Below are positions 1 to 64,000 of a stretch of 64,000 nt of DNA, in pieces (the first letter of the stretch is position 1; each line of letters opens with the position of its first letter). Origin of the DNA: a virus; IMG/VR virus record IMGVR_UViG_3300025592_000986; one strand, 5' to 3'. The notes beneath the pieces were generated by a model. It saw only the letters and a list, made by a program, of their open reading frames with translations, made no database searches and had not been told where the DNA came from. The position numbers and the translations under genes were made by a program.

Positions 1-846
1 CGCTCCGAGGGCGGGTATGTTCTTGAGTCGACCCCTCACAACGTTGTACAAGTACAATGTATTCAAGTTATCCTCGCCCGACATTAAAGAACTGCTAAGA
101 TAAAAACTGTTTCTATCGTCGGGAATCGAATCATCCCATCTGGCTTCTATCATAGGCCGTTTGTAGAAGAACTCAGTCGATCTAGAAAAGAATTTCTTTG
201 TGTAAAATGACCTGTTTTTTGAACCATCTTCGAACGTGCCAGACATTTTGAGCATCACGCCGTAATTCTCTCGATCTGGGTCTACTGTTGATTCTGCGAC
301 CAGCCATTCTTCGACTAACGCAGTAACATTTACGCTTAGGTTTTCTACCCCTTTTGTGAAAGTTTGTTTGTAATGTGGGAGATTTCTTCCAGCAGTATAC
401 CCCACCTCGTGAAAGTCCCCACCTTGCGCTACCCAACTAGTTGCCTGAGTTGGTTTAATCCAATTTGATGCAAACTCGTCAGAGTAACCCTCCATATCCA
501 ACCCAGGGCCTTCGTCCCAAGACTTTGAAATTGGCAATACAGCCATATCAAAATTCTTTGGAAGGGTCTGACCGTGAGGGGCGTTGAACACTCTAAGAAA
601 AAACTTCACGTTCCCAGACAACGGCAAGTCGCCGCTGTTCCTCTTCGTAAGGATGTCGGAAACTGGAAAATTTAATAACGCTCTCGATTTTTCAACTGAG
701 CTTGTTGATGCCTGGCCGAGAATAGAAAACACTTCCAAAACGTCAGAGGCCCCCATATTAGAACCCGTCCCCCTATTTATAAGGCCGTGCTTGAAGGCAT
801 TTGTGATTGTATTGTCCGCAGTGCAGAAAAATCTCTTAATCGCCAT
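1..846 (-). CDS. Partial virion/baseplate-associated protein with DNRLRE-like beta-sandwich features (runs off the window edge)
   Basis: Not in the ORF track. Manual translation from ATG at 846 (TAATG overlap with the upstream stop) is open for 282 codons: MAIKRFFCTADNTITNAFKHG...SRALLNFP...SWDEG...VTALVEEWL...NYGVML. Confidence 0.75.
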   Translation of the reverse strand, partial: MAIKRFFCTADNTITNAFKHGLINRGTGSNMGASDVLEVFSILGQASTSSVEKSRALLNFPVSDILTKRNSGDLPLSGNVKFFLRVFNAPHGQTLPKNFDMAVLPISKSWDEGPGLDMEGYSDEFASNWIKPTQATSWVAQGGDFHEVGYTAGRNLPHYKQTFTKGVENLSVNVTALVEEWLVAESTVDPDRENYGVMLKMSGTFEDGSKNRSFYTKKFFSRSTEFFYKRPMIEARWDDSIPDDRNSFYLSSSLMSGEDNLNTLYLYNVVRGRLKNIPALGA

Positions 847-2639
847 TATACAACCGTCCCTTTTATGTCCCTGTTCGGGTATTTCAACTCGAATATGTGG
901 GTTTCGGGCAAAGTTATAACTCTACCATCCAGGGAGGTGTTCCTTTCTACACTGAAAGAGACGCCAGAGTAGGGGTATCCGTTCTTGTTAATAACATCAA
1001 TTGAAATAACATCAAGAACTTGAGGGACTCTTTTCAACGCCTCATAGTACTCGGAGATGTATATAGGTTCTCCAATTTCTTTCTTAACGGTAAACAAATT
1101 TTTCAACTCTAGGTTTGCTGCACTTAATGCGTCAAACTTATTTTGGTCTCTTTTGACAATTATCTTGTACTCGACTCCATAGTTTATAATAAACGGATCA
1201 AGGATATCGATTGTATCACTAATCATTCTTGCACCGTTTAGCCAAGTTTTTAAGTTATTTTTCAAAGTTCTGTTTGATACTGCTAATTTACCTTCGGTAT
1301 CCTCCGACAATACGTAGAGATTCAAGTTCCTCTTGAAAGAATCTGCATCGCGAATGACAGTGCATCTCTTGATAGCGCCGAAGTTGCCAGGCATTGCATA
1401 AGTTAAATTAATGTAGTCCTGTTTTGTCACTGCCCTGTTTTGAGAGGAGAATGCACCCAGTGCCCGGATCTTGACCTCATCTACGGTCGGCAAACTAACA
1501 TCTCCCACTATCGGTTCTTCGTTCAAGACCTCTATTCCGTTTATTACATAATCACGAACAGACTTGTTTAGTATTGTCAGGTTATCAAACTCTGCCAAAA
1601 TCGAAGTCTTGTTCTTAACGGATCCTGCCGACGCATTGACAAACTCTTGTGTATTTTCTCTGTAAGATATTGACAGTACCGTATTCGCTGGAGCTACTCC
1701 AAGTTTGTCATTTGATGTAAGTTTCGTCGGATCAAAGGTTGCGTCAGATATGTGTGGGCGGGCATGCCTCTTTAACACAACACTGGAGGGGTCTGCGACA
1801 GAACCGCTTAAGTCTTGAATTGGAGATCCGTGGCCGAACTGCAAGATCGTGGAAGACCTGTTGTTCTCTACGGTATATCTTCTCGGTACTGTAACTGTTT
1901 TTAATAAATTAGGTATCCTGTCGGCGGAGAAGCCAGGGTTTGTAACCGGAACATACACTATTTCTTGAGTCAGGTCGTCCACTTGTGCGTATTCGTTTCC
2001 GTCTGAATCAATTACTGATAATATTTCCGAGACGTTTTCGCCCGGTACTTCAACTTTTAGGAATCTCTGGAACGCTCCCACAGTCTGCGTGTAGGTTTTT
2101 GTAACCCCAGAGACGACCCGGCCATCGGATTTAACCGCGTAATATGTAGGAGTGCCGTTGGTCTCATCAACTTGGGCCACGACGAATTCACTTGTGGCGA
2201 CGCTAAACCTCACGTCATCCAATAAAGTAAAAACTGCGCCGGTGTCACTGGAGACCTGACTACCTTTCTTTATAGCTGGTAAATAATTTAAGTCAGGCTC
2301 GGCTGTGTTCGGTATCGCAGGCACTAAACAAAAGAACTGACAGACGCCATAAGAGGATGGGGCTTTACTAAACTTATACCCCATAGCCCTGGACAGTTTT
2401 ATGACATTGTCATACTCTGCTGCCGTTTCTAGAAAGCTCTCATTTGCCTGATAGTCTAAATAGAACGACATTACGTCGCCAACGTAAGCAACTGTGTCAA
2501 TCATCAACGAACCGAACGAGGCCTCATTGAAGTCCTTATAAGAGTTCGGGTAATATCTTTTTGCGTGCTGCAAGAGAGATTGTCTTATAGAACTGTAATC
2601 TCTATCAGTGTAATTTATGGGAATAATTTTTTTAGCCAT
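846..2639 (-). CDS. Baseplate wedge subunit (T4 gp6 / baseplate J-like)
   Basis: N-terminal INYTDRDYSSIRQSL...DFNEASFGSLMID...QANESFLETA and QNRAVTKQDY motifs typical of gp6-like wedges; adjacent to a gp25-like gene. Confidence 0.85.
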   Translation of the reverse strand: MAKKIIPINYTDRDYSSIRQSLLQHAKRYYPNSYKDFNEASFGSLMIDTVAYVGDVMSFYLDYQANESFLETAAEYDNVIKLSRAMGYKFSKAPSSYGVCQFFCLVPAIPNTAEPDLNYLPAIKKGSQVSSDTGAVFTLLDDVRFSVATSEFVVAQVDETNGTPTYYAVKSDGRVVSGVTKTYTQTVGAFQRFLKVEVPGENVSEILSVIDSDGNEYAQVDDLTQEIVYVPVTNPGFSADRIPNLLKTVTVPRRYTVENNRSSTILQFGHGSPIQDLSGSVADPSSVVLKRHARPHISDATFDPTKLTSNDKLGVAPANTVLSISYRENTQEFVNASAGSVKNKTSILAEFDNLTILNKSVRDYVINGIEVLNEEPIVGDVSLPTVDEVKIRALGAFSSQNRAVTKQDYINLTYAMPGNFGAIKRCTVIRDADSFKRNLNLYVLSEDTEGKLAVSNRTLKNNLKTWLNGARMISDTIDILDPFIINYGVEYKIIVKRDQNKFDALSAANLELKNLFTVKKEIGEPIYISEYYEALKRVPQVLDVISIDVINKNGYPYSGVSFSVERNTSLDGRVITLPETHIFELKYPNRDIKGTVV

Positions 2640-2653
2640 AGGAAATTTCCTCT

Positions 2654-3049
2654 CTAATAAATAGTTTCAGTCAAATTTATTGCGAGAGTATTGACATCAT
2701 CTGTTGGCAAAATAGTGTATGTGACGTGAATACCCAAAAAACTATCATCAGTTCTAAATGTTCCGTCTGGACCTTCGAACATAATTTCCTCTATCCTGAT
2801 GAAAGATAAATACTTTTTTACTTGAGTTCTTATTCTGGCGCTTATATCCCCGTAAAGCCCTTCGTCTATATTCCTGAATAGATAGTTTCTCAGGCCTACG
2901 CCAAAGGCTGGGTCCATAACCCTCTCTCCTGGCGATGTCAACACGATCATCTTCAAATTTTGCTGAACGGTTTCTTTTATCGTCTTTGTTAATCTATACC
3001 CGTCAGTCTTATCTAGTTGAAGTGGTAGTTTTGGTGCTATACCTGGCAT
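2654..3049 (-). CDS. Baseplate wedge / sheath-initiator protein (gp25/GPW family)
   Basis: QNLKMIVLTSPGERVMDPAFGVGLRNYLF is the gp25 signature; 131 aa. Confidence 0.9.
   Translation of the reverse strand: MPGIAPKLPLQLDKTDGYRLTKTIKETVQQNLKMIVLTSPGERVMDPAFGVGLRNYLFRNIDEGLYGDISARIRTQVKKYLSFIRIEEIMFEGPDGTFRTDDSFLGIHVTYTILPTDDVNTLAINLTETIY
2656..2665 (-). promoter_or_regulatory. Putative phage late promoter, ACTATTTATT, upstream of the baseplate wedge gene
   Basis: Exact copy of the motif, followed by a GAGAGG SD. Confidence 0.55.
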
Positions 3050-3050
3050 A

Positions 3051-6000
3051 TTATTCTTCCTCCTCGCAAATCTCTACCGGTAGTCCTGCCGGGTTTGCCC
3101 CTTCGACCGTGCAGTTTGCTTGTTTTTGTCTTCTTCCTGGCTCTTCGCCTGGTAAGTGTGGTAACGAAAGTGCTAAAAATCCAACTGGACCGAGAAATGG
3201 TCCGTACGCATTGCCTGATCTCTGGGAAACTGAGTTTACTGTATGGTTCACCGACTTTAATAAACTCGCTACACCTCGTCGGACTTTGCCTGCATTGGGC
3301 GGAAAGATGCCGCTGATTATCTGAAGTACAGACAAAGAAATATCAACGGGTGCTGCCAAAGTCAGTGGTGCAACTGTATTGTCATCGGTGTTTAAATATC
3401 CAGACGTGAATGATCTGCTCGAATTTGAAGATAAATATGGAGGACTCTTTATGGAGCCCCAAGACAACCCATCTCTCAACTTACAGGGGTCTCTGTCGTA
3501 TATCTTCTTCATCTGAGCGAATGCTGGGTCTACGAGTGCTGCCTGTCCCTTTATAGCGATTATAGGTGCCATTACCACCATCTTTGCTATCTGCGGAACC
3601 AGATCACCCAAGAGTGCTTCCGCTACGTTCCCAAAAGGACCAGAAGCGCCTTGGTTACCCTTCATCACAGCAGGATATTCATCGCCACTTATGAGGCCTT
3701 CATCGCCAGAACCTATAGATTTTTTGTTTTGCAGTATCCTGTACATAGATCTTATCGACCCTCTAGTCCCACCAAGAAAGTCTCTAAATCCACGTTTTGA
3801 ATCGAAAAAGTTTTCTTCATTTATAAAATACAGTGCAGCCATACGATTTAGTGGGAAAATCTCTTCGAATAACATTTTGACGTCGGAATTGTAGTCTTCG
3901 CTTATAATTTTTCCATCTTTCAATCCAAGTAAAGAGTTTATTAGTGTGTCCTCATATGAATTAAATACGTTCTCCGCTGTTTCTCTTGGCTGTATTCTGC
4001 TGTTTGTGTATATGGCAAAATTGCCCATACAATCAACAAGGTTTTCTACCTTTGCTAACTCAAATACAAAGTGTTCAAATTGATCGACTCTGACTGGTCC
4101 GAGCTTCATAGATGATAAATATTGAGAGTAATTAGACAGGTTTATTGGGATAGACCCACCCCCTTCGCCAATAACAACCTCTTTGCTAGACGTGCTACCA
4201 AAAATGCCGATGTCGCCTTGATATTCGTCGAAATTTGTAAACACAGGGGCGGTCAACTGAAACGTTTCATATCCAGGGATGTAAATCAATCGTAAACCAA
4301 CTACAGTATTTTCCAAAACATAATGCAGCGCATTTTGAAAACTTGTTCCGCTTTCATTGTTTATAAAATCCGGTGCGACTGGGGTGTTGAGAACCTCTAA
4401 CAGTTGTTCATACTCGCCAAGTGTCATTCTCCTGCTTAAAGCGAAGTGCAAGTCTGGATTAACTAATCTATTATCTCTTTGTCCATCTTGCCTTTTAGCA
4501 TAAAGCCTGTATCTGTTTTCGGACGAGTCTCTTTGACCGTTCGCGGTCGCCAAAGCATAATACAGAGCATCAATCGCTTTTGCCAAATAGTTTGGATCAT
4601 TTTGCGGTGGCTTTACATAAAAATACTGTTCTACCCTGAATTGTCCGTGAGGATTTTGCCGACCTAGGGTAGGATAGGATGAGTAGTCCAAGTACAAACT
4701 GTTAGGTCTGGAATCGCCAAAAATTTGAGAGCGGGACAAGACACTCTTGCTCGACTCATATTGATCAATTAATTGACTAAAGAATTCTTCTTTGTAAGAT
4801 GAGAACTCTGGTTCAAACAAATCCTCTGCCATTGTGATAACTTCCTGCTGAACGTCTTGCATTAGTTTAGCTATAACCGACACCAACGCATCCTTATTGT
4901 CAGATTGATTTGCTATTTTCTTAACTCTGTCATAAAAGTTTATCTTATATTGTTGAGAGTTTTGAAAATCTCTCTCAAGAGTCGTCTCCATATAATCATA
5001 TAGGTACTGTACAATAAAATCCTGACCTAGAATTTGTGAAGGTCTAAATCTAGAAAAAAGAAAGATACCCTTCAAAATAAACTCGATGACAAAAGTTCTG
5101 ATATACAAAAATACTAGTTGATCAGAAAAGCTTTCTTCGAGAGGGCCTGGTTTGCTGAAGTCTCTATTTATTGGATTATTTTCTTCCCTACTTAACGAAT
5201 CTTTATAGTCTTCCATTGCTTGTTGTCTTATCTTTTCGAAGTCTATTGGGCGATCTTTGTTCTTTATAAGACAAACCTTATCAGACCTTACATCTTCAAA
5301 ATACTTTTCGGAGATTCTTGTTGATAATTCGCTTATTTGTCCTACATTAAAGTATCTGGAAGTCGAGACGCTTTCGGCAATCTTGTCCATAAAGTTTTGA
5401 GACAACATTGTAAAATGAGAAAGTTCGTAGCTCGATTCATCTGTATCTCCGTATGAAATCGCTTTCCATAGAATTGAGTCAGTGTTCCAGTTTTTTAACA
5501 TTGGCTCTGTAAAGTATCTATTCTCCGCCAGGTCCCTGAAATATAGCCTGTTAATTTTTGATTCTTCCACGCTTTTCTCAAGGGAGTTCCTTACAAATTG
5601 CGCAAAGGCTTCTGGCCTTAAAAGCTTCTTTGTATCAGTGTTTTGCATATCCGGTGCAGACAATCTGAGGTCTCTTAATTGTTCAGACATCTCTTCGTGA
5701 TAATTGAAGGTCTGCATTTGTCTCAACTCACTTTCAAAAACGCGAGCAGGTCTATCAACCTGAAAGCAGTCCTCTGGAGTGTGGACGAAGAACTGATCTA
5801 CTATTTGACAATTGAATTGATCTTTAACACGATTGTCCACAACTGAATCAGTAAACTGCTCCAAATTATCTTGTGGAAACTTGGTTGTAGAGTTTATTCT
5901 ATATTGTAATTGTGGGCCTTGCTTTTCGAGGTCGTATGTCCCAGCAAGATCGAACGCTAATTCAAGAAGGCCAGTAAACTCTATGCCTGTAAACTTTGGA

Positions 6001-9000
6001 TATGGTCCAGAGGTTATTCCAACAAAGTTGTTTTTTGGCTCCAAAAGATAGTTCCTAAATGAGGGAAAGATACTCGCCTCCTGTCTGATGTTCTTTGAAG
6101 GGATTAGCATTATCTTTTCAAACAAGTCCGAGTCAATCTTGTCAGCTAAATTGAAAACTAAGTCAGGGGCTGGCTCTACATTTGTAACTCTCCCATTATC
6201 ATCAATAGTGATGACGCCTGGTTTTTTAATTTTGGTAAAATGATCATCGGCCGGATTTGGTTCTTCGACCTGACGGCGTACAAACTCGTGTTGTGCCATA
6301 CCAACGTGGTCATATTCTGGGTCATCTGGATTTAGCGGTCTTTGTGAAGCTTCATAAAATGTCGGGACATATCCAGATAGATCGTTGTCAAACACCATCT
6401 CTATGTTTCCAAACACGCCCTTAGAGGCCAATCCCGCCAGTTTGAGACTGTTTTCGTTCATATATGGGTTAGGCAAGCTTTGAGGCCCTAACTCCGCCAC
6501 AAGGGCATCCATAGGGTTCTTTTTGAGCAAACCTCTCATCGCCTCCCTTCTTGCAGATGCGTCGGCAAGCGCTCTTGATATTTCATCCTCAGATGCATTC
6601 GCTGACTCTAAGGTTTCTCTAAGAAGTATATCGCCAGCGCCGATATCATCTGGACATCGAACATCGCCTAACACTATGTCTGGGTTTTGTGAAATCTTGT
6701 TTAAAAGGTCATCACTTACAAAATCACCAACAGTTTCAAAAATTTCTTGAACGACTCCCGTATCTTGAACGTAATTCTTTAGGTCTGAGCAATCTGATTT
6801 TATTACAGTCAATATTATGCCTAGAGTGTCTTTGTCCGCGTTGCCGGTTAATAACGAGGATATCTCGTTTGGAGTCAAGGCCAAGGATATGCTTTCAAAT
6901 ATGTTAGCGATATTGGCCAGCATATTTGTTGGAACCCCAACTCTTTCAAAAGACTTTATTGCAACCGTCGTTATTCTCGCTACTTCGCTGGGGCCTGTGC
7001 CCCCGTACACTTGAGAGTTTGAAATGCTAGGCATCAAGTCTTTTGATAGTTTACCGTTTATGAGATCATTTATCTTTATGTCTCCAACGGCACCTCCAAG
7101 AAGATCTGGCGCGTTCTTCGATAACGTCTTTAAAATATCCCTGATCAACCCACTTAAGAGACTTGTAAGTATATCTGAAATCGCGACCTCTAGATTCTTA
7201 ACGATAAGTTTAATTGGATCAAACGTTGGGAGCTTTGGTATTTCAGGTATTTTAAAATCAAAATCCCATTCCGACAAAACCTCTTCCGCATTCACGTCGG
7301 GCAATATTTTAAGATAGTCTATAAACAGTGCCCAGAAATCGTACCTATCGAAAAACTCAGCAAACAACTCTCCAAGATCTGAGAAGTCCATATCGTAGTT
7401 CAGTTTGTCAGTCACAGAGTAGGCACCTTCAATTGCATTTTTATAAAGCGTATTCTTCGCGTTTAAAAACCCAGGGTCTAAATCAACATTTAAAGATTTG
7501 GAAACAAGGTTGATAGGACTATTCAACACCTGTCTTACGTCCACGTCTGCTAAATTAAAATCAATCTTCGGCGTAGGGTGATGGTGTTTCAACAGGAATG
7601 CGGACGCATTTCCATAACTACTGGGGCTTTGAGAGATCGATGTGTTGTTTGATTGAACATTTCTTTGCTTCTTCAACAGTGGTAATTGCATTAAGTAACT
7701 GACTGTCGTAGAGTTTGTAATCGGACTAGAGTTGAGAAAACTTTCAAATCCAGATGTTAAAACACCAGGCACATCGTTTAAAGACACCAGTGCGATTTTC
7801 TTTATTTTTGCACCAGCGAATCCCCCTATGCCCTCACCCGGTCTTATGGTCGGCTCATAAGATATCAATAACGTTCCAGAATTTTCCTTGCTTATTATAA
7901 AATCGTTATCTTTTGCCAACTTCTTTAGTTTACCAAGAAGTCGAGATAAACGATCGGCCTCCTTGTTCAATGACAAGTTCTCGGGCTTTATTTTAATTCC
8001 GGTTTCGGAGAATGACTTTACCTGTTTGTCGTACGACTTCATCAGTTTAATAGCAGCTTTGACATCCTGTTCAATATCTGAAATCTTGTACGGGATTGTC
8101 ACCGGAAAAGGCTCGAAGTCCATCCTTTTCTTTGCAAAATCTGCGGCTTCCTTCGCAGATTCTAGATCCACTAACTCAGATGCAGATTTTATCCCCAAAT
8201 CGTATTGTTGTCTCAGCATTGACAACTCTCTCTCATACTTCTTAAGAAACTTTTTTACAGCCAGAGCATCTCTAGACTTCTGGATTAGAGCGTCCTCATC
8301 ATAATTGCTTACATCCAAGCCTAGTGACTTTAACCTAAGCGCAACCTCTTCCAATACTGGGGCAATTTCCTCGTCTATATCCACCAGTTCAGTAAAGGCG
8401 GTAGTGCTTGTTATAGGGGCTCGCGGAATTAAGTCAAACATTTCTGTTCTAACACGAACAAGCGCTTTAAAGGTGGAGCTTGCGCGAGTCTCTGGTATGT
8501 ATATTTTTTTTACGGCTGCAAAGATGGGCTGGTCACCTTCTGCAGTGCTTTGGCCAAATAAAACATTGATGGATTTTCCCGACTCATCTGCACCTACCGT
8601 TTCAAGAATGTTTAGGTCGTCGACAGTTAAGACACACCTTGTGTTCTCTAGTGGTCTTTTTTGGTATTTGATTATGGGCAAGAACGCTTTTCCCGCATCT
8701 GTAGATAAGTCTACTTCCCACTGGGTTTCTTTATTATAATATTTGAACATTTCCCTTACGCCGCGAGCAAGGATATCAGTTCCGTTGTTCTTAAGGTACG
8801 ACTCGATGCTTGTGCCGCCGAGCTGGCTTCGAGTTACGCCGATTGAAGTAACAACGTAGTAATAATCTGGATCCTTAAACGGCTCGTTGACGACTTCTGA
8901 CGGTCTCAAGCTTTCTAATATATTGTCCGGTTCCAGAATCGCTTCTGGTGTTACTGATTCCAGTTCCCTCAAGACCGGATCAACACAGTCAGCAAGGGTG

Positions 9001-9419
9001 ATCCCCCCCTCTGGTAGCGTTACCGATGGTAGTGTGACTACAGTGTGAGGGTCACTGTAAAAGAAATCTGAGGTTAGGGGGCTCAGGCCAGCGACGGACA
9101 TTGCGCTAAATGTTGCTGGGCCAAGAGAACCAAGCTCAAAGTCAAATTCAGCAGGAGTATCTAGACTGCTGTTGTCGAGTGGTGACCAGCCCGCAATCTT
9201 ACTTATAGTATCAACGTTCTGCCTCTGCCACCTCATAAGGTGGCTTTTCGTGTCCGCGTCAAACAGGGCATTACTGTCAGGCAGTCCAAGAAACTTTTTT
9301 AGGACCAAAATATTAGTGTCTTTGGCTCCCATTGACAGAGGCAAGTGAAAGTTTACACTCGTACCGACGTCTGAAACGAGGAGAAAGTCTTTTTGAGTTA
9401 GTAGTTTTTTATTAATCAT
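3051..9419 (-). CDS. Large (2122 aa) putative virion structural protein with an N-terminal peptidoglycan-binding-like segment
   Basis: Lies inside the baseplate module. Residues ~28-105 (LSMGAKDTNILVLKKFLG...FDADTKSHLMRWQRQN...GSLGPATFSAM) resemble PG_binding_1. Confidence 0.6.
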   Translation of the reverse strand: MINKKLLTQKDFLLVSDVGTSVNFHLPLSMGAKDTNILVLKKFLGLPDSNALFDADTKSHLMRWQRQNVDTISKIAGWSPLDNSSLDTPAEFDFELGSLGPATFSAMSVAGLSPLTSDFFYSDPHTVVTLPSVTLPEGGITLADCVDPVLRELESVTPEAILEPDNILESLRPSEVVNEPFKDPDYYYVVTSIGVTRSQLGGTSIESYLKNNGTDILARGVREMFKYYNKETQWEVDLSTDAGKAFLPIIKYQKRPLENTRCVLTVDDLNILETVGADESGKSINVLFGQSTAEGDQPIFAAVKKIYIPETRASSTFKALVRVRTEMFDLIPRAPITSTTAFTELVDIDEEIAPVLEEVALRLKSLGLDVSNYDEDALIQKSRDALAVKKFLKKYERELSMLRQQYDLGIKSASELVDLESAKEAADFAKKRMDFEPFPVTIPYKISDIEQDVKAAIKLMKSYDKQVKSFSETGIKIKPENLSLNKEADRLSRLLGKLKKLAKDNDFIISKENSGTLLISYEPTIRPGEGIGGFAGAKIKKIALVSLNDVPGVLTSGFESFLNSSPITNSTTVSYLMQLPLLKKQRNVQSNNTSISQSPSSYGNASAFLLKHHHPTPKIDFNLADVDVRQVLNSPINLVSKSLNVDLDPGFLNAKNTLYKNAIEGAYSVTDKLNYDMDFSDLGELFAEFFDRYDFWALFIDYLKILPDVNAEEVLSEWDFDFKIPEIPKLPTFDPIKLIVKNLEVAISDILTSLLSGLIRDILKTLSKNAPDLLGGAVGDIKINDLINGKLSKDLMPSISNSQVYGGTGPSEVARITTVAIKSFERVGVPTNMLANIANIFESISLALTPNEISSLLTGNADKDTLGIILTVIKSDCSDLKNYVQDTGVVQEIFETVGDFVSDDLLNKISQNPDIVLGDVRCPDDIGAGDILLRETLESANASEDEISRALADASARREAMRGLLKKNPMDALVAELGPQSLPNPYMNENSLKLAGLASKGVFGNIEMVFDNDLSGYVPTFYEASQRPLNPDDPEYDHVGMAQHEFVRRQVEEPNPADDHFTKIKKPGVITIDDNGRVTNVEPAPDLVFNLADKIDSDLFEKIMLIPSKNIRQEASIFPSFRNYLLEPKNNFVGITSGPYPKFTGIEFTGLLELAFDLAGTYDLEKQGPQLQYRINSTTKFPQDNLEQFTDSVVDNRVKDQFNCQIVDQFFVHTPEDCFQVDRPARVFESELRQMQTFNYHEEMSEQLRDLRLSAPDMQNTDTKKLLRPEAFAQFVRNSLEKSVEESKINRLYFRDLAENRYFTEPMLKNWNTDSILWKAISYGDTDESSYELSHFTMLSQNFMDKIAESVSTSRYFNVGQISELSTRISEKYFEDVRSDKVCLIKNKDRPIDFEKIRQQAMEDYKDSLSREENNPINRDFSKPGPLEESFSDQLVFLYIRTFVIEFILKGIFLFSRFRPSQILGQDFIVQYLYDYMETTLERDFQNSQQYKINFYDRVKKIANQSDNKDALVSVIAKLMQDVQQEVITMAEDLFEPEFSSYKEEFFSQLIDQYESSKSVLSRSQIFGDSRPNSLYLDYSSYPTLGRQNPHGQFRVEQYFYVKPPQNDPNYLAKAIDALYYALATANGQRDSSENRYRLYAKRQDGQRDNRLVNPDLHFALSRRMTLGEYEQLLEVLNTPVAPDFINNESGTSFQNALHYVLENTVVGLRLIYIPGYETFQLTAPVFTNFDEYQGDIGIFGSTSSKEVVIGEGGGSIPINLSNYSQYLSSMKLGPVRVDQFEHFVFELAKVENLVDCMGNFAIYTNSRIQPRETAENVFNSYEDTLINSLLGLKDGKIISEDYNSDVKMLFEEIFPLNRMAALYFINEENFFDSKRGFRDFLGGTRGSIRSMYRILQNKKSIGSGDEGLISGDEYPAVMKGNQGASGPFGNVAEALLGDLVPQIAKMVVMAPIIAIKGQAALVDPAFAQMKKIYDRDPCKLRDGLSWGSIKSPPYLSSNSSRSFTSGYLNTDDNTVAPLTLAAPVDISLSVLQIISGIFPPNAGKVRRGVASLLKSVNHTVNSVSQRSGNAYGPFLGPVGFLALSLPHLPGEEPGRRQKQANCTVEGANPAGLPVEICEEEE

Positions 9420-9433
9420 AGTCTACAAAAAAT

Positions 9434-11044
9434 TCAATTTACGTTGTTGAATTTACTCCTTATCGAGCGTGCTGAGCCTTGTCTTAAATATTTCCATTTA
9501 AAAGAATTTATGTTCCATTTCATTGCAGAATTAGAAAAGGTCTCCACACTTACAAATTCAATAAGCGATGCGACGCACTGTGGTCCTCCGTTTGGAGATG
9601 GTAACGTCGGGACACCGTAAAACGGAGAAGGGTGAACGTGAGTGGACAGCGCTACGTCAAGTTGGGCTACGTTATTTACAGTAGTCTGCAGCGCTCCAAC
9701 CAAAGAATCAACGATGTTGGCAAGATCGTTGATGCATTCTGCAGTGTTGTCGCCAAGTGTCATTGGCTGGAGGTTTTTGTCATCGTTGTTTGCTATGATG
9801 TCGACGCCGCGTATCTTCTTAATTCTACCACCCTGCGAATTCATCTTATCCGTTTTAGTGACGAGTTTTATACCCTCGTTGGCCACCAACCTCACTGAAT
9901 CTGCCTTTATGCCCACTGCCGATCTCGCCTCGCTACTTCCAATCGTGCCTTCAACTATATTAAAGTAGGAATCGATATCAGACTTTTGAGAAATGTATAT
10001 TCTAGCTGCATCAACAAGGGTACCATATTCAGTTTCCACAGGCACAAACATCGGTGAAACTTCTAGAGGTGAGTCTTTGTCGTCTACTGCTCTAGGGCTC
10101 GGTGACATTCGACCGCATACTATGTCTATTGCTGCTGCTTGGGAATTGCCCTTACCACCGTAACCAGATGTCAATACAGAGTTCCTGTCCCTAGTCAATA
10201 CTATTGAAGCATTGTTGCTATTTGATATTATCTTATCTCCCTTGAACGGTTTGAAATTTGGCACCGGCTCGGCCATATGATCGCCGGCGACCCCCTTTCT
10301 TCCGTCAGAAGCGTCTTTAGCTCCGACTGAGCCTTGTTTTGAAAAACCAGGCATACCGGTCAAATCAATCAAGGGTTTAGTGCTGGGTAATATACCAGTA
10401 GCCCGATTGAGAAGACGGCCATAAGTGGCATTAATCGTAGAGTCTATCGAATGTCTGGACAGCGCCTCTTGGTTTAGATCTAAATCTGCTTCAATGTCTG
10501 TCGGTATCAGGCTGTCTGCAGTGTCCGGTGCTCGGGTTGAGTATTCTACACCACTGATAGTAGATATCGATCCATCTAACCCCTGCCGCAATTGAACCGT
10601 CTCCGTATCCGAACACTCTTCTTCGGTGTCAGGACGCTGGTTGGCGACACCTGAAAGTCCAGATTGTTTAATGAACTCATTATACCCTTGCAGAGATAGT
10701 CGGATCTCTGCTGGCGAGGCAACCGAGAGAGTGTTTTGCTGAACATATTCTTCGAATGTGACTATTGAAGATGACGCTGATGGATTAAATGTTGTGCTCT
10801 TTTCTCTTAATTTCCCGCTGGAGTTGAACTTATTTTTGGTTATGTTTCCTGAAAACCCCTGAGTTGATATATCGATATTCAAGTATTTCGAATTTATCCA
10901 GTCGTAGGCCTCGCGTAAGGTCTCTTCGGACGGCTTCCTCTGTATCTCGTAAGTCTCAAATACCGCTCCGGTGTGTCGCCCCAAGATGCGGACCAACACA
11001 GACTCGTAATTGTTGTTCTCAATGTGTGCTCTAACCGTAAGCAT
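9434..11044 (-). CDS. Putative baseplate spike / gp5-like C-terminal protein
   Basis: Beta-rich C-terminal half with a near-terminal THVHP (HxH) apex-like motif; sits between the hub and wedge genes. Confidence 0.6.
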   Translation of the reverse strand: MLTVRAHIENNNYESVLVRILGRHTGAVFETYEIQRKPSEETLREAYDWINSKYLNIDISTQGFSGNITKNKFNSSGKLREKSTTFNPSASSSIVTFEEYVQQNTLSVASPAEIRLSLQGYNEFIKQSGLSGVANQRPDTEEECSDTETVQLRQGLDGSISTISGVEYSTRAPDTADSLIPTDIEADLDLNQEALSRHSIDSTINATYGRLLNRATGILPSTKPLIDLTGMPGFSKQGSVGAKDASDGRKGVAGDHMAEPVPNFKPFKGDKIISNSNNASIVLTRDRNSVLTSGYGGKGNSQAAAIDIVCGRMSPSPRAVDDKDSPLEVSPMFVPVETEYGTLVDAARIYISQKSDIDSYFNIVEGTIGSSEARSAVGIKADSVRLVANEGIKLVTKTDKMNSQGGRIKKIRGVDIIANNDDKNLQPMTLGDNTAECINDLANIVDSLVGALQTTVNNVAQLDVALSTHVHPSPFYGVPTLPSPNGGPQCVASLIEFVSVETFSNSAMKWNINSFKWKYLRQGSARSIRSKFNNVN

Positions 11045-11061
11045 TTAGTTTATCACCATTC

Positions 11062-12741
11062 TCAAAAAAAGTTTATTCCATATATGACATCCTTCATTTC
11101 TTGAAGGGATCTGTTCATTCTTCGTCGTCCTCCGCCAAGCTTAGATTGGATAGTTTTTCCGCTAGCGAAGTAGTTCCTGGTGTATCCGAATCCGTAAACT
11201 TTTAAAAACTCGTCTGCAAAGTTAGATTTTCGTCGCACCAAATCTTTTGTAAACTGGTAGTGCCACCACTCAGCTTGCTGTTTTGGATCACCGTAACCCT
11301 TCACTAGCCGACCACCTTCGCTCAATGCGCCGCCATAAAATTGAAGCGGATTTCTGGTTCCTGGGAAGCCTTTTAAGGATCCTATTCTGCTAAACCCGTA
11401 AAGTTCTAAATAGTGTGTCATGTCTACAAACGGACCTTCGACATACTCCAGGTAGTGACCCCCACGAGTATTACTTGGAATCCAAGCAAGTATACGTTTG
11501 TTTGGAACTGCAGGGGTGGAAGGTGCCCCAGGGTTCAAAAAGTCTGAAAAAGCTTGTCTTACTCCAGCCCTAGCGTAAAATCTAAATTTACCAGAATTGC
11601 CAGGTTCAGGGGACGCTATGTACAAAACCTGATTATCTTGATAATTTCCCTTGTGTTCTATCAATAGATTTGTATTAAAATCAATCGCTCTGCCCAAAGT
11701 GTGCAAACTAGTGCTGCCAGGCCTACCCCCGCCGCGCTGCACAAGTCCGCCTGACGTACAAATTGGGACGCCAAGTTCGCGTGGTACCTTCATTGCCTTT
11801 TGAAATTGAGCTTCAATATCAGCCCTTAATTTGTTCGTCTCTGGCTTTCGATTTGCTTTTGATGGTTTGAAGTAGTATCTGTTAGTTTTCGGATTGACTC
11901 CTCTTTTGACGTCAGCTATATATGCAGGTGGCAAAGGGATCCCCTCTGGGATCGGATCTGTTTTAAAACTTTTGGAGCCAGGGATTGGACCGATAGAAGC
12001 GAAGTCTTCCATATTGAACATTGTTGCAGGAGTGATTCGGGCGGAGCCACCGACAAAAGCACCCGACGGTGAGGGTACACTAGGTCCTCCTGGACCACCT
12101 GACCCTCCTCCACCAGAGGCTGGTCCTTGGGACGTTTCACCTACCAATCCTTTGAAGACACCGTATCTGTGTTCATCTCTGTCCAGAAACTCAACGCGAG
12201 CAGTTTTGCCGACGGCGGCAGTTAACACATCCCCGAAATCACTAGAAACAGGATTTAGTATGGAGTAAAATCTTGGATAGTTTATTATCTTTGCGTAGTC
12301 TATTTCATTTGGGGAGCCCCCAGATGATAGGGCGCTTGGAATTTCATTAGAGGTCGCAGTTCCGCCAGCGGGGATACAATAGAATACGTATACTAGTCCG
12401 TCGCCGGACTCGAACTCTTGTTTTTGTTCCTCTGTTAGCATTTCCTTTAGTTCGTTTATGGTCTCTATATCCGGGCAAGAGGCTGGGTCTTTCTTTTCTA
12501 CGTGTATTATTCTGGCAACACGTTCGCCGGTGACACCATCATCAATTCTTAAAGGGGTAGAGTTCCTAGACAAGTCTTGAAACAATAAAGAAAACATATC
12601 CACACCGTTAGCTAGGCCGGGTGCGGGATCTAGACCATATTTGGCGTCAAACGTGCTAAACCTTCTACCGGAAAGACCTGCATCTGGGTTGGCTATAAGC
12701 TTGAGTTCTTCAATCTCTTTTTCAGTGAGAGCCAAAATCAA
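11062..12741 (-). CDS. Putative baseplate hub / tail-associated peptidoglycan hydrolase with M15-family Zn peptidase domain
   Basis: SLHTLGRAIDF (SxHxxGxAxD) and EWWHYQF (ExWH) motifs after a Gly/Pro linker. Confidence 0.75.
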   Translation of the reverse strand: MILALTEKEIEELKLIANPDAGLSGRRFSTFDAKYGLDPAPGLANGVDMFSLLFQDLSRNSTPLRIDDGVTGERVARIIHVEKKDPASCPDIETINELKEMLTEEQKQEFESGDGLVYVFYCIPAGGTATSNEIPSALSSGGSPNEIDYAKIINYPRFYSILNPVSSDFGDVLTAAVGKTARVEFLDRDEHRYGVFKGLVGETSQGPASGGGGSGGPGGPSVPSPSGAFVGGSARITPATMFNMEDFASIGPIPGSKSFKTDPIPEGIPLPPAYIADVKRGVNPKTNRYYFKPSKANRKPETNKLRADIEAQFQKAMKVPRELGVPICTSGGLVQRGGGRPGSTSLHTLGRAIDFNTNLLIEHKGNYQDNQVLYIASPEPGNSGKFRFYARAGVRQAFSDFLNPGAPSTPAVPNKRILAWIPSNTRGGHYLEYVEGPFVDMTHYLELYGFSRIGSLKGFPGTRNPLQFYGGALSEGGRLVKGYGDPKQQAEWWHYQFTKDLVRRKSNFADEFLKVYGFGYTRNYFASGKTIQSKLGGGRRRMNRSLQEMKDVIYGINFF

Positions 12742-13037
12742 TCCTCCGCTTCGTCGTCGTCCAATTGTATTAGATCGAAGAGTTCATCCTTCTCCTTATC
12801 AGTAATACCTTCGTGTCTAGATACCTGCTTTTGTAAAATCGCTGTCAACTTAACAAGCTGCTCGTTGGACCTTTGCAGGGTTTCTACGTATTTGGCCGCT
12901 ATCATTCCCACCTTCTCGTGACGCTCTTCAGTGACCATCATATATTTCATAAGATTGGTTAAGAGCGTCTTGGTCGCTGCGCGATCATCTTTAATATTCT
13001 TAATAGAATTTGCTATAAAAGTTTCTAAGTCATTCAT
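12738..13037 (-). CDS. Hypothetical helical protein
   Basis: 99-aa ORF with ATGA overlap to the downstream gene; preceded by a late-type motif. Confidence 0.7.
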   Translation of the reverse strand: MNDLETFIANSIKNIKDDRAATKTLLTNLMKYMMVTEERHEKVGMIAAKYVETLQRSNEQLVKLTAILQKQVSRHEGITDKEKDELFDLIQLDDDEAED

Positions 13038-13064
13038 CGTACTAATAATTAGACAAGATAGAAA

Positions 13065-13766
13065 TTATATCCTATCATAGTCCCCTCGATCCCATCTCGT
13101 CTTAAAGATTCTATACTTGTCCCTAAGTTTATTGAGATTGTTAACGACTTGTTTGGTGTTCAACCCTGTTAATTCTCTAAGATAAAGATATACAGCTTTC
13201 TTGTTGAATATCTCAATCTGTTCAGCACTATTCAGCAAGATCTTTATAGCCTCTACTACTTTTTTCTCGTTCTCTTTTAAATTAACAGAATCCCACCTGT
13301 CGATCTCTGTCATGAGTGAGTGCCAGAACTCCTGCTGCTCTCTTCTCTCGATATAATAGTTACGGTCTTCAATTAGAGTTTCGTGATTCGCCTCTTGTAT
13401 CACCTCATCATAGCTTATTTCTTTTTTATTTCTGCTTGAGTTCTTCTTTATCTTGTGAATAAACCAATGCTTTGTTATAACAGAAAAGTAAGAAAACGCC
13501 TTGGAGCCTTTGTCTGGATTATATTTGTCTAGAACAGTAGTTAGCCAAACCTTGCACTCTTCCTTCAACGGATCTATGTTTGGCAGGTTAGTAAATTTAT
13601 AAGTGTAGATGATCTTCTCAACCATTTCACTGAACGCAGGTTGGATGAACTCGATATAGAGTTGCGACCTCGTAGAAAGATCATTTGCCTCATTGTATTG
13701 GATTATGGCATTTTCGTGATCCTTGGTGAAATAATGGTTTTTAGTTTTAGCTTTCCTCTTCTTCAA
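13065..13766 (-). CDS. Phage sigma-factor-like protein (candidate late sigma, gp55-like)
   Basis: LDKYNPDKGSKAFSYFSVIT resembles sigma region 2.3; 233 aa; adjacent to the structural operon. Confidence 0.65.
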   Translation of the reverse strand: MKKRKAKTKNHYFTKDHENAIIQYNEANDLSTRSQLYIEFIQPAFSEMVEKIIYTYKFTNLPNIDPLKEECKVWLTTVLDKYNPDKGSKAFSYFSVITKHWFIHKIKKNSSRNKKEISYDEVIQEANHETLIEDRNYYIERREQQEFWHSLMTEIDRWDSVNLKENEKKVVEAIKILLNSAEQIEIFNKKAVYLYLRELTGLNTKQVVNNLNKLRDKYRIFKTRWDRGDYDRI

Positions 13767-14055
13767 GTTCCTCTTCCTCCGTTAAGGACTCTAAAGAAAA
13801 TATGCTTTCAAATTCTTGCAAGTCGACTATTATGTCTTTTGTTTGTTCCATTAGAGTCTGAAGTGACTGGTCTCCATAATACATCTCTGATTCGTGCATA
13901 GCCTGCACCGACGCTAGGAAAGATTCAAAAGTCTCCTTCAACATATCGGTGTTAGTGCTCGCGATCATTAACCTCTTGGCCACTTTTGCTGCGTAGTATA
14001 TCAAAATAATATTAAGAGTTATTGAAACTGCTAAGAACAGATACTCCATAGTCAC
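13747..14055 (-). CDS. Hypothetical membrane-anchored protein
   Basis: N-terminal hydrophobic helix, coiled coil, acidic tail. Confidence 0.65.
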   Translation of the reverse strand: MTMEYLFLAVSITLNIILIYYAAKVAKRLMIASTNTDMLKETFESFLASVQAMHESEMYYGDQSLQTLMEQTKDIIVDLQEFESIFSLESLTEEEELEEEES

Positions 14056-14306
14056 ATCTCCTTCTTCTTGATAGTTTTCTTTTCCTGTCGAATTTCTCTT
14101 TTGGCGTCTTTAATAAAGTTCTCCACCACATCTCCGACCTTGGCCGTCACAACAGGTACGGTAAGTTTACTAACCAACATAGATGGAATCTTTTCGATTG
14201 TATCGACTTGCTCACACAAAGAACAGACTTCTAGTGCCTCACTCATTAAGTGAAAAGCTTCAAAAACACCCTCACAGCATTGACACTTATAGGTATAAAT
14301 GGGCAC
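14052..14306 (-). CDS. FmdB-family zinc-ribbon protein
   Basis: MPIYTYKCQCC...CSLC pattern. Confidence 0.85.
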   Translation of the reverse strand: MPIYTYKCQCCEGVFEAFHLMSEALEVCSLCEQVDTIEKIPSMLVSKLTVPVVTAKVGDVVENFIKDAKREIRQEKKTIKKKEM

Positions 14307-14509
14307 TAATCACTACCCGAGGTTGCTTTGGTTTCCGAAAGGTACTCTTCGGGTACTTCAAAGGTTGGTGGGTTGACAACTTGAAGCTCTTCGTCGTCAG
14401 AGACCGAAAAGTCGAATGACTTTAAAATTGGAACGATGTCCGTCTCTGATAAGATGCTTTTTTGCAAGGCCATCATGACTGCACCTAGCGCTTGGTTTGA
14501 AAGTTTCAT
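14306..14509 (-). CDS. Hypothetical small protein
   Basis: 67 aa, TAATG-coupled on both sides. Confidence 0.7.
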   Translation of the reverse strand: MKLSNQALGAVMMALQKSILSETDIVPILKSFDFSVSDDEELQVVNPPTFEVPEEYLSETKATSGSD

Positions 14510-15051
14510 TAGTCTTCTCCTATGTTTTTCAGAATGAAATTGACTAAATTGTCAACGGATTCATCTACTGTCTGGTTCATTGTGTTGATCACGAGGTCTG
14601 GGCTCCTTGGTTCTTCGAAAGGGTCCGATATTCCCGTAAAATTGTTTATTCTGTTTGGGTCGCCGATGGGAAGAAGTGCCTTGGCGTACAGTCCTTTCGG
14701 GTCTCTTTCGATCAGCTTCTCGATATCGCATTCGACATACACCGTTCTCGCGAGGCTGTTCTGCTGGGTAACCTCTTTGCGAACATTGTCATATGGATTG
14801 ATCGCAGACATGATGCAGATTACATTGTTTCTGGATAACACTTTTCCTACAAAAGATAGTCTTCTAATGTTTGTGTTCCTGTCCTCTTTTGAGAAACCTA
14901 GGTCCTTGCACAAACCTTCTCTATATTCGTCGCCATCAATAATTTCTACATTATGGCCCATCTCTTTTAACCTACTAACCGCCTTGAATCCCATTGTAGA
15001 TTTCCCAGCGCCGGACATACCCGTCATTTGAACAAAAATACCACTCATCAC
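14509..15051 (-). CDS. cysC: Adenylyl-sulfate (APS) kinase
   Basis: TGMSGAGKST P-loop, DGDEYR...LGFSKEDR, RDPKGLY, FTGISDPFEEP. Confidence 0.95.
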   Translation of the reverse strand: MMSGIFVQMTGMSGAGKSTMGFKAVSRLKEMGHNVEIIDGDEYREGLCKDLGFSKEDRNTNIRRLSFVGKVLSRNNVICIMSAINPYDNVRKEVTQQNSLARTVYVECDIEKLIERDPKGLYAKALLPIGDPNRINNFTGISDPFEEPRSPDLVINTMNQTVDESVDNLVNFILKNIGED

Positions 15052-15449
15052 ATATCCCCTAAATACTTAACAACCAAATTATGAATTGAAGAATCTACAT
15101 TGTCTTTCCAAGAATCGTTACCAATTCTAACGCCTTCTCGTATGCTTGTTGCAGATATAAAACCAATGTTCTGCGGAGGGACGTGCTCGTTAAGTTGGTA
15201 CCCAACGCCGCGTCCCCAATTGACACTTTCAATGTCTGGGATGGTAACAACTTCAACATCGTTATCTTTGTAGACTTTTTTGATCATCTCTACTGTCTGC
15301 TGGGTTGTAAACGGGTTTTTTTCATCTGGTGGTATATCTCTCACTGCGATGAGGATCGGTTTGTTTTGAGATAACTTTTCATTAATCAGCCACTTGTGTC
15401 CGTTGTGAAATGGTTGCCATCTGCCTATAAACATTGCTCTTTTATCCAT
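15048..15449 (-). CDS. HIGH-family nucleotidyltransferase (candidate minimal sulfate adenylyltransferase)
   Basis: GRWQPFHNGH and ISATSIR motifs; overlaps the start of cysC. Confidence 0.75.
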   Translation of the reverse strand: MDKRAMFIGRWQPFHNGHKWLINEKLSQNKPILIAVRDIPPDEKNPFTTQQTVEMIKKVYKDNDVEVVTIPDIESVNWGRGVGYQLNEHVPPQNIGFISATSIREGVRIGNDSWKDNVDSSIHNLVVKYLGDM

Positions 15450-16302
15450 CTGAAACTGCCCTTCCTTTTAATTTTTCCCAGTCTTTCTCTGGTCTTACAT
15501 TTAAATTTGTTTTCCAAGCCCCCTTGAGGACGTTCATATTTATTCCGATTGAGTCTGCGTAAGTCATAAATGCATTAATATCTTTTGGAAAGCAGGAACC
15601 GCCAAACCCTCTACGCCCGTCGGGCCCAGGTACTTGTAAATGGGAGTCCCCAACGCGGCCGTCAGATACAAAACCTTCAACTGCCTTGTCCCAGTCGACA
15701 TCTAACAGTTTATCAGCTACTAACTTCATCTCGTTCATAAAAGAAACCTTGACAGCAAAAAAGAGATTGTTGAAATACTTTATCATCTCGGCTGTCTCGT
15801 ACGTTGTTTCAATAAAATAATTTGAACTAAACCTAGTTTCATAAAGCTCTTTCACTTTTGCAGAGCCTTGTCCGGCGGTTGAACCAAGAATAATTCTGCT
15901 CTGGTTGAGAAAGTCGAACCTAGCGTGGCGTTCAGTCAAAAACTCTGGGTTGAAAACAACATTGATGTCTGGGTATTTTTCTGTCAGCCTGCGGGTTGTA
16001 CCCGGTGTAACTGTGGACTTGAGCACAAATACTGTTTGGCTCTCTGGGTGCTTCAGTCTTTTTATATCGTCGAATACACTCTCAACAATAGACAAGTCTA
16101 TCAAGCCATCACTTGTCATCGGAGTTGGGACGCAGACGAACACCACATCAGAATCATTAACCACCCCTGCAAGGCCTTGCGTAAAGCCGTCACCTGAGCA
16201 CTTGTCTGGATCTTTGTCGTAGACTTTGACCTCCATAAACGGAATAAATGCGTGTGCGATCGCATTCCCAACAAAGCCGTTCCCAATAATACCTAACTTC
16301 AT
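15442..16302 (-). CDS. ugd: UDP-glucose/GDP-mannose 6-dehydrogenase family (short form)
   Basis: GNGFVG Rossmann, CVPTP, KSTVTPGT, NPEFL, GFGGSCFPKD catalytic Cys. Confidence 0.9.
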   Translation of the reverse strand: MKLGIIGNGFVGNAIAHAFIPFMEVKVYDKDPDKCSGDGFTQGLAGVVNDSDVVFVCVPTPMTSDGLIDLSIVESVFDDIKRLKHPESQTVFVLKSTVTPGTTRRLTEKYPDINVVFNPEFLTERHARFDFLNQSRIILGSTAGQGSAKVKELYETRFSSNYFIETTYETAEMIKYFNNLFFAVKVSFMNEMKLVADKLLDVDWDKAVEGFVSDGRVGDSHLQVPGPDGRRGFGGSCFPKDINAFMTYADSIGINMNVLKGAWKTNLNVRPEKDWEKLKGRAVSDG

Positions 16303-16329
16303 ACCTCTAACCCTTCTTTGACATTTAAA

Positions 16330-17202
16330 CTATTTTGTCAAATCTTCTTTTAATCTCTCAAAAACATTTTTAAGTCCACTCTTGAGTGAGACCTTCGGGA
16401 CCCACCCTAGAGCTTTAAACTTCCCTAGATCTGCCTCGGTATACATAACATCGCCTTCTCTTGGTTCGACAAAATTAAATTTAACCTCTGGAAAATATTC
16501 CTTAACAACGTCTGCCAGTTCTAGTAAACTTATGTTGTCACCAGAACCAATATCATACCACGTACCCCACAGTTTTTTATCACTTATATTCTCGGCACAA
16601 AAGATGTTTGCAGAAACGATGTCATCAACGTGTGTCATGTCCCTCCTCTGCTTTCCGTCACCAGTGATGAATGGGATTTTACCTTCAGTTATAAACTTTT
16701 TCCAATTACAGACCACAGTAGCATACTCACTATTGGCCTCTTGGTCGTAAGAATAAACATTGAAATACCTAAGAGCGACAGTCTTTAAACCATAAAGCTT
16801 GTTGTAGAGCAGGGTTTCCATCTCACCAACATATTTAGAAAGGGCATATGGGCTTGCAGGGCCATCACCATTCCCTATAACGGACGATGAACTACTGTAT
16901 ATTACTGGTATGTCTTTCTTTTTTGCCCAATCCAATATAACAGTTGTAGAGTTTACATTGTTTTCCATAACTAGACGGGGAAACTCTACACTAAAAGCCA
17001 CCCTAGGTATTGCGGCGAAATGCACTACGACATCTATCGCGTTTGCCTCGTGCCCAACGTGGATACCCTTTATACCGCTACAAATGTCAAATGCGTGATT
17101 ATTCTTGTAATCGTATCCGACCCAGGTGTGACCAAGCTCTTCCCACTTTTTAACAAAGTTTCCACCAATATAGCCGAGGTGTCCCGTGACTAGTGCTCTC
17201 AT
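16330..17202 (-). CDS. NAD-dependent epimerase/dehydratase (extended SDR)
   Basis: TGHLGYIG, SSSS, YALSK, LRYFNVY, GDGKQRRD. Confidence 0.9.
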   Translation of the reverse strand: MRALVTGHLGYIGGNFVKKWEELGHTWVGYDYKNNHAFDICSGIKGIHVGHEANAIDVVVHFAAIPRVAFSVEFPRLVMENNVNSTTVILDWAKKKDIPVIYSSSSSVIGNGDGPASPYALSKYVGEMETLLYNKLYGLKTVALRYFNVYSYDQEANSEYATVVCNWKKFITEGKIPFITGDGKQRRDMTHVDDIVSANIFCAENISDKKLWGTWYDIGSGDNISLLELADVVKEYFPEVKFNFVEPREGDVMYTEADLGKFKALGWVPKVSLKSGLKNVFERLKEDLTK

Positions 17203-17885
17203 AGATATCCCAATTCCTTTAGATATTTTTCAAAAACTGGTAATTCTTCAGGTGTACAGATAGATTTGTAGGCTTCCGAATCTTTGCCAATAGCTTTGTC
17301 GCTGACTTTTCTTTTGCCGTACTTCTTTTCGTTACCCAAACCCGCCCGAGCCAGAACCGAAACATTCCAGTCAAAAACCCAATCCTCTACATAATCAGGA
17401 TATTCCGAAAAGGAGCTTTTAGATTTCAATCCAAACTTGGCCTCTATTTTTTTCTGCACCTGGTTAGGTGTTCTAACCAGGTCTTCGTAGGAAATTTCCA
17501 AATCTACAAGGTTGCCAAACAAAACTTTATCCCTTTGCTCGATGCAGCTAATCCACCTTTCCGGCTTTACATAGTTACCATCTGACAAGATAACATCTCG
17601 ACCGTCGCGAACAACGTTGATTATGCTGATATTGTCTTTAAGAACCTTGGCTGCTTGATATTGAGCGGATTTGTGGTAAGTCGTACTGAGAAATGCTGGT
17701 GGGTGTCTCTTTCCTATAACGAAGTCTTGGTTGCTTTTGTATTCTAGAAACTCTTCAAAGCTTAGCTCGTGGCCATCAAAACCTTCTTTGTAAACGACCT
17801 CAGTGTCCCTGAAGGCGTAACACATCCTTAATAACAGTGTGGTGCCCGACTTTGCGCAACCTGTGATAAAAATCTTTTTACTCAT
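17199..17885 (-). CDS. Sulfotransferase-family protein
   Basis: ITGCAKSGTTLL PAPS-binding loop, VRDGRD and YEDLV motifs; start taken at MSKK. Confidence 0.8.
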   Translation of the reverse strand: MSKKIFITGCAKSGTTLLLRMCYAFRDTEVVYKEGFDGHELSFEEFLEYKSNQDFVIGKRHPPAFLSTTYHKSAQYQAAKVLKDNISIINVVRDGRDVILSDGNYVKPERWISCIEQRDKVLFGNLVDLEISYEDLVRTPNQVQKKIEAKFGLKSKSSFSEYPDYVEDWVFDWNVSVLARAGLGNEKKYGKRKVSDKAIGKDSEAYKSICTPEELPVFEKYLKELGYL

Positions 17886-18502
17886 TATATCTCCCAAGTC
17901 TTGTACTCTGGTTCTTTTGTTTTGTTTGAGTCGTGCATTCTATACCTATAAAATGGAATCCTCAAGTGGTGGATTTTGTATTCTTCTCCCAGTCTTTTCC
18001 TCAGTTCCTCTTCTTCTCTATGTCTCATTTTACCATTGTAGCCGCCAGAGGACAAAAAAAGATCAGTTCTGTACATTATACCACAAGAGATGTTGTTTTT
18101 TTCTGCATATTTCCTGTCGATCGTATCTTCAAAATTGTTGACTATCAGGTAGTCGGAAGAGACGCAAAAAGCGTCATGATTAGCCTCAAGATATTTAGAC
18201 ATTATAAAAGACATATCTTTATTTATGTAATCATCCGCATCTACACGAAAGAAGAATTGGCCACGAGCCTTTGAAATTCCTAAATTTGCTGCTGTGGCAA
18301 CTCCAGAATTCGTGTTTGTCTTGAATGTCTTTATCTGATCTCCGAAGGGTTCTATCTTTGAGAGACTGTCATCAGTACTGCAATCATCAACCAATATAAC
18401 CTCAGTGCCGGTGCCGTGTTGATCTAGACAACTCCTTAGACATCTTGGTAAATATTTTCCATAATTGTAATTTGTAACGATGATCGAAACCTTTGGACTC
18501 AT
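17885..18502 (-). CDS. Glycosyltransferase family 2
   Basis: VSIIVTNYNY, VDDCSTD, DADD. Confidence 0.9.
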   Translation of the reverse strand: MSPKVSIIVTNYNYGKYLPRCLRSCLDQHGTGTEVILVDDCSTDDSLSKIEPFGDQIKTFKTNTNSGVATAANLGISKARGQFFFRVDADDYINKDMSFIMSKYLEANHDAFCVSSDYLIVNNFEDTIDRKYAEKNNISCGIMYRTDLFLSSGGYNGKMRHREEEELRKRLGEEYKIHHLRIPFYRYRMHDSNKTKEPEYKTWEI

Positions 18503-19206
18503 ACCGCCTCCATAATATCAAATTGTCTGATCAAATCTTTAAATTGTTTTAGAGACTCGTAGTCGAAAGACCCAAGGTGACCTTTTTCTCTATTTGACTG
18601 TGAAAAAATACTGCTTGTGTAGTGCTTCTCTAATATCTTTGCGCCGTTCAAGTAGGCCTTGAGTGCAGGCACTATTCCGATCGCGTGGTCACTGTAGCCG
18701 TGGTATCCACTCTCAGAAAACCTGCTTGGCATAATCTTCAACAGAGGGTCATCTAAATAAGTAGGATATTTAGAAACGCAGAACAAGTACCTTATGTTCT
18801 CCGAAAACCCAAATGGAAATTCGTTAAGGGCGCAGGCACCTGTAGAAATAATCGTTGGTATGTCTAAACCAAGTATGGATTCACACAGAGACCTGTCTTC
18901 TCTGACTGTTCTGCTAGCTATCTTCATCCTTTTGATTCCGGCATCGAGTATCCACTTCAGTCTTTCTGAATCGAAAGGGGTCGCCATCAGTTCAATTGAG
19001 TGTTGGTCACAGAACTCTGTAAGTTCAAAAAACTGTGTTTTAGTCACATCTCGATATTTCTTGTCTTTTGTTCCGAAGTGTTTTTCGGAGTCTATCAATT
19101 GCACTTTCACGACGTCAGCACCCGAAATAGAAGCATTCAATGCCATTCGTTTTAGTTCAGACAAAGAACCATGGTGCTGATTGCATAAATCGACTATTAT
19201 TTCCAA
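18499..19206 (-). CDS. neuB: N-acetylneuraminate (nonulosonate) synthase, NeuB family, without SAF domain
   Basis: NQHHG, GADVVKVQ, TPFD, KIAS, SKYP, GYSDH, EKHYT. Confidence 0.85.
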   Translation of the reverse strand: MEIIVDLCNQHHGSLSELKRMALNASISGADVVKVQLIDSEKHFGTKDKKYRDVTKTQFFELTEFCDQHSIELMATPFDSERLKWILDAGIKRMKIASRTVREDRSLCESILGLDIPTIISTGACALNEFPFGFSENIRYLFCVSKYPTYLDDPLLKIMPSRFSESGYHGYSDHAIGIVPALKAYLNGAKILEKHYTSSIFSQSNREKGHLGSFDYESLKQFKDLIRQFDIMEAV

Positions 19207-19312
19207 TTAAGTACTCCTTGTTATTAGTAATATTATACAGACCATCTTTTGATAACTCAGACTCAACTTGACAAGAGCCGCATTATAAAACAGTTTTACT
19301 GGAATGTTCATA

Positions 19313-19978
19313 CTACCACCAATACAAGCTTATGTTTTCGTTTTTATAACTTTCTAACACGTTAGCTTTTAGTTGGCGAAAAACGTTACTAGGCATTTTT
19401 CTCGAATGATCCTCGAAATATATTGATTTAACGTTCTTATACGCGCCAGATTCATATAATCTTTGTAATATCTCATATTCCGCGCCCTCTACGTCCATTT
19501 TCAACACGTCTATGGGCTTGTCGATGGTGGCAATAAGCTCGGAAACATCCAGGCAGGTCACTTCCACGTTTAAACTCAAATCTGTTATATTGGTTTTTTC
19601 AGACATGAGTGTAGCTCCGCCGTTAAGCGCTGAAGCTGCCCTCTTGAAATAGAAAGTCTTTTTCTCGTTAGTTTTCCATATCGCAGAATTAGACAATACA
19701 ATATTGTCGTTATCTGCATAATTCTTCTCAAGCATAGAAAAGAACAGTGGGTGGGGTTCAAAAGCATACACCTTGCAGCCAACGGGCGACAAAACCCTCT
19801 CTACTTCGCCGTAGTTGGCCCCAATATCAAGAACGATCGAATCTGAGTTTAGGGACTCTATTTCTATCAACTCTTTAGTCTGCATTGCAGTCTTTTCTCG
19901 ATCCGAATATTTGTCTGATAAAACTTCTTCAGAAAATCTAAACTTTAAAAAATTAATCCCATCTAGGCCGTGCTTCAT
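19313..19978 (-). CDS. FkbM-family methyltransferase
   Basis: LDIGANYG, AFEP, LKMDVEGAE. Confidence 0.9.
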   Translation of the reverse strand: MKHGLDGINFLKFRFSEEVLSDKYSDREKTAMQTKELIEIESLNSDSIVLDIGANYGEVERVLSPVGCKVYAFEPHPLFFSMLEKNYADNDNIVLSNSAIWKTNEKKTFYFKRAASALNGGATLMSEKTNITDLSLNVEVTCLDVSELIATIDKPIDVLKMDVEGAEYEILQRLYESGAYKNVKSIYFEDHSRKMPSNVFRQLKANVLESYKNENISLYWW

Positions 19979-20523
19979 CTCTGGGTTCTCCCTTCTATTA
20001 GTTTTATGTCGTCGATGGTGTGTATATCGTGCACATCACAAACAAAGACACCGGTCTTTGTACTCAACTCTTTCTGGTTTACATACCAGGGCCTCATAAT
20101 CCTAAAAGCAGCGTTCATCATAAGATTCTTGTCAACGCTTATCAGCTCATTTCTGTCATATTTAAAGAACGTGTCTATTGCCTCGTCTAAAATGTCTCCG
20201 GTTATCTCTGGTGAGTTTGCTTGCAGCGAAACAACAGCGCTGCCGCTAAACTCTATAGAGTTGAAACAATTTCTAATCGCAACCATTTTGTACGTGTTGT
20301 CGTCTGAAAACTTTGGATTTCTTTTGAACAGGTTCGCTCCAGATTCTACAGCAACCTCTGCTATCTCATCATCTTCTGTCGTGACCCAGACGGCATCTAC
20401 CTTCTTGCTGTCCAGTGCGGCTTTTATAGACCAGTGCAGGAGGGGCTTACCCCAAATAGGGTAAATGTTCTTTTTACGTAGCCTTTTGGAGCCGCCTCGG
20501 GCGGGTATAATAGCTATTATCAT
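19975..20523 (-). CDS. neuA: Acylneuraminate cytidylyltransferase (CMP-nonulosonate synthetase)
   Basis: IIPARGGSKRLRKKN, LQANSP, DIHT. Confidence 0.85.
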   Translation of the reverse strand: MIIAIIPARGGSKRLRKKNIYPIWGKPLLHWSIKAALDSKKVDAVWVTTEDDEIAEVAVESGANLFKRNPKFSDDNTYKMVAIRNCFNSIEFSGSAVVSLQANSPEITGDILDEAIDTFFKYDRNELISVDKNLMMNAAFRIMRPWYVNQKELSTKTGVFVCDVHDIHTIDDIKLIEGRTQR

Positions 20524-20529
20524 TTATAA

Positions 20530-20558
20530 ATACTACCCTAAATTCATCTTAATGTCAA
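20530..20558 (-). promoter_or_regulatory. Sigma70-type promoter upstream of neuA
   Basis: Minus strand TTGACA-N17-TAGTAT, 6 nt before the ATG. Confidence 0.65.
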
Positions 20559-20596
20559 GTAAAAAATCACCCGAACAGGTTACTAGTGATACTAGA

Positions 20597-21619
20597 TTAA
20601 TTTTTGACATTTTTGACCAACCTTTCTATGATTCTCATACTCACATTCTTGTTATCAAACAGATGTTCTAATCTAGCTTTTGCAAACTCATCTGCAAAAT
20701 CATTCGATGTAAGATGAAGTATTGCTGCTCGTAGGTCAACGTTTGAATTATTTGCTTCTATGCAGTACTTATATTTATACAAATAGTCGTGTGTCACCCT
20801 GTATTGTTTCTTAACCCCGTGTCTAACTTCTGGCTTTACATCAAAATTCAGTATTGGGGTGTCGTTCATCACACTTTCTTCTATCGTGGTTGATCCAAAA
20901 TTAATAACAAAGTCGCTAACCTCTAAAAGTTCTTGTGTTGTGTGTGGGTGCCAGGAATCGTCTTCAAAGTAATAATCCCCGTTATCTCTAAGTGTCTTAA
21001 TAGCGGTGGCGTTCAAAGGGTCTTTGCCTCTGGTTTTTACAAGTAAGGTATAACCCATTGATTTGACAGTGTTCAAAATGTTATCCACATCTACATTGTT
21101 TGCATCTCGCGTTTTAGGCCACACTATGAGCGCATTTTTCGAGTCGCTCAGATTATACTTCTCCAAGACTTCCTGTTTTGATATTTTTATGTCATATTTT
21201 GGAATCCCAAGATACAGGTTCTTTTTACTAGCAAGTCCGTAATATTCAGATATTGCTTTGCTTGGCATCAGTATATGATCAACAAAAGGCTCATACAGGT
21301 GGTGACTTTCAATAAAATCAGTTTGATAAGTTAGGACCGCTTTTTTAGCTACCTCGTTTGCCCTAACCAGGTCGATGCCCGTCTTTTCACTAGAAAACAA
21401 CACACCTGCGCAAGCTGTGACTGCCGAAAAATGACCAAGACTAACTCTGTTTTCTGACGTGAATGCTGATAATTCTTTTTTATGTCGCAAGGGGCAGTTG
21501 TATTTACCTGAAGGTCCGACAAAGAAAGTTGATTTCAAGCCCATATCGTTGCCCGCTTTGACTAGCGGTGCAAAATATCTAAGGTGAGTCATCTCAAGAA
21601 GTAAGAAATTAAGATTCAA
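20597..21619 (-). CDS. GT-B fold transferase (CDP-glycerol phosphotransferase / nonulosonyltransferase-like)
   Basis: GIPKYD and ELLEVSDFVINFGSTTIEE C-terminal motifs; next to neuA. Confidence 0.6.
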   Translation of the reverse strand: MNLNFLLLEMTHLRYFAPLVKAGNDMGLKSTFFVGPSGKYNCPLRHKKELSAFTSENRVSLGHFSAVTACAGVLFSSEKTGIDLVRANEVAKKAVLTYQTDFIESHHLYEPFVDHILMPSKAISEYYGLASKKNLYLGIPKYDIKISKQEVLEKYNLSDSKNALIVWPKTRDANNVDVDNILNTVKSMGYTLLVKTRGKDPLNATAIKTLRDNGDYYFEDDSWHPHTTQELLEVSDFVINFGSTTIEESVMNDTPILNFDVKPEVRHGVKKQYRVTHDYLYKYKYCIEANNSNVDLRAAILHLTSNDFADEFAKARLEHLFDNKNVSMRIIERLVKNVKN

Positions 21620-22220
21620 TCTTCAACTCCGCCAAAGTGTAGAACCTGTGTTTAACTGTATCTCGAAACGTCAGCAGGTTTTCTAAATGTATCCCATCGT
21701 CAGTGAGCATGGTTTGGGTGATAATTTGATCTTGATGGTTTGATTGGACTCCAAAGTCTTCTCCATACAGGTCGGGAAAGAATGGCAATATTGTCTTGCT
21801 GTTGTTCTTCTTCACAAAGACTGTCTTGCCCCCTATTAATTCGGGATTACCGGTCATGAAGTCAAATACAACCCTGTCATTTTTACTGCAGGTATGCTTA
21901 ATGTTGGAGACCAACATCTTAGCCGAGCTACATAAAAATAATATTCTTAACCCCACAACCAGGTCATACCCTTCGATATTCCAAGGACCGTGTACATCCC
22001 ATTTAAAAGAATTACCACCCTGATCATTGTCAATATCATAAAAGTGGTGTTCTAACCCATCTATGTCAGTCTTCGAAACAATACCGTCGAACATTTCTGT
22101 GTAATTCCTGTCCTGTTGTCCGAGCCAGGCGATCCTGTGACCCTCTTCTAGATTTTCGTTTATGTACTCAGAAACTTTCTGCGAGTACAACGGCATAACT
22201 ACTTTATCGCTCATTCCCAT
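21609..22220 (-). CDS. Putative SAM-dependent methyltransferase-like protein
   Basis: Degenerate IAWLG...FYDID...YDLVV pattern within the glycan island. Confidence 0.45.
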   Translation of the reverse strand: MGMSDKVVMPLYSQKVSEYINENLEEGHRIAWLGQQDRNYTEMFDGIVSKTDIDGLEHHFYDIDNDQGGNSFKWDVHGPWNIEGYDLVVGLRILFLCSSAKMLVSNIKHTCSKNDRVVFDFMTGNPELIGGKTVFVKKNNSKTILPFFPDLYGEDFGVQSNHQDQIITQTMLTDDGIHLENLLTFRDTVKHRFYTLAELKIES

Positions 22221-22927
22221 TATAAATTCTCCATAAAAACAAAATCAATGTTATTCTCGTGACTTTCTAAAAAATCTGACAGATTCACCATATGGTCCTC
22301 GCTGAGATAGTTCCTGTCCCATTCGCAGGCGTGATAAACTATGCCACAACTTTCTTTAATTTCTAGTTCTCTGAATGGTGGGAACACAGTGGAATAGTTC
22401 GACCTGTATTCTTTGTCTTTCCCTTGATAACTTTCTAGCGCATAATCTATGTCTGAAACAGCGAACAACTCGATTCCCTGCTCACTTAGCGCGTCCCAGG
22501 CTCGTGGGCCCATTCGCCAAGCGGGTGGTCTGAATATTGGTTTAAACACATCTGACAATCCTGCCTTCTCCACTTGATTCTTCATACTTTTAGTTCTTTT
22601 TACAGCCTCGTCGTACGTAATATCTAAAAACTCGTTGTTGTCGTTTTCGCCTGGGATCCCGTGATAGTACCCGTGGTAGCAAATTTCATAATTTTCTTTT
22701 GGAAGATTTTTTATCTCTTCGCAAAATTCTGGGTATTTCCAAATCACCAGCGGGTGTTGTGTTATTACTCCCGGTCTCTTCGTTCTCCAATATGCTATCG
22801 GAACAAACAGACTAAACTTTATGTTTGGAAATCTCCGAATCAGCTTCTCACACATCTTTAAAACTTTTGTTGACGCTTTTGGGTGCGGAGAAACGTCATC
22901 AATGCTTATGTTTACTCTGTATTTCAT
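22220..22927 (-). CDS. Polysaccharide deacetylase-like (NodB/DUF2334)
   Basis: ISIDDV, CYHGYYH, FRPPAW. Confidence 0.8.
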   Translation of the reverse strand: MKYRVNISIDDVSPHPKASTKVLKMCEKLIRRFPNIKFSLFVPIAYWRTKRPGVITQHPLVIWKYPEFCEEIKNLPKENYEICYHGYYHGIPGENDNNEFLDITYDEAVKRTKSMKNQVEKAGLSDVFKPIFRPPAWRMGPRAWDALSEQGIELFAVSDIDYALESYQGKDKEYRSNYSTVFPPFRELEIKESCGIVYHACEWDRNYLSEDHMVNLSDFLESHENNIDFVFMENL

Positions 22928-23832
22928 ATGTTATTAATCACCTCCAGGTACTTGGATACAACATCATCGTTGTTCCTATCGTAGGACATAGCCCTATTCT
23001 TATAAGTACTATATGAGGAGGCTACAAGCCTAACTGATTCCAACAAGCTTTCGAAAGTGTTAAACGACTCTCCGTAATCTTTGCAGTAATTATTTATGCT
23101 ACCACCTTCGTCGTGATAAACGATCGGCAAGCCACAACCTAAAGCCTCCACTACGTGATTCGCGCCCGCTTCCTCGATGCTAGCTGTGATATATATTTCG
23201 CTTTTCGGCAATTCCAAAGACAGGTCTATAGCTGCTATCGGGGCAGTGTGATTCTTGATCAGCACTTCTTCTGGTAATCTGCCGATGTATCTAAAGTCAA
23301 ACTCAAATGTCTTGTCGATGTGATTCTGCAGGAAACTGTAAAAATGAAATCCTTTTTTGGGATTCTTGGACCAGTGGTGGGTCACGAGGCGCGGTCTATT
23401 GGATATATCAAGCTCTGGCTGTCTGTTTGCATAAAATATCGACATTGGCGCGTTGTGAACGACCTCACAGTTATCCCCTTTGAAACCTATCCAGTCTCTT
23501 GCCCACTCGCTTGGAAATATCATAAAGTCGGATATTTCCAAAGTTTGAGCCACCAACTTCGTCAACTCCGGCTTACTGTGGGTGCCAAGATCTCCGACTC
23601 GCTGGATGATTCTTGTGTTTGGATTGGCGTTACGATAATTTATGAAGTGTTGATACCATTCTCCGTAATCATTTGGTCGCGGATCAATACAGAATATAAC
23701 ATCTATGTTTTCCTCAAGCCTGAAACATACGGTGTGGCCTTCTTGGCTAAGTTGTTTAACCAACTTGTTGACGGTCTTTATTCCGCCGCCCCAGGGGCCC
23801 TGCTTTGGTTGCCTGTTTATATAGATCTTCAT
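22924..23832 (-). CDS. Glycosyltransferase family 4 (GT-B)
   Basis: GPWGGG, KKGF, SIEEAGANHVVEALGCGLP; start taken at MKIYIN. Confidence 0.85.
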   Translation of the reverse strand: MKIYINRQPKQGPWGGGIKTVNKLVKQLSQEGHTVCFRLEENIDVIFCIDPRPNDYGEWYQHFINYRNANPNTRIIQRVGDLGTHSKPELTKLVAQTLEISDFMIFPSEWARDWIGFKGDNCEVVHNAPMSIFYANRQPELDISNRPRLVTHHWSKNPKKGFHFYSFLQNHIDKTFEFDFRYIGRLPEEVLIKNHTAPIAAIDLSLELPKSEIYITASIEEAGANHVVEALGCGLPIVYHDEGGSINNYCKDYGESFNTFESLLESVRLVASSYSTYKNRAMSYDRNNDDVVSKYLEVINNI

Positions 23833-23913
23833 AGTTAGCCTCCGTAAGCTACGTAACCTATAATGTAGCAAGAGCCGAAAAATATACCTGCAATCCGCAA
23901 CGCTTCGAGCATC

Positions 23914-24843
23914 TTAAATCTGGGCTCCGACTAAATTAGGGTCGGACTTAAGCTTTATCCATTGGCCGTGGTCATCGATGGGTAGTTTCCAGCCGTTGGA
24001 AATAGCTATCTCCTCTATACCCACAGGTACAGTTGCATCTTCGTGAACCTCCACTAAGGTTTCATAATCGTGTATTTCGTAATACAGGACGCCGTTTGGG
24101 TCATTGGGGGGAGTCCAGTAATCACCGTATCTCAAATCGCCTCTAACTCTTGCGTTCCCGCCTTGCTCATTAAAAATGCCAATCGAAACAGGGATCATCC
24201 CGGACGCATAGTACTTTACAGTACCCTTACTTTTAAAGAGTTCTTGCATCTTTTTAAGCATTTTTGTCTCAGAATCTTGGCCACCTTCGTGCGAGTCGTT
24301 GTTGGTCGACCACGGAGCCATCTGCTGTAGTGTTTCTTTCGAAATCATACAATTCATTGCTCCCATAACTGGGGGGCGATTGTAATGATAAGTGAACTTG
24401 AAATCATCACCTAGGATGTTTGAAAACACTCCAGACTGATTTCTTACTGTCCTTTGGGCGTCGAAAGAAACACAGCCAGTCGTATCATCAAATTTTTGAA
24501 AGAACTCAACGTATTCATTCAGCCAACCGCCGCGAATGACAAACTGTACGTCTGCGGGTATCATAGCGACATAGTCTCCAGTGGAGTTCTCTGCCAAGAT
24601 ATTTAACGCCCTAGCATATTCGTTCGAAGGGTCTCTTTCTTTTTGTTTATATACTTTAAAGCCTCGATCCCTCAATTCTTCTAAGTATTCGTCTGTACCA
24701 TCTTCCGTCGAAGCATTGTCTACGACCAATATTTCTTTGTTTTTGTAATCTTCTGTACATAAAAGAAAAGATTCCACACAACTTCTCAAGTAGTGTAGCC
24801 TATTGCAATTGACAAAACCAAATGACACTTTAGGTTGACTCAT
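23914..24843 (-). CDS. Glycosyltransferase family 2
   Basis: CNRLHYLR, VVDNASTED. Confidence 0.85.
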   Translation of the reverse strand: MSQPKVSFGFVNCNRLHYLRSCVESFLLCTEDYKNKEILVVDNASTEDGTDEYLEELRDRGFKVYKQKERDPSNEYARALNILAENSTGDYVAMIPADVQFVIRGGWLNEYVEFFQKFDDTTGCVSFDAQRTVRNQSGVFSNILGDDFKFTYHYNRPPVMGAMNCMISKETLQQMAPWSTNNDSHEGGQDSETKMLKKMQELFKSKGTVKYYASGMIPVSIGIFNEQGGNARVRGDLRYGDYWTPPNDPNGVLYYEIHDYETLVEVHEDATVPVGIEEIAISNGWKLPIDDHGQWIKLKSDPNLVGAQI

Positions 24844-25520
24844 ATTTTTACTCCTACAAATTCTCCATTTAAGAGATTTGGATATTCTTGATTTCTGTAT
24901 ATAATAATTGGCTCGTGGTCGGACAGTGGTTTGTATTTCGCTGCGCTCCAGTCCTTGTTCTCTCTTAAAAACTCATCAACTGCAGGTTTAACACCTTTTT
25001 TTTCAGACTCGGTTTCGATTCTTTTTGTTGCATCAGGATTGTCTTTGTATTCTTCAAAGTCTGCAAAGTACTCGTCTTTTTCAGACCACCTACCGTCATA
25101 ATCATCGAATATAACAATACCTCCTTGCAAAAGAAGATCGTTGATTTGTTCAAGCTCTCTCTTTACAGTATAGTAATTATGATCCCCATCGATAAGCATC
25201 AGGTGGAAATACCCGTTAGTCGCACCCATATCTCGCAGCTCGGATGTCATATTCGGCAAATACTCCAGACTCGACATACGATAAAAATCAAACGATTGCT
25301 CGGCTGTCGTACTATTTTTCATCAATTCCAATTGAACAAGAAGCTCGTCGCGTGTAATAATGTCATTTCCCACAAGGTGAAATTTATCTTTATTGATAGA
25401 CAACCAGTTCAACAAGGGTAAAAGCATCTGCCCTTTGTCCACTCCAACTTCCAGGACCCTTGGATTTTCTATATCTCTTAGAAACACTTTGATAACATCG
25501 AAATAACCCCAGTATGCCAT
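24840..25520 (-). CDS. Class I SAM-dependent methyltransferase (Methyltransf_24-like)
   Basis: LEVGVDKG, IDGDHNY, GGIVIFDDY. Confidence 0.85.
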   Translation of the reverse strand: MAYWGYFDVIKVFLRDIENPRVLEVGVDKGQMLLPLLNWLSINKDKFHLVGNDIITRDELLVQLELMKNSTTAEQSFDFYRMSSLEYLPNMTSELRDMGATNGYFHLMLIDGDHNYYTVKRELEQINDLLLQGGIVIFDDYDGRWSEKDEYFADFEEYKDNPDATKRIETESEKKGVKPAVDEFLRENKDWSAAKYKPLSDHEPIIIYRNQEYPNLLNGEFVGVKI

Positions 25521-26485
25521 TATATTACCCCCCTTGCGATCAAGTTATCACCATCTTTTAAACCTAACTTCTTGAACAATTCGTCTGCCCAGTATTCTTG
25601 ACCTTCAAAGCCTACCCTGTGCAAAACTATTGCAGAAAACCAACCAGTCTTGACCACAACCCCGTTAAAGTCCGTCCTGACGATTGTACCCGGTTCGAAA
25701 CTGGTGGCACACCTTGTGGTACTAATCGTCCACAATCTCAAATCGCCAAATTCCAGAGGAACAAAGGCTCCAGGATATGGATGTGTCAACCCTCTAACGT
25801 AATCTGAGATCTTTGTAGCTTGCCAGCTTAGATCCACTATACCATCTTTTGGCGTTCTTTTATAATATCTTGTGGCCCCACTTTCGTCCTGGTGGTTTAG
25901 CACCTCCGAATTTGAAGCTATTCTTGGGATCGTCCTCTTTATCATCTTTATAGCTGTCTCATCAACCTTATGGTAGGCGGTTCTTATGTCGTCTCTCGAC
26001 CTTATAACAAACGGCTCAAAGTCAACAATATCGCCAGTGTCAGTCTTTGATTCCATAACAAAAAGACTATTACCCCACTCAAATTCACAACCGTTACTTT
26101 CAATTATTTTCCAATTCATTATGGCTGCGCCTCGGCCGGCGGGTAATGGCGAGGGGTGTATTCCAAGACAATACCTTTTGGGAATGTCTAGTATGCTTTG
26201 TTTGAAAATTTGGGACCATCCGCACTGTATGATCAAATCACAGTCAGTCCCTTTAATCCATTCTTGTTCGGAGTTTATATCACCAGTCCACAGCATTCTG
26301 TATTTAGATTCAAAGTCTCCAAGGCTGTCGTAATTTGATTTAGACCTCCCCTTAGATTCATCTAGGCCTATGACGCCAGCAATCTCGCATATACCCTCTA
26401 AACAATTTATTACTTTTCTGGCTAATGGTGTGCAGCCGACAACAACTACCCTTAAGTCTGGCCTGACAGTATCTTGCTTGCCCAT
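25520..26485 (-). CDS. Sugar N-formyltransferase (Fmt/ArnA-like)
   Basis: HPSPLPAGRG, DTGDI, RGLTHPYPGA; glycan-island context. Confidence 0.85.
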   Translation of the reverse strand: MGKQDTVRPDLRVVVVGCTPLARKVINCLEGICEIAGVIGLDESKGRSKSNYDSLGDFESKYRMLWTGDINSEQEWIKGTDCDLIIQCGWSQIFKQSILDIPKRYCLGIHPSPLPAGRGAAIMNWKIIESNGCEFEWGNSLFVMESKTDTGDIVDFEPFVIRSRDDIRTAYHKVDETAIKMIKRTIPRIASNSEVLNHQDESGATRYYKRTPKDGIVDLSWQATKISDYVRGLTHPYPGAFVPLEFGDLRLWTISTTRCATSFEPGTIVRTDFNGVVVKTGWFSAIVLHRVGFEGQEYWADELFKKLGLKDGDNLIARGVI

Positions 26486-27009
26486 CTTCTCGCTATCTCC
26501 TTGTGACCTTTGTTAGTAAAGTGAACATTGTCAATGTAGTCCACCTCTACACCAGACATATCACAAACGGAAAAGCCCATTTCCACACTCAATTTGTGTA
26601 TAACAGAATTGTAAACCTCTATTTTGTCAGTGTTCTTATAATACAAGGGTGTGAAGCCTAGTCTTGGAAGGGTTCCAACCATAACATGCATTCCGTGGAT
26701 CTTGCACATATTGATGATCTGTCTTAAATTGTCTTCATAGACTTCACTGGGTGTGTTTTTTTGAGTGTCGTTTGTACCAATAAGTATTAGGGCTATTTTT
26801 GAATCTTTGTGGGACTTACAAGCCCCCCAAGTTCTTTTAAGGAGGTCTACACTGGTCTCACCACTGATGCCGTAGTTATGGCATATGTAGTGTTCGCCAG
26901 TGTGTCCAGTCAATATCCTGGATAGTTCTATAGTTGGGGACCTCCCGAACTCGTCTCTCGCGCCATATGTGATCGAATCACCAAGACAAAGTATTTCATT
27001 CCAAATCAT
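26452..27009 (-). CDS. SGNH/GDSL hydrolase
   Basis: GDSIT, GISG, GTND, DNVH. Confidence 0.9.
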   Translation of the reverse strand: MIWNEILCLGDSITYGARDEFGRSPTIELSRILTGHTGEHYICHNYGISGETSVDLLKRTWGACKSHKDSKIALILIGTNDTQKNTPSEVYEDNLRQIINMCKIHGMHVMVGTLPRLGFTPLYYKNTDKIEVYNSVIHKLSVEMGFSVCDMSGVEVDYIDNVHFTNKGHKEIARRWASKILSGQT

Positions 27010-27953
27010 AATCTATAATGCTCTTTCATCCATTGCACTGTTTCCCAAACACCTTCTTCCAGTGATACTGTATCTTTGTGATCTAAATCTCTTACCGATT
27101 TTGAATTATCCACCAGTTTGTGCTTGGTTGTCAAGATCTCGCTATGCGCCTTATAGGTGACGAGGTTTGGATCCGCTTGTGTGAATTTGACCAGTAACTC
27201 AGCAAGATGCTCGATTGTGTGTTCTGATTTAGAAGCAATATTATAAACCTCCCCATCAATAAAATTGTCAGCTATATTGGCGAGCGTTCTAACACTGTCG
27301 TATATGTATGTGCTCGTTCTAGAATGGCCTTTATACACGGTAATTGGCTTGCCGGTCAGCAGGTCGTATGTAAACAGGCAGTTGACACTTCTGAACGGAT
27401 GATACCATTCTCCAGGACCGTAGGTATTAAAAAACCTGACTAGGACAGTCTCTGTACTGAATTGTTGTCGAGAATTGAATGCCTGCATCTCGTTGACCCT
27501 CTTACTCATAGCATAGTCGTTCATTTGAGGAATAGGGGTTTTCTCAAGCACGTCTTCATACATAACACCCTCATAGTCGCCGTAAACCTCTGACGAAGAA
27601 CAGTGGACCAATTTAAACCCAAGCTTCTCTTGCAATCTAATTATATTTTTCATTCCAATGACATTGGATTTCCAAACTTTTTCATAAAAATGTTCACCGT
27701 TCCAGCGACCAAATTCTGCGGCACAGTTGTAGACCAGATCAGGCTTAACATACTCAATAACCTCTTGTATTTGCCTGTACTCTCCAATGTCACATCGGAA
27801 GTAATCGTCATCCTTGATTTTTCCCATACCATGGCCGTATTTTCTATCTGTATGAAACAAGTCAACACCAAAAACTTTATGTCCTCGGATTTTTAGTATC
27901 TCCTCCAATTTACTACCAATGACGCCTTGGACGCCTGTCACCAAAATCTTCAC
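27006..27953 (-). CDS. NAD-dependent epimerase/dehydratase
   Basis: TGVQGVIG, SSSEVYG, YAMSK, RFFNTYGP. Confidence 0.9.
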   Translation of the reverse strand: MKILVTGVQGVIGSKLEEILKIRGHKVFGVDLFHTDRKYGHGMGKIKDDDYFRCDIGEYRQIQEVIEYVKPDLVYNCAAEFGRWNGEHFYEKVWKSNVIGMKNIIRLQEKLGFKLVHCSSSEVYGDYEGVMYEDVLEKTPIPQMNDYAMSKRVNEMQAFNSRQQFSTETVLVRFFNTYGPGEWYHPFRSVNCLFTYDLLTGKPITVYKGHSRTSTYIYDSVRTLANIADNFIDGEVYNIASKSEHTIEHLAELLVKFTQADPNLVTYKAHSEILTTKHKLVDNSKSVRDLDHKDTVSLEEGVWETVQWMKEHYRL

Positions 27954-29573
27954 TTATTTTCTCCTCACTAACAAATCGAGATCATAAAAATATAAATAAT
28001 CTATTTCTGTACCTAGGAAGCAACTTATCGCGTGCTCTGGTGTTTCGCAGATGGGTTCTCTGTCGTTGAAGCTCGTGTTCAAAAGGACGGGGACACCACT
28101 TTTTTCGTGCCACTTCGTCAAAAGGTCGAAATACCACTCGTTATCATTCTTGGTCACTGTCTGGAGTCTTGCTGAGCCATCAAAATGAACCACAGCAGGA
28201 ACCTTGTCTCTGACTTCTTCCTTGAATTTTATAACAAAGCTCATATATGGGCTGTCTTCCTCTCTCTCGAACCACTTGGAGACTTCGCTTCTAAGAATCG
28301 AGGGAGCAAAAGGTCGGAACCATTGGCGGTGTTTCACCTTTTCGTTTATAATATCCTTCATCTTTTTGCTTCTCGGGTCAGCAAGAATGCTCCTGTTGCC
28401 AAGTGCACGGCGGCCGGACTCCGAACCACCTCCATAGACTGCCACGATTTTTTGATCGTCAAGAAGATCTACAACCTCTGAGACACTCGACTGAGAAGTC
28501 TCGATCTTATCTTTCATCGTCTCGATAGTTGGCAAAATTTTACTCTTGTGGTCAGCACCAAGGTATGGAGTGTAATTATCTTCCCAAGTTATTCTCGGAT
28601 TGTCCAAGATAGAATGCCACAAAAACTGGGCTGCGCCGATGGTTAAGCCACCATCGTGTGGTGTGGGGGTTACGTATAAACTTTGGTCAGCAAACCACTC
28701 AAGGCATTTGCCCATAACAACTGAGTTGAGTGAGACGCCGCCTGCAAAACATATATTATCGCACTGGTGCTGGTCTACGAACTCGGACAACAAGGAGTGC
28801 AGATACCTTTCCGTTGCGGCTTGAAGCCCAGCAGCCAAATCAAACTTCTCCTGCTCGCTTGAATTGGCAAGGTCTGTCCACTTGCCGAGATATGGATGAC
28901 GAGGGTCTGTGCCTACATTTGCGCCTCGTGGTTGACCGGATGGTTTATAAGAAGCGGCCTGTGAGTCTCTCTCAAGCATATTGTAGAAGTCGAAAAAGTA
29001 CTTATGCTTATCTCCCATAGCGGCCATCGCCATAACTGTTCCAGCCTGATGGCCCGTTGGCCATCCAGACTGCATTCCAAAAACATATCTAGTTACGCGG
29101 GTCCAAACGCCGCCGATGTTAACTTGGCTGATAGGAAACACTTTTATCGGCTTTATCTTGTTCCCCTCACCTTCCCAGACAGTAAATGCGGTGATTGAAC
29201 CATTCTCGTCTTCCATTCCGCCGCCGTCCATAGTGAATATCAGGGCCTTATCGAAGTTGCTGGAATAGAAAGCATTCGCCGCGTGGGCTTGATGGTGACT
29301 TATTACGTGCATCTTTCCGCCGTTATCTGCGATGATGCCCTCTAGTTTGCTTAGAGAATCCGGGTGTTGCTTCAGTTTTTTGAAAGAAAAGTTTGTAATA
29401 AAGTGCTTGACGTCGCTAACGTCGCCCATTTCGTCAAACATAAATTGCACACCGTCACCGGCAGGCTCTTTCTCCCTAATGTATCTTTCATATTCTGCGT
29501 GGATTACAGGTCGTCCACCATCCAAAATACAAAAAGAGCAGTCGTGACCTGACCAGGCGCTTGCAATCTTCAT
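27954..29573 (-). CDS. Carbamoyltransferase (NodU/CmcH family)
   Basis: GHD, HHQAHA, DGGG, GGVSLN, GRRALGNRS, RPFAPS, LLNTSFN. Confidence 0.95.
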   Translation of the reverse strand: MKIASAWSGHDCSFCILDGGRPVIHAEYERYIREKEPAGDGVQFMFDEMGDVSDVKHFITNFSFKKLKQHPDSLSKLEGIIADNGGKMHVISHHQAHAANAFYSSNFDKALIFTMDGGGMEDENGSITAFTVWEGEGNKIKPIKVFPISQVNIGGVWTRVTRYVFGMQSGWPTGHQAGTVMAMAAMGDKHKYFFDFYNMLERDSQAASYKPSGQPRGANVGTDPRHPYLGKWTDLANSSEQEKFDLAAGLQAATERYLHSLLSEFVDQHQCDNICFAGGVSLNSVVMGKCLEWFADQSLYVTPTPHDGGLTIGAAQFLWHSILDNPRITWEDNYTPYLGADHKSKILPTIETMKDKIETSQSSVSEVVDLLDDQKIVAVYGGGSESGRRALGNRSILADPRSKKMKDIINEKVKHRQWFRPFAPSILRSEVSKWFEREEDSPYMSFVIKFKEEVRDKVPAVVHFDGSARLQTVTKNDNEWYFDLLTKWHEKSGVPVLLNTSFNDREPICETPEHAISCFLGTEIDYLYFYDLDLLVRRK

Positions 29574-29951
29574 CTAATCTCCCTTTATCACTCTGTGTGA
29601 GTCTTCGTCAAAATGTTCCGTAGAGAATTCAAACAATTCGCTATCTTCTATCGCATACATTTGGTGTCTAAGACCCCTATATACGTGAAAAGCTTGTCCA
29701 GGTAATAGTGTTAACTCTTCAGCATTGTTTATATCATCTTCTTCGGAATATTTTATCAACATTTTTCCAGATTGTAAGTAGAAGACTTCATCTTTTTTTA
29801 CGTGATAATGCCAAGAGCATCTCTTACCAATTTCAAAGTATAACAATTTGCCGCAATATTCGGATTTGTTCACTATCCATTTTTCGAAACCCCAGCCTTT
29901 TTTTACGAATTTGATATCTTGTATGTGCGTATCACTCACTGAAGTAGGCAT
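29574..29951 (-). CDS. Cupin-domain protein (sugar-phosphate isomerase-like)
   Basis: KGWGFE, SWHYH...KDEVF, RHQM. Confidence 0.85.
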   Translation of the reverse strand: MPTSVSDTHIQDIKFVKKGWGFEKWIVNKSEYCGKLLYFEIGKRCSWHYHVKKDEVFYLQSGKMLIKYSEEDDINNAEELTLLPGQAFHVYRGLRHQMYAIEDSELFEFSTEHFDEDSHRVIKGD

Positions 29952-30252
29952 CGTGATTTACCCCCTTATCATCTATGTAAATATCTCCAGATGGTTTGCC
30001 AAGAAACAAGCTGTGATATTTAACACCCCAAGAATTTAACTGCTCTCTGGTGAAATCATAAAAAAGTTTTGTCGCCGTGACTGGATCATCTTTTGTTCTG
30101 CCCATACCCCTGGCGGTATAGAAAACTATTTCGTTTCCCCGTTCAAAAAGATCGTTGATGTGTCGTATTCTTCTTTCGTACGGCGATGCCTTGGAATAGT
30201 CACCCTCAGTGGTAGTACAAATTGTACCATCAATATCAAAAACGTACTTCAC
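29932..30252 (-). CDS. Capless HAD phosphatase (capsule-biosynthesis type)
   Basis: FDIDGT, YTARG, GKP...YIDDK. Confidence 0.85.
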   Translation of the reverse strand: MKYVFDIDGTICTTTEGDYSKASPYERRIRHINDLFERGNEIVFYTARGMGRTKDDPVTATKLFYDFTREQLNSWGVKYHSLFLGKPSGDIYIDDKGVNHDAYFSE

Positions 30253-31052
30253 GACACTTCCCCCAGGCTTGGTGCATAGTTTCCAAACTTTTGTACAGAG
30301 ATGGCTGCGACTTTGTTCGCAAAATCAATCGCAGTTGAGATGCTAGAGAAAGACATATAGTGCGTCACGAAGGCAGACAAAAAAGTGTCTCCTGCGCCGC
30401 AGACGTCAAAAACTTCTGTTTTGACCGTAGAATATATATCGTCCCTGTACATTGCGCCCATTGCGCCCAAGGTCGTCACCATTTCACAGTTAGTAGGGTA
30501 CTTAGTGATCTTTTCATATTCTGACTGGTTTAGTTTTATCACGCAACCTTCGAAACAAGTTAGATCCGTCTTTTTCGTGTCAACAAATATCGGCTTGTTG
30601 TAGTGTCTGGCCAAATCGACTAGATCCCTACAAGCACTGCTGGGTAGAAAACCTTTGTTATAGTCGGATATAACCAAACAATCGTAGTCTTCCAGACTGC
30701 CAACTCGGTCATCGAACGCATCGAATCCTGAATTTATCCTTAGAGGTTCTATCTTTTCACTCTCCCCCCTGTCGACTCGGAGGATATGCTGCATATTCCT
30801 ACTGCAAACGTACCTCTCCTTTCTTATCTCTTCTAGATTCGTGATTATGGTGGTTTCGTTGCCCAAACTATTTAAGTTCGTGGCTACGTTTAGTGCCATC
30901 CCAGGCTTGGATTCTGATTTTTCGATCTTCAGTATAGGTACTGGTGCTTCAGGGCTTATTCTATCGCAAGTGCCGTAATTGTAGACATCAATGCAGGAGT
31001 CACCTACCACCAAAATTTTTGATTGCTTTAGTTGATGAATATCCTTCAACAT
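30249..31052 (-). CDS. hldA: Heptose-7-phosphate kinase (HldE/RfaE domain I, PfkB family)
   Basis: RISPEAPVP, SDYNKG, DVCGAGDTF. Confidence 0.9.
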   Translation of the reverse strand: MLKDIHQLKQSKILVVGDSCIDVYNYGTCDRISPEAPVPILKIEKSESKPGMALNVATNLNSLGNETTIITNLEEIRKERYVCSRNMQHILRVDRGESEKIEPLRINSGFDAFDDRVGSLEDYDCLVISDYNKGFLPSSACRDLVDLARHYNKPIFVDTKKTDLTCFEGCVIKLNQSEYEKITKYPTNCEMVTTLGAMGAMYRDDIYSTVKTEVFDVCGAGDTFLSAFVTHYMSFSSISTAIDFANKVAAISVQKFGNYAPSLGEVS

Positions 31053-31392
31053 AATTAAAAATAATTGTCGTCCCTACCTCTGCGTAGCCAACGACATCCT
31101 CCTTCTTGTAATCTCCACCTTTCACAAGTATATCGGGTTTTACTTGATTAATCAAGTTTAATGGTGTATCCTCGCTAAAAAGTATTACCTCGTCAACATA
31201 CTTACAAGACTCTAAAAGAAACTTTCGATCTTTTTGATTATTGAATGGTCTATTTTCGCCTTTTAAACGCCGTATGCTGCTGTCAGAGTTTAACCCTACC
31301 ACGACATACCCCAGAGACTTACAGTGCCTCAGAAGCTCGATATGGCCCCTGTGAAGCACGTCAAAACACCCATTAGTGAACACTGTCTTCAT
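31000..31392 (-). CDS. hldC: Heptose-1-phosphate adenylyltransferase (HldE/RfaE domain II)
   Basis: TNGCFDVLHRGH, GLNSDSS, LKGENRP, KGGDY. Confidence 0.9.
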   Translation of the reverse strand: MKTVFTNGCFDVLHRGHIELLRHCKSLGYVVVGLNSDSSIRRLKGENRPFNNQKDRKFLLESCKYVDEVILFSEDTPLNLINQVKPDILVKGGDYKKEDVVGYAEVGTTIIFNYVEGYSSTKAIKNFGGR

Positions 31393-32222
31393 ATGCTGAT
31401 AAGTTTTCTCGTTTTAGTAATAATTTCTGAATAATTATGATTCATTACTTCTGAAAAACACTCATCACACTTCACTTTCAAGCCACAAGGGCCGTGCTTG
31501 CCAAGATTGATATTTACATTCTGAGGGTATGCGACCATATCAGGGTGCTGATATCCGGTTATGACAACGACCGAAGTCGTGTCTACTGTGGTGGCAGCGT
31601 GAACTAGCCCACCTTCAGAGCTTAGAAAAGCCTTTGATTCTCCGATGACCAGGGCAGCTTCCCTGAAGCTCGTCTTGCCTCTGAAATCTGTGACATTGTT
31701 CAGAAGTCTCGATGCAGGTGCCCCAAGCTGTACCATAGTCACATCTCTTGAAAGATCATTTACAACCTTCTGCCATTTAGCAAAGGGGTATTCTCTATTC
31801 GGAGTGTAATTTGTTTTAGATACGGGCTCGATAGTAATAAAGACGCCAAGATCAGATACGAGATTTTTCACCTTGTCTCTTTCATAATTAGTGAAATACA
31901 TTTCACACTTTAGCTCAGGGCTCTCAATTCCATAAAATTCACACATCTGCGCGATCATATGCTTGTCATACCTGTGGTGGGCCATCAGTGGGGTATCGGT
32001 TTTGCAATAGTTTGCTTGCGGATTGTTTAGAAACAGAGGAAACAGTCTAGACTTTTCGTCCGTTTTTGCGATATACGGGTTGTTTTCGAATACTGGGCTT
32101 CTGACAAACTTTGTTATGTTTTTGCCGTCACCCTCGCAAGGCAATATTTTTATATCTTCGTCAATCTTTTTCTTAACTTCTCTAGCGACGGCTGTCCAAG
32201 CCAAATAGCCTCCAAGACCCAT
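31389..32222 (-). CDS. Glycosyltransferase family 9 (heptosyltransferase-like)
   Basis: MGLGG start, REYPFAKW, DFRGKTSFRE, SEGGLVHAA. Confidence 0.8.
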   Translation of the reverse strand: MGLGGYLAWTAVAREVKKKIDEDIKILPCEGDGKNITKFVRSPVFENNPYIAKTDEKSRLFPLFLNNPQANYCKTDTPLMAHHRYDKHMIAQMCEFYGIESPELKCEMYFTNYERDKVKNLVSDLGVFITIEPVSKTNYTPNREYPFAKWQKVVNDLSRDVTMVQLGAPASRLLNNVTDFRGKTSFREAALVIGESKAFLSSEGGLVHAATTVDTTSVVVITGYQHPDMVAYPQNVNINLGKHGPCGLKVKCDECFSEVMNHNYSEIITKTRKLISI

Positions 32223-32231
32223 AGTAAAACC

Positions 32232-33191
32232 TCAACAATATTTATTCAAAAGAGTGTAGGCGTCGGCCGCATACCTCTTATAACCAGCGTGCCTAAGTAT
32301 GTATTCTCTCGGCGATTCTTCAATGTTTAGAGTACCGTCTAAAAAGCTTTTAATTTTGTTAAAATACTCTTTGGCAGACCCCTCGTTCCTCTTTAGATAG
32401 AGATCCGTCATTCTATCCGTCCCGTGTACCCAAAACCTTTGGTCGAAGATGCTTGGCGTATTATGAGGAGATCCGATAATTGGAACGTCTAAGAACATCG
32501 CTTCGTACGTTGCGATGCCAGGACATTCATCAAGACTTAGATTTATGCAACATTTTGATTGCAAGAGTTTATCAAAGTACTCTTCCCTCTTATACTCGCC
32601 ATAGTGAACTCTGGTAAACGAAATATCGTTGTCTTCCAACATATCAATAAGATCATCGTGAAATTCCAGATAATTGTCGTCGTATCTCCTCTTCTTGGAA
32701 TAAATAAGGCAATCATACTTGATGTTCTTGTTTTCTATAAGGGATGGGTCTATATCGAAAGTGACGCACTTGTCTAAATAGTCAGCTTTGTGAACAAGGT
32801 CTTTCCTCAAGAACTTTTTTACGTGGTCGTTATAAAACTGAACCTGATCGATGTACAGATCAAATTCTACATTCTCAACGAACCACTTGTCCCATTGGTC
32901 GTGTGGGCCATAATCTGGATAATCCAAAAGAACGTTTGGGCCAAAAACAAACTTTTTGTCTGGGCAATGGTGCTTTAGTTGATTATAAAGATTTGGATCA
33001 AAACCCTTTGCATAAAACCAAAAAACATCATACCTCTGTAATCCTTGAACACCTATTTGTCCAATGTCCCACAATTCATCAACAGAAATATTCTTGTGCT
33101 TGCTCAGTGCATCAACGTGGTGACTGAAAGTTAGGCCAGGGCCACGATCGCCGCCTGGTTTGGCGCACATTAATATATTATAGTTCTTCAA
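32232..33191 (-). CDS. Putative glycosyltransferase (GT-B)
   Basis: SLDECPGIATYEAMFLDVP resembles the GT4 ExxGxxxxEA motif. Confidence 0.7.
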   Translation of the reverse strand: MKNYNILMCAKPGGDRGPGLTFSHHVDALSKHKNISVDELWDIGQIGVQGLQRYDVFWFYAKGFDPNLYNQLKHHCPDKKFVFGPNVLLDYPDYGPHDQWDKWFVENVEFDLYIDQVQFYNDHVKKFLRKDLVHKADYLDKCVTFDIDPSLIENKNIKYDCLIYSKKRRYDDNYLEFHDDLIDMLEDNDISFTRVHYGEYKREEYFDKLLQSKCCINLSLDECPGIATYEAMFLDVPIIGSPHNTPSIFDQRFWVHGTDRMTDLYLKRNEGSAKEYFNKIKSFLDGTLNIEESPREYILRHAGYKRYAADAYTLLNKYC

Positions 33192-33948
33192 TCTGCAATA
33201 CTCTCAGTTTATCATAGGGTTGCTTCGACACGAGGACACTCTCTATCCTAAGCTGTTCACTTCTGTGAACCTTGTCAACGGATATGGGATTTTCTTTGTT
33301 GTATATATACATCACCTTTCCGATAGCGATGAAGTGTTCTTTACCGGACATCTCGATCATCGGATACATTATAACCCTATCCCAAGTAAATTTAAAAAAG
33401 TCACCGTCTTCATCCAGAAAATCCTGTTTTTGGATTGACATAAACAACTCTCTTTTAAATGTTCTCAAATGAGAGAAGGACCAATGTTGTTGTCTAATGT
33501 TTTTATCCCAGTAGTCTTTTGGTATGCTTGGCCTAACTATCCTGCCGCCCACACTCTCAAGGTAGGATCCTGCAGTTATCCAAACGCTTTCATCTTGGTA
33601 TACAGAATTCAGTTCTGACAGTACGTTCTTGTTCGCCAACCAATCGTCGCCATCAAGAGCTACAATAATTGAGCCCGGTTTGGCGCAATCCACTGCGGTG
33701 TATAGATTCGGGAGCGCTCTTAAGTTTTCAGAATTGTTGTAATATTTGAGAATACCCTTTTTCGAGTCCCAAGATTTTAAGCACTTGTCAACAATATTTT
33801 TAGTGTTGTCAGTCGAAGCATCGTCGATGTATACCAAATCATAATTGTCGTAGGCTTGGTTTATCGCAGAGTTCACGTTCTTCTCTGCCCAGCGCTCATT
33901 GTTGTAAGACAATATAATTATAGTAAAGTGTTTACTCTTCAAATGCAT
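33178..33948 (-). CDS. Glycosyltransferase family 2
   Basis: IIILSYN, IDDASTD, LDGDDWL; start taken at MHLKSK. Confidence 0.85.
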   Translation of the reverse strand: MHLKSKHFTIIILSYNNERWAEKNVNSAINQAYDNYDLVYIDDASTDNTKNIVDKCLKSWDSKKGILKYYNNSENLRALPNLYTAVDCAKPGSIIVALDGDDWLANKNVLSELNSVYQDESVWITAGSYLESVGGRIVRPSIPKDYWDKNIRQQHWSFSHLRTFKRELFMSIQKQDFLDEDGDFFKFTWDRVIMYPMIEMSGKEHFIAIGKVMYIYNKENPISVDKVHRSEQLRIESVLVSKQPYDKLRVLQIEEL

Positions 33949-36022
33949 TCTCCCAGAAAAATGCAGGTCTAGACAATAAATGCTCCACAATACTATTTGG
34001 GGCGGTCGACTCGAACCAAGACTCGGTTGCGTGCTGAACGTTATCATTGAGTTCTAATTCACAGCCAAGAAGCTTCGCTTCAATCACGAGTCTCGGGCAG
34101 GTGTCTAACCCTCCAGGCTTAAAACACAGGCCTTTAGCTTGTGCCAATTTTTCAAGGAACTCTTCTGGCTTAAGGCCATCCACTACCTCGTACTCTAGAC
34201 TGTTTTGGATACACCAATCTTCCGATTCTTGTACACCCTTCACCCAGGAGGTTGAGCCCATAACGAGCCATTTTGTCTTTTTCTTGTTTTTGTACTTGTC
34301 TCTAAGTAAATCAACATATCTAAAGAAATCTTTATCAAAAAGAGAGGACAATACGTGAAAATTATCACTCCTGATATCTGGCAATGAAGCCTTATGTATT
34401 GCCATTTGCTTTTCCGACATAAAGAATACAGCAGAAGCATTGTTACAGAATTCCAGCATCATTTTGCCTTGGTCTGTAGACTCATATTTGCAGGCTTCTC
34501 CCTCTACCATTTCATACAATGCTGGGTTTCTATGCTTGCAGAACTTATAGTCAAACTCTAAAAATGAATACTGTATATCATACTTCTTAACCAACTCAAA
34601 TGATTCCGCAGACATTCTAGATGTGTTTCCAAAAATCCACTTTTTGCTTTTGTGCATTTTAAATATATCTTCGTTTAACAGTTCCGAGTTTACAGCACCT
34701 ACGTGTTTGCTGGGGGAGCTTTGCATAACTGTCTGTAAGCTCAACTCTGCCCCGCCAGAATACTGACCTGCAAACATATCACTAACAAAGATGTAATCCG
34801 GCTCGTGTACCAAGTTGCTCGGCAGCACTGCCTCCACCATTCTTTTCTTTATCGCTTCTTCACTATGGTTCTTTAAGATGTTGTCTTTTAGGATCTTGGC
34901 CCAAGACTTATACATACCATTGTTTTGATGCATCGCTCTTAGCTTCTTTTTGAAATCAACCTTGTTGGGGAAACACCACATACTGCTTGCGATGATTATG
35001 TCGCTCCAGACAGCCTCTTTTTGGACTGGTGCCAAGACGTAATCGACTCTTGCGAATAAAGGTTTCTTCCTGACCTTCCCATTTTTTCCTTTAATTGGCC
35101 CATACAGAAAATCCAAGTGACCGCTCCAACCAGGTGCAACCACAGGTAAGCCGTTGTAAGACGCTTCAAATAGCGGCAAACCGTAACCTTCCCCGTGAGT
35201 AGCACTCACCAGAGCTTTGATCTTTGGATGCTGATAAAGGGAATTCAATTCCTTCTTACTCATGTTGCCGTGCAAGAGGTATATACTACACAGACACCCT
35301 TCGCCAACATCATCGATTAGTTCGTTCAGCTTCCTGATAGTGTTTAATCGATCCATTACAGAATTCTTTGCAAGACTAGTTTTGATTACAAGTCCTACCT
35401 CCTGGTCCTTAAACTCTTCAGCAAACCACCTTATCGTGTTTTCAAGGTTCTTCCTAATCGACCACTGAGCTACAATAAGAAAATTAAAGTCATCTTTCAA
35501 TTCTATATCGAACTCTGGGTCTAGTTCCAGTGTCCTATGCGGGTACGGAACTACTTTGACGGGGGCACCGCAGGCTACTTCCTGTACGCCGCCGCCTTCA
35601 ACATCGAAAGGATGCTTTGTGTTTTCAAAAGCCCATTTAGCGAACTCAGAAGGAACAACTATTGCATCCATCTGATGTGAATTTTCAATCCACTTCTTTG
35701 CGACCTTGGTAGTCTCGATTCCAGCAGTGACGTGAACCGCATACTTACCTTTTCTCTGAAATTCGTTTGGAATTCCTACGTGGACGTGTATATCGAAAAA
35801 ATTAGCATCTTTCGGGTCATATTCCTTATTAACCAAGGAGTCGATCCAATTTCTCTCCTCTTTGTTGCCCAAAATCCAATTTGTGGAGCCCCAGTTTAAA
35901 GGACTAACATATATGTCCAGGACATCTTCTCGGTCCCTCAAAGATCTCAGCACGAGACGTGCGTGTTCTCCGTATCCCGACTGAGTGAGGACTGGACCTT
36001 CTAATAAAATTTTATATCTCAT
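33932..36022 (-). CDS. Two-domain glycosyltransferase (GT4 plus a second GT-B domain)
   Basis: SGYGEHAR, RKN, HGEGYGLPLFEA; second domain GGAE...DTCPRLVIEAKLLG; start taken at MRYKIL. Confidence 0.85.
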   Translation of the reverse strand: MRYKILLEGPVLTQSGYGEHARLVLRSLRDREDVLDIYVSPLNWGSTNWILGNKEERNWIDSLVNKEYDPKDANFFDIHVHVGIPNEFQRKGKYAVHVTAGIETTKVAKKWIENSHQMDAIVVPSEFAKWAFENTKHPFDVEGGGVQEVACGAPVKVVPYPHRTLELDPEFDIELKDDFNFLIVAQWSIRKNLENTIRWFAEEFKDQEVGLVIKTSLAKNSVMDRLNTIRKLNELIDDVGEGCLCSIYLLHGNMSKKELNSLYQHPKIKALVSATHGEGYGLPLFEASYNGLPVVAPGWSGHLDFLYGPIKGKNGKVRKKPLFARVDYVLAPVQKEAVWSDIIIASSMWCFPNKVDFKKKLRAMHQNNGMYKSWAKILKDNILKNHSEEAIKKRMVEAVLPSNLVHEPDYIFVSDMFAGQYSGGAELSLQTVMQSSPSKHVGAVNSELLNEDIFKMHKSKKWIFGNTSRMSAESFELVKKYDIQYSFLEFDYKFCKHRNPALYEMVEGEACKYESTDQGKMMLEFCNNASAVFFMSEKQMAIHKASLPDIRSDNFHVLSSLFDKDFFRYVDLLRDKYKNKKKTKWLVMGSTSWVKGVQESEDWCIQNSLEYEVVDGLKPEEFLEKLAQAKGLCFKPGGLDTCPRLVIEAKLLGCELELNDNVQHATESWFESTAPNSIVEHLLSRPAFFWENAFEE

Positions 36023-37281
36023 AATACCTTCAAAAACTCCCAACTTTTGTGCTTTCTATTCGACCAAGACCCCTTGCTTTCGAAAACTCTTGTCAATTCC
36101 TGGTCCCACTGGCTTACATAGGAGTCGAAACCGTAATTATTTAAAACGTGCTGACGGCCCTTCTTGCCAAGCTCTTCTCTGTCTTCTTTCGAGGTGTTGT
36201 ACATCTTATCCAGTGCCGCTGTAAAATCTTCTTTAGAAACCCTGTCCTCATAGATGTACGGAACATCCTGAGAGCCTATGATCGCTTTCGAGGCGGGCTC
36301 TATTCCAATACCAAACCACTCGTTGCCGTCAGTGACCTGTTCTTGCATACCACCTGTCATATTTACGATTATTGGTGTCTCTGTAGCTAAAGACTCCAAG
36401 GTGCCTAGCCCAAAACCTTCTGCATCGGAAATGTTTACTGTGCAGTCTGCAACGTTGTACAATACGGACAGTTCAGGCATACCGACCTTTTGTACGGACA
36501 ATACGACGTCATTTTCGGCGTTTAGTTCGTGAATTATTGCATTAAGATCTTGCCCGTTTGAATCGTTCGGTTCTGTGTGCATAATAAACAAAACTTTGTC
36601 TTCGCCAATCTTCTTGGCCCACTCGGCGAACCACCACAGAACCGAGCCAGACATTTTTCTTCTAGCGTTTCTATTATTCCAAAAGAATATAAACTTCTTG
36701 TCACCGTTCTCGTCCAAAAAGGTTTCGTTCGCATTTATAAACTCTTGTGCTTCTTTTTCTGGTATCTTTGTAAAAATATCTGTGTTTACTGTGTGTGGTA
36801 TGCGGACACAATCGACTTCTGGCGCTACAGTCCTAACAATTTCGTCCGTGACCTTACTTATGGTTGCGATCATATCATTGGACAGGTAGTATTGCCTGTT
36901 AAACTTCGGATGCGGAAAGTTGTCCCAAACGTGATAATAAACCAGGGATGCTACTGACCTTATTTCGTTCTCAATATCCCACAACCAGCCCCAAAATCTA
37001 GGGTCTGTCATAATCCATACAATATCCGGTTTAAAGTTCTGAACGAAAGATCTCAGTTGGTCCTGATTCCCATAACCATCAACTGGGTATATTATCCAGT
37101 CATCTCCATATTCTTCAACTCTGATAGGCGTATAATCTGGGTGCCTAATTGCACCACCCATACAGACAAATTGATATTTTCCCGTCTTAAGCAATCCTTC
37201 AATCATATACCTAGTCTGCCCTGCCACACCAGAGGGTGCCAGGGGACTATCAGCTAGTACAAGAATCTTCATTTTGTCCAT
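36019..37281 (-). CDS. Glycosyltransferase family 4
   Basis: NRNARRK, AEGFGLGTLESLA. Confidence 0.9.
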   Translation of the reverse strand: MDKMKILVLADSPLAPSGVAGQTRYMIEGLLKTGKYQFVCMGGAIRHPDYTPIRVEEYGDDWIIYPVDGYGNQDQLRSFVQNFKPDIVWIMTDPRFWGWLWDIENEIRSVASLVYYHVWDNFPHPKFNRQYYLSNDMIATISKVTDEIVRTVAPEVDCVRIPHTVNTDIFTKIPEKEAQEFINANETFLDENGDKKFIFFWNNRNARRKMSGSVLWWFAEWAKKIGEDKVLFIMHTEPNDSNGQDLNAIIHELNAENDVVLSVQKVGMPELSVLYNVADCTVNISDAEGFGLGTLESLATETPIIVNMTGGMQEQVTDGNEWFGIGIEPASKAIIGSQDVPYIYEDRVSKEDFTAALDKMYNTSKEDREELGKKGRQHVLNNYGFDSYVSQWDQELTRVFESKGSWSNRKHKSWEFLKVL

Positions 37282-37293
37282 ATTTTGTTTTCC

Positions 37294-38079
37294 TTAAGTG
37301 CAGTGACTGGTTTTGTGGAACTCACAATAACCACATGATAACCTATTTTTTATATAATTTTTATTATTAATGTTCGTAATTGCCTTGTTTAAAAGTTCCA
37401 CAGCATTTGACACTCGTTTCTTCCCATTTGTGACTTCAAAAATTTCAACTTTCTTGCCCTTGGCGGTCCTTTTCAGCAGGGCAAAATGAGTCCTCACATC
37501 GTTGGGGTCGATGCTGTACTTATTCGAAAAATAATTTTTATACAAACTTAATTGATAGGATGTCATAGAGTCGCTTTTCTTATCTGTTCTCCAGCCCCAA
37601 GAGCAAGTCTTCCAATCTATTACGTGGTACTTTCCATCTTTTGTTTTCAGAATTAAATCCACAAAGCCCTTAAAGTTGTAATCAGTGTTGAATTCTATGA
37701 TTTCTTCGAATAGCGGTTCTTCTATTTTAAAAACTTCATATTCTCCAAAGTATTCCCGCAACTCTGGTACAATAAAATCAAAAAGGTCTTTGGCCTGGTT
37801 GCTCATATCTACAACTAGTTTCTTGTTTATTGATTCGAAGTTTGGTAGGGATTTTATTTCGTTTACAAAGTTTTTCTTAAACTCTGCTTGAGTGTCTATC
37901 GTCTGGTCTAAAACCAGGCTCTCGCAGACGGTGTGTACCGCCTTTCCAAATGCCGTGTATTCATTGCCGGCGAAACCACTGATTTTGTCTAGATAAGACA
38001 GTTTATGTTTGAACGCACAATCATTCCAAATTTTGAGTTCCGAGAAGCTTATTTTCTTGTTGTTTTTTTGTTGAGACAC
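37294..38079 (-). CDS. PD-(D/E)XK nuclease (RecB/Cas4-like with Cys cluster)
   Basis: SFSELKIWNDC, GFVDLI, IDWKT, YQLSLY, CGYCEF...C; GTG start at 38079 inferred. Confidence 0.85.
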   Translation of the reverse strand: MSQQKNNKKISFSELKIWNDCAFKHKLSYLDKISGFAGNEYTAFGKAVHTVCESLVLDQTIDTQAEFKKNFVNEIKSLPNFESINKKLVVDMSNQAKDLFDFIVPELREYFGEYEVFKIEEPLFEEIIEFNTDYNFKGFVDLILKTKDGKYHVIDWKTCSWGWRTDKKSDSMTSYQLSLYKNYFSNKYSIDPNDVRTHFALLKRTAKGKKVEIFEVTNGKKRVSNAVELLNKAITNINNKNYIKNRLSCGYCEFHKTSHCT

Positions 38080-38470
38080 GACTTCTCTTTCTTGTTGTTG
38101 GTGCAGGCGGTGAAGCCGGCGCTGGTGCAGGCGTGGTGCCATTTTCAGACTCAACTTGAACTATATCAGTCTTTTGTGTCTCGGTCAAGACTCTTTTGAC
38201 TTTTGTTACGGGGGTTTTCTTCGGACGAGGCTTTTCAAAAACAAAGTCCGTTTCGAGAAGTGGTGGTTCAGTGTAGTTGCACAAGACATTTTGTTTTGAG
38301 CATTTGAACGATGAAAAGTCTAGCTCTGGTCTCTCTTTCAACAGCTCTGCTCTTAGGTTATCAGCACTAGCCGTGATATAAGGGTCTTTGGCCATTCTGC
38401 GTCTTTCGATCCTCGCTCTAACAACCACTCTGGTTTCAGAGTCTTCTATAATCTTAATATCTCTAAACAT
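38021..38470 (-). CDS. Hypothetical protein with Pro/Ala/Lys-rich tail
   Basis: 149-aa ORF overlapping both neighbours. Confidence 0.6.
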   Translation of the reverse strand: MFRDIKIIEDSETRVVVRARIERRRMAKDPYITASADNLRAELLKERPELDFSSFKCSKQNVLCNYTEPPLLETDFVFEKPRPKKTPVTKVKRVLTETQKTDIVQVESENGTTPAPAPASPPAPTTRKRSRVSTKKQQENKLLGTQNLE

Positions 38471-39218
38471 CCTTATTCTCCTCTTGGTGAAGTTCTTGTA
38501 ATTTTTTAAATAAGACCGGGCTAATTCTGTTTATCTTGTCGTGGTCTTTGTGATGATAGAAAGCCTCGAAGCCGTTTGCGAAGTACTCTCTGAGTGACGT
38601 TATCGCGTAAGGTGAGTAAAACAAGTTCATCGATACTGATGACAGGTACGAATACCCAATGTCAAAATACAAGAGATTGTCAAAGTTGTTTGAATATTCC
38701 GGGTTCTTAAAATCTTGATAATTTAAATCAACCAACCCCTCTGTGTCAAGCAGGTGAAACAACCTTTCCCTCTTGCCTAAAAACTCAACCTCCAGGATTC
38801 CATCGGAATATATAGATAGGAACTGTTCCTCCTCTACTGAGTGGGCGATTTCGTGTATTATATCGTCCGCCATATCCCCCTCATCTTCCTGCTTGTTTGT
38901 AACGTATATAGCACCCTCCATATACAGAGCGTTTACGCTCCTCTCCTTAAAGACGTCGAAGTCTCCAACAAAAATGTAGTCTATGTTGTCTAGGAACCTA
39001 ACAGGTATTGTCGAACCGACACGAAACAGAACCCTATCGATATTCAAGTTGTCTGGAAGTTCGTCTTTTATTATAACCTGTATGTTTCCCAGGCTTTTTT
39101 CTTTAAAAGATTTCTTAAACTTCTTGCTGGATTCTTTTATGTACTCTCTATTCGACATCTGGGTTTGATAGTTGCGGTAAGTCAGGGTTGCCGCAGAATT
39201 CCTCATCTTCTTTTTCAC
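38463..39218 (-). CDS. Putative zincin-like metalloprotein
   Basis: IIHEIAH and downstream EYFA motif; start position uncertain. Confidence 0.6.
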   Translation of the reverse strand: MKKKMRNSAATLTYRNYQTQMSNREYIKESSKKFKKSFKEKSLGNIQVIIKDELPDNLNIDRVLFRVGSTIPVRFLDNIDYIFVGDFDVFKERSVNALYMEGAIYVTNKQEDEGDMADDIIHEIAHSVEEEQFLSIYSDGILEVEFLGKRERLFHLLDTEGLVDLNYQDFKNPEYSNNFDNLLYFDIGYSYLSSVSMNLFYSPYAITSLREYFANGFEAFYHHKDHDKINRISPVLFKKLQELHQEENKDV

Positions 39219-39474
39219 TTGTGGCGTCCCAGGATCGAGTGTCTGTTATGGCCTGCTTGTAGCCTCGAATAAAGTTCTCTTCTGCAACTGCAAACAAAAA
39301 CTCAGGAAACTCTTCAGCCATAGTATCGACTATCATTTCCAGCGTCACAGCGTCTCCTTCTGGATTGTTTTTTTCGCCGACGTAATCAACTAACCAAGAC
39401 TTCATTTCTCCGTCCTCATTAACTACGACCTTAAGATCTTCGTTTCCATTTTCCTCATTATACGTGATTTTCAT
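39148..39474 (-). CDS. Hypothetical acidic protein
   Basis: 108-aa ORF with an upstream AAGG SD. Confidence 0.7.
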   Translation of the reverse strand: MKITYNEENGNEDLKVVVNEDGEMKSWLVDYVGEKNNPEGDAVTLEMIVDTMAEEFPEFLFAVAEENFIRGYKQAITDTRSWDATSEKEDEEFCGNPDLPQLSNPDVE

Positions 39475-39488
39475 ACTGTGCCTTTCTT

Positions 39489-40829
39489 TTATAGTATTCT
39501 AGCTGAGACTGATGCTACTTTGGATCTTTCTCCCTTTAGTAGTGTAACGTGCCCCGCTATTTCTTGGTCTTTAAACTTTTCTACGAGATATGACAAACCA
39601 TTGTTTGTAGAATCTATGTAAATATTATCTATCTGCTCTATGTCTCCAGTTAGGACTATCTTGGTGCCTTCGCCAACTCTCGTAAGAACTGTCTTGATTT
39701 CGTGTCTGTTCATATTCTGAGCTTCGTCTATGATTATGAACGAGTTGCATATGGATCTACCCCTTATGTAAGTCATAGCCTCGACCTCTATTCTACCCTC
39801 ATCAATGTGCATATCTAAAGTCATCTTATCATTCCCAAAAAGAAATTGTAAATTATCTTGTATCGGTGCCAGCCAAGGTAGCATTTTTTCATCTCTAGTT
39901 CCTGGCAAAAACCCAATATCTTTACCTACTGGCTCAACAGGCTTGGTTACAACTATTCTGTTGTATATCCTGTCATTGGCCGTTTCTCCAAAAGTTTGCT
40001 GTAGTGCTGCAGCTAGCGCCAACAAAGTCTTTCCAGACCCTGCTTTTCCGATCAACGTAACAACTGGGACGGTCGGGTCCATCAAGAGATCTAGAGCAAA
40101 TGTTTGCTCTTTGTTTCTTGGCTTCAATCCCCAAATCTTCCTCTTTAAGTTTTCGACCTTCTTCACAGGTCTCGTGTAATCCAAAAATCTTACTAGTGCA
40201 GACTTTTTTTCATTAAAATTTGATACCAACATCACAAACTGATTGTTGCCAAGCTTTATTTCCTGCTCGTCTAAATATATTTCTTCGTCATTGTAGACAG
40301 AATCTATAATCTGGTCGTCGACCAAATGCTCGGTCGTGCCAGTATAAAGACCACTTATGTCTTCCACAACTTGTTCTGCGTTATAGTCCTCACACAAGAT
40401 ATCTAGAGAATCGCATTTGACTCTCATATTGATATCCCGAGAAACTAAAATAACCTTGGTGTCAGGGTTTCGGTTCTTCTCTGTAAGCGCGGTTGCAATT
40501 ATCTGATTGTCTGGATTTGCCAGCTCTAAATCGCTTGGCAGTACGGACGAATCAAAAGATTTTACCCATACGAGGCCCTTACCCTTAGCGACCCTAACAC
40601 CGTTGCTTAGGTTGCCAGACTCCCTTAGTTTGTCTAATTTTCTTATTATGTTTCTAGCGTGCGAGCCGACCGGATCTTGACGCTTTTTGTGTTTGTCAAT
40701 CTCATCTAAAACTTTTAGAGGAATGACTATATCATTCGCGTTGAACGATTCTATCGAATTCGCATCACTGAGGTAAACATTTGTGTCTAGTACGTATATT
40801 TTTTTAGCCAAAACAAAACTCTCTTTCAA
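39489..40829 (-). CDS. phoH: PIN-PhoH protein
   Basis: VLDTNV PIN domain; GKAGSGKT, GFLPG, RGRS, DEAQN, GDIEQID. Confidence 0.95.
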   Translation of the reverse strand: MKESFVLAKKIYVLDTNVYLSDANSIESFNANDIVIPLKVLDEIDKHKKRQDPVGSHARNIIRKLDKLRESGNLSNGVRVAKGKGLVWVKSFDSSVLPSDLELANPDNQIIATALTEKNRNPDTKVILVSRDINMRVKCDSLDILCEDYNAEQVVEDISGLYTGTTEHLVDDQIIDSVYNDEEIYLDEQEIKLGNNQFVMLVSNFNEKKSALVRFLDYTRPVKKVENLKRKIWGLKPRNKEQTFALDLLMDPTVPVVTLIGKAGSGKTLLALAAALQQTFGETANDRIYNRIVVTKPVEPVGKDIGFLPGTRDEKMLPWLAPIQDNLQFLFGNDKMTLDMHIDEGRIEVEAMTYIRGRSICNSFIIIDEAQNMNRHEIKTVLTRVGEGTKIVLTGDIEQIDNIYIDSTNNGLSYLVEKFKDQEIAGHVTLLKGERSKVASVSARIL

Positions 40830-40838
40830 TTATAGTAA

Positions 40839-41033
40839 TTAGTCGGTTGCGGTCTCTTTTTTCCATTTAGTTGGTACTCTTGAATATTCAACGTTGTTAA
40901 TTTTGTATTTTTTAACACTGTAGTTGAATTGTTTCTCGCTGAGGCTTTCGGTGGGCTTCTTGTGCCCTGCTTCTGTTGTTTGTGATAATCCGTTAAACAG
41001 AACCAAGACAAAAGGCATTAGTGAATAAAGCAT
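40839..41033 (-). CDS. Small protein with N-terminal hydrophobic segment
   Basis: Strong AAGGAG SD before the ATG; 64 aa. Confidence 0.55.
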   Translation of the reverse strand: MLYSLMPFVLVLFNGLSQTTEAGHKKPTESLSEKQFNYSVKKYKINNVEYSRVPTKWKKETATD

Positions 41034-41081
41034 TAAAGTGCTCCTTTTTAAAAATATATTCTTTCAACATATATTTATTAT

Positions 41082-41834
41082 ATGAGAGGGAATATGAACA
41101 ACTTTTTTTCAATTTTAATATTTTATTTTTTTATTGCATCTTGTGCCTCGCCTTCTTGGGTTAGAGAATCAGGGCGAAGAGCACCAATAGAATCATTTGT
41201 GTTTATAAAAGCCACGGTAAAATTACAAAGGTGCGCGTCGATTGATTCACAAAGTATTTGCACTGTTGAGAACCACGGATCAACAGCGTCGGGAATCTCC
41301 ATAGGTAACATAGGAAACTCTTCTGTTATTCTGACCGCAGGACATCTGTGTGAAGTTGACAGCGCAAGCTTGCCCCCGGATGTGCAAGGATACAAAGTTG
41401 AGATAGAAGTCTACAACTACAGGGGAAGGTCAAAGGTGGGTAAAATAATAAAGAGTATATATAAAGATCCAGATATGTGCTCTATTTTGGTCAAGGATTT
41501 TATGATACCTGGTGTAAAGTTCTCGATGTCTGCACCTGAAGTTGGTGAAAGGGTATACGCCCTGTCCGCACCGGTCGGGATATTTCACCCGCCAGCAGTA
41601 CCAATACTAGAGGGGCTCTACAGTGGGGACAGATTTGAAAGGGATTTCTCGATTGTAACTATAAGGGCGACTGGGGGTTCTTCCGGTAGCGGTATCTTAA
41701 ACGAGAGGATGGAACTGATTGGGATATTGTTTGCGACGCACCCTGCTTTTAACAGCGTGACTCTAATTTCCACCTATTCATTAACCAGAAAATTCATATT
41801 CGACACGCTCCTACAACTCAAGGTTATGCGTTAG
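41082..41834 (+). CDS. Trypsin-like serine protease, putative lipoprotein
   Basis: LTAGH, D, GGSSGSG triad; FIASC lipobox-like signal. Confidence 0.85.
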   Translation: MRGNMNNFFSILIFYFFIASCASPSWVRESGRRAPIESFVFIKATVKLQRCASIDSQSICTVENHGSTASGISIGNIGNSSVILTAGHLCEVDSASLPPDVQGYKVEIEVYNYRGRSKVGKIIKSIYKDPDMCSILVKDFMIPGVKFSMSAPEVGERVYALSAPVGIFHPPAVPILEGLYSGDRFERDFSIVTIRATGGSSGSGILNERMELIGILFATHPAFNSVTLISTYSLTRKFIFDTLLQLKVMR

Positions 41835-41991
41835 AAAGCCAACTAGTTAATAGGCCCTCTTTTTTATCTTTCATCATTTCCAAACGGCGGGCGAAGGCGA
41901 ACTTCTTGGCTCGCTTAGCCGTATCGACAGATTTGTTGATCTCTTCAATCTCAACCCTCAACAAATAAATTTTGTTTCTACTTTTCTTCAT
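41824..41991 (-). CDS. Small basic hypothetical protein (55 aa)
   Basis: Manual translation MKKSRNKIYLLRVEIEEINKSVDTAKRAKKFAFARRLEMM...; coupled to the stop of the upstream gene. Confidence 0.55.
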   Translation of the reverse strand: MKKSRNKIYLLRVEIEEINKSVDTAKRAKKFAFARRLEMMKDKKEGLLTSWLSNA

Positions 41992-42314
41992 CATTTTTTA
42001 ACCGCCTCCTTCTTCTTGCCTATCTTTACTTTACCGTAAACGACGTAAATTCTGTACCTGAGAGATATCCCATAACCCTGTGGGGCTACCAAGGGGTGAT
42101 AGTACACATCTTTTATGTTGTAACTTGACCAGGTTTTAATTCTTTCGATTATTGTATTTGACAATTTATCTATGGTAAATTGGTAGGTGTCCTGCGTTCT
42201 GAGCGCTTTCTTGTGATTCTCCAGGTTGGCACCTAGATGATCGAATCCGGCAAGGACACTTTTTAAGAATTCTAAAGATTCTTTACTTGTTATTGATCTT
42301 TCACTTGTAGCCAT
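41991..42314 (-). CDS. Hypothetical protein
   Basis: 107-aa ORF in an operon-like run. Confidence 0.65.
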   Translation of the reverse strand: MATSERSITSKESLEFLKSVLAGFDHLGANLENHKKALRTQDTYQFTIDKLSNTIIERIKTWSSYNIKDVYYHPLVAPQGYGISLRYRIYVVYGKVKIGKKKEAVKK

Positions 42315-42489
42315 CTTTCTCCCAACCGCCCCCTTTTAAGCGAAACGAGGATGGAGAAATCTGTTCAAATATTTCTTTTTCTCCACACTCAGCGCATTCA
42401 GATTCAAGTAATACAAGCTTCTGTTTGTAAGAATGAATCTTGAAAAACTCAGCTTCGCAGGTTTTGCACCTGTAACGATAAATAGGCAT
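42301..42489 (-). CDS. FmdB-family zinc-ribbon protein (second copy)
   Basis: MPIYRYRCKTC...CAEC...FRLKGGGW. Confidence 0.85.
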   Translation of the reverse strand: MPIYRYRCKTCEAEFFKIHSYKQKLVLLESECAECGEKEIFEQISPSSFRLKGGGWEKDGYK

Positions 42490-42493
42490 CGCG

Positions 42494-43126
42494 TCAAATA
42501 ATCTCGTCGACTAATCCATACTCAAGACACTTTTCGGCATCCCACCACAAATCGTGTTTCAGGATGTCATTCATTTTATGTTCAGGGATCTTAGTGTACT
42601 CTCTATAAATGTTCTTGATCTTCTTCATAAGCATTTTAGAATTTTCCATATCATCCCTCATCGCAGCGTACTTGCCCCACATCACACCAGAAAGCTGATG
42701 AACTAGCATACAAGCGTTCTTTTGAATATACCTTTTATCAGCTACTATCGACATTAAAGTTGCGGCAGATGCTGCGCAGCCGTCAACCACACTGTGTATA
42801 GGCAATTCAGAATTTATAATATGATCAACAGCAGAAAGGCCTGCAAAAACCGACCCTCCGTAACTGTTAATGTGAAGCTTGATAACAGGCTTTCCACAAT
42901 CGTAAAAATGGCTCTTTGGCAATAAGTTGTAGTTCAGGTTGAAAATCAGCTTATTCATTTTTAAAACTTTTGGGCGAGACACGCCAGAATAAAAATAAAT
43001 CCTATTTCCAGAATGATCAACTTGATTAAAGTCAGCGTTATCAGATAACTCCAGATCCATCGGTGATGTCACCTTCTTTGTGACTTCCTCTTTCTCCTTT
43101 TCAGAACCCCAGTATTGATCTCTCAC
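42494..43126 (-). CDS. clpP: ClpP-family protease
   Basis: INSYGGSV, AASAA, HQ, DLWWDAEKCLEYGLVD; GTG start after an AAGGAG SD. Confidence 0.85.
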   Translation of the reverse strand: MRDQYWGSEKEKEEVTKKVTSPMDLELSDNADFNQVDHSGNRIYFYSGVSRPKVLKMNKLIFNLNYNLLPKSHFYDCGKPVIKLHINSYGGSVFAGLSAVDHIINSELPIHSVVDGCAASAATLMSIVADKRYIQKNACMLVHQLSGVMWGKYAAMRDDMENSKMLMKKIKNIYREYTKIPEHKMNDILKHDLWWDAEKCLEYGLVDEII

Positions 43127-43155
43127 GAACGTACTCCTTTTTTTATGTTTGTATT

Positions 43156-43686
43156 TTACCAGTTTACGCCAGTAGTGATTGCAGTCGCCCAATAGTCATT
43201 GACGTCGGGTACGAAACTAAAGTGTACTGGTACGCTGAACATACCAGCATTCATAGTGTATCCGACTGCGCCGATCAGGTGAATGAATTTATCCTCCCCT
43301 GATGGATCGTGGAATGATAAATTTGGACCTACAGCGATCTGTAAAGACTTGTCAATCTCAAACCCGATCAAAGCACGCACGGATGGTGAAACAACGCTCT
43401 GATCCAACCCAGACAGACTCAAGTTCTGAATAAACAACACGTCTAACCAGTCGCCGCCTGGCATCGTCTGTTGTAACTCCAGTCCCATTGTAAACATATG
43501 CGGACTTTGGAGTTCCGATTCTTTACCTTCCGAGTTTGGTTTGTGTGCCTTATTGGCGTAAACATACCCGAATCTAATTCCCGAACGCTTGGTCCATTTA
43601 CCAGCCTCATCGGATGTATCGCGTGCGATAGCTAGTGATGGCACAATCAATGCAAGTGTCAATAGTGTTAAAATAACTTTCTTCAT
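43156..43686 (-). CDS. Secreted, putative outer-membrane beta-barrel protein
   Basis: Sec signal MKKVILTLLTLALIVPSLAIA, alternating amphipathic strands, C-terminal Trp; GGGAG SD. Confidence 0.6.
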   Translation of the reverse strand: MKKVILTLLTLALIVPSLAIARDTSDEAGKWTKRSGIRFGYVYANKAHKPNSEGKESELQSPHMFTMGLELQQTMPGGDWLDVLFIQNLSLSGLDQSVVSPSVRALIGFEIDKSLQIAVGPNLSFHDPSGEDKFIHLIGAVGYTMNAGMFSVPVHFSFVPDVNDYWATAITTGVNW

Positions 43687-43707
43687 TTTTTTCTCCCTTT
43701 TAGTTTG

Positions 43708-43781
43708 TGGGCCCACCTGGATTTGAACCAGAAACCTTCTGTTTATGAGACAGATGCTCTAACCGATTGAGCTATAGGCCC
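43708..43781 (-). tRNA. tRNA-Ile2 (CAU anticodon, lysidine-type); CCA not encoded
   Basis: GGGCCTATAGCTCAATCGGTTAGAGCATCTGT-CTCATAA-ACAGAAGGTTTCTGGTTCAAATCCAGGTGGGCCCA folds as a cloverleaf; C4-G69 and C5-G68 pairs; directly downstream of tilS. Confidence 0.9.
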
Positions 43782-43805
43782 GAATGACTAATACCATAGC
43801 ACACA

Positions 43806-44417
43806 TTACAAATATGTTTCAATCAATTTCTTTCTTATCGTAGTTCTTATTCCTGGATTTACTTTAAGTACTTGTGGGATGATTTTGTGGCGCACCCTGT
43901 TTCTCATAAAGTTGGTTAGTTGATTTGATGGGTCTTCTGTCCACTTGACGTCTTTGTTTCTAGCGTACTGCTTTATCGCTGTCTTACTGGTCATCAGGAA
44001 GGGCCTAAAAATATTGGTATTTCTTTGAAACGGGATCAGCTTTGTTTGACCGTGAAATGCAGACATCAGCCAAGTCTCAACGCAATCGTCCAGGTGATGA
44101 CAGGTGATAATAAAGTCGCTGTCTAATTTCTGGAGGAAACCATACCTCTCATCTCTCCAGAACTCTTCTAGGGAGCGCTTCTCTTTTCTACCCACAACTC
44201 TACCGACGTGCAATTTTAGTTTGTTCTTTTCGGCATACCCCTTTACAAAGTCTTCAGACTTTCTCGCAAAAGCGGTGTCGTGATTAAAATAAGCTAATTC
44301 TATGTCTTTCTTCCCTTGGAGCAAGAAGCTAGTAAAGACCATCGAGTCGATACCGCCGGAGCAAGCAATTGTCACTTTTTTGGGAATCTTTTTAATTATC
44401 CTGATCATAGAAAGCAC
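43806..44417 (-). CDS. tilS: tRNA(Ile)-lysidine synthetase, catalytic domain only
   Basis: ACSGGIDS PP-loop, HHLDDCVET, RPFL, EDPSN, RNRVRH. Confidence 0.9.
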   Translation of the reverse strand: MLSMIRIIKKIPKKVTIACSGGIDSMVFTSFLLQGKKDIELAYFNHDTAFARKSEDFVKGYAEKNKLKLHVGRVVGRKEKRSLEEFWRDERYGFLQKLDSDFIITCHHLDDCVETWLMSAFHGQTKLIPFQRNTNIFRPFLMTSKTAIKQYARNKDVKWTEDPSNQLTNFMRNRVRHKIIPQVLKVNPGIRTTIRKKLIETYL

Positions 44418-44450
44418 AGTATCACATTCTAATGCAGAAGTCTATCTATT

Positions 44451-45551
44451 TTATGAGGCGCTAAAATCTACCAAAGTCACTGTTTTGGTAGCACCGGCTG
44501 ACGTAATCTTGATCATAACATCTCCATCGTCGCCAGAGCCCTGACCACTTGACATCCAAATAACAGAACTTCCTTCTTCGGGGTTGTCTGGATCATATGT
44601 TCTTTCTTTCAAGATAAGTGGCCCTTCTAGCTTTGTATTTCCGTATACGTGTAAGGCCTCTTCGGGAATCTTGATTCCTATGCCCAAACTACCAGAAGCA
44701 TTAGTGTTCAAAGAATCCAAAGTATCACTAGGGATCTCTGTCTGATCAATAATTGCAGCACCATTAGTTAATGTTCCGTGATAACCTGAAACGTAATCTC
44801 TTATACCATTTGATCCCTCAACATCCTGGTCATCTCCCATTTTCCACCAAGAAACAACATTTGCAAAGGCAGAGTGGTTGCGCACATTCATAACATTTCC
44901 AGAGTTGTAGATTTCTGCAACTTCTGCTGATGACAATTCTTTATTAAAAACTACACAATCTGCAATTCTATCTTCAAAGACCCTATTAGCATTTGCTAAG
45001 TCTTGCGTAGCGCCGATTACAACAGGAGTAGATGTGTTTCTAAGTCTAGAATAACTACCATTTGCGCTCTGAGTGGAAGTAGTTTGAGATCCGTCAGTAT
45101 ATACTTTTATACCTGTTTGAGAACCGTTGCCACTGTAAGTTGCAACTACGTGATGCCAAGTTGCATCAGATAAGGTTGCTGAAGGCGCTTGTGTTCTTAT
45201 TGAATCACCAGCAGCAGAAGAAATGTTATCATACAAGAAGAACTGTAGTTTACCATTAGCGTGTTTGAAGATAAACTCGTTACCTCCAGTTGTAAAGTTT
45301 GCTTTTGATATAAAAGGTCCGTCATCAGAAGAGATATCTCCCACGTAAACCCACAGCGACAAAGAAAAAGGAAGATCGTTTGATCCATTTGTAAAACTAA
45401 AATCATCCTGATCTGATACTAATACGTGATCGTTAGTTCCATCTAAACTTATTGCTTTTTTGTTTATTTTTTCTTCTGCGTTGACCTTGATTGAGGAGTC
45501 AATAGCTTCAGACCAGCCAATCTGATTTACATCAATTTTACTTCTAGCCAT
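44451..45551 (-). CDS. LamG/concanavalin A-like lectin domain protein, probably a virion fibre/decoration protein
   Basis: LDGTND, FSLSLWV, WHHVVATY, FNKELS, SWWKMGD; fibre-type LGIG...PEEALHVYG segment. Confidence 0.8.
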   Translation of the reverse strand: MARSKIDVNQIGWSEAIDSSIKVNAEEKINKKAISLDGTNDHVLVSDQDDFSFTNGSNDLPFSLSLWVYVGDISSDDGPFISKANFTTGGNEFIFKHANGKLQFFLYDNISSAAGDSIRTQAPSATLSDATWHHVVATYSGNGSQTGIKVYTDGSQTTSTQSANGSYSRLRNTSTPVVIGATQDLANANRVFEDRIADCVVFNKELSSAEVAEIYNSGNVMNVRNHSAFANVVSWWKMGDDQDVEGSNGIRDYVSGYHGTLTNGAAIIDQTEIPSDTLDSLNTNASGSLGIGIKIPEEALHVYGNTKLEGPLILKERTYDPDNPEEGSSVIWMSSGQGSGDDGDVMIKITSAGATKTVTLVDFSAS

Positions 45552-45554
45552 CTG

Positions 45555-45668
45555 TTACCACTTCCTACAAGACCAGTATCTTGCCTTGGTCTTGGGGCCT
45601 GGGTTCTTGCAGTTGTGCCTTGCTCTAAAGCTTTTTCTCGCCTTTGGGTTAGACTTTCTAATCTTCAT
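45555..45668 (-). CDS. Short basic Cys/His peptide (possibly a truncated module)
   Basis: MKIRKSNPKARKSFRARHNCKNPGPKTKARYWSCRKW, overlapping the end of the upstream ORF. Confidence 0.55.
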   Translation of the reverse strand: MKIRKSNPKARKSFRARHNCKNPGPKTKARYWSCRKW

Positions 45669-46254
45669 TGTTTTTTCCCTGCCTTCCAACATATGCTTTA
45701 ATTTTTGTTGGATTAAATTTAATCTCTCCAGTGTTGTCAGTTTCACTATTTTTAAGAAAAGCAGCAAAAACTCTGTGGCGGCCGCCCAAGATATCTACAA
45801 CTTTATCGCCTTCCATTTTAACTATAACAGGTTCGTGATCGCCACTACCCAATCCTGGGAGAGTATCGATAATACGCTGAATTTTTTCTCTATACTTGTC
45901 CATAGGAAAGTTTGGATTTAATCCCAAATGCTTATCCATTAAAAACTTCCTTTCTTCTGGTTCTATATCTTCCCACTGTAATTTCAAGATAACAGGTTTT
46001 TTGGCCCAATTTAAATTGTATCTATCGTAAACGCTTCTCGCAAACTCATCTGTTTTAAAAAACTTCTCTAATCCTATTTTATTAATATCTTCAGACCTAT
46101 CAATAGCATAATCTTTTGTCCCTTCATGACCGTACATATCATTAAATACAAAATCTGGTAAATGAGGAAATACTTTACTTTTAAGTTCTCTTTCGAATCC
46201 CTTAAATCTAGATTCGCTTAGATACCGTCTCCAATTTTCTATTATAAGTTTCAT
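45658..46254 (-). CDS. Leader-tagged protein with ParB/Srx-like motif
   Basis: MKLIIENWRRYLSE leader; EPVIV...ILGGRHRVFA. Confidence 0.65.
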   Translation of the reverse strand: MKLIIENWRRYLSESRFKGFERELKSKVFPHLPDFVFNDMYGHEGTKDYAIDRSEDINKIGLEKFFKTDEFARSVYDRYNLNWAKKPVILKLQWEDIEPEERKFLMDKHLGLNPNFPMDKYREKIQRIIDTLPGLGSGDHEPVIVKMEGDKVVDILGGRHRVFAAFLKNSETDNTGEIKFNPTKIKAYVGRQGKNNED

Positions 46255-46934
46255 TTCTTTTGTTTTACGTTTTTCGCTTTACCCCTGCGATTTGGGTTGG
46301 GATCTTCTTTTCTCTTCTTCTCATTGAGGTAGAGGTCAATCTCTTCGTCGATAATTTCATCTATCTCCTTGTTATTTCTTTTTGCTAACATCTCAGCATT
46401 ACGTTGATGTTGAATAACATTATGGTAATAGTCGGATGCTTCGCGGACCTCCTCTCGTGTTGGTAGATCCGCCTGTTCAGGTGGTACTTGAATACCCAAT
46501 CGGTTCTCAACTCTCTCTAAGGCAGATAATTGCTTTTCACTTAAATGAGGTTTAGAGAATCTGGTCCCTGGTCTACTCTTGGTCATAAGTTGCCTGATCA
46601 TACTATTCATAAAGTCAGATGTTCTTTCGTCGTTTGTGGCGGCAAGAACTGCCTTCATTCGATTGACTGCTGCGTCTCTGTGCATAGTGAAAAGTTTTAT
46701 CTTTTCTAATTGTTTCACTCCGCTATGTATGTTTGGATCGATTTTAAAATCTTCTTCGACAATTTCTGATAACGAAACTTTACCTTCATCAGCTTTTACA
46801 CAGTTTCTGTATGTCTTACCGTACATCTTTTTTGTTTTAGTGGTTGAATGAGTTTTGTAACCCTTCTGACAGCGTTCATTCAAGAATCCCTGTAACTCTT
46901 CTTCAATAATATTTAAAAGTTCTTTATTGGTCAT
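46251..46934 (-). CDS. Modular hypothetical protein with basic Cys-containing peptides
   Basis: IIEEELQGFLNE followed by RCQKGY...RNCVK; C-terminal YLNE followed by KKRKEDPNPNRRGKAK. Confidence 0.7.
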   Translation of the reverse strand: MTNKELLNIIEEELQGFLNERCQKGYKTHSTTKTKKMYGKTYRNCVKADEGKVSLSEIVEEDFKIDPNIHSGVKQLEKIKLFTMHRDAAVNRMKAVLAATNDERTSDFMNSMIRQLMTKSRPGTRFSKPHLSEKQLSALERVENRLGIQVPPEQADLPTREEVREASDYYHNVIQHQRNAEMLAKRNNKEIDEIIDEEIDLYLNEKKRKEDPNPNRRGKAKNVKQKK

Positions 46935-47659
46935 TTCTCACCCTTCCAGATCTTGCCTTGGCGACATCTCACTACAGCACCTGAAGCATAAGCAGATGGC
47001 CATACATCATACTTTCTTTTCGCTATTCTGGTACAACGATCATCTTTTTTCTTTTTCTTTTTCTTTTCGGCTAGTCTACTTCCATCTTCCTCTTCTAGCA
47101 TTCCAAAATTTTGGCCGTATCCTTGCACCAAACATGTTAGAGTTATTGCACCACTTTGTAGACAATCATCACCTGCCGCAGCCAGTAATCCTGTTTTTAC
47201 TATATCTGGTAGTTTATCTAAGATCTTTTTAGCAATTGGGTTTTGCAACAGGTCGCCTTTGGATAGGTTATGCGCGACTGTCGATGCCATCACGTCTTGT
47301 TCTTCTTTTTCTTTTCTTGTAAGTGATAATTTTGTCTGTTTATACAACTCATTCTGTTCTGGAGTGAAGTCTGTTAGCTTGATACCATTTAAGCCTGCCA
47401 GTTTTTTAATCTCTTTTGTACGCTGAATTCTTTCTTTCCTGCGCGATCGTGACCGACGTGTCTCCTCTATTTCACCTTGCCTCTCTGCAAGTTCGCTATC
47501 TGCGTCTGCTGCTGCAGCGTCGGCACCTAACTGTAGTGCTATGAGTTGCTTTATCGCTTCCTCTGCCTGTTTTTTATCTTTCGTGGATAGTTGTGCTGGC
47601 GTTGAACTGTAGTCAGATTCATTCAAAAACTTTTTCCAATTTTCCATTATGAGCTTCAT
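46931..47659 (-). CDS. Leader-tagged modular protein with C-terminal basic Cys peptide
   Basis: MKLIMENWKKFLNE; LAE followed by KKKKKKKDDRC...WPSAYASGAVVRC. Confidence 0.7.
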   Translation of the reverse strand: MKLIMENWKKFLNESDYSSTPAQLSTKDKKQAEEAIKQLIALQLGADAAAADADSELAERQGEIEETRRSRSRRKERIQRTKEIKKLAGLNGIKLTDFTPEQNELYKQTKLSLTRKEKEEQDVMASTVAHNLSKGDLLQNPIAKKILDKLPDIVKTGLLAAAGDDCLQSGAITLTCLVQGYGQNFGMLEEEDGSRLAEKKKKKKKDDRCTRIAKRKYDVWPSAYASGAVVRCRQGKIWKGEK

Positions 47660-47660
47660 T

Positions 47661-48074
47661 TTATAGACTCCTCAGTAGGTCGTTGAGTGACGCAAGTGCT
47701 TTTTCGTACTTGCCACCAACCAATTGATCCTGCATTTGATATAAAGCATTATACATCTTTTCCACTCTTTGTTTTGCACGGGCAGAGGAGAACTTTTGCT
47801 GATCACCAAACACCTCTGGGTACATTTGTTTGATTTTTTCAATATTGTCGACAAACTTGTCTAGAGGCACTACGCTTCCTGGTTTTTTCTTATCATATTC
47901 TTTTGAAAAATCTTGGTAGTGCTGAAGAGTTAAATTTAACTTATTTAACTTTTCTAAATATCCTGGATACTTTTTGTTGTACATAGATTGGTTAAGACCT
48001 GATAAATCAAAGGCCCTAGGGTCAATATCTGCTTCGTTTATGAATTTAGTCCAGTGCTCAAATATCTTTTTCAT
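47661..48074 (-). CDS. Leader-tagged hypothetical protein
   Basis: MKKIFEHWTKFINE variant leader. Confidence 0.7.
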   Translation of the reverse strand: MKKIFEHWTKFINEADIDPRAFDLSGLNQSMYNKKYPGYLEKLNKLNLTLQHYQDFSKEYDKKKPGSVVPLDKFVDNIEKIKQMYPEVFGDQQKFSSARAKQRVEKMYNALYQMQDQLVGGKYEKALASLNDLLRSL

Positions 48075-48105
48075 ACTAGTATGTAGTACGAAAAAATAGC
48101 TTTTC

Positions 48106-48435
48106 CTACTCTAAATCTTGTTCTGAGTTGTATTTTTTACAAAATAAGCGAAGATCTTTAACAGTTATACCTAGCATAGCTGCTGCTTCTTTTTGAGACT
48201 TTGTTGCAGATAGAGAAAATTTTACTAAAGAATCTTTTATAATATAATCAATAGTTTTAAAAATAGGAAAACCAAACAACTTTCCTTTAACTATTCTAGA
48301 AGATAGCTCTAACTTTAAAGCTATTATTTGTTCTAATGTAAGAGAGTTTAATATAGATTCAAATTGTTCATTAGTTACCTTCTCTTTTAGTAACTTCTTT
48401 GATATACTATAGTAGTGGTTTTTTCCAAGATTCAT
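48106..48435 (-). CDS. Putative Fis-like HTH DNA-binding protein
   Basis: SQKEAAAMLGIT...LR C-terminal HTH pattern; visibly AT-rich gene. Confidence 0.55.
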   Translation of the reverse strand: MNLGKNHYYSISKKLLKEKVTNEQFESILNSLTLEQIIALKLELSSRIVKGKLFGFPIFKTIDYIIKDSLVKFSLSATKSQKEAAAMLGITVKDLRLFCKKYNSEQDLE

Positions 48436-48498
48436 AACTTATTACTTTTAATAAATTAATTAATATCATACTTTTAGATACTAGTCAAACTTATTTTT

Positions 48499-49833
48499 TT
48501 ATTTATTTTGGCTCAATATGTTCTTGACAACTGCTGCAATTTCTGGTGTAATAGGTGTGTAGTTAGGGTTTAGCTTTCGGAGTTCACTAGATAATGATTT
48601 TGCAAACACTTCTGTTTCTTCCTCTGGGTTTACTTCTAAATTTCTGGCTAAGACCGCTAGTATTTCTTCGTCGCCCTCACCCACCTCCTCTTTAACCAAT
48701 AGATTAAAAGCTTGATCGCCCCAAGTTTCAATGACTGGGTTGTCATCTAACAGTTCCTCTAAAGGTGCTTCTTGGTCTATAACAGGCGATTCTAGATCAC
48801 CCTTAGCTTTTTCGTATTCAGGAGTAGTAGGTTCCTCGATTTCAGGGGTCATCGCATCTTCAAACACATCGAAGTGAAGTTTTAAATTTGTTATGAGGTA
48901 GTCATAAAATATCTCACGATCTTTTTCATTTGTATAGTTCCCAGAAGCCAATTTATAGGCTTTTCCAATTTGAGTGTCGATCTTGTTGATTGTTTCATAT
49001 GCGGCCAAAGCTCCAGCTTGGTCTCTGTCCGGCATACTGAACTTTTTAAAATCAGGATCCTCTCCGTCATCTTCGTCTTCTTTTTGATCCTTTGTCCCTA
49101 AAACGTCGATGAACTTGTCTTCGTCTTCTATATTTATAGAAACTTCACCTTCCTCAGATAGACTTGAAACTTCTTCTGGCTCTTCGTCATCAGGAGTACC
49201 ACCGGTAGCTAGCTCTAGAATGTTCCTGACAGCGTTAATTAAATGTTCTCTGAACGACTCTCTCTGGTTCTGGTCCGTGGTAAGCTTTTCATAGTCTATT
49301 TTTATAGTTGGTATTATATTATCTAAAAGTTCTTCTAAATAATTTATAGCAGTTGAATTATGGACTTTTCTTTCAGTAGCGGCTTCGATTATGATATTTT
49401 GTATCAGTCCTCGGAACTCAGTTAAGTTCTTTATGTTTTTAAAGTCTTCATCAAACTTTTTCTTCTTTTCAAATTTGATAAGTTGATCAAGTTCTTCTTT
49501 GAATAACAACATTTCTGCTATCGCTTCTCTTTTAATCATTTGTGTATCCCTCTTGTGCTTTTCGTTATCTTCATCATCAAAGTTTGCAAAAGCTCCTGGG
49601 GTGCCTTCGACTGAACCGCCAGACATTGAAGAAACCTCTTCTAACTCCTTGTCTTCGTTTGCGAAAAAAGCATTTGATTTGTCTTTTGGGCGAGCTTGGT
49701 TAAAAGGTGCGCCGTGTTTTACTAAATCTTGTCTACCGCCGTCGAGAAGTCTTGCGTGCCCTCGGCTAGCTCTAGGCTTAGCGACGCTACTTTGAAAACT
49801 CTCTTTTATCACTTCTTTGATGAATTCTAGCAT
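48499..49833 (-). CDS. Acidic hypothetical protein (possible head/scaffold-associated)
   Basis: Very Glu/Asp-rich, with many (I/L)xE sites. Confidence 0.6.
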   Translation of the reverse strand: MLEFIKEVIKESFQSSVAKPRASRGHARLLDGGRQDLVKHGAPFNQARPKDKSNAFFANEDKELEEVSSMSGGSVEGTPGAFANFDDEDNEKHKRDTQMIKREAIAEMLLFKEELDQLIKFEKKKKFDEDFKNIKNLTEFRGLIQNIIIEAATERKVHNSTAINYLEELLDNIIPTIKIDYEKLTTDQNQRESFREHLINAVRNILELATGGTPDDEEPEEVSSLSEEGEVSINIEDEDKFIDVLGTKDQKEDEDDGEDPDFKKFSMPDRDQAGALAAYETINKIDTQIGKAYKLASGNYTNEKDREIFYDYLITNLKLHFDVFEDAMTPEIEEPTTPEYEKAKGDLESPVIDQEAPLEELLDDNPVIETWGDQAFNLLVKEEVGEGDEEILAVLARNLEVNPEEETEVFAKSLSSELRKLNPNYTPITPEIAAVVKNILSQNK

Positions 49834-49834
49834 C

Positions 49835-51172
49835 TTACTTCGTACACCATTCCATCAAAAGTTTATTGAGGCGCGTTTGCTTTGTTTCGTAAAGTTTGGA
49901 AGTAGCTTTGATATCAGCAAACTTGTTCTCATACTCCTCCTTGACTCCGCCTTCTTCAACCTCTTCGTCCTCTAAAGGCCCACCAAGGACTGGATTTTCA
50001 CCTGACATCATTGCGTATTCATCTTCAATGGATGGAGCACCAGTACTAAGGCGGTCACGTCTTTCCTTATCGTCACGTTCTTTCTTTTTTGCTGCTGGTG
50101 TTTCAAATTTGGAGCCTGCAAACTTCTCATCAAGTTCTTTTTCCGGCTCTGCGCCTCCGTCACCAAGCATTCCGCGAACTTTTTCCATTGCCATATTGAT
50201 GTATCTAGTGACGCTGCCTTGTGCAAGATTACCTTGCTGAGCAGCCTGTAAAAGTAGTTGGCTGATTTGTTGAACTAGTGCTCTCTCTTGTGCAGTAACT
50301 CCACCCGCTGCGCCCGTTTTCGCTTGTTCTATGCCACCTTTTTTAAAGTCTGTCGTAGAAGCTCTCGCTTTCATATCAAGTTCTTGCTCGCTTACGTTTC
50401 CGTCGTCGTCAAAGTCGTAGCTGTAAACAGGGCTGAATCCTTTCTTACCACTAGGCATTGTGCCACCAACATCGGTTGGTTTTGGTTCTGGCTTCTTGAA
50501 AGGTTTACGTAGGTTGGCTTGACCGGTCATTGACTTGTCGGTCCTTGGACCATCGTATTTCGTCTCCGGTAGGCTTTTATCTTCCGTTTCATTGCCGCCA
50601 AGACAATGACCTTCGCTCTTTTCGCGATCATCCTTTCCAGGCTTCTTATCTGCCCAATCAGGTACGCCATCACCATCTTGGTCTGGCTTTTTTTCCTCTT
50701 GTTGCATTTTTTTGGCGATTGCCTCTTTGACCATAGTTCTTACAGTTTCTTTTAATCTAGATGTGTTCATTTTCTTGTTCTCCTTAATTTTTTTGTTATC
50801 TTCCCAGTCCCTGAAAAGTATATTTCCAAGTAAGTAGGCTTCTTTTTCCATATTTCTTAGGTGTGGATCTTTTTGTGCGTAACCATCGCCTGTTTCCGTT
50901 GGCCTATTAAAATCGCCGCGAGTGTTTTGAAGATGGTGCACCAATTCGTGCGCAACTGACCGAAGAACATCTTTGGTGTGCCGTCCTGAGATATAGACTA
51001 CCACTTTGGATTCTTCTGGTGAATAGTGTGCGGTTTTTCCGAGCGGATTTACAGAATTTTCTTCATCTTCTTGAAAATACAATTCTGGTTTAGACTCGTA
51101 ACCGAGTTCTTTTTGACAGTACGACATCAGGTCGTCAGCCAGTGGTTGGAGGTTTTCTTTCAAAATCTTCAT
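49835..51172 (-). CDS. HExxH metallopeptidase-like domain plus low-complexity tail with DxDxDG motifs
   Basis: SVAHELVH...EKEAY; DQDGDGVPD; DFDDDGNVS. Confidence 0.65.
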   Translation of the reverse strand: MKILKENLQPLADDLMSYCQKELGYESKPELYFQEDEENSVNPLGKTAHYSPEESKVVVYISGRHTKDVLRSVAHELVHHLQNTRGDFNRPTETGDGYAQKDPHLRNMEKEAYLLGNILFRDWEDNKKIKENKKMNTSRLKETVRTMVKEAIAKKMQQEEKKPDQDGDGVPDWADKKPGKDDREKSEGHCLGGNETEDKSLPETKYDGPRTDKSMTGQANLRKPFKKPEPKPTDVGGTMPSGKKGFSPVYSYDFDDDGNVSEQELDMKARASTTDFKKGGIEQAKTGAAGGVTAQERALVQQISQLLLQAAQQGNLAQGSVTRYINMAMEKVRGMLGDGGAEPEKELDEKFAGSKFETPAAKKKERDDKERRDRLSTGAPSIEDEYAMMSGENPVLGGPLEDEEVEEGGVKEEYENKFADIKATSKLYETKQTRLNKLLMEWCTK

Positions 51173-51214
51173 AGTTTAAACCTAAAAAATACACAATTGT
51201 ATACATTAAATAGT

Positions 51215-52213
51215 TTAAATAGATGCTTTATCCCCTGAAAACATAATATCAACCTGTTTATGTTCTAAGGACTCTCTAATCCAACACTCTATATCTTCTC
51301 TGCTTTCAAATTCAAACAAATTTAAGCCGTCGTAAACCTTCCACTCTTGTACTTCATCGAGTATATCCATCTTATTTATTACTAGCTTGTTCACGCCGTT
51401 AATATCTATGGCCATCTTCATCAGATCAAAGTCTAACCAGTTGATTTGTCTAGGCCTGCCAGTTGTGGCACCATACTCGTCACCAACTTCTCTTATGAGT
51501 TCGAAAACTTCACCTTTGCCGTGAAAGTCTTTTGCCCCGACGTAAGTTTCGTAAATCTTGGCAACACCCCAAACATCTCTAATTGCTCTGGGCGGTACGC
51601 CGTTTAAGATTGCCCCACCCACAGTGCAATGCGAAGAAGTAACATAAGGGTAGTCACCCCAATCAACATCGAGGCCAAATCCTTGGGCACCTTCAAAAAG
51701 TATCTCAATATTGTCAAATTCCTCATTGTTGTGAAGCTCCGTGTACATATCAATGACGTATGGGGCTAGTTCTGGGCACTCTATGGCTCTGACGCCCTTT
51801 CTTGCATACTTGTCTCTATAAGCAGGTCCGTTGCCCCTCTTCGTGGTTCCGATCTTGGAGTCCTTCTTATCTTCAGCAATGTGAAAGTCTGTTATGATGT
51901 GAGCATTCGAAGCAATCCTTAGATACTTTGATACTTCGATTCCGTGATCTTGTAGTTGTCGTACTTCTTTGAATAATTGATCGACGTTGACAACACAGCC
52001 AGGTCCTATGACAGACCTGACTCCAAAAAAGACACCACAGGGGATATGGTGTGTTACAAACTTAACACCTTCGTGAAATATGGTATGCCCAGCGTTACAT
52101 CCCCCATTATATCTTATAATGTGAGTATAGTTCCCTTCTCTACATAGATGATGTGCCACTTTGCCTTTGCCACAATCACCATATTGTAAGTCTACTACGA
52201 CATCAGCTATCAT
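51215..52213 (-). CDS. purA: Adenylosuccinate synthetase (short form)
   Basis: QYGDCGKGK, GGCNAGHT, EGAQG, YPYVTSS, ATTGRPR, NKMD. Confidence 0.95.
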   Translation of the reverse strand: MIADVVVDLQYGDCGKGKVAHHLCREGNYTHIIRYNGGCNAGHTIFHEGVKFVTHHIPCGVFFGVRSVIGPGCVVNVDQLFKEVRQLQDHGIEVSKYLRIASNAHIITDFHIAEDKKDSKIGTTKRGNGPAYRDKYARKGVRAIECPELAPYVIDMYTELHNNEEFDNIEILFEGAQGFGLDVDWGDYPYVTSSHCTVGGAILNGVPPRAIRDVWGVAKIYETYVGAKDFHGKGEVFELIREVGDEYGATTGRPRQINWLDFDLMKMAIDINGVNKLVINKMDILDEVQEWKVYDGLNLFEFESREDIECWIRESLEHKQVDIMFSGDKASI

Positions 52214-52236
52214 ATTATCCCCTTTGTTATGAGAAC

Positions 52237-52245
52237 ATTATAACA
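52237..52245 (-). promoter_or_regulatory. Extended -10 promoter upstream of purA
   Basis: TGTTATAAT on the minus strand, followed by an AGGGGA SD. Confidence 0.5.
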
Positions 52246-52252
52246 TACTAAT

Positions 52253-52447
52253 CTATTTTTTGATATGTTTCTTGATTGGCCTTCCTGGGTTCTTGGCCAT
52301 ATATTGGATGATTTCTTGGAGGTTATCGATTCTTTTACTTATTTTTCTTACTATAAATGTCACTATTCCCATCCAAGCCGCAGACGACAGTATAAAGGTC
52401 AATATTATGTAAAAAAGCGTCATAATCACTCGCCTTCCGTCTCCCAA
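52253..52447 (-). CDS. Small membrane protein
   Basis: Single hydrophobic helix with a basic tail. Confidence 0.55.
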   Translation of the reverse strand: MGDGRRVIMTLFYIILTFILSSAAWMGIVTFIVRKISKRIDNLQEIIQYMAKNPGRPIKKHIKK

Positions 52448-54855
52448 GGTGCGGGAAGGTCAGGATTAAGTAAATCTTCTGTTGACACTTGATCGTATTT
52501 CATATACTCATCCTCATCTTCGCCAGCTTTTGAATACTCTTCACTTAAATCTTTTTCATTCAAATACTCTTCTATCTCGGAGACAATTGAAGTCTTTTGC
52601 GCAATATCTGTGCCAAGATAAGAATTTATTGCAAAATCTAGCGATTCACTTAAACTTGCCGACTGTGGTTCAGGGTAATCTTCTGGAATATACCCTTTAC
52701 TAATCAAATTATAGTGTATCTGTTTCAAAGCATTCAACAATTGCCCGTCAGAAGCTTCGCCCCTTGCCCAAATCATAACCATTTCATAATGATTCAATAA
52801 AGCATCTGCCGGCTCTGACTCTTTGTGCTTTTCTGCAATTCTTAGTAGATCTTTGGTAACATCTTGTAAGCTATCGAGTCTTTCTACTTTCTTTTTTTCA
52901 ATTTCCTTTTCAACTGGCAATATATACCCTTGAATTGTTGCGACTGCTATCTTTACAATTGACTCATACTGTTTATCTATAAATGTAATCACATCTTTTA
53001 TCAAAGCCAGGCTTTCTTCTGTTATCGAAAGGTCATCTATTACGATTGCTATCTCCCCGTTTAAATCTTTGACTTTTTGAGTCAATAAATTAAATTGGAG
53101 TGTTTCGGGTATCGTCAATTCTTTAATCTCGGCCTGTGGTATACCAGGTAAAGGCAATTGTTGCTTTAAAGCTTTGATAATCTCTGCGTTTAACTTAGAA
53201 AGATTATTTTGAAGCAGTGAATCCAATTCAGGGTCATACGCGCCTCCCATTCTCCTGTCAAAATTGAAAGCTCCTGCGCCCCCTCGCATATACCTTCCAC
53301 TTTTCCAGTTTTCAATATTTACTTGCGGGATCGGGAAAGGTGGAGATTCAAACCGGAGTTCATCGTCTTCATCAAACTCTTTCTCACTTGACATAGTAAA
53401 GAATCTCAGGCCTTCGTTGAAAGCATCTGCATTTATTGCTGCAGCGCGTATAGCAGATGGCTTAATATAGCCTTCTTTCGCAAGCACCTTTCTAACGATC
53501 CTTTCAACTCCCTCTTTTTCATCCATATCAGACAACTCTTCTAGGAAAGACTCGTACCCATCGGGATTAGGTTCATAGGCCTCTGTGCTTACATCAAGTC
53601 TGATAGAAGTTTTATCATTATAGCTACTAAAGCCTACATCATCAAAGTAAAGAGAGGCTTGATTATCTAGCGCCTCCTTTATCTCTTCTGCTAAAGCGCC
53701 CTTCCCTTGCCAATCGTCTGGTAGTTCTCTTATGAACTCACTATCCCGTATTTCTACTTCCGTTCCACCAGAAAAGTACATATAATCATCATCCACGTCG
53801 GCGTTATAGAAGTAGTTTTTAATTCTATCTGCGTATTCCTCTTCTAGAGCTTCGATCTTTTCTTCGTATCCTGGTGTTGGAGGGTCACTTAGTATTGATT
53901 GGTACATTTCGTCTGTGATGGTTTCTATAATTCTTTCGATTTGGTTGTCCTCTTCATCGTCCAACTCCCAGAATTCTCTGCTGCCGTCGCCGGCTACGCC
54001 ACCAGTGCCGGGCAAGAACTCAAGATTTCTAGCAATCAGCTTTTTAAAATCATCTATGTCCCCATATTCTTCATCCACGGCATCGAAAAATGATGAAAAG
54101 TCTCCTTCACGGTCATAAACTAACGCTATCTTTCCATATTTATTGCCGTCTTCTTGTTTCAAGACATTTTTAAGATGGACCATCGCGAAAGACATTCCGT
54201 CCGCCGTATATTCGTTGAAGTAATTTTTGCACTCAGTTGCGGATATGCACCATCTGGTCGCCATACCATAGTATATTGAGGCAAATTCAGTAAGGGGGCG
54301 GCGAGCTATGATACCGTCATCGTCATAAATACCTTCAGATTCTTCTCGTGCTTTTGTTTTTCTTTTGTTTTTTTCTTGTTTTTTTTCTTCTGAACTGGAC
54401 TCTTTTGATTCAACAGCATCTTTCAAGCTTTCAAAATCATATTTGTTGACGTCTTTTTCTTCTAATGCCGATTGAAACCTTTCAAATTTCTTCATAACAT
54501 TCACCATACTGTCTATTAACGCTGGGATGGGCGACCCCTCCGAGCGCAGGGCATTTTGAAAATGCTGAATACGATGTGTGTCAGCTTTTATCTTAGCTTC
54601 TATTTGATATCTTTTTTCAATCTCTTTCATTACAAACTGTAGGTATTTTGAAGGTGCCTTGTCATCTATAATAGTTTCTAGTTTGTCTCTAGCCAGGCCA
54701 AGCCAACCAAGTTTTGTAATGTTTGGGTATTTTGCTTTGATATCTTTGATTCTTGCTTCAAGAAGCAGCCCATCGAAATATTCTACGACTTTTTGTTCGT
54801 GCTCATCAACTTCGATGGTATGGGGGTTGGGGTTTCGATATATATTCCAGACCAT
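52426..54855 (-). CDS. Large acidic hypothetical protein (809 aa)
   Basis: Long ORF; LLLE near the N-terminus; ASIYYGMATRWCIS motif. Confidence 0.7.
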   Translation of the reverse strand: MVWNIYRNPNPHTIEVDEHEQKVVEYFDGLLLEARIKDIKAKYPNITKLGWLGLARDKLETIIDDKAPSKYLQFVMKEIEKRYQIEAKIKADTHRIQHFQNALRSEGSPIPALIDSMVNVMKKFERFQSALEEKDVNKYDFESLKDAVESKESSSEEKKQEKNKRKTKAREESEGIYDDDGIIARRPLTEFASIYYGMATRWCISATECKNYFNEYTADGMSFAMVHLKNVLKQEDGNKYGKIALVYDREGDFSSFFDAVDEEYGDIDDFKKLIARNLEFLPGTGGVAGDGSREFWELDDEEDNQIERIIETITDEMYQSILSDPPTPGYEEKIEALEEEYADRIKNYFYNADVDDDYMYFSGGTEVEIRDSEFIRELPDDWQGKGALAEEIKEALDNQASLYFDDVGFSSYNDKTSIRLDVSTEAYEPNPDGYESFLEELSDMDEKEGVERIVRKVLAKEGYIKPSAIRAAAINADAFNEGLRFFTMSSEKEFDEDDELRFESPPFPIPQVNIENWKSGRYMRGGAGAFNFDRRMGGAYDPELDSLLQNNLSKLNAEIIKALKQQLPLPGIPQAEIKELTIPETLQFNLLTQKVKDLNGEIAIVIDDLSITEESLALIKDVITFIDKQYESIVKIAVATIQGYILPVEKEIEKKKVERLDSLQDVTKDLLRIAEKHKESEPADALLNHYEMVMIWARGEASDGQLLNALKQIHYNLISKGYIPEDYPEPQSASLSESLDFAINSYLGTDIAQKTSIVSEIEEYLNEKDLSEEYSKAGEDEDEYMKYDQVSTEDLLNPDLPAPWETEGE

Positions 54856-54858
54856 TTT

Positions 54859-55869
54859 CTACTTCCTTGTAAATACGGCTTTTCCGCCCTGCATTTTAAA
54901 ATTAACTTCTCCGCCGAGCGCTTTCTCAGCTTTTGCTTTTAAGTCTGCAACTCGTTCTTGCTGTGCTCTAAGTCTGGAACTCACGCCATTAATTTTTTTA
55001 AAGCCAGTTTTAGATACAGCAGACTTTCCATCTTTTGAGACTACCAGTTCTGACTTGGCCGACTTTGCTTTCTGCGCGGCGATGTCGTCAATTTTATCTG
55101 AGATAATATCAGCGGCTGAATTTATGGACATGTTGTTTGTAGTTTTTTGGTCGTCACCAACTTTATCTGCGATTTTGATGACCGTGTTTGTGACCATATT
55201 TACAATATCTTTATCACCTTTTGTACTTGTGCCAACAGTCTTTGTTAGATTTGAAACTGCATTTGCAAGTTTTAGAACCCCGGCGTCACTGTCGGATACT
55301 TTAACGTCTATAGTATTTGGATCTTTAAACCCTAGCTTGTTCATTTTTTTATTCATAACTTGGGTGATTTGCGCTGCAGCCTGACTAGGAGATATTTCAG
55401 CTTGTGCTGTAGACGGGACAGCACCTGCTGCAGCCATCATACCCAATCCTGCCATACCCATTTTGGCTTTTGATCCAATGTTTTTCGCAAAATCCATCAA
55501 ACCCTCGTCAATCAAGCCTTGGTCGATCATTCTTTGTATTTCTTCGTAGACTAATTGGGAAATCTGTTCTTCTAGGCCCTCAAACTTTCTAATCAAAAGG
55601 TCTTCTGCTTCATCGTACCCGTTTGCAAAGACTTCACCGTCTAGCATAAACTGATCGCCTGCACCATTGTAGGAAAGCACTTCACCAGTTGGTAATGTAA
55701 CTGGCCCTTCTCTGGCTGCTTTATCAAGCATCGCAGTTATCTCATCACTCGTTTGTGTGAAGCCTTCAGGTTCGTTGTAACCAGGATCAGAGAAACTGGG
55801 GTCATCGGTTGGTCCCCTGAAGCTTTGCTCATTTTTAAAGCTACGCCAATTTTCTATTATAAGTTTCAT
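54859..55869 (-). CDS. Leader-tagged protein with an internal signal-peptide-like segment
   Basis: MKLIIENWRSFKNE; residues 123-157 look like a Sec signal ending in AQA. Confidence 0.7.
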   Translation of the reverse strand: MKLIIENWRSFKNEQSFRGPTDDPSFSDPGYNEPEGFTQTSDEITAMLDKAAREGPVTLPTGEVLSYNGAGDQFMLDGEVFANGYDEAEDLLIRKFEGLEEQISQLVYEEIQRMIDQGLIDEGLMDFAKNIGSKAKMGMAGLGMMAAAGAVPSTAQAEISPSQAAAQITQVMNKKMNKLGFKDPNTIDVKVSDSDAGVLKLANAVSNLTKTVGTSTKGDKDIVNMVTNTVIKIADKVGDDQKTTNNMSINSAADIISDKIDDIAAQKAKSAKSELVVSKDGKSAVSKTGFKKINGVSSRLRAQQERVADLKAKAEKALGGEVNFKMQGGKAVFTRK

Positions 55870-56198
55870 TTGTATATCCTCGCATATCCTTCTTCTATAA
55901 GTAGATTGTTTATATTAACTTCGTCGATGAAAATTTCACCTAAACATCGTCCGTATTTACCAACACCGTGAGATTTTAGCGTAAACTTGCCCTCTGACCC
56001 CTCTAGAAGCTCTTCTAAGCGACGTTTAGCCTCAAGCCCAGCCTCTTTCTCAGATAAGTCTCTAGTTCGCGTCTCAGGGGCGTCAATTCCCAAAAATCTT
56101 ATTCTTTTTTTCACAAAAGTGCTGAAACCCAAGTCGATTTCTGCATCAATCGTGTCTCCATCGATAATTTTTATTAAATTTGCTGCGTAGATGAACAT
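55866..56198 (-). CDS. Thermonuclease (SNase-like)
   Basis: IIDGDTI, IRFLGIDAPE, KYGRCLG. Confidence 0.9.
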   Translation of the reverse strand: MFIYAANLIKIIDGDTIDAEIDLGFSTFVKKRIRFLGIDAPETRTRDLSEKEAGLEAKRRLEELLEGSEGKFTLKSHGVGKYGRCLGEIFIDEVNINNLLIEEGYARIYK

Positions 56199-57013
56199 TA
56201 TTGTCTATTTTTGGCGAATTTCCACCACTCCTCTTGTATTTTCACAGTTACAGGTTCAGATTTACTAAACGACATCTTCCTGTCGTAAGCAAGGTGCTTC
56301 AAATTTGATAATTTTTCTAAAATTCCAGAATTTCTTAGAATTTTGAAGGCCAGATTCTCTGTTGAATAGATTCCACCATCGGAAAGTCCAGAAGAGCGCA
56401 TATGTCTTATCTTTCCTCTGATTTTTTCTGCTGCATCAAAGGCTTGGCTGTATTTTTTGTCATCAATATGGTCCTCAACACACTCAACTTCTTTTGCGAG
56501 TGCTTCAGCTTTGATAGTCGCGTTGTTGAGGTCTAATTTTTGCTCGGTTTTGGTCGGGGTGGTCAACCATTTATTTTTCAGTATGGAATAAACTCCATTT
56601 GCATAGTGTTCTTCATTGATATCTTGAAAATACATCTCAACTTCGTGGCCATATATAAAGATATCGTGTCTTTCGTTCCATTGTGCTCTTTTCAAATCTA
56701 GAAAATCTTTAACTAAGGCTTTATCTGAAACAAATTCTGAAAAGTCTAACAATATATGCAAGTCGACGTCCGATTTGGTGTGCCAGTTGTAGCTGGCCAA
56801 AGACCCGGTGAAGGTGACGTCTTTGACTTTGCTGCCCAACTCTAGGGAATCTATGAAATCCTTGGCGATATTCAACAATCTTTGCCTTATTTTTTCTTCT
56901 AGTTCGTTGTTGACCCAAAAGTTTTCTTGTAACTCATCGTTTATGCGTATGCCCGAGGTATCAAGCTCTGCCTCTTCAAGGAAATCTTTCCAGTTTTTAT
57001 TAAAATTCATCAT
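56198..57013 (-). CDS. Pol-beta superfamily nucleotidyltransferase with variant leader
   Basis: TGSLASYNW...SDVDLHI (GS...DxD); NKNWKDFLEE N-terminus. Confidence 0.8.
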   Translation of the reverse strand: MMNFNKNWKDFLEEAELDTSGIRINDELQENFWVNNELEEKIRQRLLNIAKDFIDSLELGSKVKDVTFTGSLASYNWHTKSDVDLHILLDFSEFVSDKALVKDFLDLKRAQWNERHDIFIYGHEVEMYFQDINEEHYANGVYSILKNKWLTTPTKTEQKLDLNNATIKAEALAKEVECVEDHIDDKKYSQAFDAAEKIRGKIRHMRSSGLSDGGIYSTENLAFKILRNSGILEKLSNLKHLAYDRKMSFSKSEPVTVKIQEEWWKFAKNRQ

Positions 57014-57425
57014 TTTTTACTACTTCCAGTGCAACTTTTTCAAATTTGTTGGGATTTTTAACGCTCTCAACATCTCTAAATAGGTATTCGGTGTGTTCAT
57101 CACTTAAGATTATGTCCCCATCGATGTATCTTGATGTATAAAAGATGATATTTTCTATTTCTACCACCTTTATTGGTAAACCTAGGCTTAGTGCGGTCTC
57201 TTCACGAACTTCTCTTCTTAAACCTACAATCAGACCTTCTCCAACGTGGGTGTGTCCGCCTGGAAGGTCCCACTCGCCAGCAAACTTTTCCACATAATCG
57301 CTTCTTCTTAGGAATAATACTTTGTTCTGGGAGTTTACAATGATCGCTTTTACTACCTGTTTAGAGTCCTGCTTCTTTTTCTGCTCTAACAAGGAATTCC
57401 AACTCTTCAATATCTCTTTCATCAT
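57000..57425 (-). CDS. Nudix hydrolase with variant leader
   Basis: WDLPGGH...GE...GLRREVREET Nudix box; MKEILKSWNSLLE. Confidence 0.9.
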   Translation of the reverse strand: MMKEILKSWNSLLEQKKKQDSKQVVKAIIVNSQNKVLFLRRSDYVEKFAGEWDLPGGHTHVGEGLIVGLRREVREETALSLGLPIKVVEIENIIFYTSRYIDGDIILSDEHTEYLFRDVESVKNPNKFEKVALEVVKNDEF

Positions 57426-57489
57426 AATAAATAGTTTGCGAAACGGCCAAAAGGAGTGGCTTTTTTGTTGACTGGGGGGTATTTATTGT
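57426..57489. promoter_or_regulatory. Divergent pair of putative late promoters
   Basis: ACTATTTATT-ATG on minus (57435-57426) and GTATTTATTGT-ATG on plus (57479-57489). Confidence 0.6.
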
Positions 57490-57897
57490 ATGAAATTAAT
57501 AATGGAAAATTGGCGCGGGTTTTTAAAAGAATACGCACCCATCAAAGATCGTCCGGCGATCAGTGTATACCCTGAGCCGGGTATGCTATTCAACTCAGTA
57601 TCTGGTGAACCAACACAACACTTTTACGACCTGTTAAAATCTATAAATGACAACAAGTCTTTAATGATGTCAGAAGACGACCCCTACGTGGACAATTGGC
57701 TTGAAAGTGTTAAGGCTAAAACCGAAGAGGCCTTGAATTCATTAAAAGACACCAGTCCACAAATGAGTGAGAGGGAAGTTGCCAAACTCAGACAAATAGA
57801 AAAAGCTGCAGCAGAAGTGCAACAAATCATTCGAGCTAGGAATGTGTCTGATCCGAGCGTCCCCACGCTACAGGATTTCGGACCATCTCAGGGTTGA
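57490..57897 (+). CDS. Leader-tagged hypothetical protein on the opposite strand
   Basis: MKLIMENWRGFLKE; GTATTTATTGT directly before the ATG. Confidence 0.8.
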   Translation: MKLIMENWRGFLKEYAPIKDRPAISVYPEPGMLFNSVSGEPTQHFYDLLKSINDNKSLMMSEDDPYVDNWLESVKAKTEEALNSLKDTSPQMSEREVAKLRQIEKAAAEVQQIIRARNVSDPSVPTLQDFGPSQG

Positions 57898-58043
57898 AAG
57901 ACTTATATTTCTTTTTGGGCTTCTTGTTTTATATTTTATTCTTATTATTCGCGATACCCACAATTCCAAAAGAAAAATGCAAGAACATAGGGCATCAAAG
58001 GTACATGTACTTTTGCGTTAAATATTGCAAAGATAGCAAATAA
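57894..58043 (+). CDS. Small membrane protein (49 aa)
   Basis: TTGA-coupled to the upstream gene; MKDLYFFLGFLFYILFLLFAIPTIPKEKC... Confidence 0.4.
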   Translation: MKDLYFFLGFLFYILFLLFAIPTIPKEKCKNIGHQRYMYFCVKYCKDSK

Positions 58044-58044
58044 G

Positions 58045-58458
58045 TTATAATCTTATTAGGTGTGTGATTATTTGACCAACTCCCTCAAATCTTAAATCAC
58101 CCTTTCCTTCTTCTACTACAACCATGGTTGGTGTTTGAGATATTCCCATCATTCCCGATATTTGCCTAACCCACAGATCGTTCGTGTTAATCACCATAAC
58201 CTTATGCATCAGTTTCTTTTCTTTCAGGTAATGCATCAACTTAATACAGGGTTGGCAACCTGGATTGGAGAATATAACTCTGTGAGGTCTTGTTACGTCA
58301 AGTAAGGCGCGATTAATAAAACTCTCGTCCTTGTAAAACCCACCAGATCTTAAAACATTTTGACCTTCGTAATCTACAGAAATCTCCGATCTTCTTATAT
58401 TTTCTGTAGAAGAACACGATAAAAACAAAACTAATGAAGCAATAATGAAAACTTTCAT
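58045..58458 (-). CDS. Thioredoxin/glutaredoxin-like lipoprotein
   Basis: FLSC lipobox, CQPC, cis-Pro QTPT. Confidence 0.75.
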   Translation of the reverse strand: MKVFIIASLVLFLSCSSTENIRRSEISVDYEGQNVLRSGGFYKDESFINRALLDVTRPHRVIFSNPGCQPCIKLMHYLKEKKLMHKVMVINTNDLWVRQISGMMGISQTPTMVVVEEGKGDLRFEGVGQIITHLIRL

Positions 58459-58613
58459 TTACTAGTCCTCCGATTTTTTACTTTTTTCTTCAAAACTTTA
58501 ACTTGAACTTCTAAGTCGTCAATTCTGGAAGTTAAGGAATAGTACGAGGAGCCAATGCCAATACTTAATGTGATTATTGTTATGAGGGTACCAATATTTA
58601 ACTTGACGTTCAT
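58455..58613 (-). CDS. Small membrane protein (52 aa)
   Basis: MNVKLNIGTLITIITLSIGIGSSYYSL...; ATGA overlap with the downstream gene. Confidence 0.55.
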   Translation of the reverse strand: MNVKLNIGTLITIITLSIGIGSSYYSLTSRIDDLEVQVKVLKKKVKNRRTSK

Positions 58614-58635
58614 ACAGGTATGTATCACTGAAGAA

Positions 58636-59196
58636 TTAGTTAAGGTAGGTTTTTATGTTCTTGATTTCTGTAAAGTGGTTAAAACATAGGGGTTGGTATG
58701 ATTCCTTGCCACCGAGCTGGACTTCTCCACTACCCTTGGCCAATCTTCTTGTGTAATACGCATCTTTTTCACACTTGGCACACACGGCAGGGCAAATTTC
58801 AATCTTTGTAGCGAACGGCATAATCTTTGAAACCTCGGACAGGCTGTATGGATGAGACGTTAGTTGCAGGGTTGAGACCAATATTGTCTTGCCGAAAGAA
58901 AAAAGTTCCAAGAGAGCATCGGCCGAGTGTGGTATCATAAACATTTCATCAACAGCTATTATATCGAAGTCAAACGATTTGGCGGCGATTTGTGCTCCAT
59001 CCACTACAGAAAACGACTGTACCTTCTGACCTTTGTGCGTAGACACAGAACCTGTCGAATACCTCTGATCTATACTGGGCTTGAATAATATAGTTTTTTT
59101 GTTTTGGTATTGGTACCGTTCAAGATCTGCAAGAAGTCTGGTAGTCTTCCCGCCGAACATAGGACCGGTGTATATTTTAAATTCTGGTACGTTCAC
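58636..59196 (-). CDS. tdk: Thymidine kinase
   Basis: GPMFGGKTT, KPSIDQRY, VDE, CAKC...YQPLC. Confidence 0.92.
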   Translation of the reverse strand: MNVPEFKIYTGPMFGGKTTRLLADLERYQYQNKKTILFKPSIDQRYSTGSVSTHKGQKVQSFSVVDGAQIAAKSFDFDIIAVDEMFMIPHSADALLELFSFGKTILVSTLQLTSHPYSLSEVSKIMPFATKIEICPAVCAKCEKDAYYTRRLAKGSGEVQLGGKESYQPLCFNHFTEIKNIKTYLN

Positions 59197-59498
59197 TAGT
59201 AAGATTCCCTGATGAGAGCGCCGTTACTCCAGCCTTGTACGTAGGGTCCGTCTTCTGACGAAAGTTTCTTATGAACATCGATCACATCGTTAATAGATAA
59301 AAGGGACAGTACTAAAACCTTGCTTGAGTACATATATAATTCATCTAATGATATTTCATTTTTCTTCAAAAATTCCAAGTGATTGTTTGGATCATATATT
59401 ACGATTACGTGATCGATGCTGTGGAAATCTCCTATCCACTTTTCCATTATCTCTGCATACGACACTGCATATGATGTGTGAAAGTGAAACGGCTTCAT
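59196..59498 (-). CDS. Hypothetical protein
   Basis: 100-aa ORF coupled to both neighbours. Confidence 0.6.
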   Translation of the reverse strand: MKPFHFHTSYAVSYAEIMEKWIGDFHSIDHVIVIYDPNNHLEFLKKNEISLDELYMYSSKVLVLSLLSINDVIDVHKKLSSEDGPYVQGWSNGALIRESY

Positions 59499-59998
59499 TT
59501 TGAATGCTTGTCCGCGATTGTTTGAGACGCCCAGGCGTCGGGCTTAACCTTACATTGGAAGCCTGCTCCAGCAACATACCCCTTGAGCATATCTGCATAC
59601 TTAGAAGTTCCCTTTTTAGCTTGAAACGGCGAGACATCAAGATGTAGTTCCATACGGTCTGGGTTGATGGAATAATTTTCCCTTAAAAGCTCAGCCAACT
59701 CCACTGTCCTTCTCACTTCCTCTGTTATTCTTGTGGGTAGAGTCCGAAAATGGTTTTTTGGAATGTAATCTCTGGCAAAGAAATATTTGCTGGATATCCC
59801 CCTACCATAAACACAAATGACAGTGGCGAATGTTATTTTATGTGAAGTTGCAAATGAATCTGTACCTATAAACAATTTAGCTCCCTTGTTCACGAACTTA
59901 CTGCAGACACCAACAATTGATTCTAGATCAACATCATCGCCAGAGGCGCTCTTCCATTCCATCCTGGAAAATTCATTTATTTCAGGTATCTCAACCAT
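59495..59998 (-). CDS. RNase H-like YkuK/DUF458 family protein
   Basis: FIGTDS, RITEEV, ELHLDV, KPDAWAS...ADK. Confidence 0.85.
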   Translation of the reverse strand: MVEIPEINEFSRMEWKSASGDDVDLESIVGVCSKFVNKGAKLFIGTDSFATSHKITFATVICVYGRGISSKYFFARDYIPKNHFRTLPTRITEEVRRTVELAELLRENYSINPDRMELHLDVSPFQAKKGTSKYADMLKGYVAGAGFQCKVKPDAWASQTIADKHSK

Positions 59999-60327
59999 TC
60001 GAACCGCTTTCTGTTTTTGAGGTAGCCTATTACGTGTTCGTTCCTATAGGCCTCCATCTCAAATGGTGAAGCCCTGTATGCATCTTTGCCGTTTTTTAAC
60101 TTTACCATATAATAGAGCCAAAATGCAAGGTATAAAATCCAATGTCCGATAAATAATAATTCTTTTTGCTGCAACCAATGAATACATTCATGCTGTTTCG
60201 TTGATTCCGAAATCTTTCCCCGACTCCAAACAAACGGACCAAAGGATATGGCCCATATTGTGATCGGTGCAATGTAACTTAAGAGTGCCGGCACTCTACT
60301 ATCTTCTATAAAAATTGGTAATTTCAT
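59977..60327 (-). CDS. Small HExxH metallopeptidase-like protein
   Basis: QHECIHWLQQ...PFEMEAY. Confidence 0.7.
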   Translation of the reverse strand: MKLPIFIEDSRVPALLSYIAPITIWAISFGPFVWSRGKISESTKQHECIHWLQQKELLFIGHWILYLAFWLYYMVKLKNGKDAYRASPFEMEAYRNEHVIGYLKNRKRFEWLRYLK

Positions 60328-60366
60328 AAGACCCCTTTTCTATTATGTGAAATGTAATTGCCAGGC

Positions 60367-60783
60367 TCACCCAACACTGCGACCAATAAAAGTCCAACCT
60401 GGGTCTCTGCCGCGTACTTCCTCTTCGGGTTCCTTTTCCGGCACGGGCTCAACCTCTACCTCTGGCTCTTCTACCTCTGGCTCTGGTTCTTTTTTCGCTT
60501 CAGGTTCCGGCGTCGGGCACGATATTCTTGCCCATTTGCAAGCCTCTGGCATATCATCATACAACAAGGGTCTGCCGTTAGGGTCTATAGAAAGCCAGAC
60601 CTGCATTTGTGCAGCAATAGGAAAAGTCTGGTGGAATTTTTTATCAAGAGCAACCACCTCACCTTTGGAAAGTGGTCTGCCTAATATTTTTACAACTTTC
60701 TTGAGTTTTGATTTGCTAGGCGCACCACCTGGTAACTTTTTCTCGTTAATAAATCCACGCCAGTTTTCCATTATGAGTTTCAT
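60367..60783 (-). CDS. Leader-tagged protein with Glu/Pro repeat tail
   Basis: MKLIMENWRGFINE; EPEPEVEEPEVEVEP. Confidence 0.75.
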   Translation of the reverse strand: MKLIMENWRGFINEKKLPGGAPSKSKLKKVVKILGRPLSKGEVVALDKKFHQTFPIAAQMQVWLSIDPNGRPLLYDDMPEACKWARISCPTPEPEAKKEPEPEVEEPEVEVEPVPEKEPEEEVRGRDPGWTFIGRSVG

Positions 60784-60819
60784 TTACTATCCTCCAAGTC
60801 AATGCAAGTAACTAGTCGC

Positions 60820-61497
60820 CTAGTCTTTGATATTCGGGTACAAATATTTTTTAGCTATCTTCTTAGCTTCTTTGTTGTCACTGGGGAAGTGTGCACCTCT
60901 GATAATTCTAGACTTTTCTATCTTCTCAGCAATATCAAAAAAAGATTGTTGGTGATCTGAGTGTTTGTCTGATAAATAGTATGCCATAGTCCAAGCCTGA
61001 GCAGTGTGCCCACTCGGAAAAGATGGTGAATCATCAGAATCTGTCTTTATCGACTTGACGTCATACCCAACTAAGTGTCCAAGTTGTTCGGGACGGGGCC
61101 TGTCATATCTTACTTTCAATTTTAAAGTAATTAAAGAAACGTCGCTATAAATCTCTTTTAAGAGATCTTTGTCATAATCCAAGCCTTCGCTATCAAGGTA
61201 CTTGAAAAACATCCGCAGAGGCTTCTTGTCGGCCTCTCGAAGCTCATCCCTGTCCATTTCTGTGTTAGTTGTCATTGCGTTTAGAACTTTTTTAAGTTCT
61301 TGCCTGGTTGTTTCGCTATCGTTATCGGGAAATTTAGATATCGGAAGATCAGACAACCTTATATCTATGACTTTTGGTGACTGAGATAGTTGCTTTTTAA
61401 ACGATCGGTCTTTTATCTCGCCAAACTTAAGATTCTTGATATCCTTTTTTTTATTCTCGGATAAGAAGTTATTCCAATTTTCCATTATGAGTTTCAT
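60820..61497 (-). CDS. Leader-tagged PAP2 phosphatase / vanadium haloperoxidase-family protein
   Basis: MKLIMENWNNFLSE; KxxYxRPRP, PSGH, SRxxxGAHFPSD. Confidence 0.85.
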   Translation of the reverse strand: MKLIMENWNNFLSENKKKDIKNLKFGEIKDRSFKKQLSQSPKVIDIRLSDLPISKFPDNDSETTRQELKKVLNAMTTNTEMDRDELREADKKPLRMFFKYLDSEGLDYDKDLLKEIYSDVSLITLKLKVRYDRPRPEQLGHLVGYDVKSIKTDSDDSPSFPSGHTAQAWTMAYYLSDKHSDHQQSFFDIAEKIEKSRIIRGAHFPSDNKEAKKIAKKYLYPNIKD

Positions 61498-61946
61498 ACT
61501 TCACTCTTGGCAAACAAATATCCATCATCACCATCGTGTGATTCTACCACAAGAATGCCATCCTGTTTAGTGAAGGTTGGGTGTTTTGTTGTCCATAACA
61601 CTTCAAACTCTTCTTCAAAGGCATTCTCGCCTTGTTGTTCTATATATCTGTCTACGTCTGGTGGGCGCATTTCGTTTTCATAACCAGCAGCATAGAAAGG
61701 ATTTGTAGTTACCCACGTCGCTGGTGATTCAGGAGTTAACCCGTACTTCTCTAGCCATCCTGCAAATTCTTCTTCGGTTGTGTTTCCTCTGTCAAACTCT
61801 TCTTCCATCAGTTGAGCAATGGGAAGCGTCTTTCCTCCGAACGAGGACCATAAGGGAATGTTGCCTTCCAAGCTGGCAGTGCGATTGTGATCATGATCCT
61901 TGTAGCTCTCTGTGAACTTCCTGAAGTTTTCCATTATGAGTTTCAT
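61494..61946 (-). CDS. Leader-tagged hypothetical protein
   Basis: MKLIMENFRKFTE; ACTATTTATTGT directly before the ATG. Confidence 0.75.
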   Translation of the reverse strand: MKLIMENFRKFTESYKDHDHNRTASLEGNIPLWSSFGGKTLPIAQLMEEEFDRGNTTEEEFAGWLEKYGLTPESPATWVTTNPFYAAGYENEMRPPDVDRYIEQQGENAFEEEFEVLWTTKHPTFTKQDGILVVESHDGDDGYLFAKSEV

Positions 61947-61948
61947 AC

Positions 61949-61958
61949 AATAAATAGT
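61949..61958 (-). promoter_or_regulatory. Putative phage late promoter, ACTATTTATT
   Basis: Immediately before the ATG at 61946; the same 10-mer occurs at 57426-57435 and 2656-2665. Confidence 0.6.
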
Positions 61959-62819
61959 TTACTTTTCATATATGGACATATATCTTTCACCGCGATCACA
62001 CAACATAGTAACAACAATGCCACGAGGATCTTTGGCAGCAACGTACCTTTCGGCAGCCAATATATTGGCACCAGATGATATACCAACAAGCAAACCTGTC
62101 TCTTTTATAAAATCTTTCGCTCTGCTTATTGACTCTTCCGTTCCAACGTTGATAATACTGTCCATATCTTCTGAGGAAGCTAGGAAGTCTTTGCCATCTG
62201 CGATTCCCTGGATCCCATGGGGCGATTCAAGCGGTTTGACCATACACACGTCGACACTAAGTTGGTTCTTGGACACGTACTTCCTGACACCTTCTATAGT
62301 ACCGCCAGTTCCTGCACCGTGAATGAAAGCAGACCAACTACGATTTGTGGCTATAACTTGTTTATGAATTTCTGGCGCTGTCTCTCTTTCGTGGCACTCC
62401 ACGTTAAGAGGGTTGTCGAATTGTTTTGGAGACCAGGCCTTTGAGTTTGCCATAAGGTAAGCATTGCGCATACCAATCGCGGCCAAAAAATCATCATTTG
62501 GTGCATCGATAATCTCGGCACCATATATTCTCATCATCTGCCTTCTTTCTTCGGACATATTTTTAGGCATAAATATAACACACCTCATCCCCAGAGAAGC
62601 GGCAACCATAGCGAGAGCGATGCCAGTATTCCCGCTGGTTGCATCACACAGTATCGCATCTTTCTTAATATTACCCCAAAGCTGAGCCTTTCTAATAATA
62701 TAAGATATCATTCTGTCTTTAACCGAACCAGAAGGGTTGACAGTCTCTAATTTTGCATATATTCTGTCAGAAACCCTAACGAGGGGGGTGTCTCCAACTA
62801 ATGTTCTTAAATTTTGCAT
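61959..62819 (-). CDS. cysK: Cysteine synthase (PLP-dependent, CysK/CysM family)
   Basis: AKLETVNPSGSVKDR, ATSGNTG, GAGTGGT, GISSGAN, DRGERY; start taken at MQNL. Confidence 0.92.
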   Translation of the reverse strand: MQNLRTLVGDTPLVRVSDRIYAKLETVNPSGSVKDRMISYIIRKAQLWGNIKKDAILCDATSGNTGIALAMVAASLGMRCVIFMPKNMSEERRQMMRIYGAEIIDAPNDDFLAAIGMRNAYLMANSKAWSPKQFDNPLNVECHERETAPEIHKQVIATNRSWSAFIHGAGTGGTIEGVRKYVSKNQLSVDVCMVKPLESPHGIQGIADGKDFLASSEDMDSIINVGTEESISRAKDFIKETGLLVGISSGANILAAERYVAAKDPRGIVVTMLCDRGERYMSIYEK

Positions 62820-62918
62820 ACTTCTACTGATCACCCCTACACTGCCAACCACAAATTAGCAACTGTAAAAAGACTATGGAAGCCACCAAAATTGATAAAA
62901 TGTTGCATACCATACATC

Positions 62919-63770
62919 CTACTCCTTTTTCAAGATTTTTTCTATCTTTTCTATGTAATTTCTCATATAATGGTCATCAATCGATTCGTTAAACAGATTA
63001 GACCAGGTTCCAGTAACCAGCATTCGGTTTGCGTTGTGTTTACTGAGCCACAGCCAACGCCCACCGGGTTTTAATATAACTTCAACACCAACGTGGCGAT
63101 AAGTGCCGTGTATTGCTGAGATTATTGTTAACGGGGGAACGAGAGGGACGATATCCTTATTATCTACGATTCGTATTATTGGTAAGTCCCAATATTTCTT
63201 TACACCCTTCTCGTTTGTTACTTTGGGTTGCCCAAAGGTGACACATTCTTCGAGAGTGCCTTCAACTGAGTACATCATAGACAAGACGGCGGCGGCAGCA
63301 CCGCCCAATGAGTGCCCGGTAACGCGAATTTTGTATCCTGGTACCAGTTTTGGCTTAAGATCGTTGTATACGGCCGTTGCGAGCTTGTGAAATCCCTTGT
63401 GAACCCATATTCCCAGGGTTGGATCCTTCTCTTTTAGGTATTCTGCATCAAGTTTTACGTTTGTTTTATTTGCGGTGCCTTCAATTGCGACCCAATGGAG
63501 TTTATTTTTGTGATCGGTGATCAAAATGACGCGAGATTCGACACCATCGAGTATTTTTGTGTATAACTCCTCGCCAAAACCGGAAATTTTTTCAGATTTT
63601 ACATCTTTTTCGCTTTTATAAGCCAGATCGCTAAGTTTTGCGTACTTTTTGACACGAGGCCAGTCAATTTTGCCTTCAGCGTCCTTGATTCCCCAGCAGG
63701 ATTGGAGCAAAGGGCCGCAGCCCCAAACAAAGGCAGCAACAAGACCGAGTGATAAAATGAACTTAAGCAT
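62919..63770 (-). CDS. Class 3 lipase with N-terminal signal/lipobox
   Basis: VHKGF, TGHSLGG, TFGQPKV, DIVP; VWGC lipobox-like. Confidence 0.9.
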   Translation of the reverse strand: MLKFILSLGLVAAFVWGCGPLLQSCWGIKDAEGKIDWPRVKKYAKLSDLAYKSEKDVKSEKISGFGEELYTKILDGVESRVILITDHKNKLHWVAIEGTANKTNVKLDAEYLKEKDPTLGIWVHKGFHKLATAVYNDLKPKLVPGYKIRVTGHSLGGAAAAVLSMMYSVEGTLEECVTFGQPKVTNEKGVKKYWDLPIIRIVDNKDIVPLVPPLTIISAIHGTYRHVGVEVILKPGGRWLWLSKHNANRMLVTGTWSNLFNESIDDHYMRNYIEKIEKILKKE

Positions 63771-63856
63771 AAGAAAACCTCCAAAACGTGATGTTATAGA
63801 TAGTTTTCAAGAAGGAAGATGGTCGCGTTTTCGCGATTTTTCGCGAGAAAAATTTT

Positions 63857-64000
63857 TTATATATCGACTTTTTCGGTAGGGTTTTGCTCCATCCATTCAC
63901 GAATAAGCAGTGCTATCTTCTCATCTAACTCTTCTTTGTGGTCATCGGGGGTAGCATCCCACATTTCATCCGAATTGCGGAGCGCCTCCCAAGGTAATAA
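63857..64000 (-). CDS. C-terminal end of a hypothetical protein entering from beyond the window
   Basis: Open frame ...WEALRNSDEMWD...NPTEKVDI ending at TAA 63859-63857. Confidence 0.5.
   Translation of the reverse strand, partial: LLPWEALRNSDEMWDATPDDHKEELDEKIALLIREWMEQNPTEKVDI

Follow-up and report, generated by a model that had tools for sequence, protein, structure and literature searches.

A common N-terminal leader on otherwise unrelated proteins of an uncultured marine T4-like phage, a candidate capsid-targeting propeptide

Introduction

In bacteriophage T4, a short N-terminal capsid-targeting sequence (CTS) is carried by the internal proteins IPI, IPII and IPIII and by Alt (Mullaney and Black 1996; reviewed in PMC3012670 and PMC5694885). 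Such CTS propeptides are 10-20 residues long, and Alt has the sites ITE-6 and LTE-619 (PMC5694885). The internal-protein loci of T-even phages are hypervariable and keep only the conserved CTS (PMC3012670). Many head-internal or ejected proteins are also known from phiKZ and SPN3US, where paralogues can have identical N-termini (PMC5694885, PMC10052503), and the Dar set of phage P1, which includes a methyltransferase/helicase, protects the injected DNA (PMC9024508, PMC12810830).

Here we analysed a stretch of viral DNA of 64,000 nucleotides (the window, at its full length). It comes from an uncultured marine phage of the T4-like type, ten proteins of which were found to have a common 14-residue N-terminal peptide while being otherwise unrelated; the peptide is referred to below as the leader, and the proteins behind it as its cargos.

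Results

Between 45.6 and 62 kb of the window, seven strict leaders begin MKLI[MI]EN[WF], and three looser ones accompany them, two of which (57425 and 57013) show a double Met at the start (Table 1). A preliminary description of this DNA had listed seven near-identical and three variant leaders, and all ten starts were found where it had placed them. The six-frame regex scan of the whole window revealed the motif to be confined to these ORF starts, with no match in 1-44 kb; by our own estimate, the chance expectation of the 8-residue leader core is about 1e-5 per window. Furthermore, W-x-x-[FYL]-[LIVM]-x-E was present within the first 30 residues of seven window genes, as against 0.8 expected under an even spread. 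All ten window copies, as well as 142 copies at IMG/VR loci, begin at an ORF start or a few codons from it. The consensus of the leader is M-K-L-I-M-E-N-W-[RKN]-x-[FY]-[LVI]-x-E, which reads as a clean amphipathic helix.

It was also clear that the DNA upstream of the window leader genes is unrelated and that the leader codons vary synonymously, as seen among leaders for Glu6, Asn7 and Arg9; the conserved thing is therefore the peptide. The leader is not a DNA repeat, because Leu3 is encoded by all six Leu codons (117 leader copies from other contigs). The leader is a real, peptide-level, portable and lineage-specific tag.

Table 1. Leader genes, neighbouring genes and promoter-like motifs of the window
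Feature	Coordinates	Strand	Leader start	N-terminus or position	Match or remark
ACTATTTA, late-promoter-like 8-mer	2658-2665			upstream of gp6-like baseplate gene	
ClpP-like gene	42494-43192				
ParB/Srx-like protein, 198 aa	45658..46254	-	46254	strict leader, MKLIIENW..YLSE	
227-aa protein	46251..46934	-		20-residue amphipathic N-terminus, end FLNE	
242-aa protein	46931..47659	-	47659	strict leader	phrog_727
137-aa protein	47661..48074	-	48074	looser (variant) leader, MKKIFEHW..FINE	
ACTATTTA	51207-51214			upstream of gene 49835-51172	
Conserved 809-aa protein	52426..54855	-		no leader-like start in the window copy	
336-aa protein	54859..55869	-	55869	strict leader, end FKNE	
Pol-beta-type nucleotidyltransferase-like protein, 271 aa	56198..57013	-	57013	loose leader, ..NKNWKDFLEE	
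Nudix hydrolase, 141 aa	57000..57425	-	57425	loose leader, MMKEILKSWNSLLE	NUDIX, E 1.7e-13 (Pfam)
ACTATTTA	57428-57435			2 nt upstream of the Nudix gene ATG	
135-aa protein	57490..57897	+	57490	strict leader	sole plus-strand leader gene
138-aa protein	60367..60783	-	60783	strict leader	acidic Pro/Glu-rich tail
PAP2 phosphatase, 225 aa	60820..61497	-	61497	strict leader	PAP2, E 2.1e-9 (Pfam)
150-aa protein	61494..61946	-	61946	strict leader, MKLIMENF..FTE, Phe for Trp8	opens the minus-strand run
ACTATTTA	61951..61958	-		4 nt upstream of the 61946 gene	ahead of the leader-gene run

PAP2, Nudix and Pol-beta nucleotidyltransferase proteins had been named among the unrelated cargos; the first two were borne out by Pfam, whereas the nucleotidyltransferase stayed borderline (NTP_transf_2, E 4.9e-4, 20.9 bits against a cut-off of 21). 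This last protein has homologues in the relatives G3 and G4 (42-43% identical), which bear a similar loose leader, and the G3 copy combines a similar N-terminus with the promoter-like motif of Table 1. No family match was obtained for the 336-aa and 138-aa proteins, nor any Pfam or PHROG match for the 137-aa protein, and neither the 137-aa nor the 336-aa protein has a homologue in G3 or G4. A C-terminal Cys-containing motif of about 34 aa is the only part of the 242-aa protein common to its relatives (G4, L010). The top leader-HMM score of the window, 34.9 bits, belongs to the 135-aa protein, whose homologue in L086 is likewise leader-bearing. The N-terminus of the 227-aa protein resembles the 'class B' leaders of ParB-like homologues and is, as judged from its sequence, a possible second leader class. 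Homologues of the 809-aa protein in G3 and L122 start in a leader-like way with W-[KR]-[KQ]-F-[LI]-N, and its matches in the protein atlas were viral hypothetical proteins only.

The window represents part of the genome, about 190 kb long, of an uncultured T4-like myovirus; its genes include T4-type baseplate wedge genes (gp6-like and gp25-like) and one for a gp55-like late sigma factor. The leader was detected on at least 119 IMG/VR stretches. All leader contigs of at least 40 kb look like parts of 180-200-kb genomes, and complete genomes hold two to eight strict copies, much as in T4. Prokaryote genomes (596 Gb) gave three matches, a chance level; two were ORFs of 11 codons arising by chance and the third was a phage fragment within a MAG. 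Phage records contained no near-exact leader copy, and three queried members of the tested cargo family had no homologue there. The leader is virus-specific and limited to this one phage lineage.

Leader-end statistics were compiled from 116 distinct leader proteins, with residues 9-14 left free by the search. At these free positions R/K/N was found in 93%, F/Y in 84%, L/V/I in 73% and Glu14 in 65% of the leaders, the remaining 35% having no Glu14. An [LIVMF]-x-E ended at residue 13-15 in 80%, and no hydrophobic-x-Glu occurred at residues 13-15 in 20%. Sequence conservation collapses after residue 14, with a mean column identity of 6% beyond the leader. In the window, a hydrophobic P3 residue is seen in nine of the ten copies, and one copy ends in K-N-E. 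The leader end, [RKN]-x-[FY]-[LVI]-x-E, matches the cleavage rule of T4 gp21 (L/I-x-E); the cut sites of the T4 record (cut at the slash) are ..LTE/A in gp23 and ..LRE/S in gp24. L-x-E is a short and common motif.

The head module is absent from the window, and the protease is therefore shown in relatives only. The preliminary description had called for a prohead protease gene, and one of the T4 gp21 type (S77) was present in every near-complete relative: Peptidase_S77 was detected in all six leader-bearing genomes with a completeness of 90% or more and, when every contig is counted, in 21 of 40. The catalytic-motif regions of the lineage protease align with T4 gp21, the head modules of the relatives show T4-like synteny, and the major capsid protein (MCP) aligns with the T4 gp23 delta-domain, reading ..LLRE/AS (predicted cut) where T4 has ..FLTE/AE. 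In 21 genomes the protease itself begins M-K-L-L-R-E-Y-Y..DLLTE, which has M-K-L-[LI]-x-E-x-[YW] in common with the leader, and T4 gp21 presents LLIETW where the lineage protease has its leader-like N-terminus; the stretch of likeness between the leader and the T4 CTS or protease N-termini is too short to be assessed statistically. In 4 of these 21 genomes, an insert with W-[RK]-x-F-[LV]-x-E immediately follows the protease gene, and these inserts belong to three unrelated families. The leader HMM gave no match to scaffold or capsid protein.

The name ParB-like, also given earlier, concerns the 198-aa cargo. No Pfam match was obtained; on the other hand, the name is supported by a GGxHR motif, by a confident AF2 model with a pLDDT of 90 overall (62-67 for residues 1-20), and by the top Foldseek matches, each of which was a ParB/Srx protein, although the E-values were weak (0.3-1). 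In the model, the leader is a low-confidence continuation of the first helix, i.e. a free handle. In other phages with the protease, the homologues have leaders peculiar to their own lineage, which differ from this one and end in hydrophobic-x-E at the same junction, and the family alignment contains at least three leader classes and one leaderless member. In 19 of 22 homologues a Glu occupies one and the same alignment column, two positions ahead of the conserved R-[FY]-K core; this conserved Glu could be part of the domain rather than a cut site. In two other lineages, neighbouring genes have a common leader of their own, and S77 was present in all three of their contigs at least 51% complete.

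About 90% of 119 leader cargos lack a Pfam family, and those assigned include M23 peptidase, 2H phosphoesterase, GNAT, C5 methyltransferase and P-loop kinases. The preliminary description had considered that the leader might be equally common on replication enzymes; no polymerase, helicase or structural protein was found among the 119, and nucleotide-metabolism enzymes were few. Some few cargos (deoxyribonucleotidase, cytidylyltransferase, kinases) are not usual virion proteins, and in several a transmembrane stretch is predicted soon after the leader. A full-length homologue in two complete relatives was found for 0 of 9 non-nucleotidyltransferase leader cargos, whereas of the 15 neighbours lacking a leader 12 had one. 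The leader thus sits on small enzymes and ORFans whose set changes rapidly, and this turnover matches the hypervariable internal-protein loci of T-even phages (PMC3012670).

The 8-mer ACTATTTA stands upstream of baseplate, scaffold and head-module genes as well as of leader genes or their operons. Its position is oddly near the ATG of leader genes (2-8 nt). The T4 late promoter TATAAATA was not enriched.

Discussion

The leader appears to resemble closely the tag by which T4 loads proteins into its head and which is then cut off, and it therefore probably marks enzymes delivered with the DNA into the host. The best reading of these sequences, in which we have moderate confidence, is that the leader is a T4-CTS-like capsid-targeting propeptide that would be loaded and then trimmed. 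We infer that leader proteins dock on the core, are cleaved, stay in the virion and are injected, as follows. The leader would fold into a short amphipathic helix that places Ile4, Trp8, Phe11 and Leu12 on the same face, and this helix would dock the new protein onto the scaffolding core during prohead assembly. A gp21-type (S77) prohead protease would then cut after the terminal Glu of the hydrophobic-x-Glu, and the mature enzyme would be retained in the head and enter the host with the DNA. The cargos may serve host takeover, and at a guess they might act as anti-defence effectors.

A capsid-loading and protease-release tag had been proposed in the preliminary description, and every sequence-level prediction open to testing agreed with it: a T4-like lineage with conserved S77, a leader end of the L/I-x-E type, the same motif at the MCP site, modular and fast-changing cargo, leader swapping, genes beside the protease, and the same late-promoter-like motif as structural genes. 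On the other hand, about one third of the leaders are without Glu14, and packaging, cleavage and injection stay the conditional part of the proposal.

We consider it unlikely that the leader is instead an uncleaved docking tag that gathers many different enzymes at one site in the infected cell by way of a common non-capsid partner, such as a phage-made multi-enzyme complex, a patch of membrane or a replication compartment. The clean amphipathic helix would suit such a tag, as would the free handle suggested by the low-confidence helix continuation in AF2, the transmembrane stretches predicted soon after the leader in several cargos, the few nucleotide-metabolism enzymes and the 35% of leaders missing the terminal Glu; but it leaves unexplained the convergence on hydrophobic-x-Glu at a fixed distance, the junction motif kept in the swapped leaders of other lineages, and the repeated occurrence of leader genes at the protease-scaffold position within the head operon, and no candidate hub protein was found.

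It is quite improbable, in our view, that the leader is a packaging tag without protease release, a tag for another part of the particle or an auxiliary scaffold element. All of the packaging evidence would apply here too, and the absence of Glu14 from a third of the leaders would be expected; however, the T4-type cut motif lies exactly at the leader-cargo junction in most leaders and in the swapped ones, and the protease and capsid protein of the lineage keep the cut motif at the expected sites.

Three classes of N-terminal degron are recognised by ClpX (PMC12723719). A ClpP-like gene lies 2.5 kb off the leader cluster and is found in five of five complete relatives, which would fit a leader acting as N-terminal degron for an AAA+ protease such as ClpXP and giving potent enzymes a short, timed life. 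One ClpX motif, the N-motif 2 of Flynn et al. 2003, reportedly consists of Met, a basic residue, three hydrophobic residues, X5 and a hydrophobic residue, and the leader would fit this loose pattern. But so loose a class would need neither the invariant Glu6-Asn7-Trp8 nor the terminal hydrophobic-x-Glu; lineage-specific swapping of leaders on the same cargo is better explained by a co-evolving phage partner than by recognition through a conserved host unfoldase, and the window showed no ClpX-like gene. We regard a degron as very unlikely.

We find it hardly credible that the start is conserved for the sake of the nucleic acid or of translation, for instance as an A/T-rich initiation region, codon ramp or recombination module, and not as a functional peptide: codon 2 is AAA in 82% (background 54%), codon 4 is ATA in 90% (background 38%) and the promoter-like motif abuts the ATG in some copies, but synonymous variation largely refutes this reading, with six codons for Leu3, variable codons for Glu6, Asn7 and Arg9, unrelated upstream DNA, and Trp8, Phe11 and Glu14 kept as amino acids.

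A broader picture can be drawn, which we offer tentatively and with some doubt. Large T4-like phages of several uncultured lineages could be using one modular 'address label' system, in which each lineage has its own tag matched to its own head core, a conserved S77 protease makes the cut, and the tags are exchanged among enzymes of one shared pool that changes fast. This pool may comprise ParB/Srx-like proteins, Nudix, PAP2, 2H phosphoesterase, nucleotidyltransferase, M23 peptidase and methyltransferase. Were this true, the set of proteins co-injected with the DNA could be read directly from the genome sequence, and it may arm the phage in advance against nucleotide-signalling and restriction defences.

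Comparison with known systems

Like the T4 CTS, the leader is a short N-terminal peptide on otherwise unrelated, hypervariable proteins of a T4-type phage, with a few copies per genome. The two have in common M1, K2, E6, hydrophobic residues at positions 4 and 8 and the terminal hydrophobic-x-E (the CTS being taken from its two exact copies in the T4 record), and members of the leader lineage encode, as T4 does, a protease of the gp21 type together with a scaffold and a capsid protein of the gp23 type that has a delta-domain. In contrast to the CTS, the leader has 14 residues rather than 10, an invariant Trp8 and a different sequence, and its terminal Glu is missing in a third of the copies. 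The cargos show no detectable homology to those of T4 and include recognisable enzymes (PAP2, Nudix, nucleotidyltransferase, ParB/Srx-like, M23 and 2H phosphoesterase).

With regard to the propeptides of T4 gp24, gp23 and gp21, the capsid protein and protease of the lineage keep L-x-E at homologous places, and the N-terminus of the lineage protease resembles the first half of the leader. The T4 proteins, however, serve structure or assembly and each has a single fixed partner, whereas the leader is portable across unrelated proteins.

The precursors of phiKZ and SPN3US ejection proteins are also trimmed after Glu in a short motif (PMC5694885, PMC10052503), but their propeptides mostly have 80-160 residues, the motif is A/S/G-x-E, the protease is S80 and the phage lineage is another one. 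Finally, although the Dar proteins of phage P1 (DarA, DarB, Hdf and others) are loaded through an ordered protein-protein hierarchy without a common short N-terminal tag, they resemble the arrangement proposed here in being a set of enzymes placed in the capsid and delivered with the DNA (PMC9024508, PMC12810830).

The leader is conserved as a peptide

All ten starts of the shared N-terminal leader (14 residues, M-K-L-I-M-E-N-W-[RKN]-x-[FY]-[LVI]-x-E) named in the preliminary description were recovered by ORF listing and by a six-frame regular-expression scan. Seven window ORFs were found to begin with the strict form M-K-L-I-[MI]-E-N-[WF], and three carried a looser form in which the second half, W-x-x-[FL]-[LI]-x-E, was kept. 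Each match of the scan fell exactly at an ORF start and within 45.6-62 kb, and the motif was absent from every frame of the remaining 44 kb. The 60 nt 5' of each copy were unrelated between copies, and the leader codons varied at synonymous sites; it is thus the peptide and not a DNA repeat that is conserved. A DNA repeat or recombination module is ruled out by these same observations, an RNA-level explanation is largely excluded by the synonymous variation, and a signal peptide is out since the leader, as read from its residues, is amphipathic and charged rather than hydrophobic. In 117 further copies on other contigs (among the matches listed), all six Leu codons were used at Leu3, and the codons of Glu6, Asn7 and Arg9 varied freely. 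Codon bias was observed in these copies only at Lys2 (AAA, 82%) and at Ile4, where ATA made up 90% vs a background of 38% of Ile codons in G003, the nearest complete relative. A tRNA with anticodon CAT directly adjoins a PP-loop ORF (ATP_bind_3, TilS-type) in the window; the two look like a phage-borne tRNA-Ile2 and lysidine synthase pair, which would read ATA codons.

Residue statistics were obtained from 116 distinct leader proteins (among the matches listed), the search having constrained residues 1-8 only. Residue 9 was R, K or N in 93%, residue 11 F or Y in 84%, residue 12 L, V or I in 73% and residue 14 E in 65%; [LIVMF]-x-E ended at residues 13-15 in 80%. Conservation dropped away at residues 15-16, where E, D and Q were no more than slightly over-represented. 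Plotted on a helical wheel, Met1, Ile4, Met5, Trp8, Phe11 and Leu12 fell inside about 120 degrees, so the leader reads as a clean amphipathic helix. In the AF2 model of the ParB-like protein, residues 2-28 formed a single helix, with a confidence of 62-67 over the first 20 residues vs at least 87 for the domain (residues 21-190), a picture that fits a leader acting as a free handle.

The cargos are unrelated and turn over rapidly between relatives

The proteins behind the leader (cargos) were unrelated to each other, as had been noted. Solid Pfam matches were obtained for PAP2 and Nudix, and the Pol-beta nucleotidyltransferase call was matched only at the cut-off. The ParB-like call found no support in Pfam, but it agreed with a GGxHR motif, a confident AF2 model (pLDDT 90.3, pTM 0.83) and Foldseek, in which the top of the list was made up entirely of ParB, Noc, PadC and sulfiredoxin, a consistent set although every E-value was weak. 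No family was found for the remaining window cargos in Pfam or PHROG. A full-length homologue in G003 or in G004, a second complete relative, was found for none of nine window cargos, the loosely tagged nucleotidyltransferase being set aside; among the non-leader neighbours, 12 of 15 had one, and their order was conserved.

About 90% of the 119 leader proteins listed from IMG/VR had no Pfam or PHROG family. The others included P-loop kinases, GNAT, 2H phosphoesterase, M23 peptidase, C5 methyltransferase, cytidylyltransferase, deoxyribonucleotidase and TMEM65-like membrane proteins. No polymerase, helicase, primase or structural protein was among the 119 listed, and the leader therefore did not prove common on non-virion proteins such as replication enzymes, the result that the preliminary description had named as speaking against packaging.

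Several individual proteins of the window also stood out (see table). Two adjacent proteins each carry a short Cys-containing motif, which is the sole part common with their relatives (phrog_727, phrog_38880). A 445-aa protein with a zinc-protease-like HExxH motif (HELVHH) and an upstream ACTATTTA belongs to no Pfam family; its N-terminal ~160 residues are kept in G003 and G004. For an 809-aa neighbour, the protein atlas returned viral hypothetical proteins only.

Coordinates of the features described, in the window and in other records
Feature	Record	Coordinates	Strand
Sugar/glycan biosynthesis block	window	14500-38200	-
ClpP-like gene	window	42494-43192	-
tRNA, anticodon CAT	window	43707-43781	-
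PP-loop ORF	window	43806-44417	-
ParB/Srx-like cargo	window	45658-46254	-
Protein with Cys motif near N-terminus	window	46251-46934	-
Protein with C-terminal Cys motif	window	46931-47659	-
445-aa HExxH protein	window	49835-51172	-
809-aa neighbour	window	52426-54855	
Candidate late-promoter 8-mer ACTATTTA	window	2658-2665, 51207-51214, 57428-57435, 61951-61958	-
Tags of other lineages, M-K-L-Y-x-I-L-F-E and M-K-[YLI]-I-I-T-E-[SK]-Q	retrieved stretches	L213:8000-20100; L203:290-16700; L200:4800-10300	
S77 protease gene of G003	G003	L166:10546-11139	
Tagged genes of Microcystis phage Mel-JY01	PP395634.1 (L217-L220)	26740-27465, 60276-62718, 96164-96964	
Leader ORF and 808-aa protein in WOR-3 MAG	CP070664.1	200-208 kb (L122:1284-4315)	

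One cargo family carries different leaders in different lineages

The most useful new piece of the analysis is the swapping of leaders on one cargo family. The ParB/Srx-like cargo was used in an exhaustive HMMER search, which gave 26 relatives, all metagenomic; in the alignment, the conserved domain begins at an R-[FY]-K-G-[FY] core. At least three unrelated leader classes were found N-terminal to this core: the 14-residue leader of the window lineage, one of 17-19 residues rich in L-R-x-x-I-R-E, and one of 10-11 residues, M-[KR]-F-[KR]-[ED]-W-[LI]..E; one member had no leader at all. In 19 of 22 members, a Glu occupied the same alignment column, two positions ahead of the core, with P3 usually L, I or V, and this Glu could instead belong to the domain.

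In two other viral lineages with ParB/Srx-like homologues, the neighbouring genes were found to share a tag peculiar to that lineage: M-K-[YLI]-I-I-T-E on at least nine genes within 20 kb of a 309-kb contig, and M-K-L-Y-x-I-L-F-E on at least eight genes of the second lineage's contig. The former, in its longer form M-K-[YLI]-I-I-T-E-[SK]-Q, is similar to the propeptide of T4 Alt, where the cut falls at ITE-6 (PMC5694885). Peptidase_S77 (S77) was present in all three other-lineage contigs that were at least 51% complete; the 309-kb contig encodes an S77 protease. Swapped leaders and shared lineage tags are as expected of an address label that is specific to each lineage and keeps a conserved release site, and the swapping suggests that tag and head core co-evolve. 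In Microcystis phage Mel-JY01, the nearest isolate, a 10-residue tag of the M-I-K-L-K-S-L-L-K-E type was found on five genes, one of them directly 3' of the capsid gene. This phage, on which a literature search found no paper, could be a laboratory model for such tags.

The lineage has a T4-type head module

The prohead protease gene, which the preliminary description had put forward as one thing to look for, was found in leader-bearing relatives: Peptidase_S77 (T4 gp21) was present in all six genomes at least 90% complete and in 21 of 40 contigs overall (among the matches listed). The head modules of G003 and G004 follow the T4 order of terminase, portal, two small genes, protease, small core protein, scaffold and capsid protein. 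The protease aligned to T4 gp21 across the conserved His, Ser and Asp motif regions, and the capsid protein aligned with T4 gp23, N-terminal delta-domain included, with ..LLRE/AS (slash, cut, a predicted one in this protein) at the place of the known gp23 maturation site ..FLTE/AE. In T4, cutting follows the Glu of L/I-x-E, and propeptides of 10-20 residues with the capsid targeting sequence (CTS) are carried by gp24, the internal proteins and Alt (PMC5694885, PMC3012670).

The protease N-terminus in 21 genomes (among the matches listed) was M-(x)-K-L-L-R-E-Y-Y-E-L-C-x-G-G-x-C-x-D-L-L-T-E; M-K-L-[LI]-x-E-x-[YW] is common to it and the leader, it has an L-x-E of its own, and by MAFFT the LLIETW of T4 gp21 fell at the same place as this stretch. 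A leader HMM run against all ORFs of the window and the two complete relatives gave no match in scaffold, capsid or portal proteins, and its sole internal matches, in a conserved enzyme resembling sugar epimerases, are put down to chance. The slot 3' of the protease gene, usually held by the small core protein, was occupied instead by an inserted gene in 10 of 21 genomes (among the matches listed). Four of these ten inserts, from three unrelated families, had W-[RK]-x-F-[LV]-x-E near the N-terminus, against a background of at most about 5% of genes with such starts in the two complete relatives.

That the leader targets proteins to the capsid is, from these sequence comparisons, the best supported reading, and we hold it to be fairly probable. 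A rival is a tag that docks proteins onto some non-capsid hub, which would account for the helix and for the third of copies without Glu14, but not for the release motif or the inserts in the head operon. A ClpXP degron is worth naming, as a ClpP-like gene conserved in the lineage lies 2.5 kb from the leader cluster, but it leaves the invariant E-N-W, the terminal motif and the lineage-specific swapping unaccounted for.

Distribution and expression of the leader genes

The window encodes T4-type baseplate wedge proteins (gp6-like, gp25-like), a gp55-like late sigma factor, PhoH, purA, thymidine kinase and a cysteine synthase-like protein. A large sugar-biosynthesis block, of a size unusual for a phage, includes a UDP-glucose dehydrogenase-like gene, a carbamoyltransferase and several glycosyltransferases. 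The ClpP-like gene is separate from the head module, and all five complete relatives have ClpP-like genes and the S77 prohead protease. No cultured phage was close: megablast of the region gave no match, and in the gp6-like protein the best, Mel-JY01 and Flavobacterium phage immuto, reached about 30% identity. By tblastn against cultured phages, no usable match was obtained for the ParB-like cargo, two of its relatives or the leader itself, for which, as so short a query, the method is insensitive. The nearest IMG/VR relative was G003, a 190-kb contig judged complete, with a gp6 identity of 59%.

A degenerate DNA pattern that encodes leader residues 1-8 matched at least 119 IMG/VR stretches. 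The same pattern gave three matches in 596 Gb of prokaryote genomes (about one expected by chance, by our own estimate); two were chance ORFs of 11 codons, and the third lay in a phage-like fragment of a WOR-3 MAG scaffold, where a run of N is directly followed by a leader ORF and by an 808-aa protein homologous to the 809-aa window protein. Either phage DNA has been mis-scaffolded here or the locus hints weakly at the host, and WOR-3 is not trusted as host because of the N run. A literature search for the motif string gave no match. For leader contigs of at least 40 kb (among the matches listed), all CheckV completeness values implied genomes of 180-200 kb. Complete genomes held 2, 3, 4, 4 and 8 strict copies, and the seven strict and three loose copies that the window packs into 16 kb put it at the upper end. 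T4 has three internal proteins plus Alt; the scale is therefore like that of T4 and not hundreds.

The T4 late promoter TATAAATA was neither enriched nor placed at gene starts and is not used. Across the window, G003 and G004 the 8-mer ACTATTTA occurs 36 times, and 20 of these copies were found at most 60 nt upstream of a gene start on the same strand. In the window and G004 the motif precedes the gp6-like baseplate gene; it also precedes the scaffold gene and the first gene of a leader operon in G004, several head-module genes in G003, and two leader genes each in the window and G003, which suggests that leader genes are expressed late together with virion genes. The motif lay 18-51 nt ahead of structural genes, and at leader genes just 2-8 nt separated it from the ATG; such genes may give leaderless transcripts, or the motif may have a further function in translation initiation.

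Significance and comparison with T4

If the tag acts as in T4, it would provide, from sequence only, a list of proteins carried in the head and injected by an uncultured ocean phage. The best known of the phage factors against host defence (T4 IPI*, Alt, P1 Dar) belong to this class, which metagenomes do not otherwise reveal. With about 90% of the 119 listed lacking a known family, the tag marks out a large reservoir of candidates for host takeover or anti-defence. For the engineering of phage capsids, a 14-residue tag that works would add a second and independent handle for packaging.

The internal-protein loci of T-even phages hold highly diverse proteins in which only the CTS is conserved (PMC3012670), the same pattern as the turnover of the window cargos. 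With the CTS, of which two exact copies are present in the T4 record, the leader has in common M1, K2, E6, a hydrophobic residue at 4 and 8, and a terminal hydrophobic-x-E. The apparent resemblances to the protease N-terminus and to the T4 CTS are leads, too short for statistics. On the capsid-targeting reading, the leader would add a new sequence class and a new lineage to a mechanism already described in T4.
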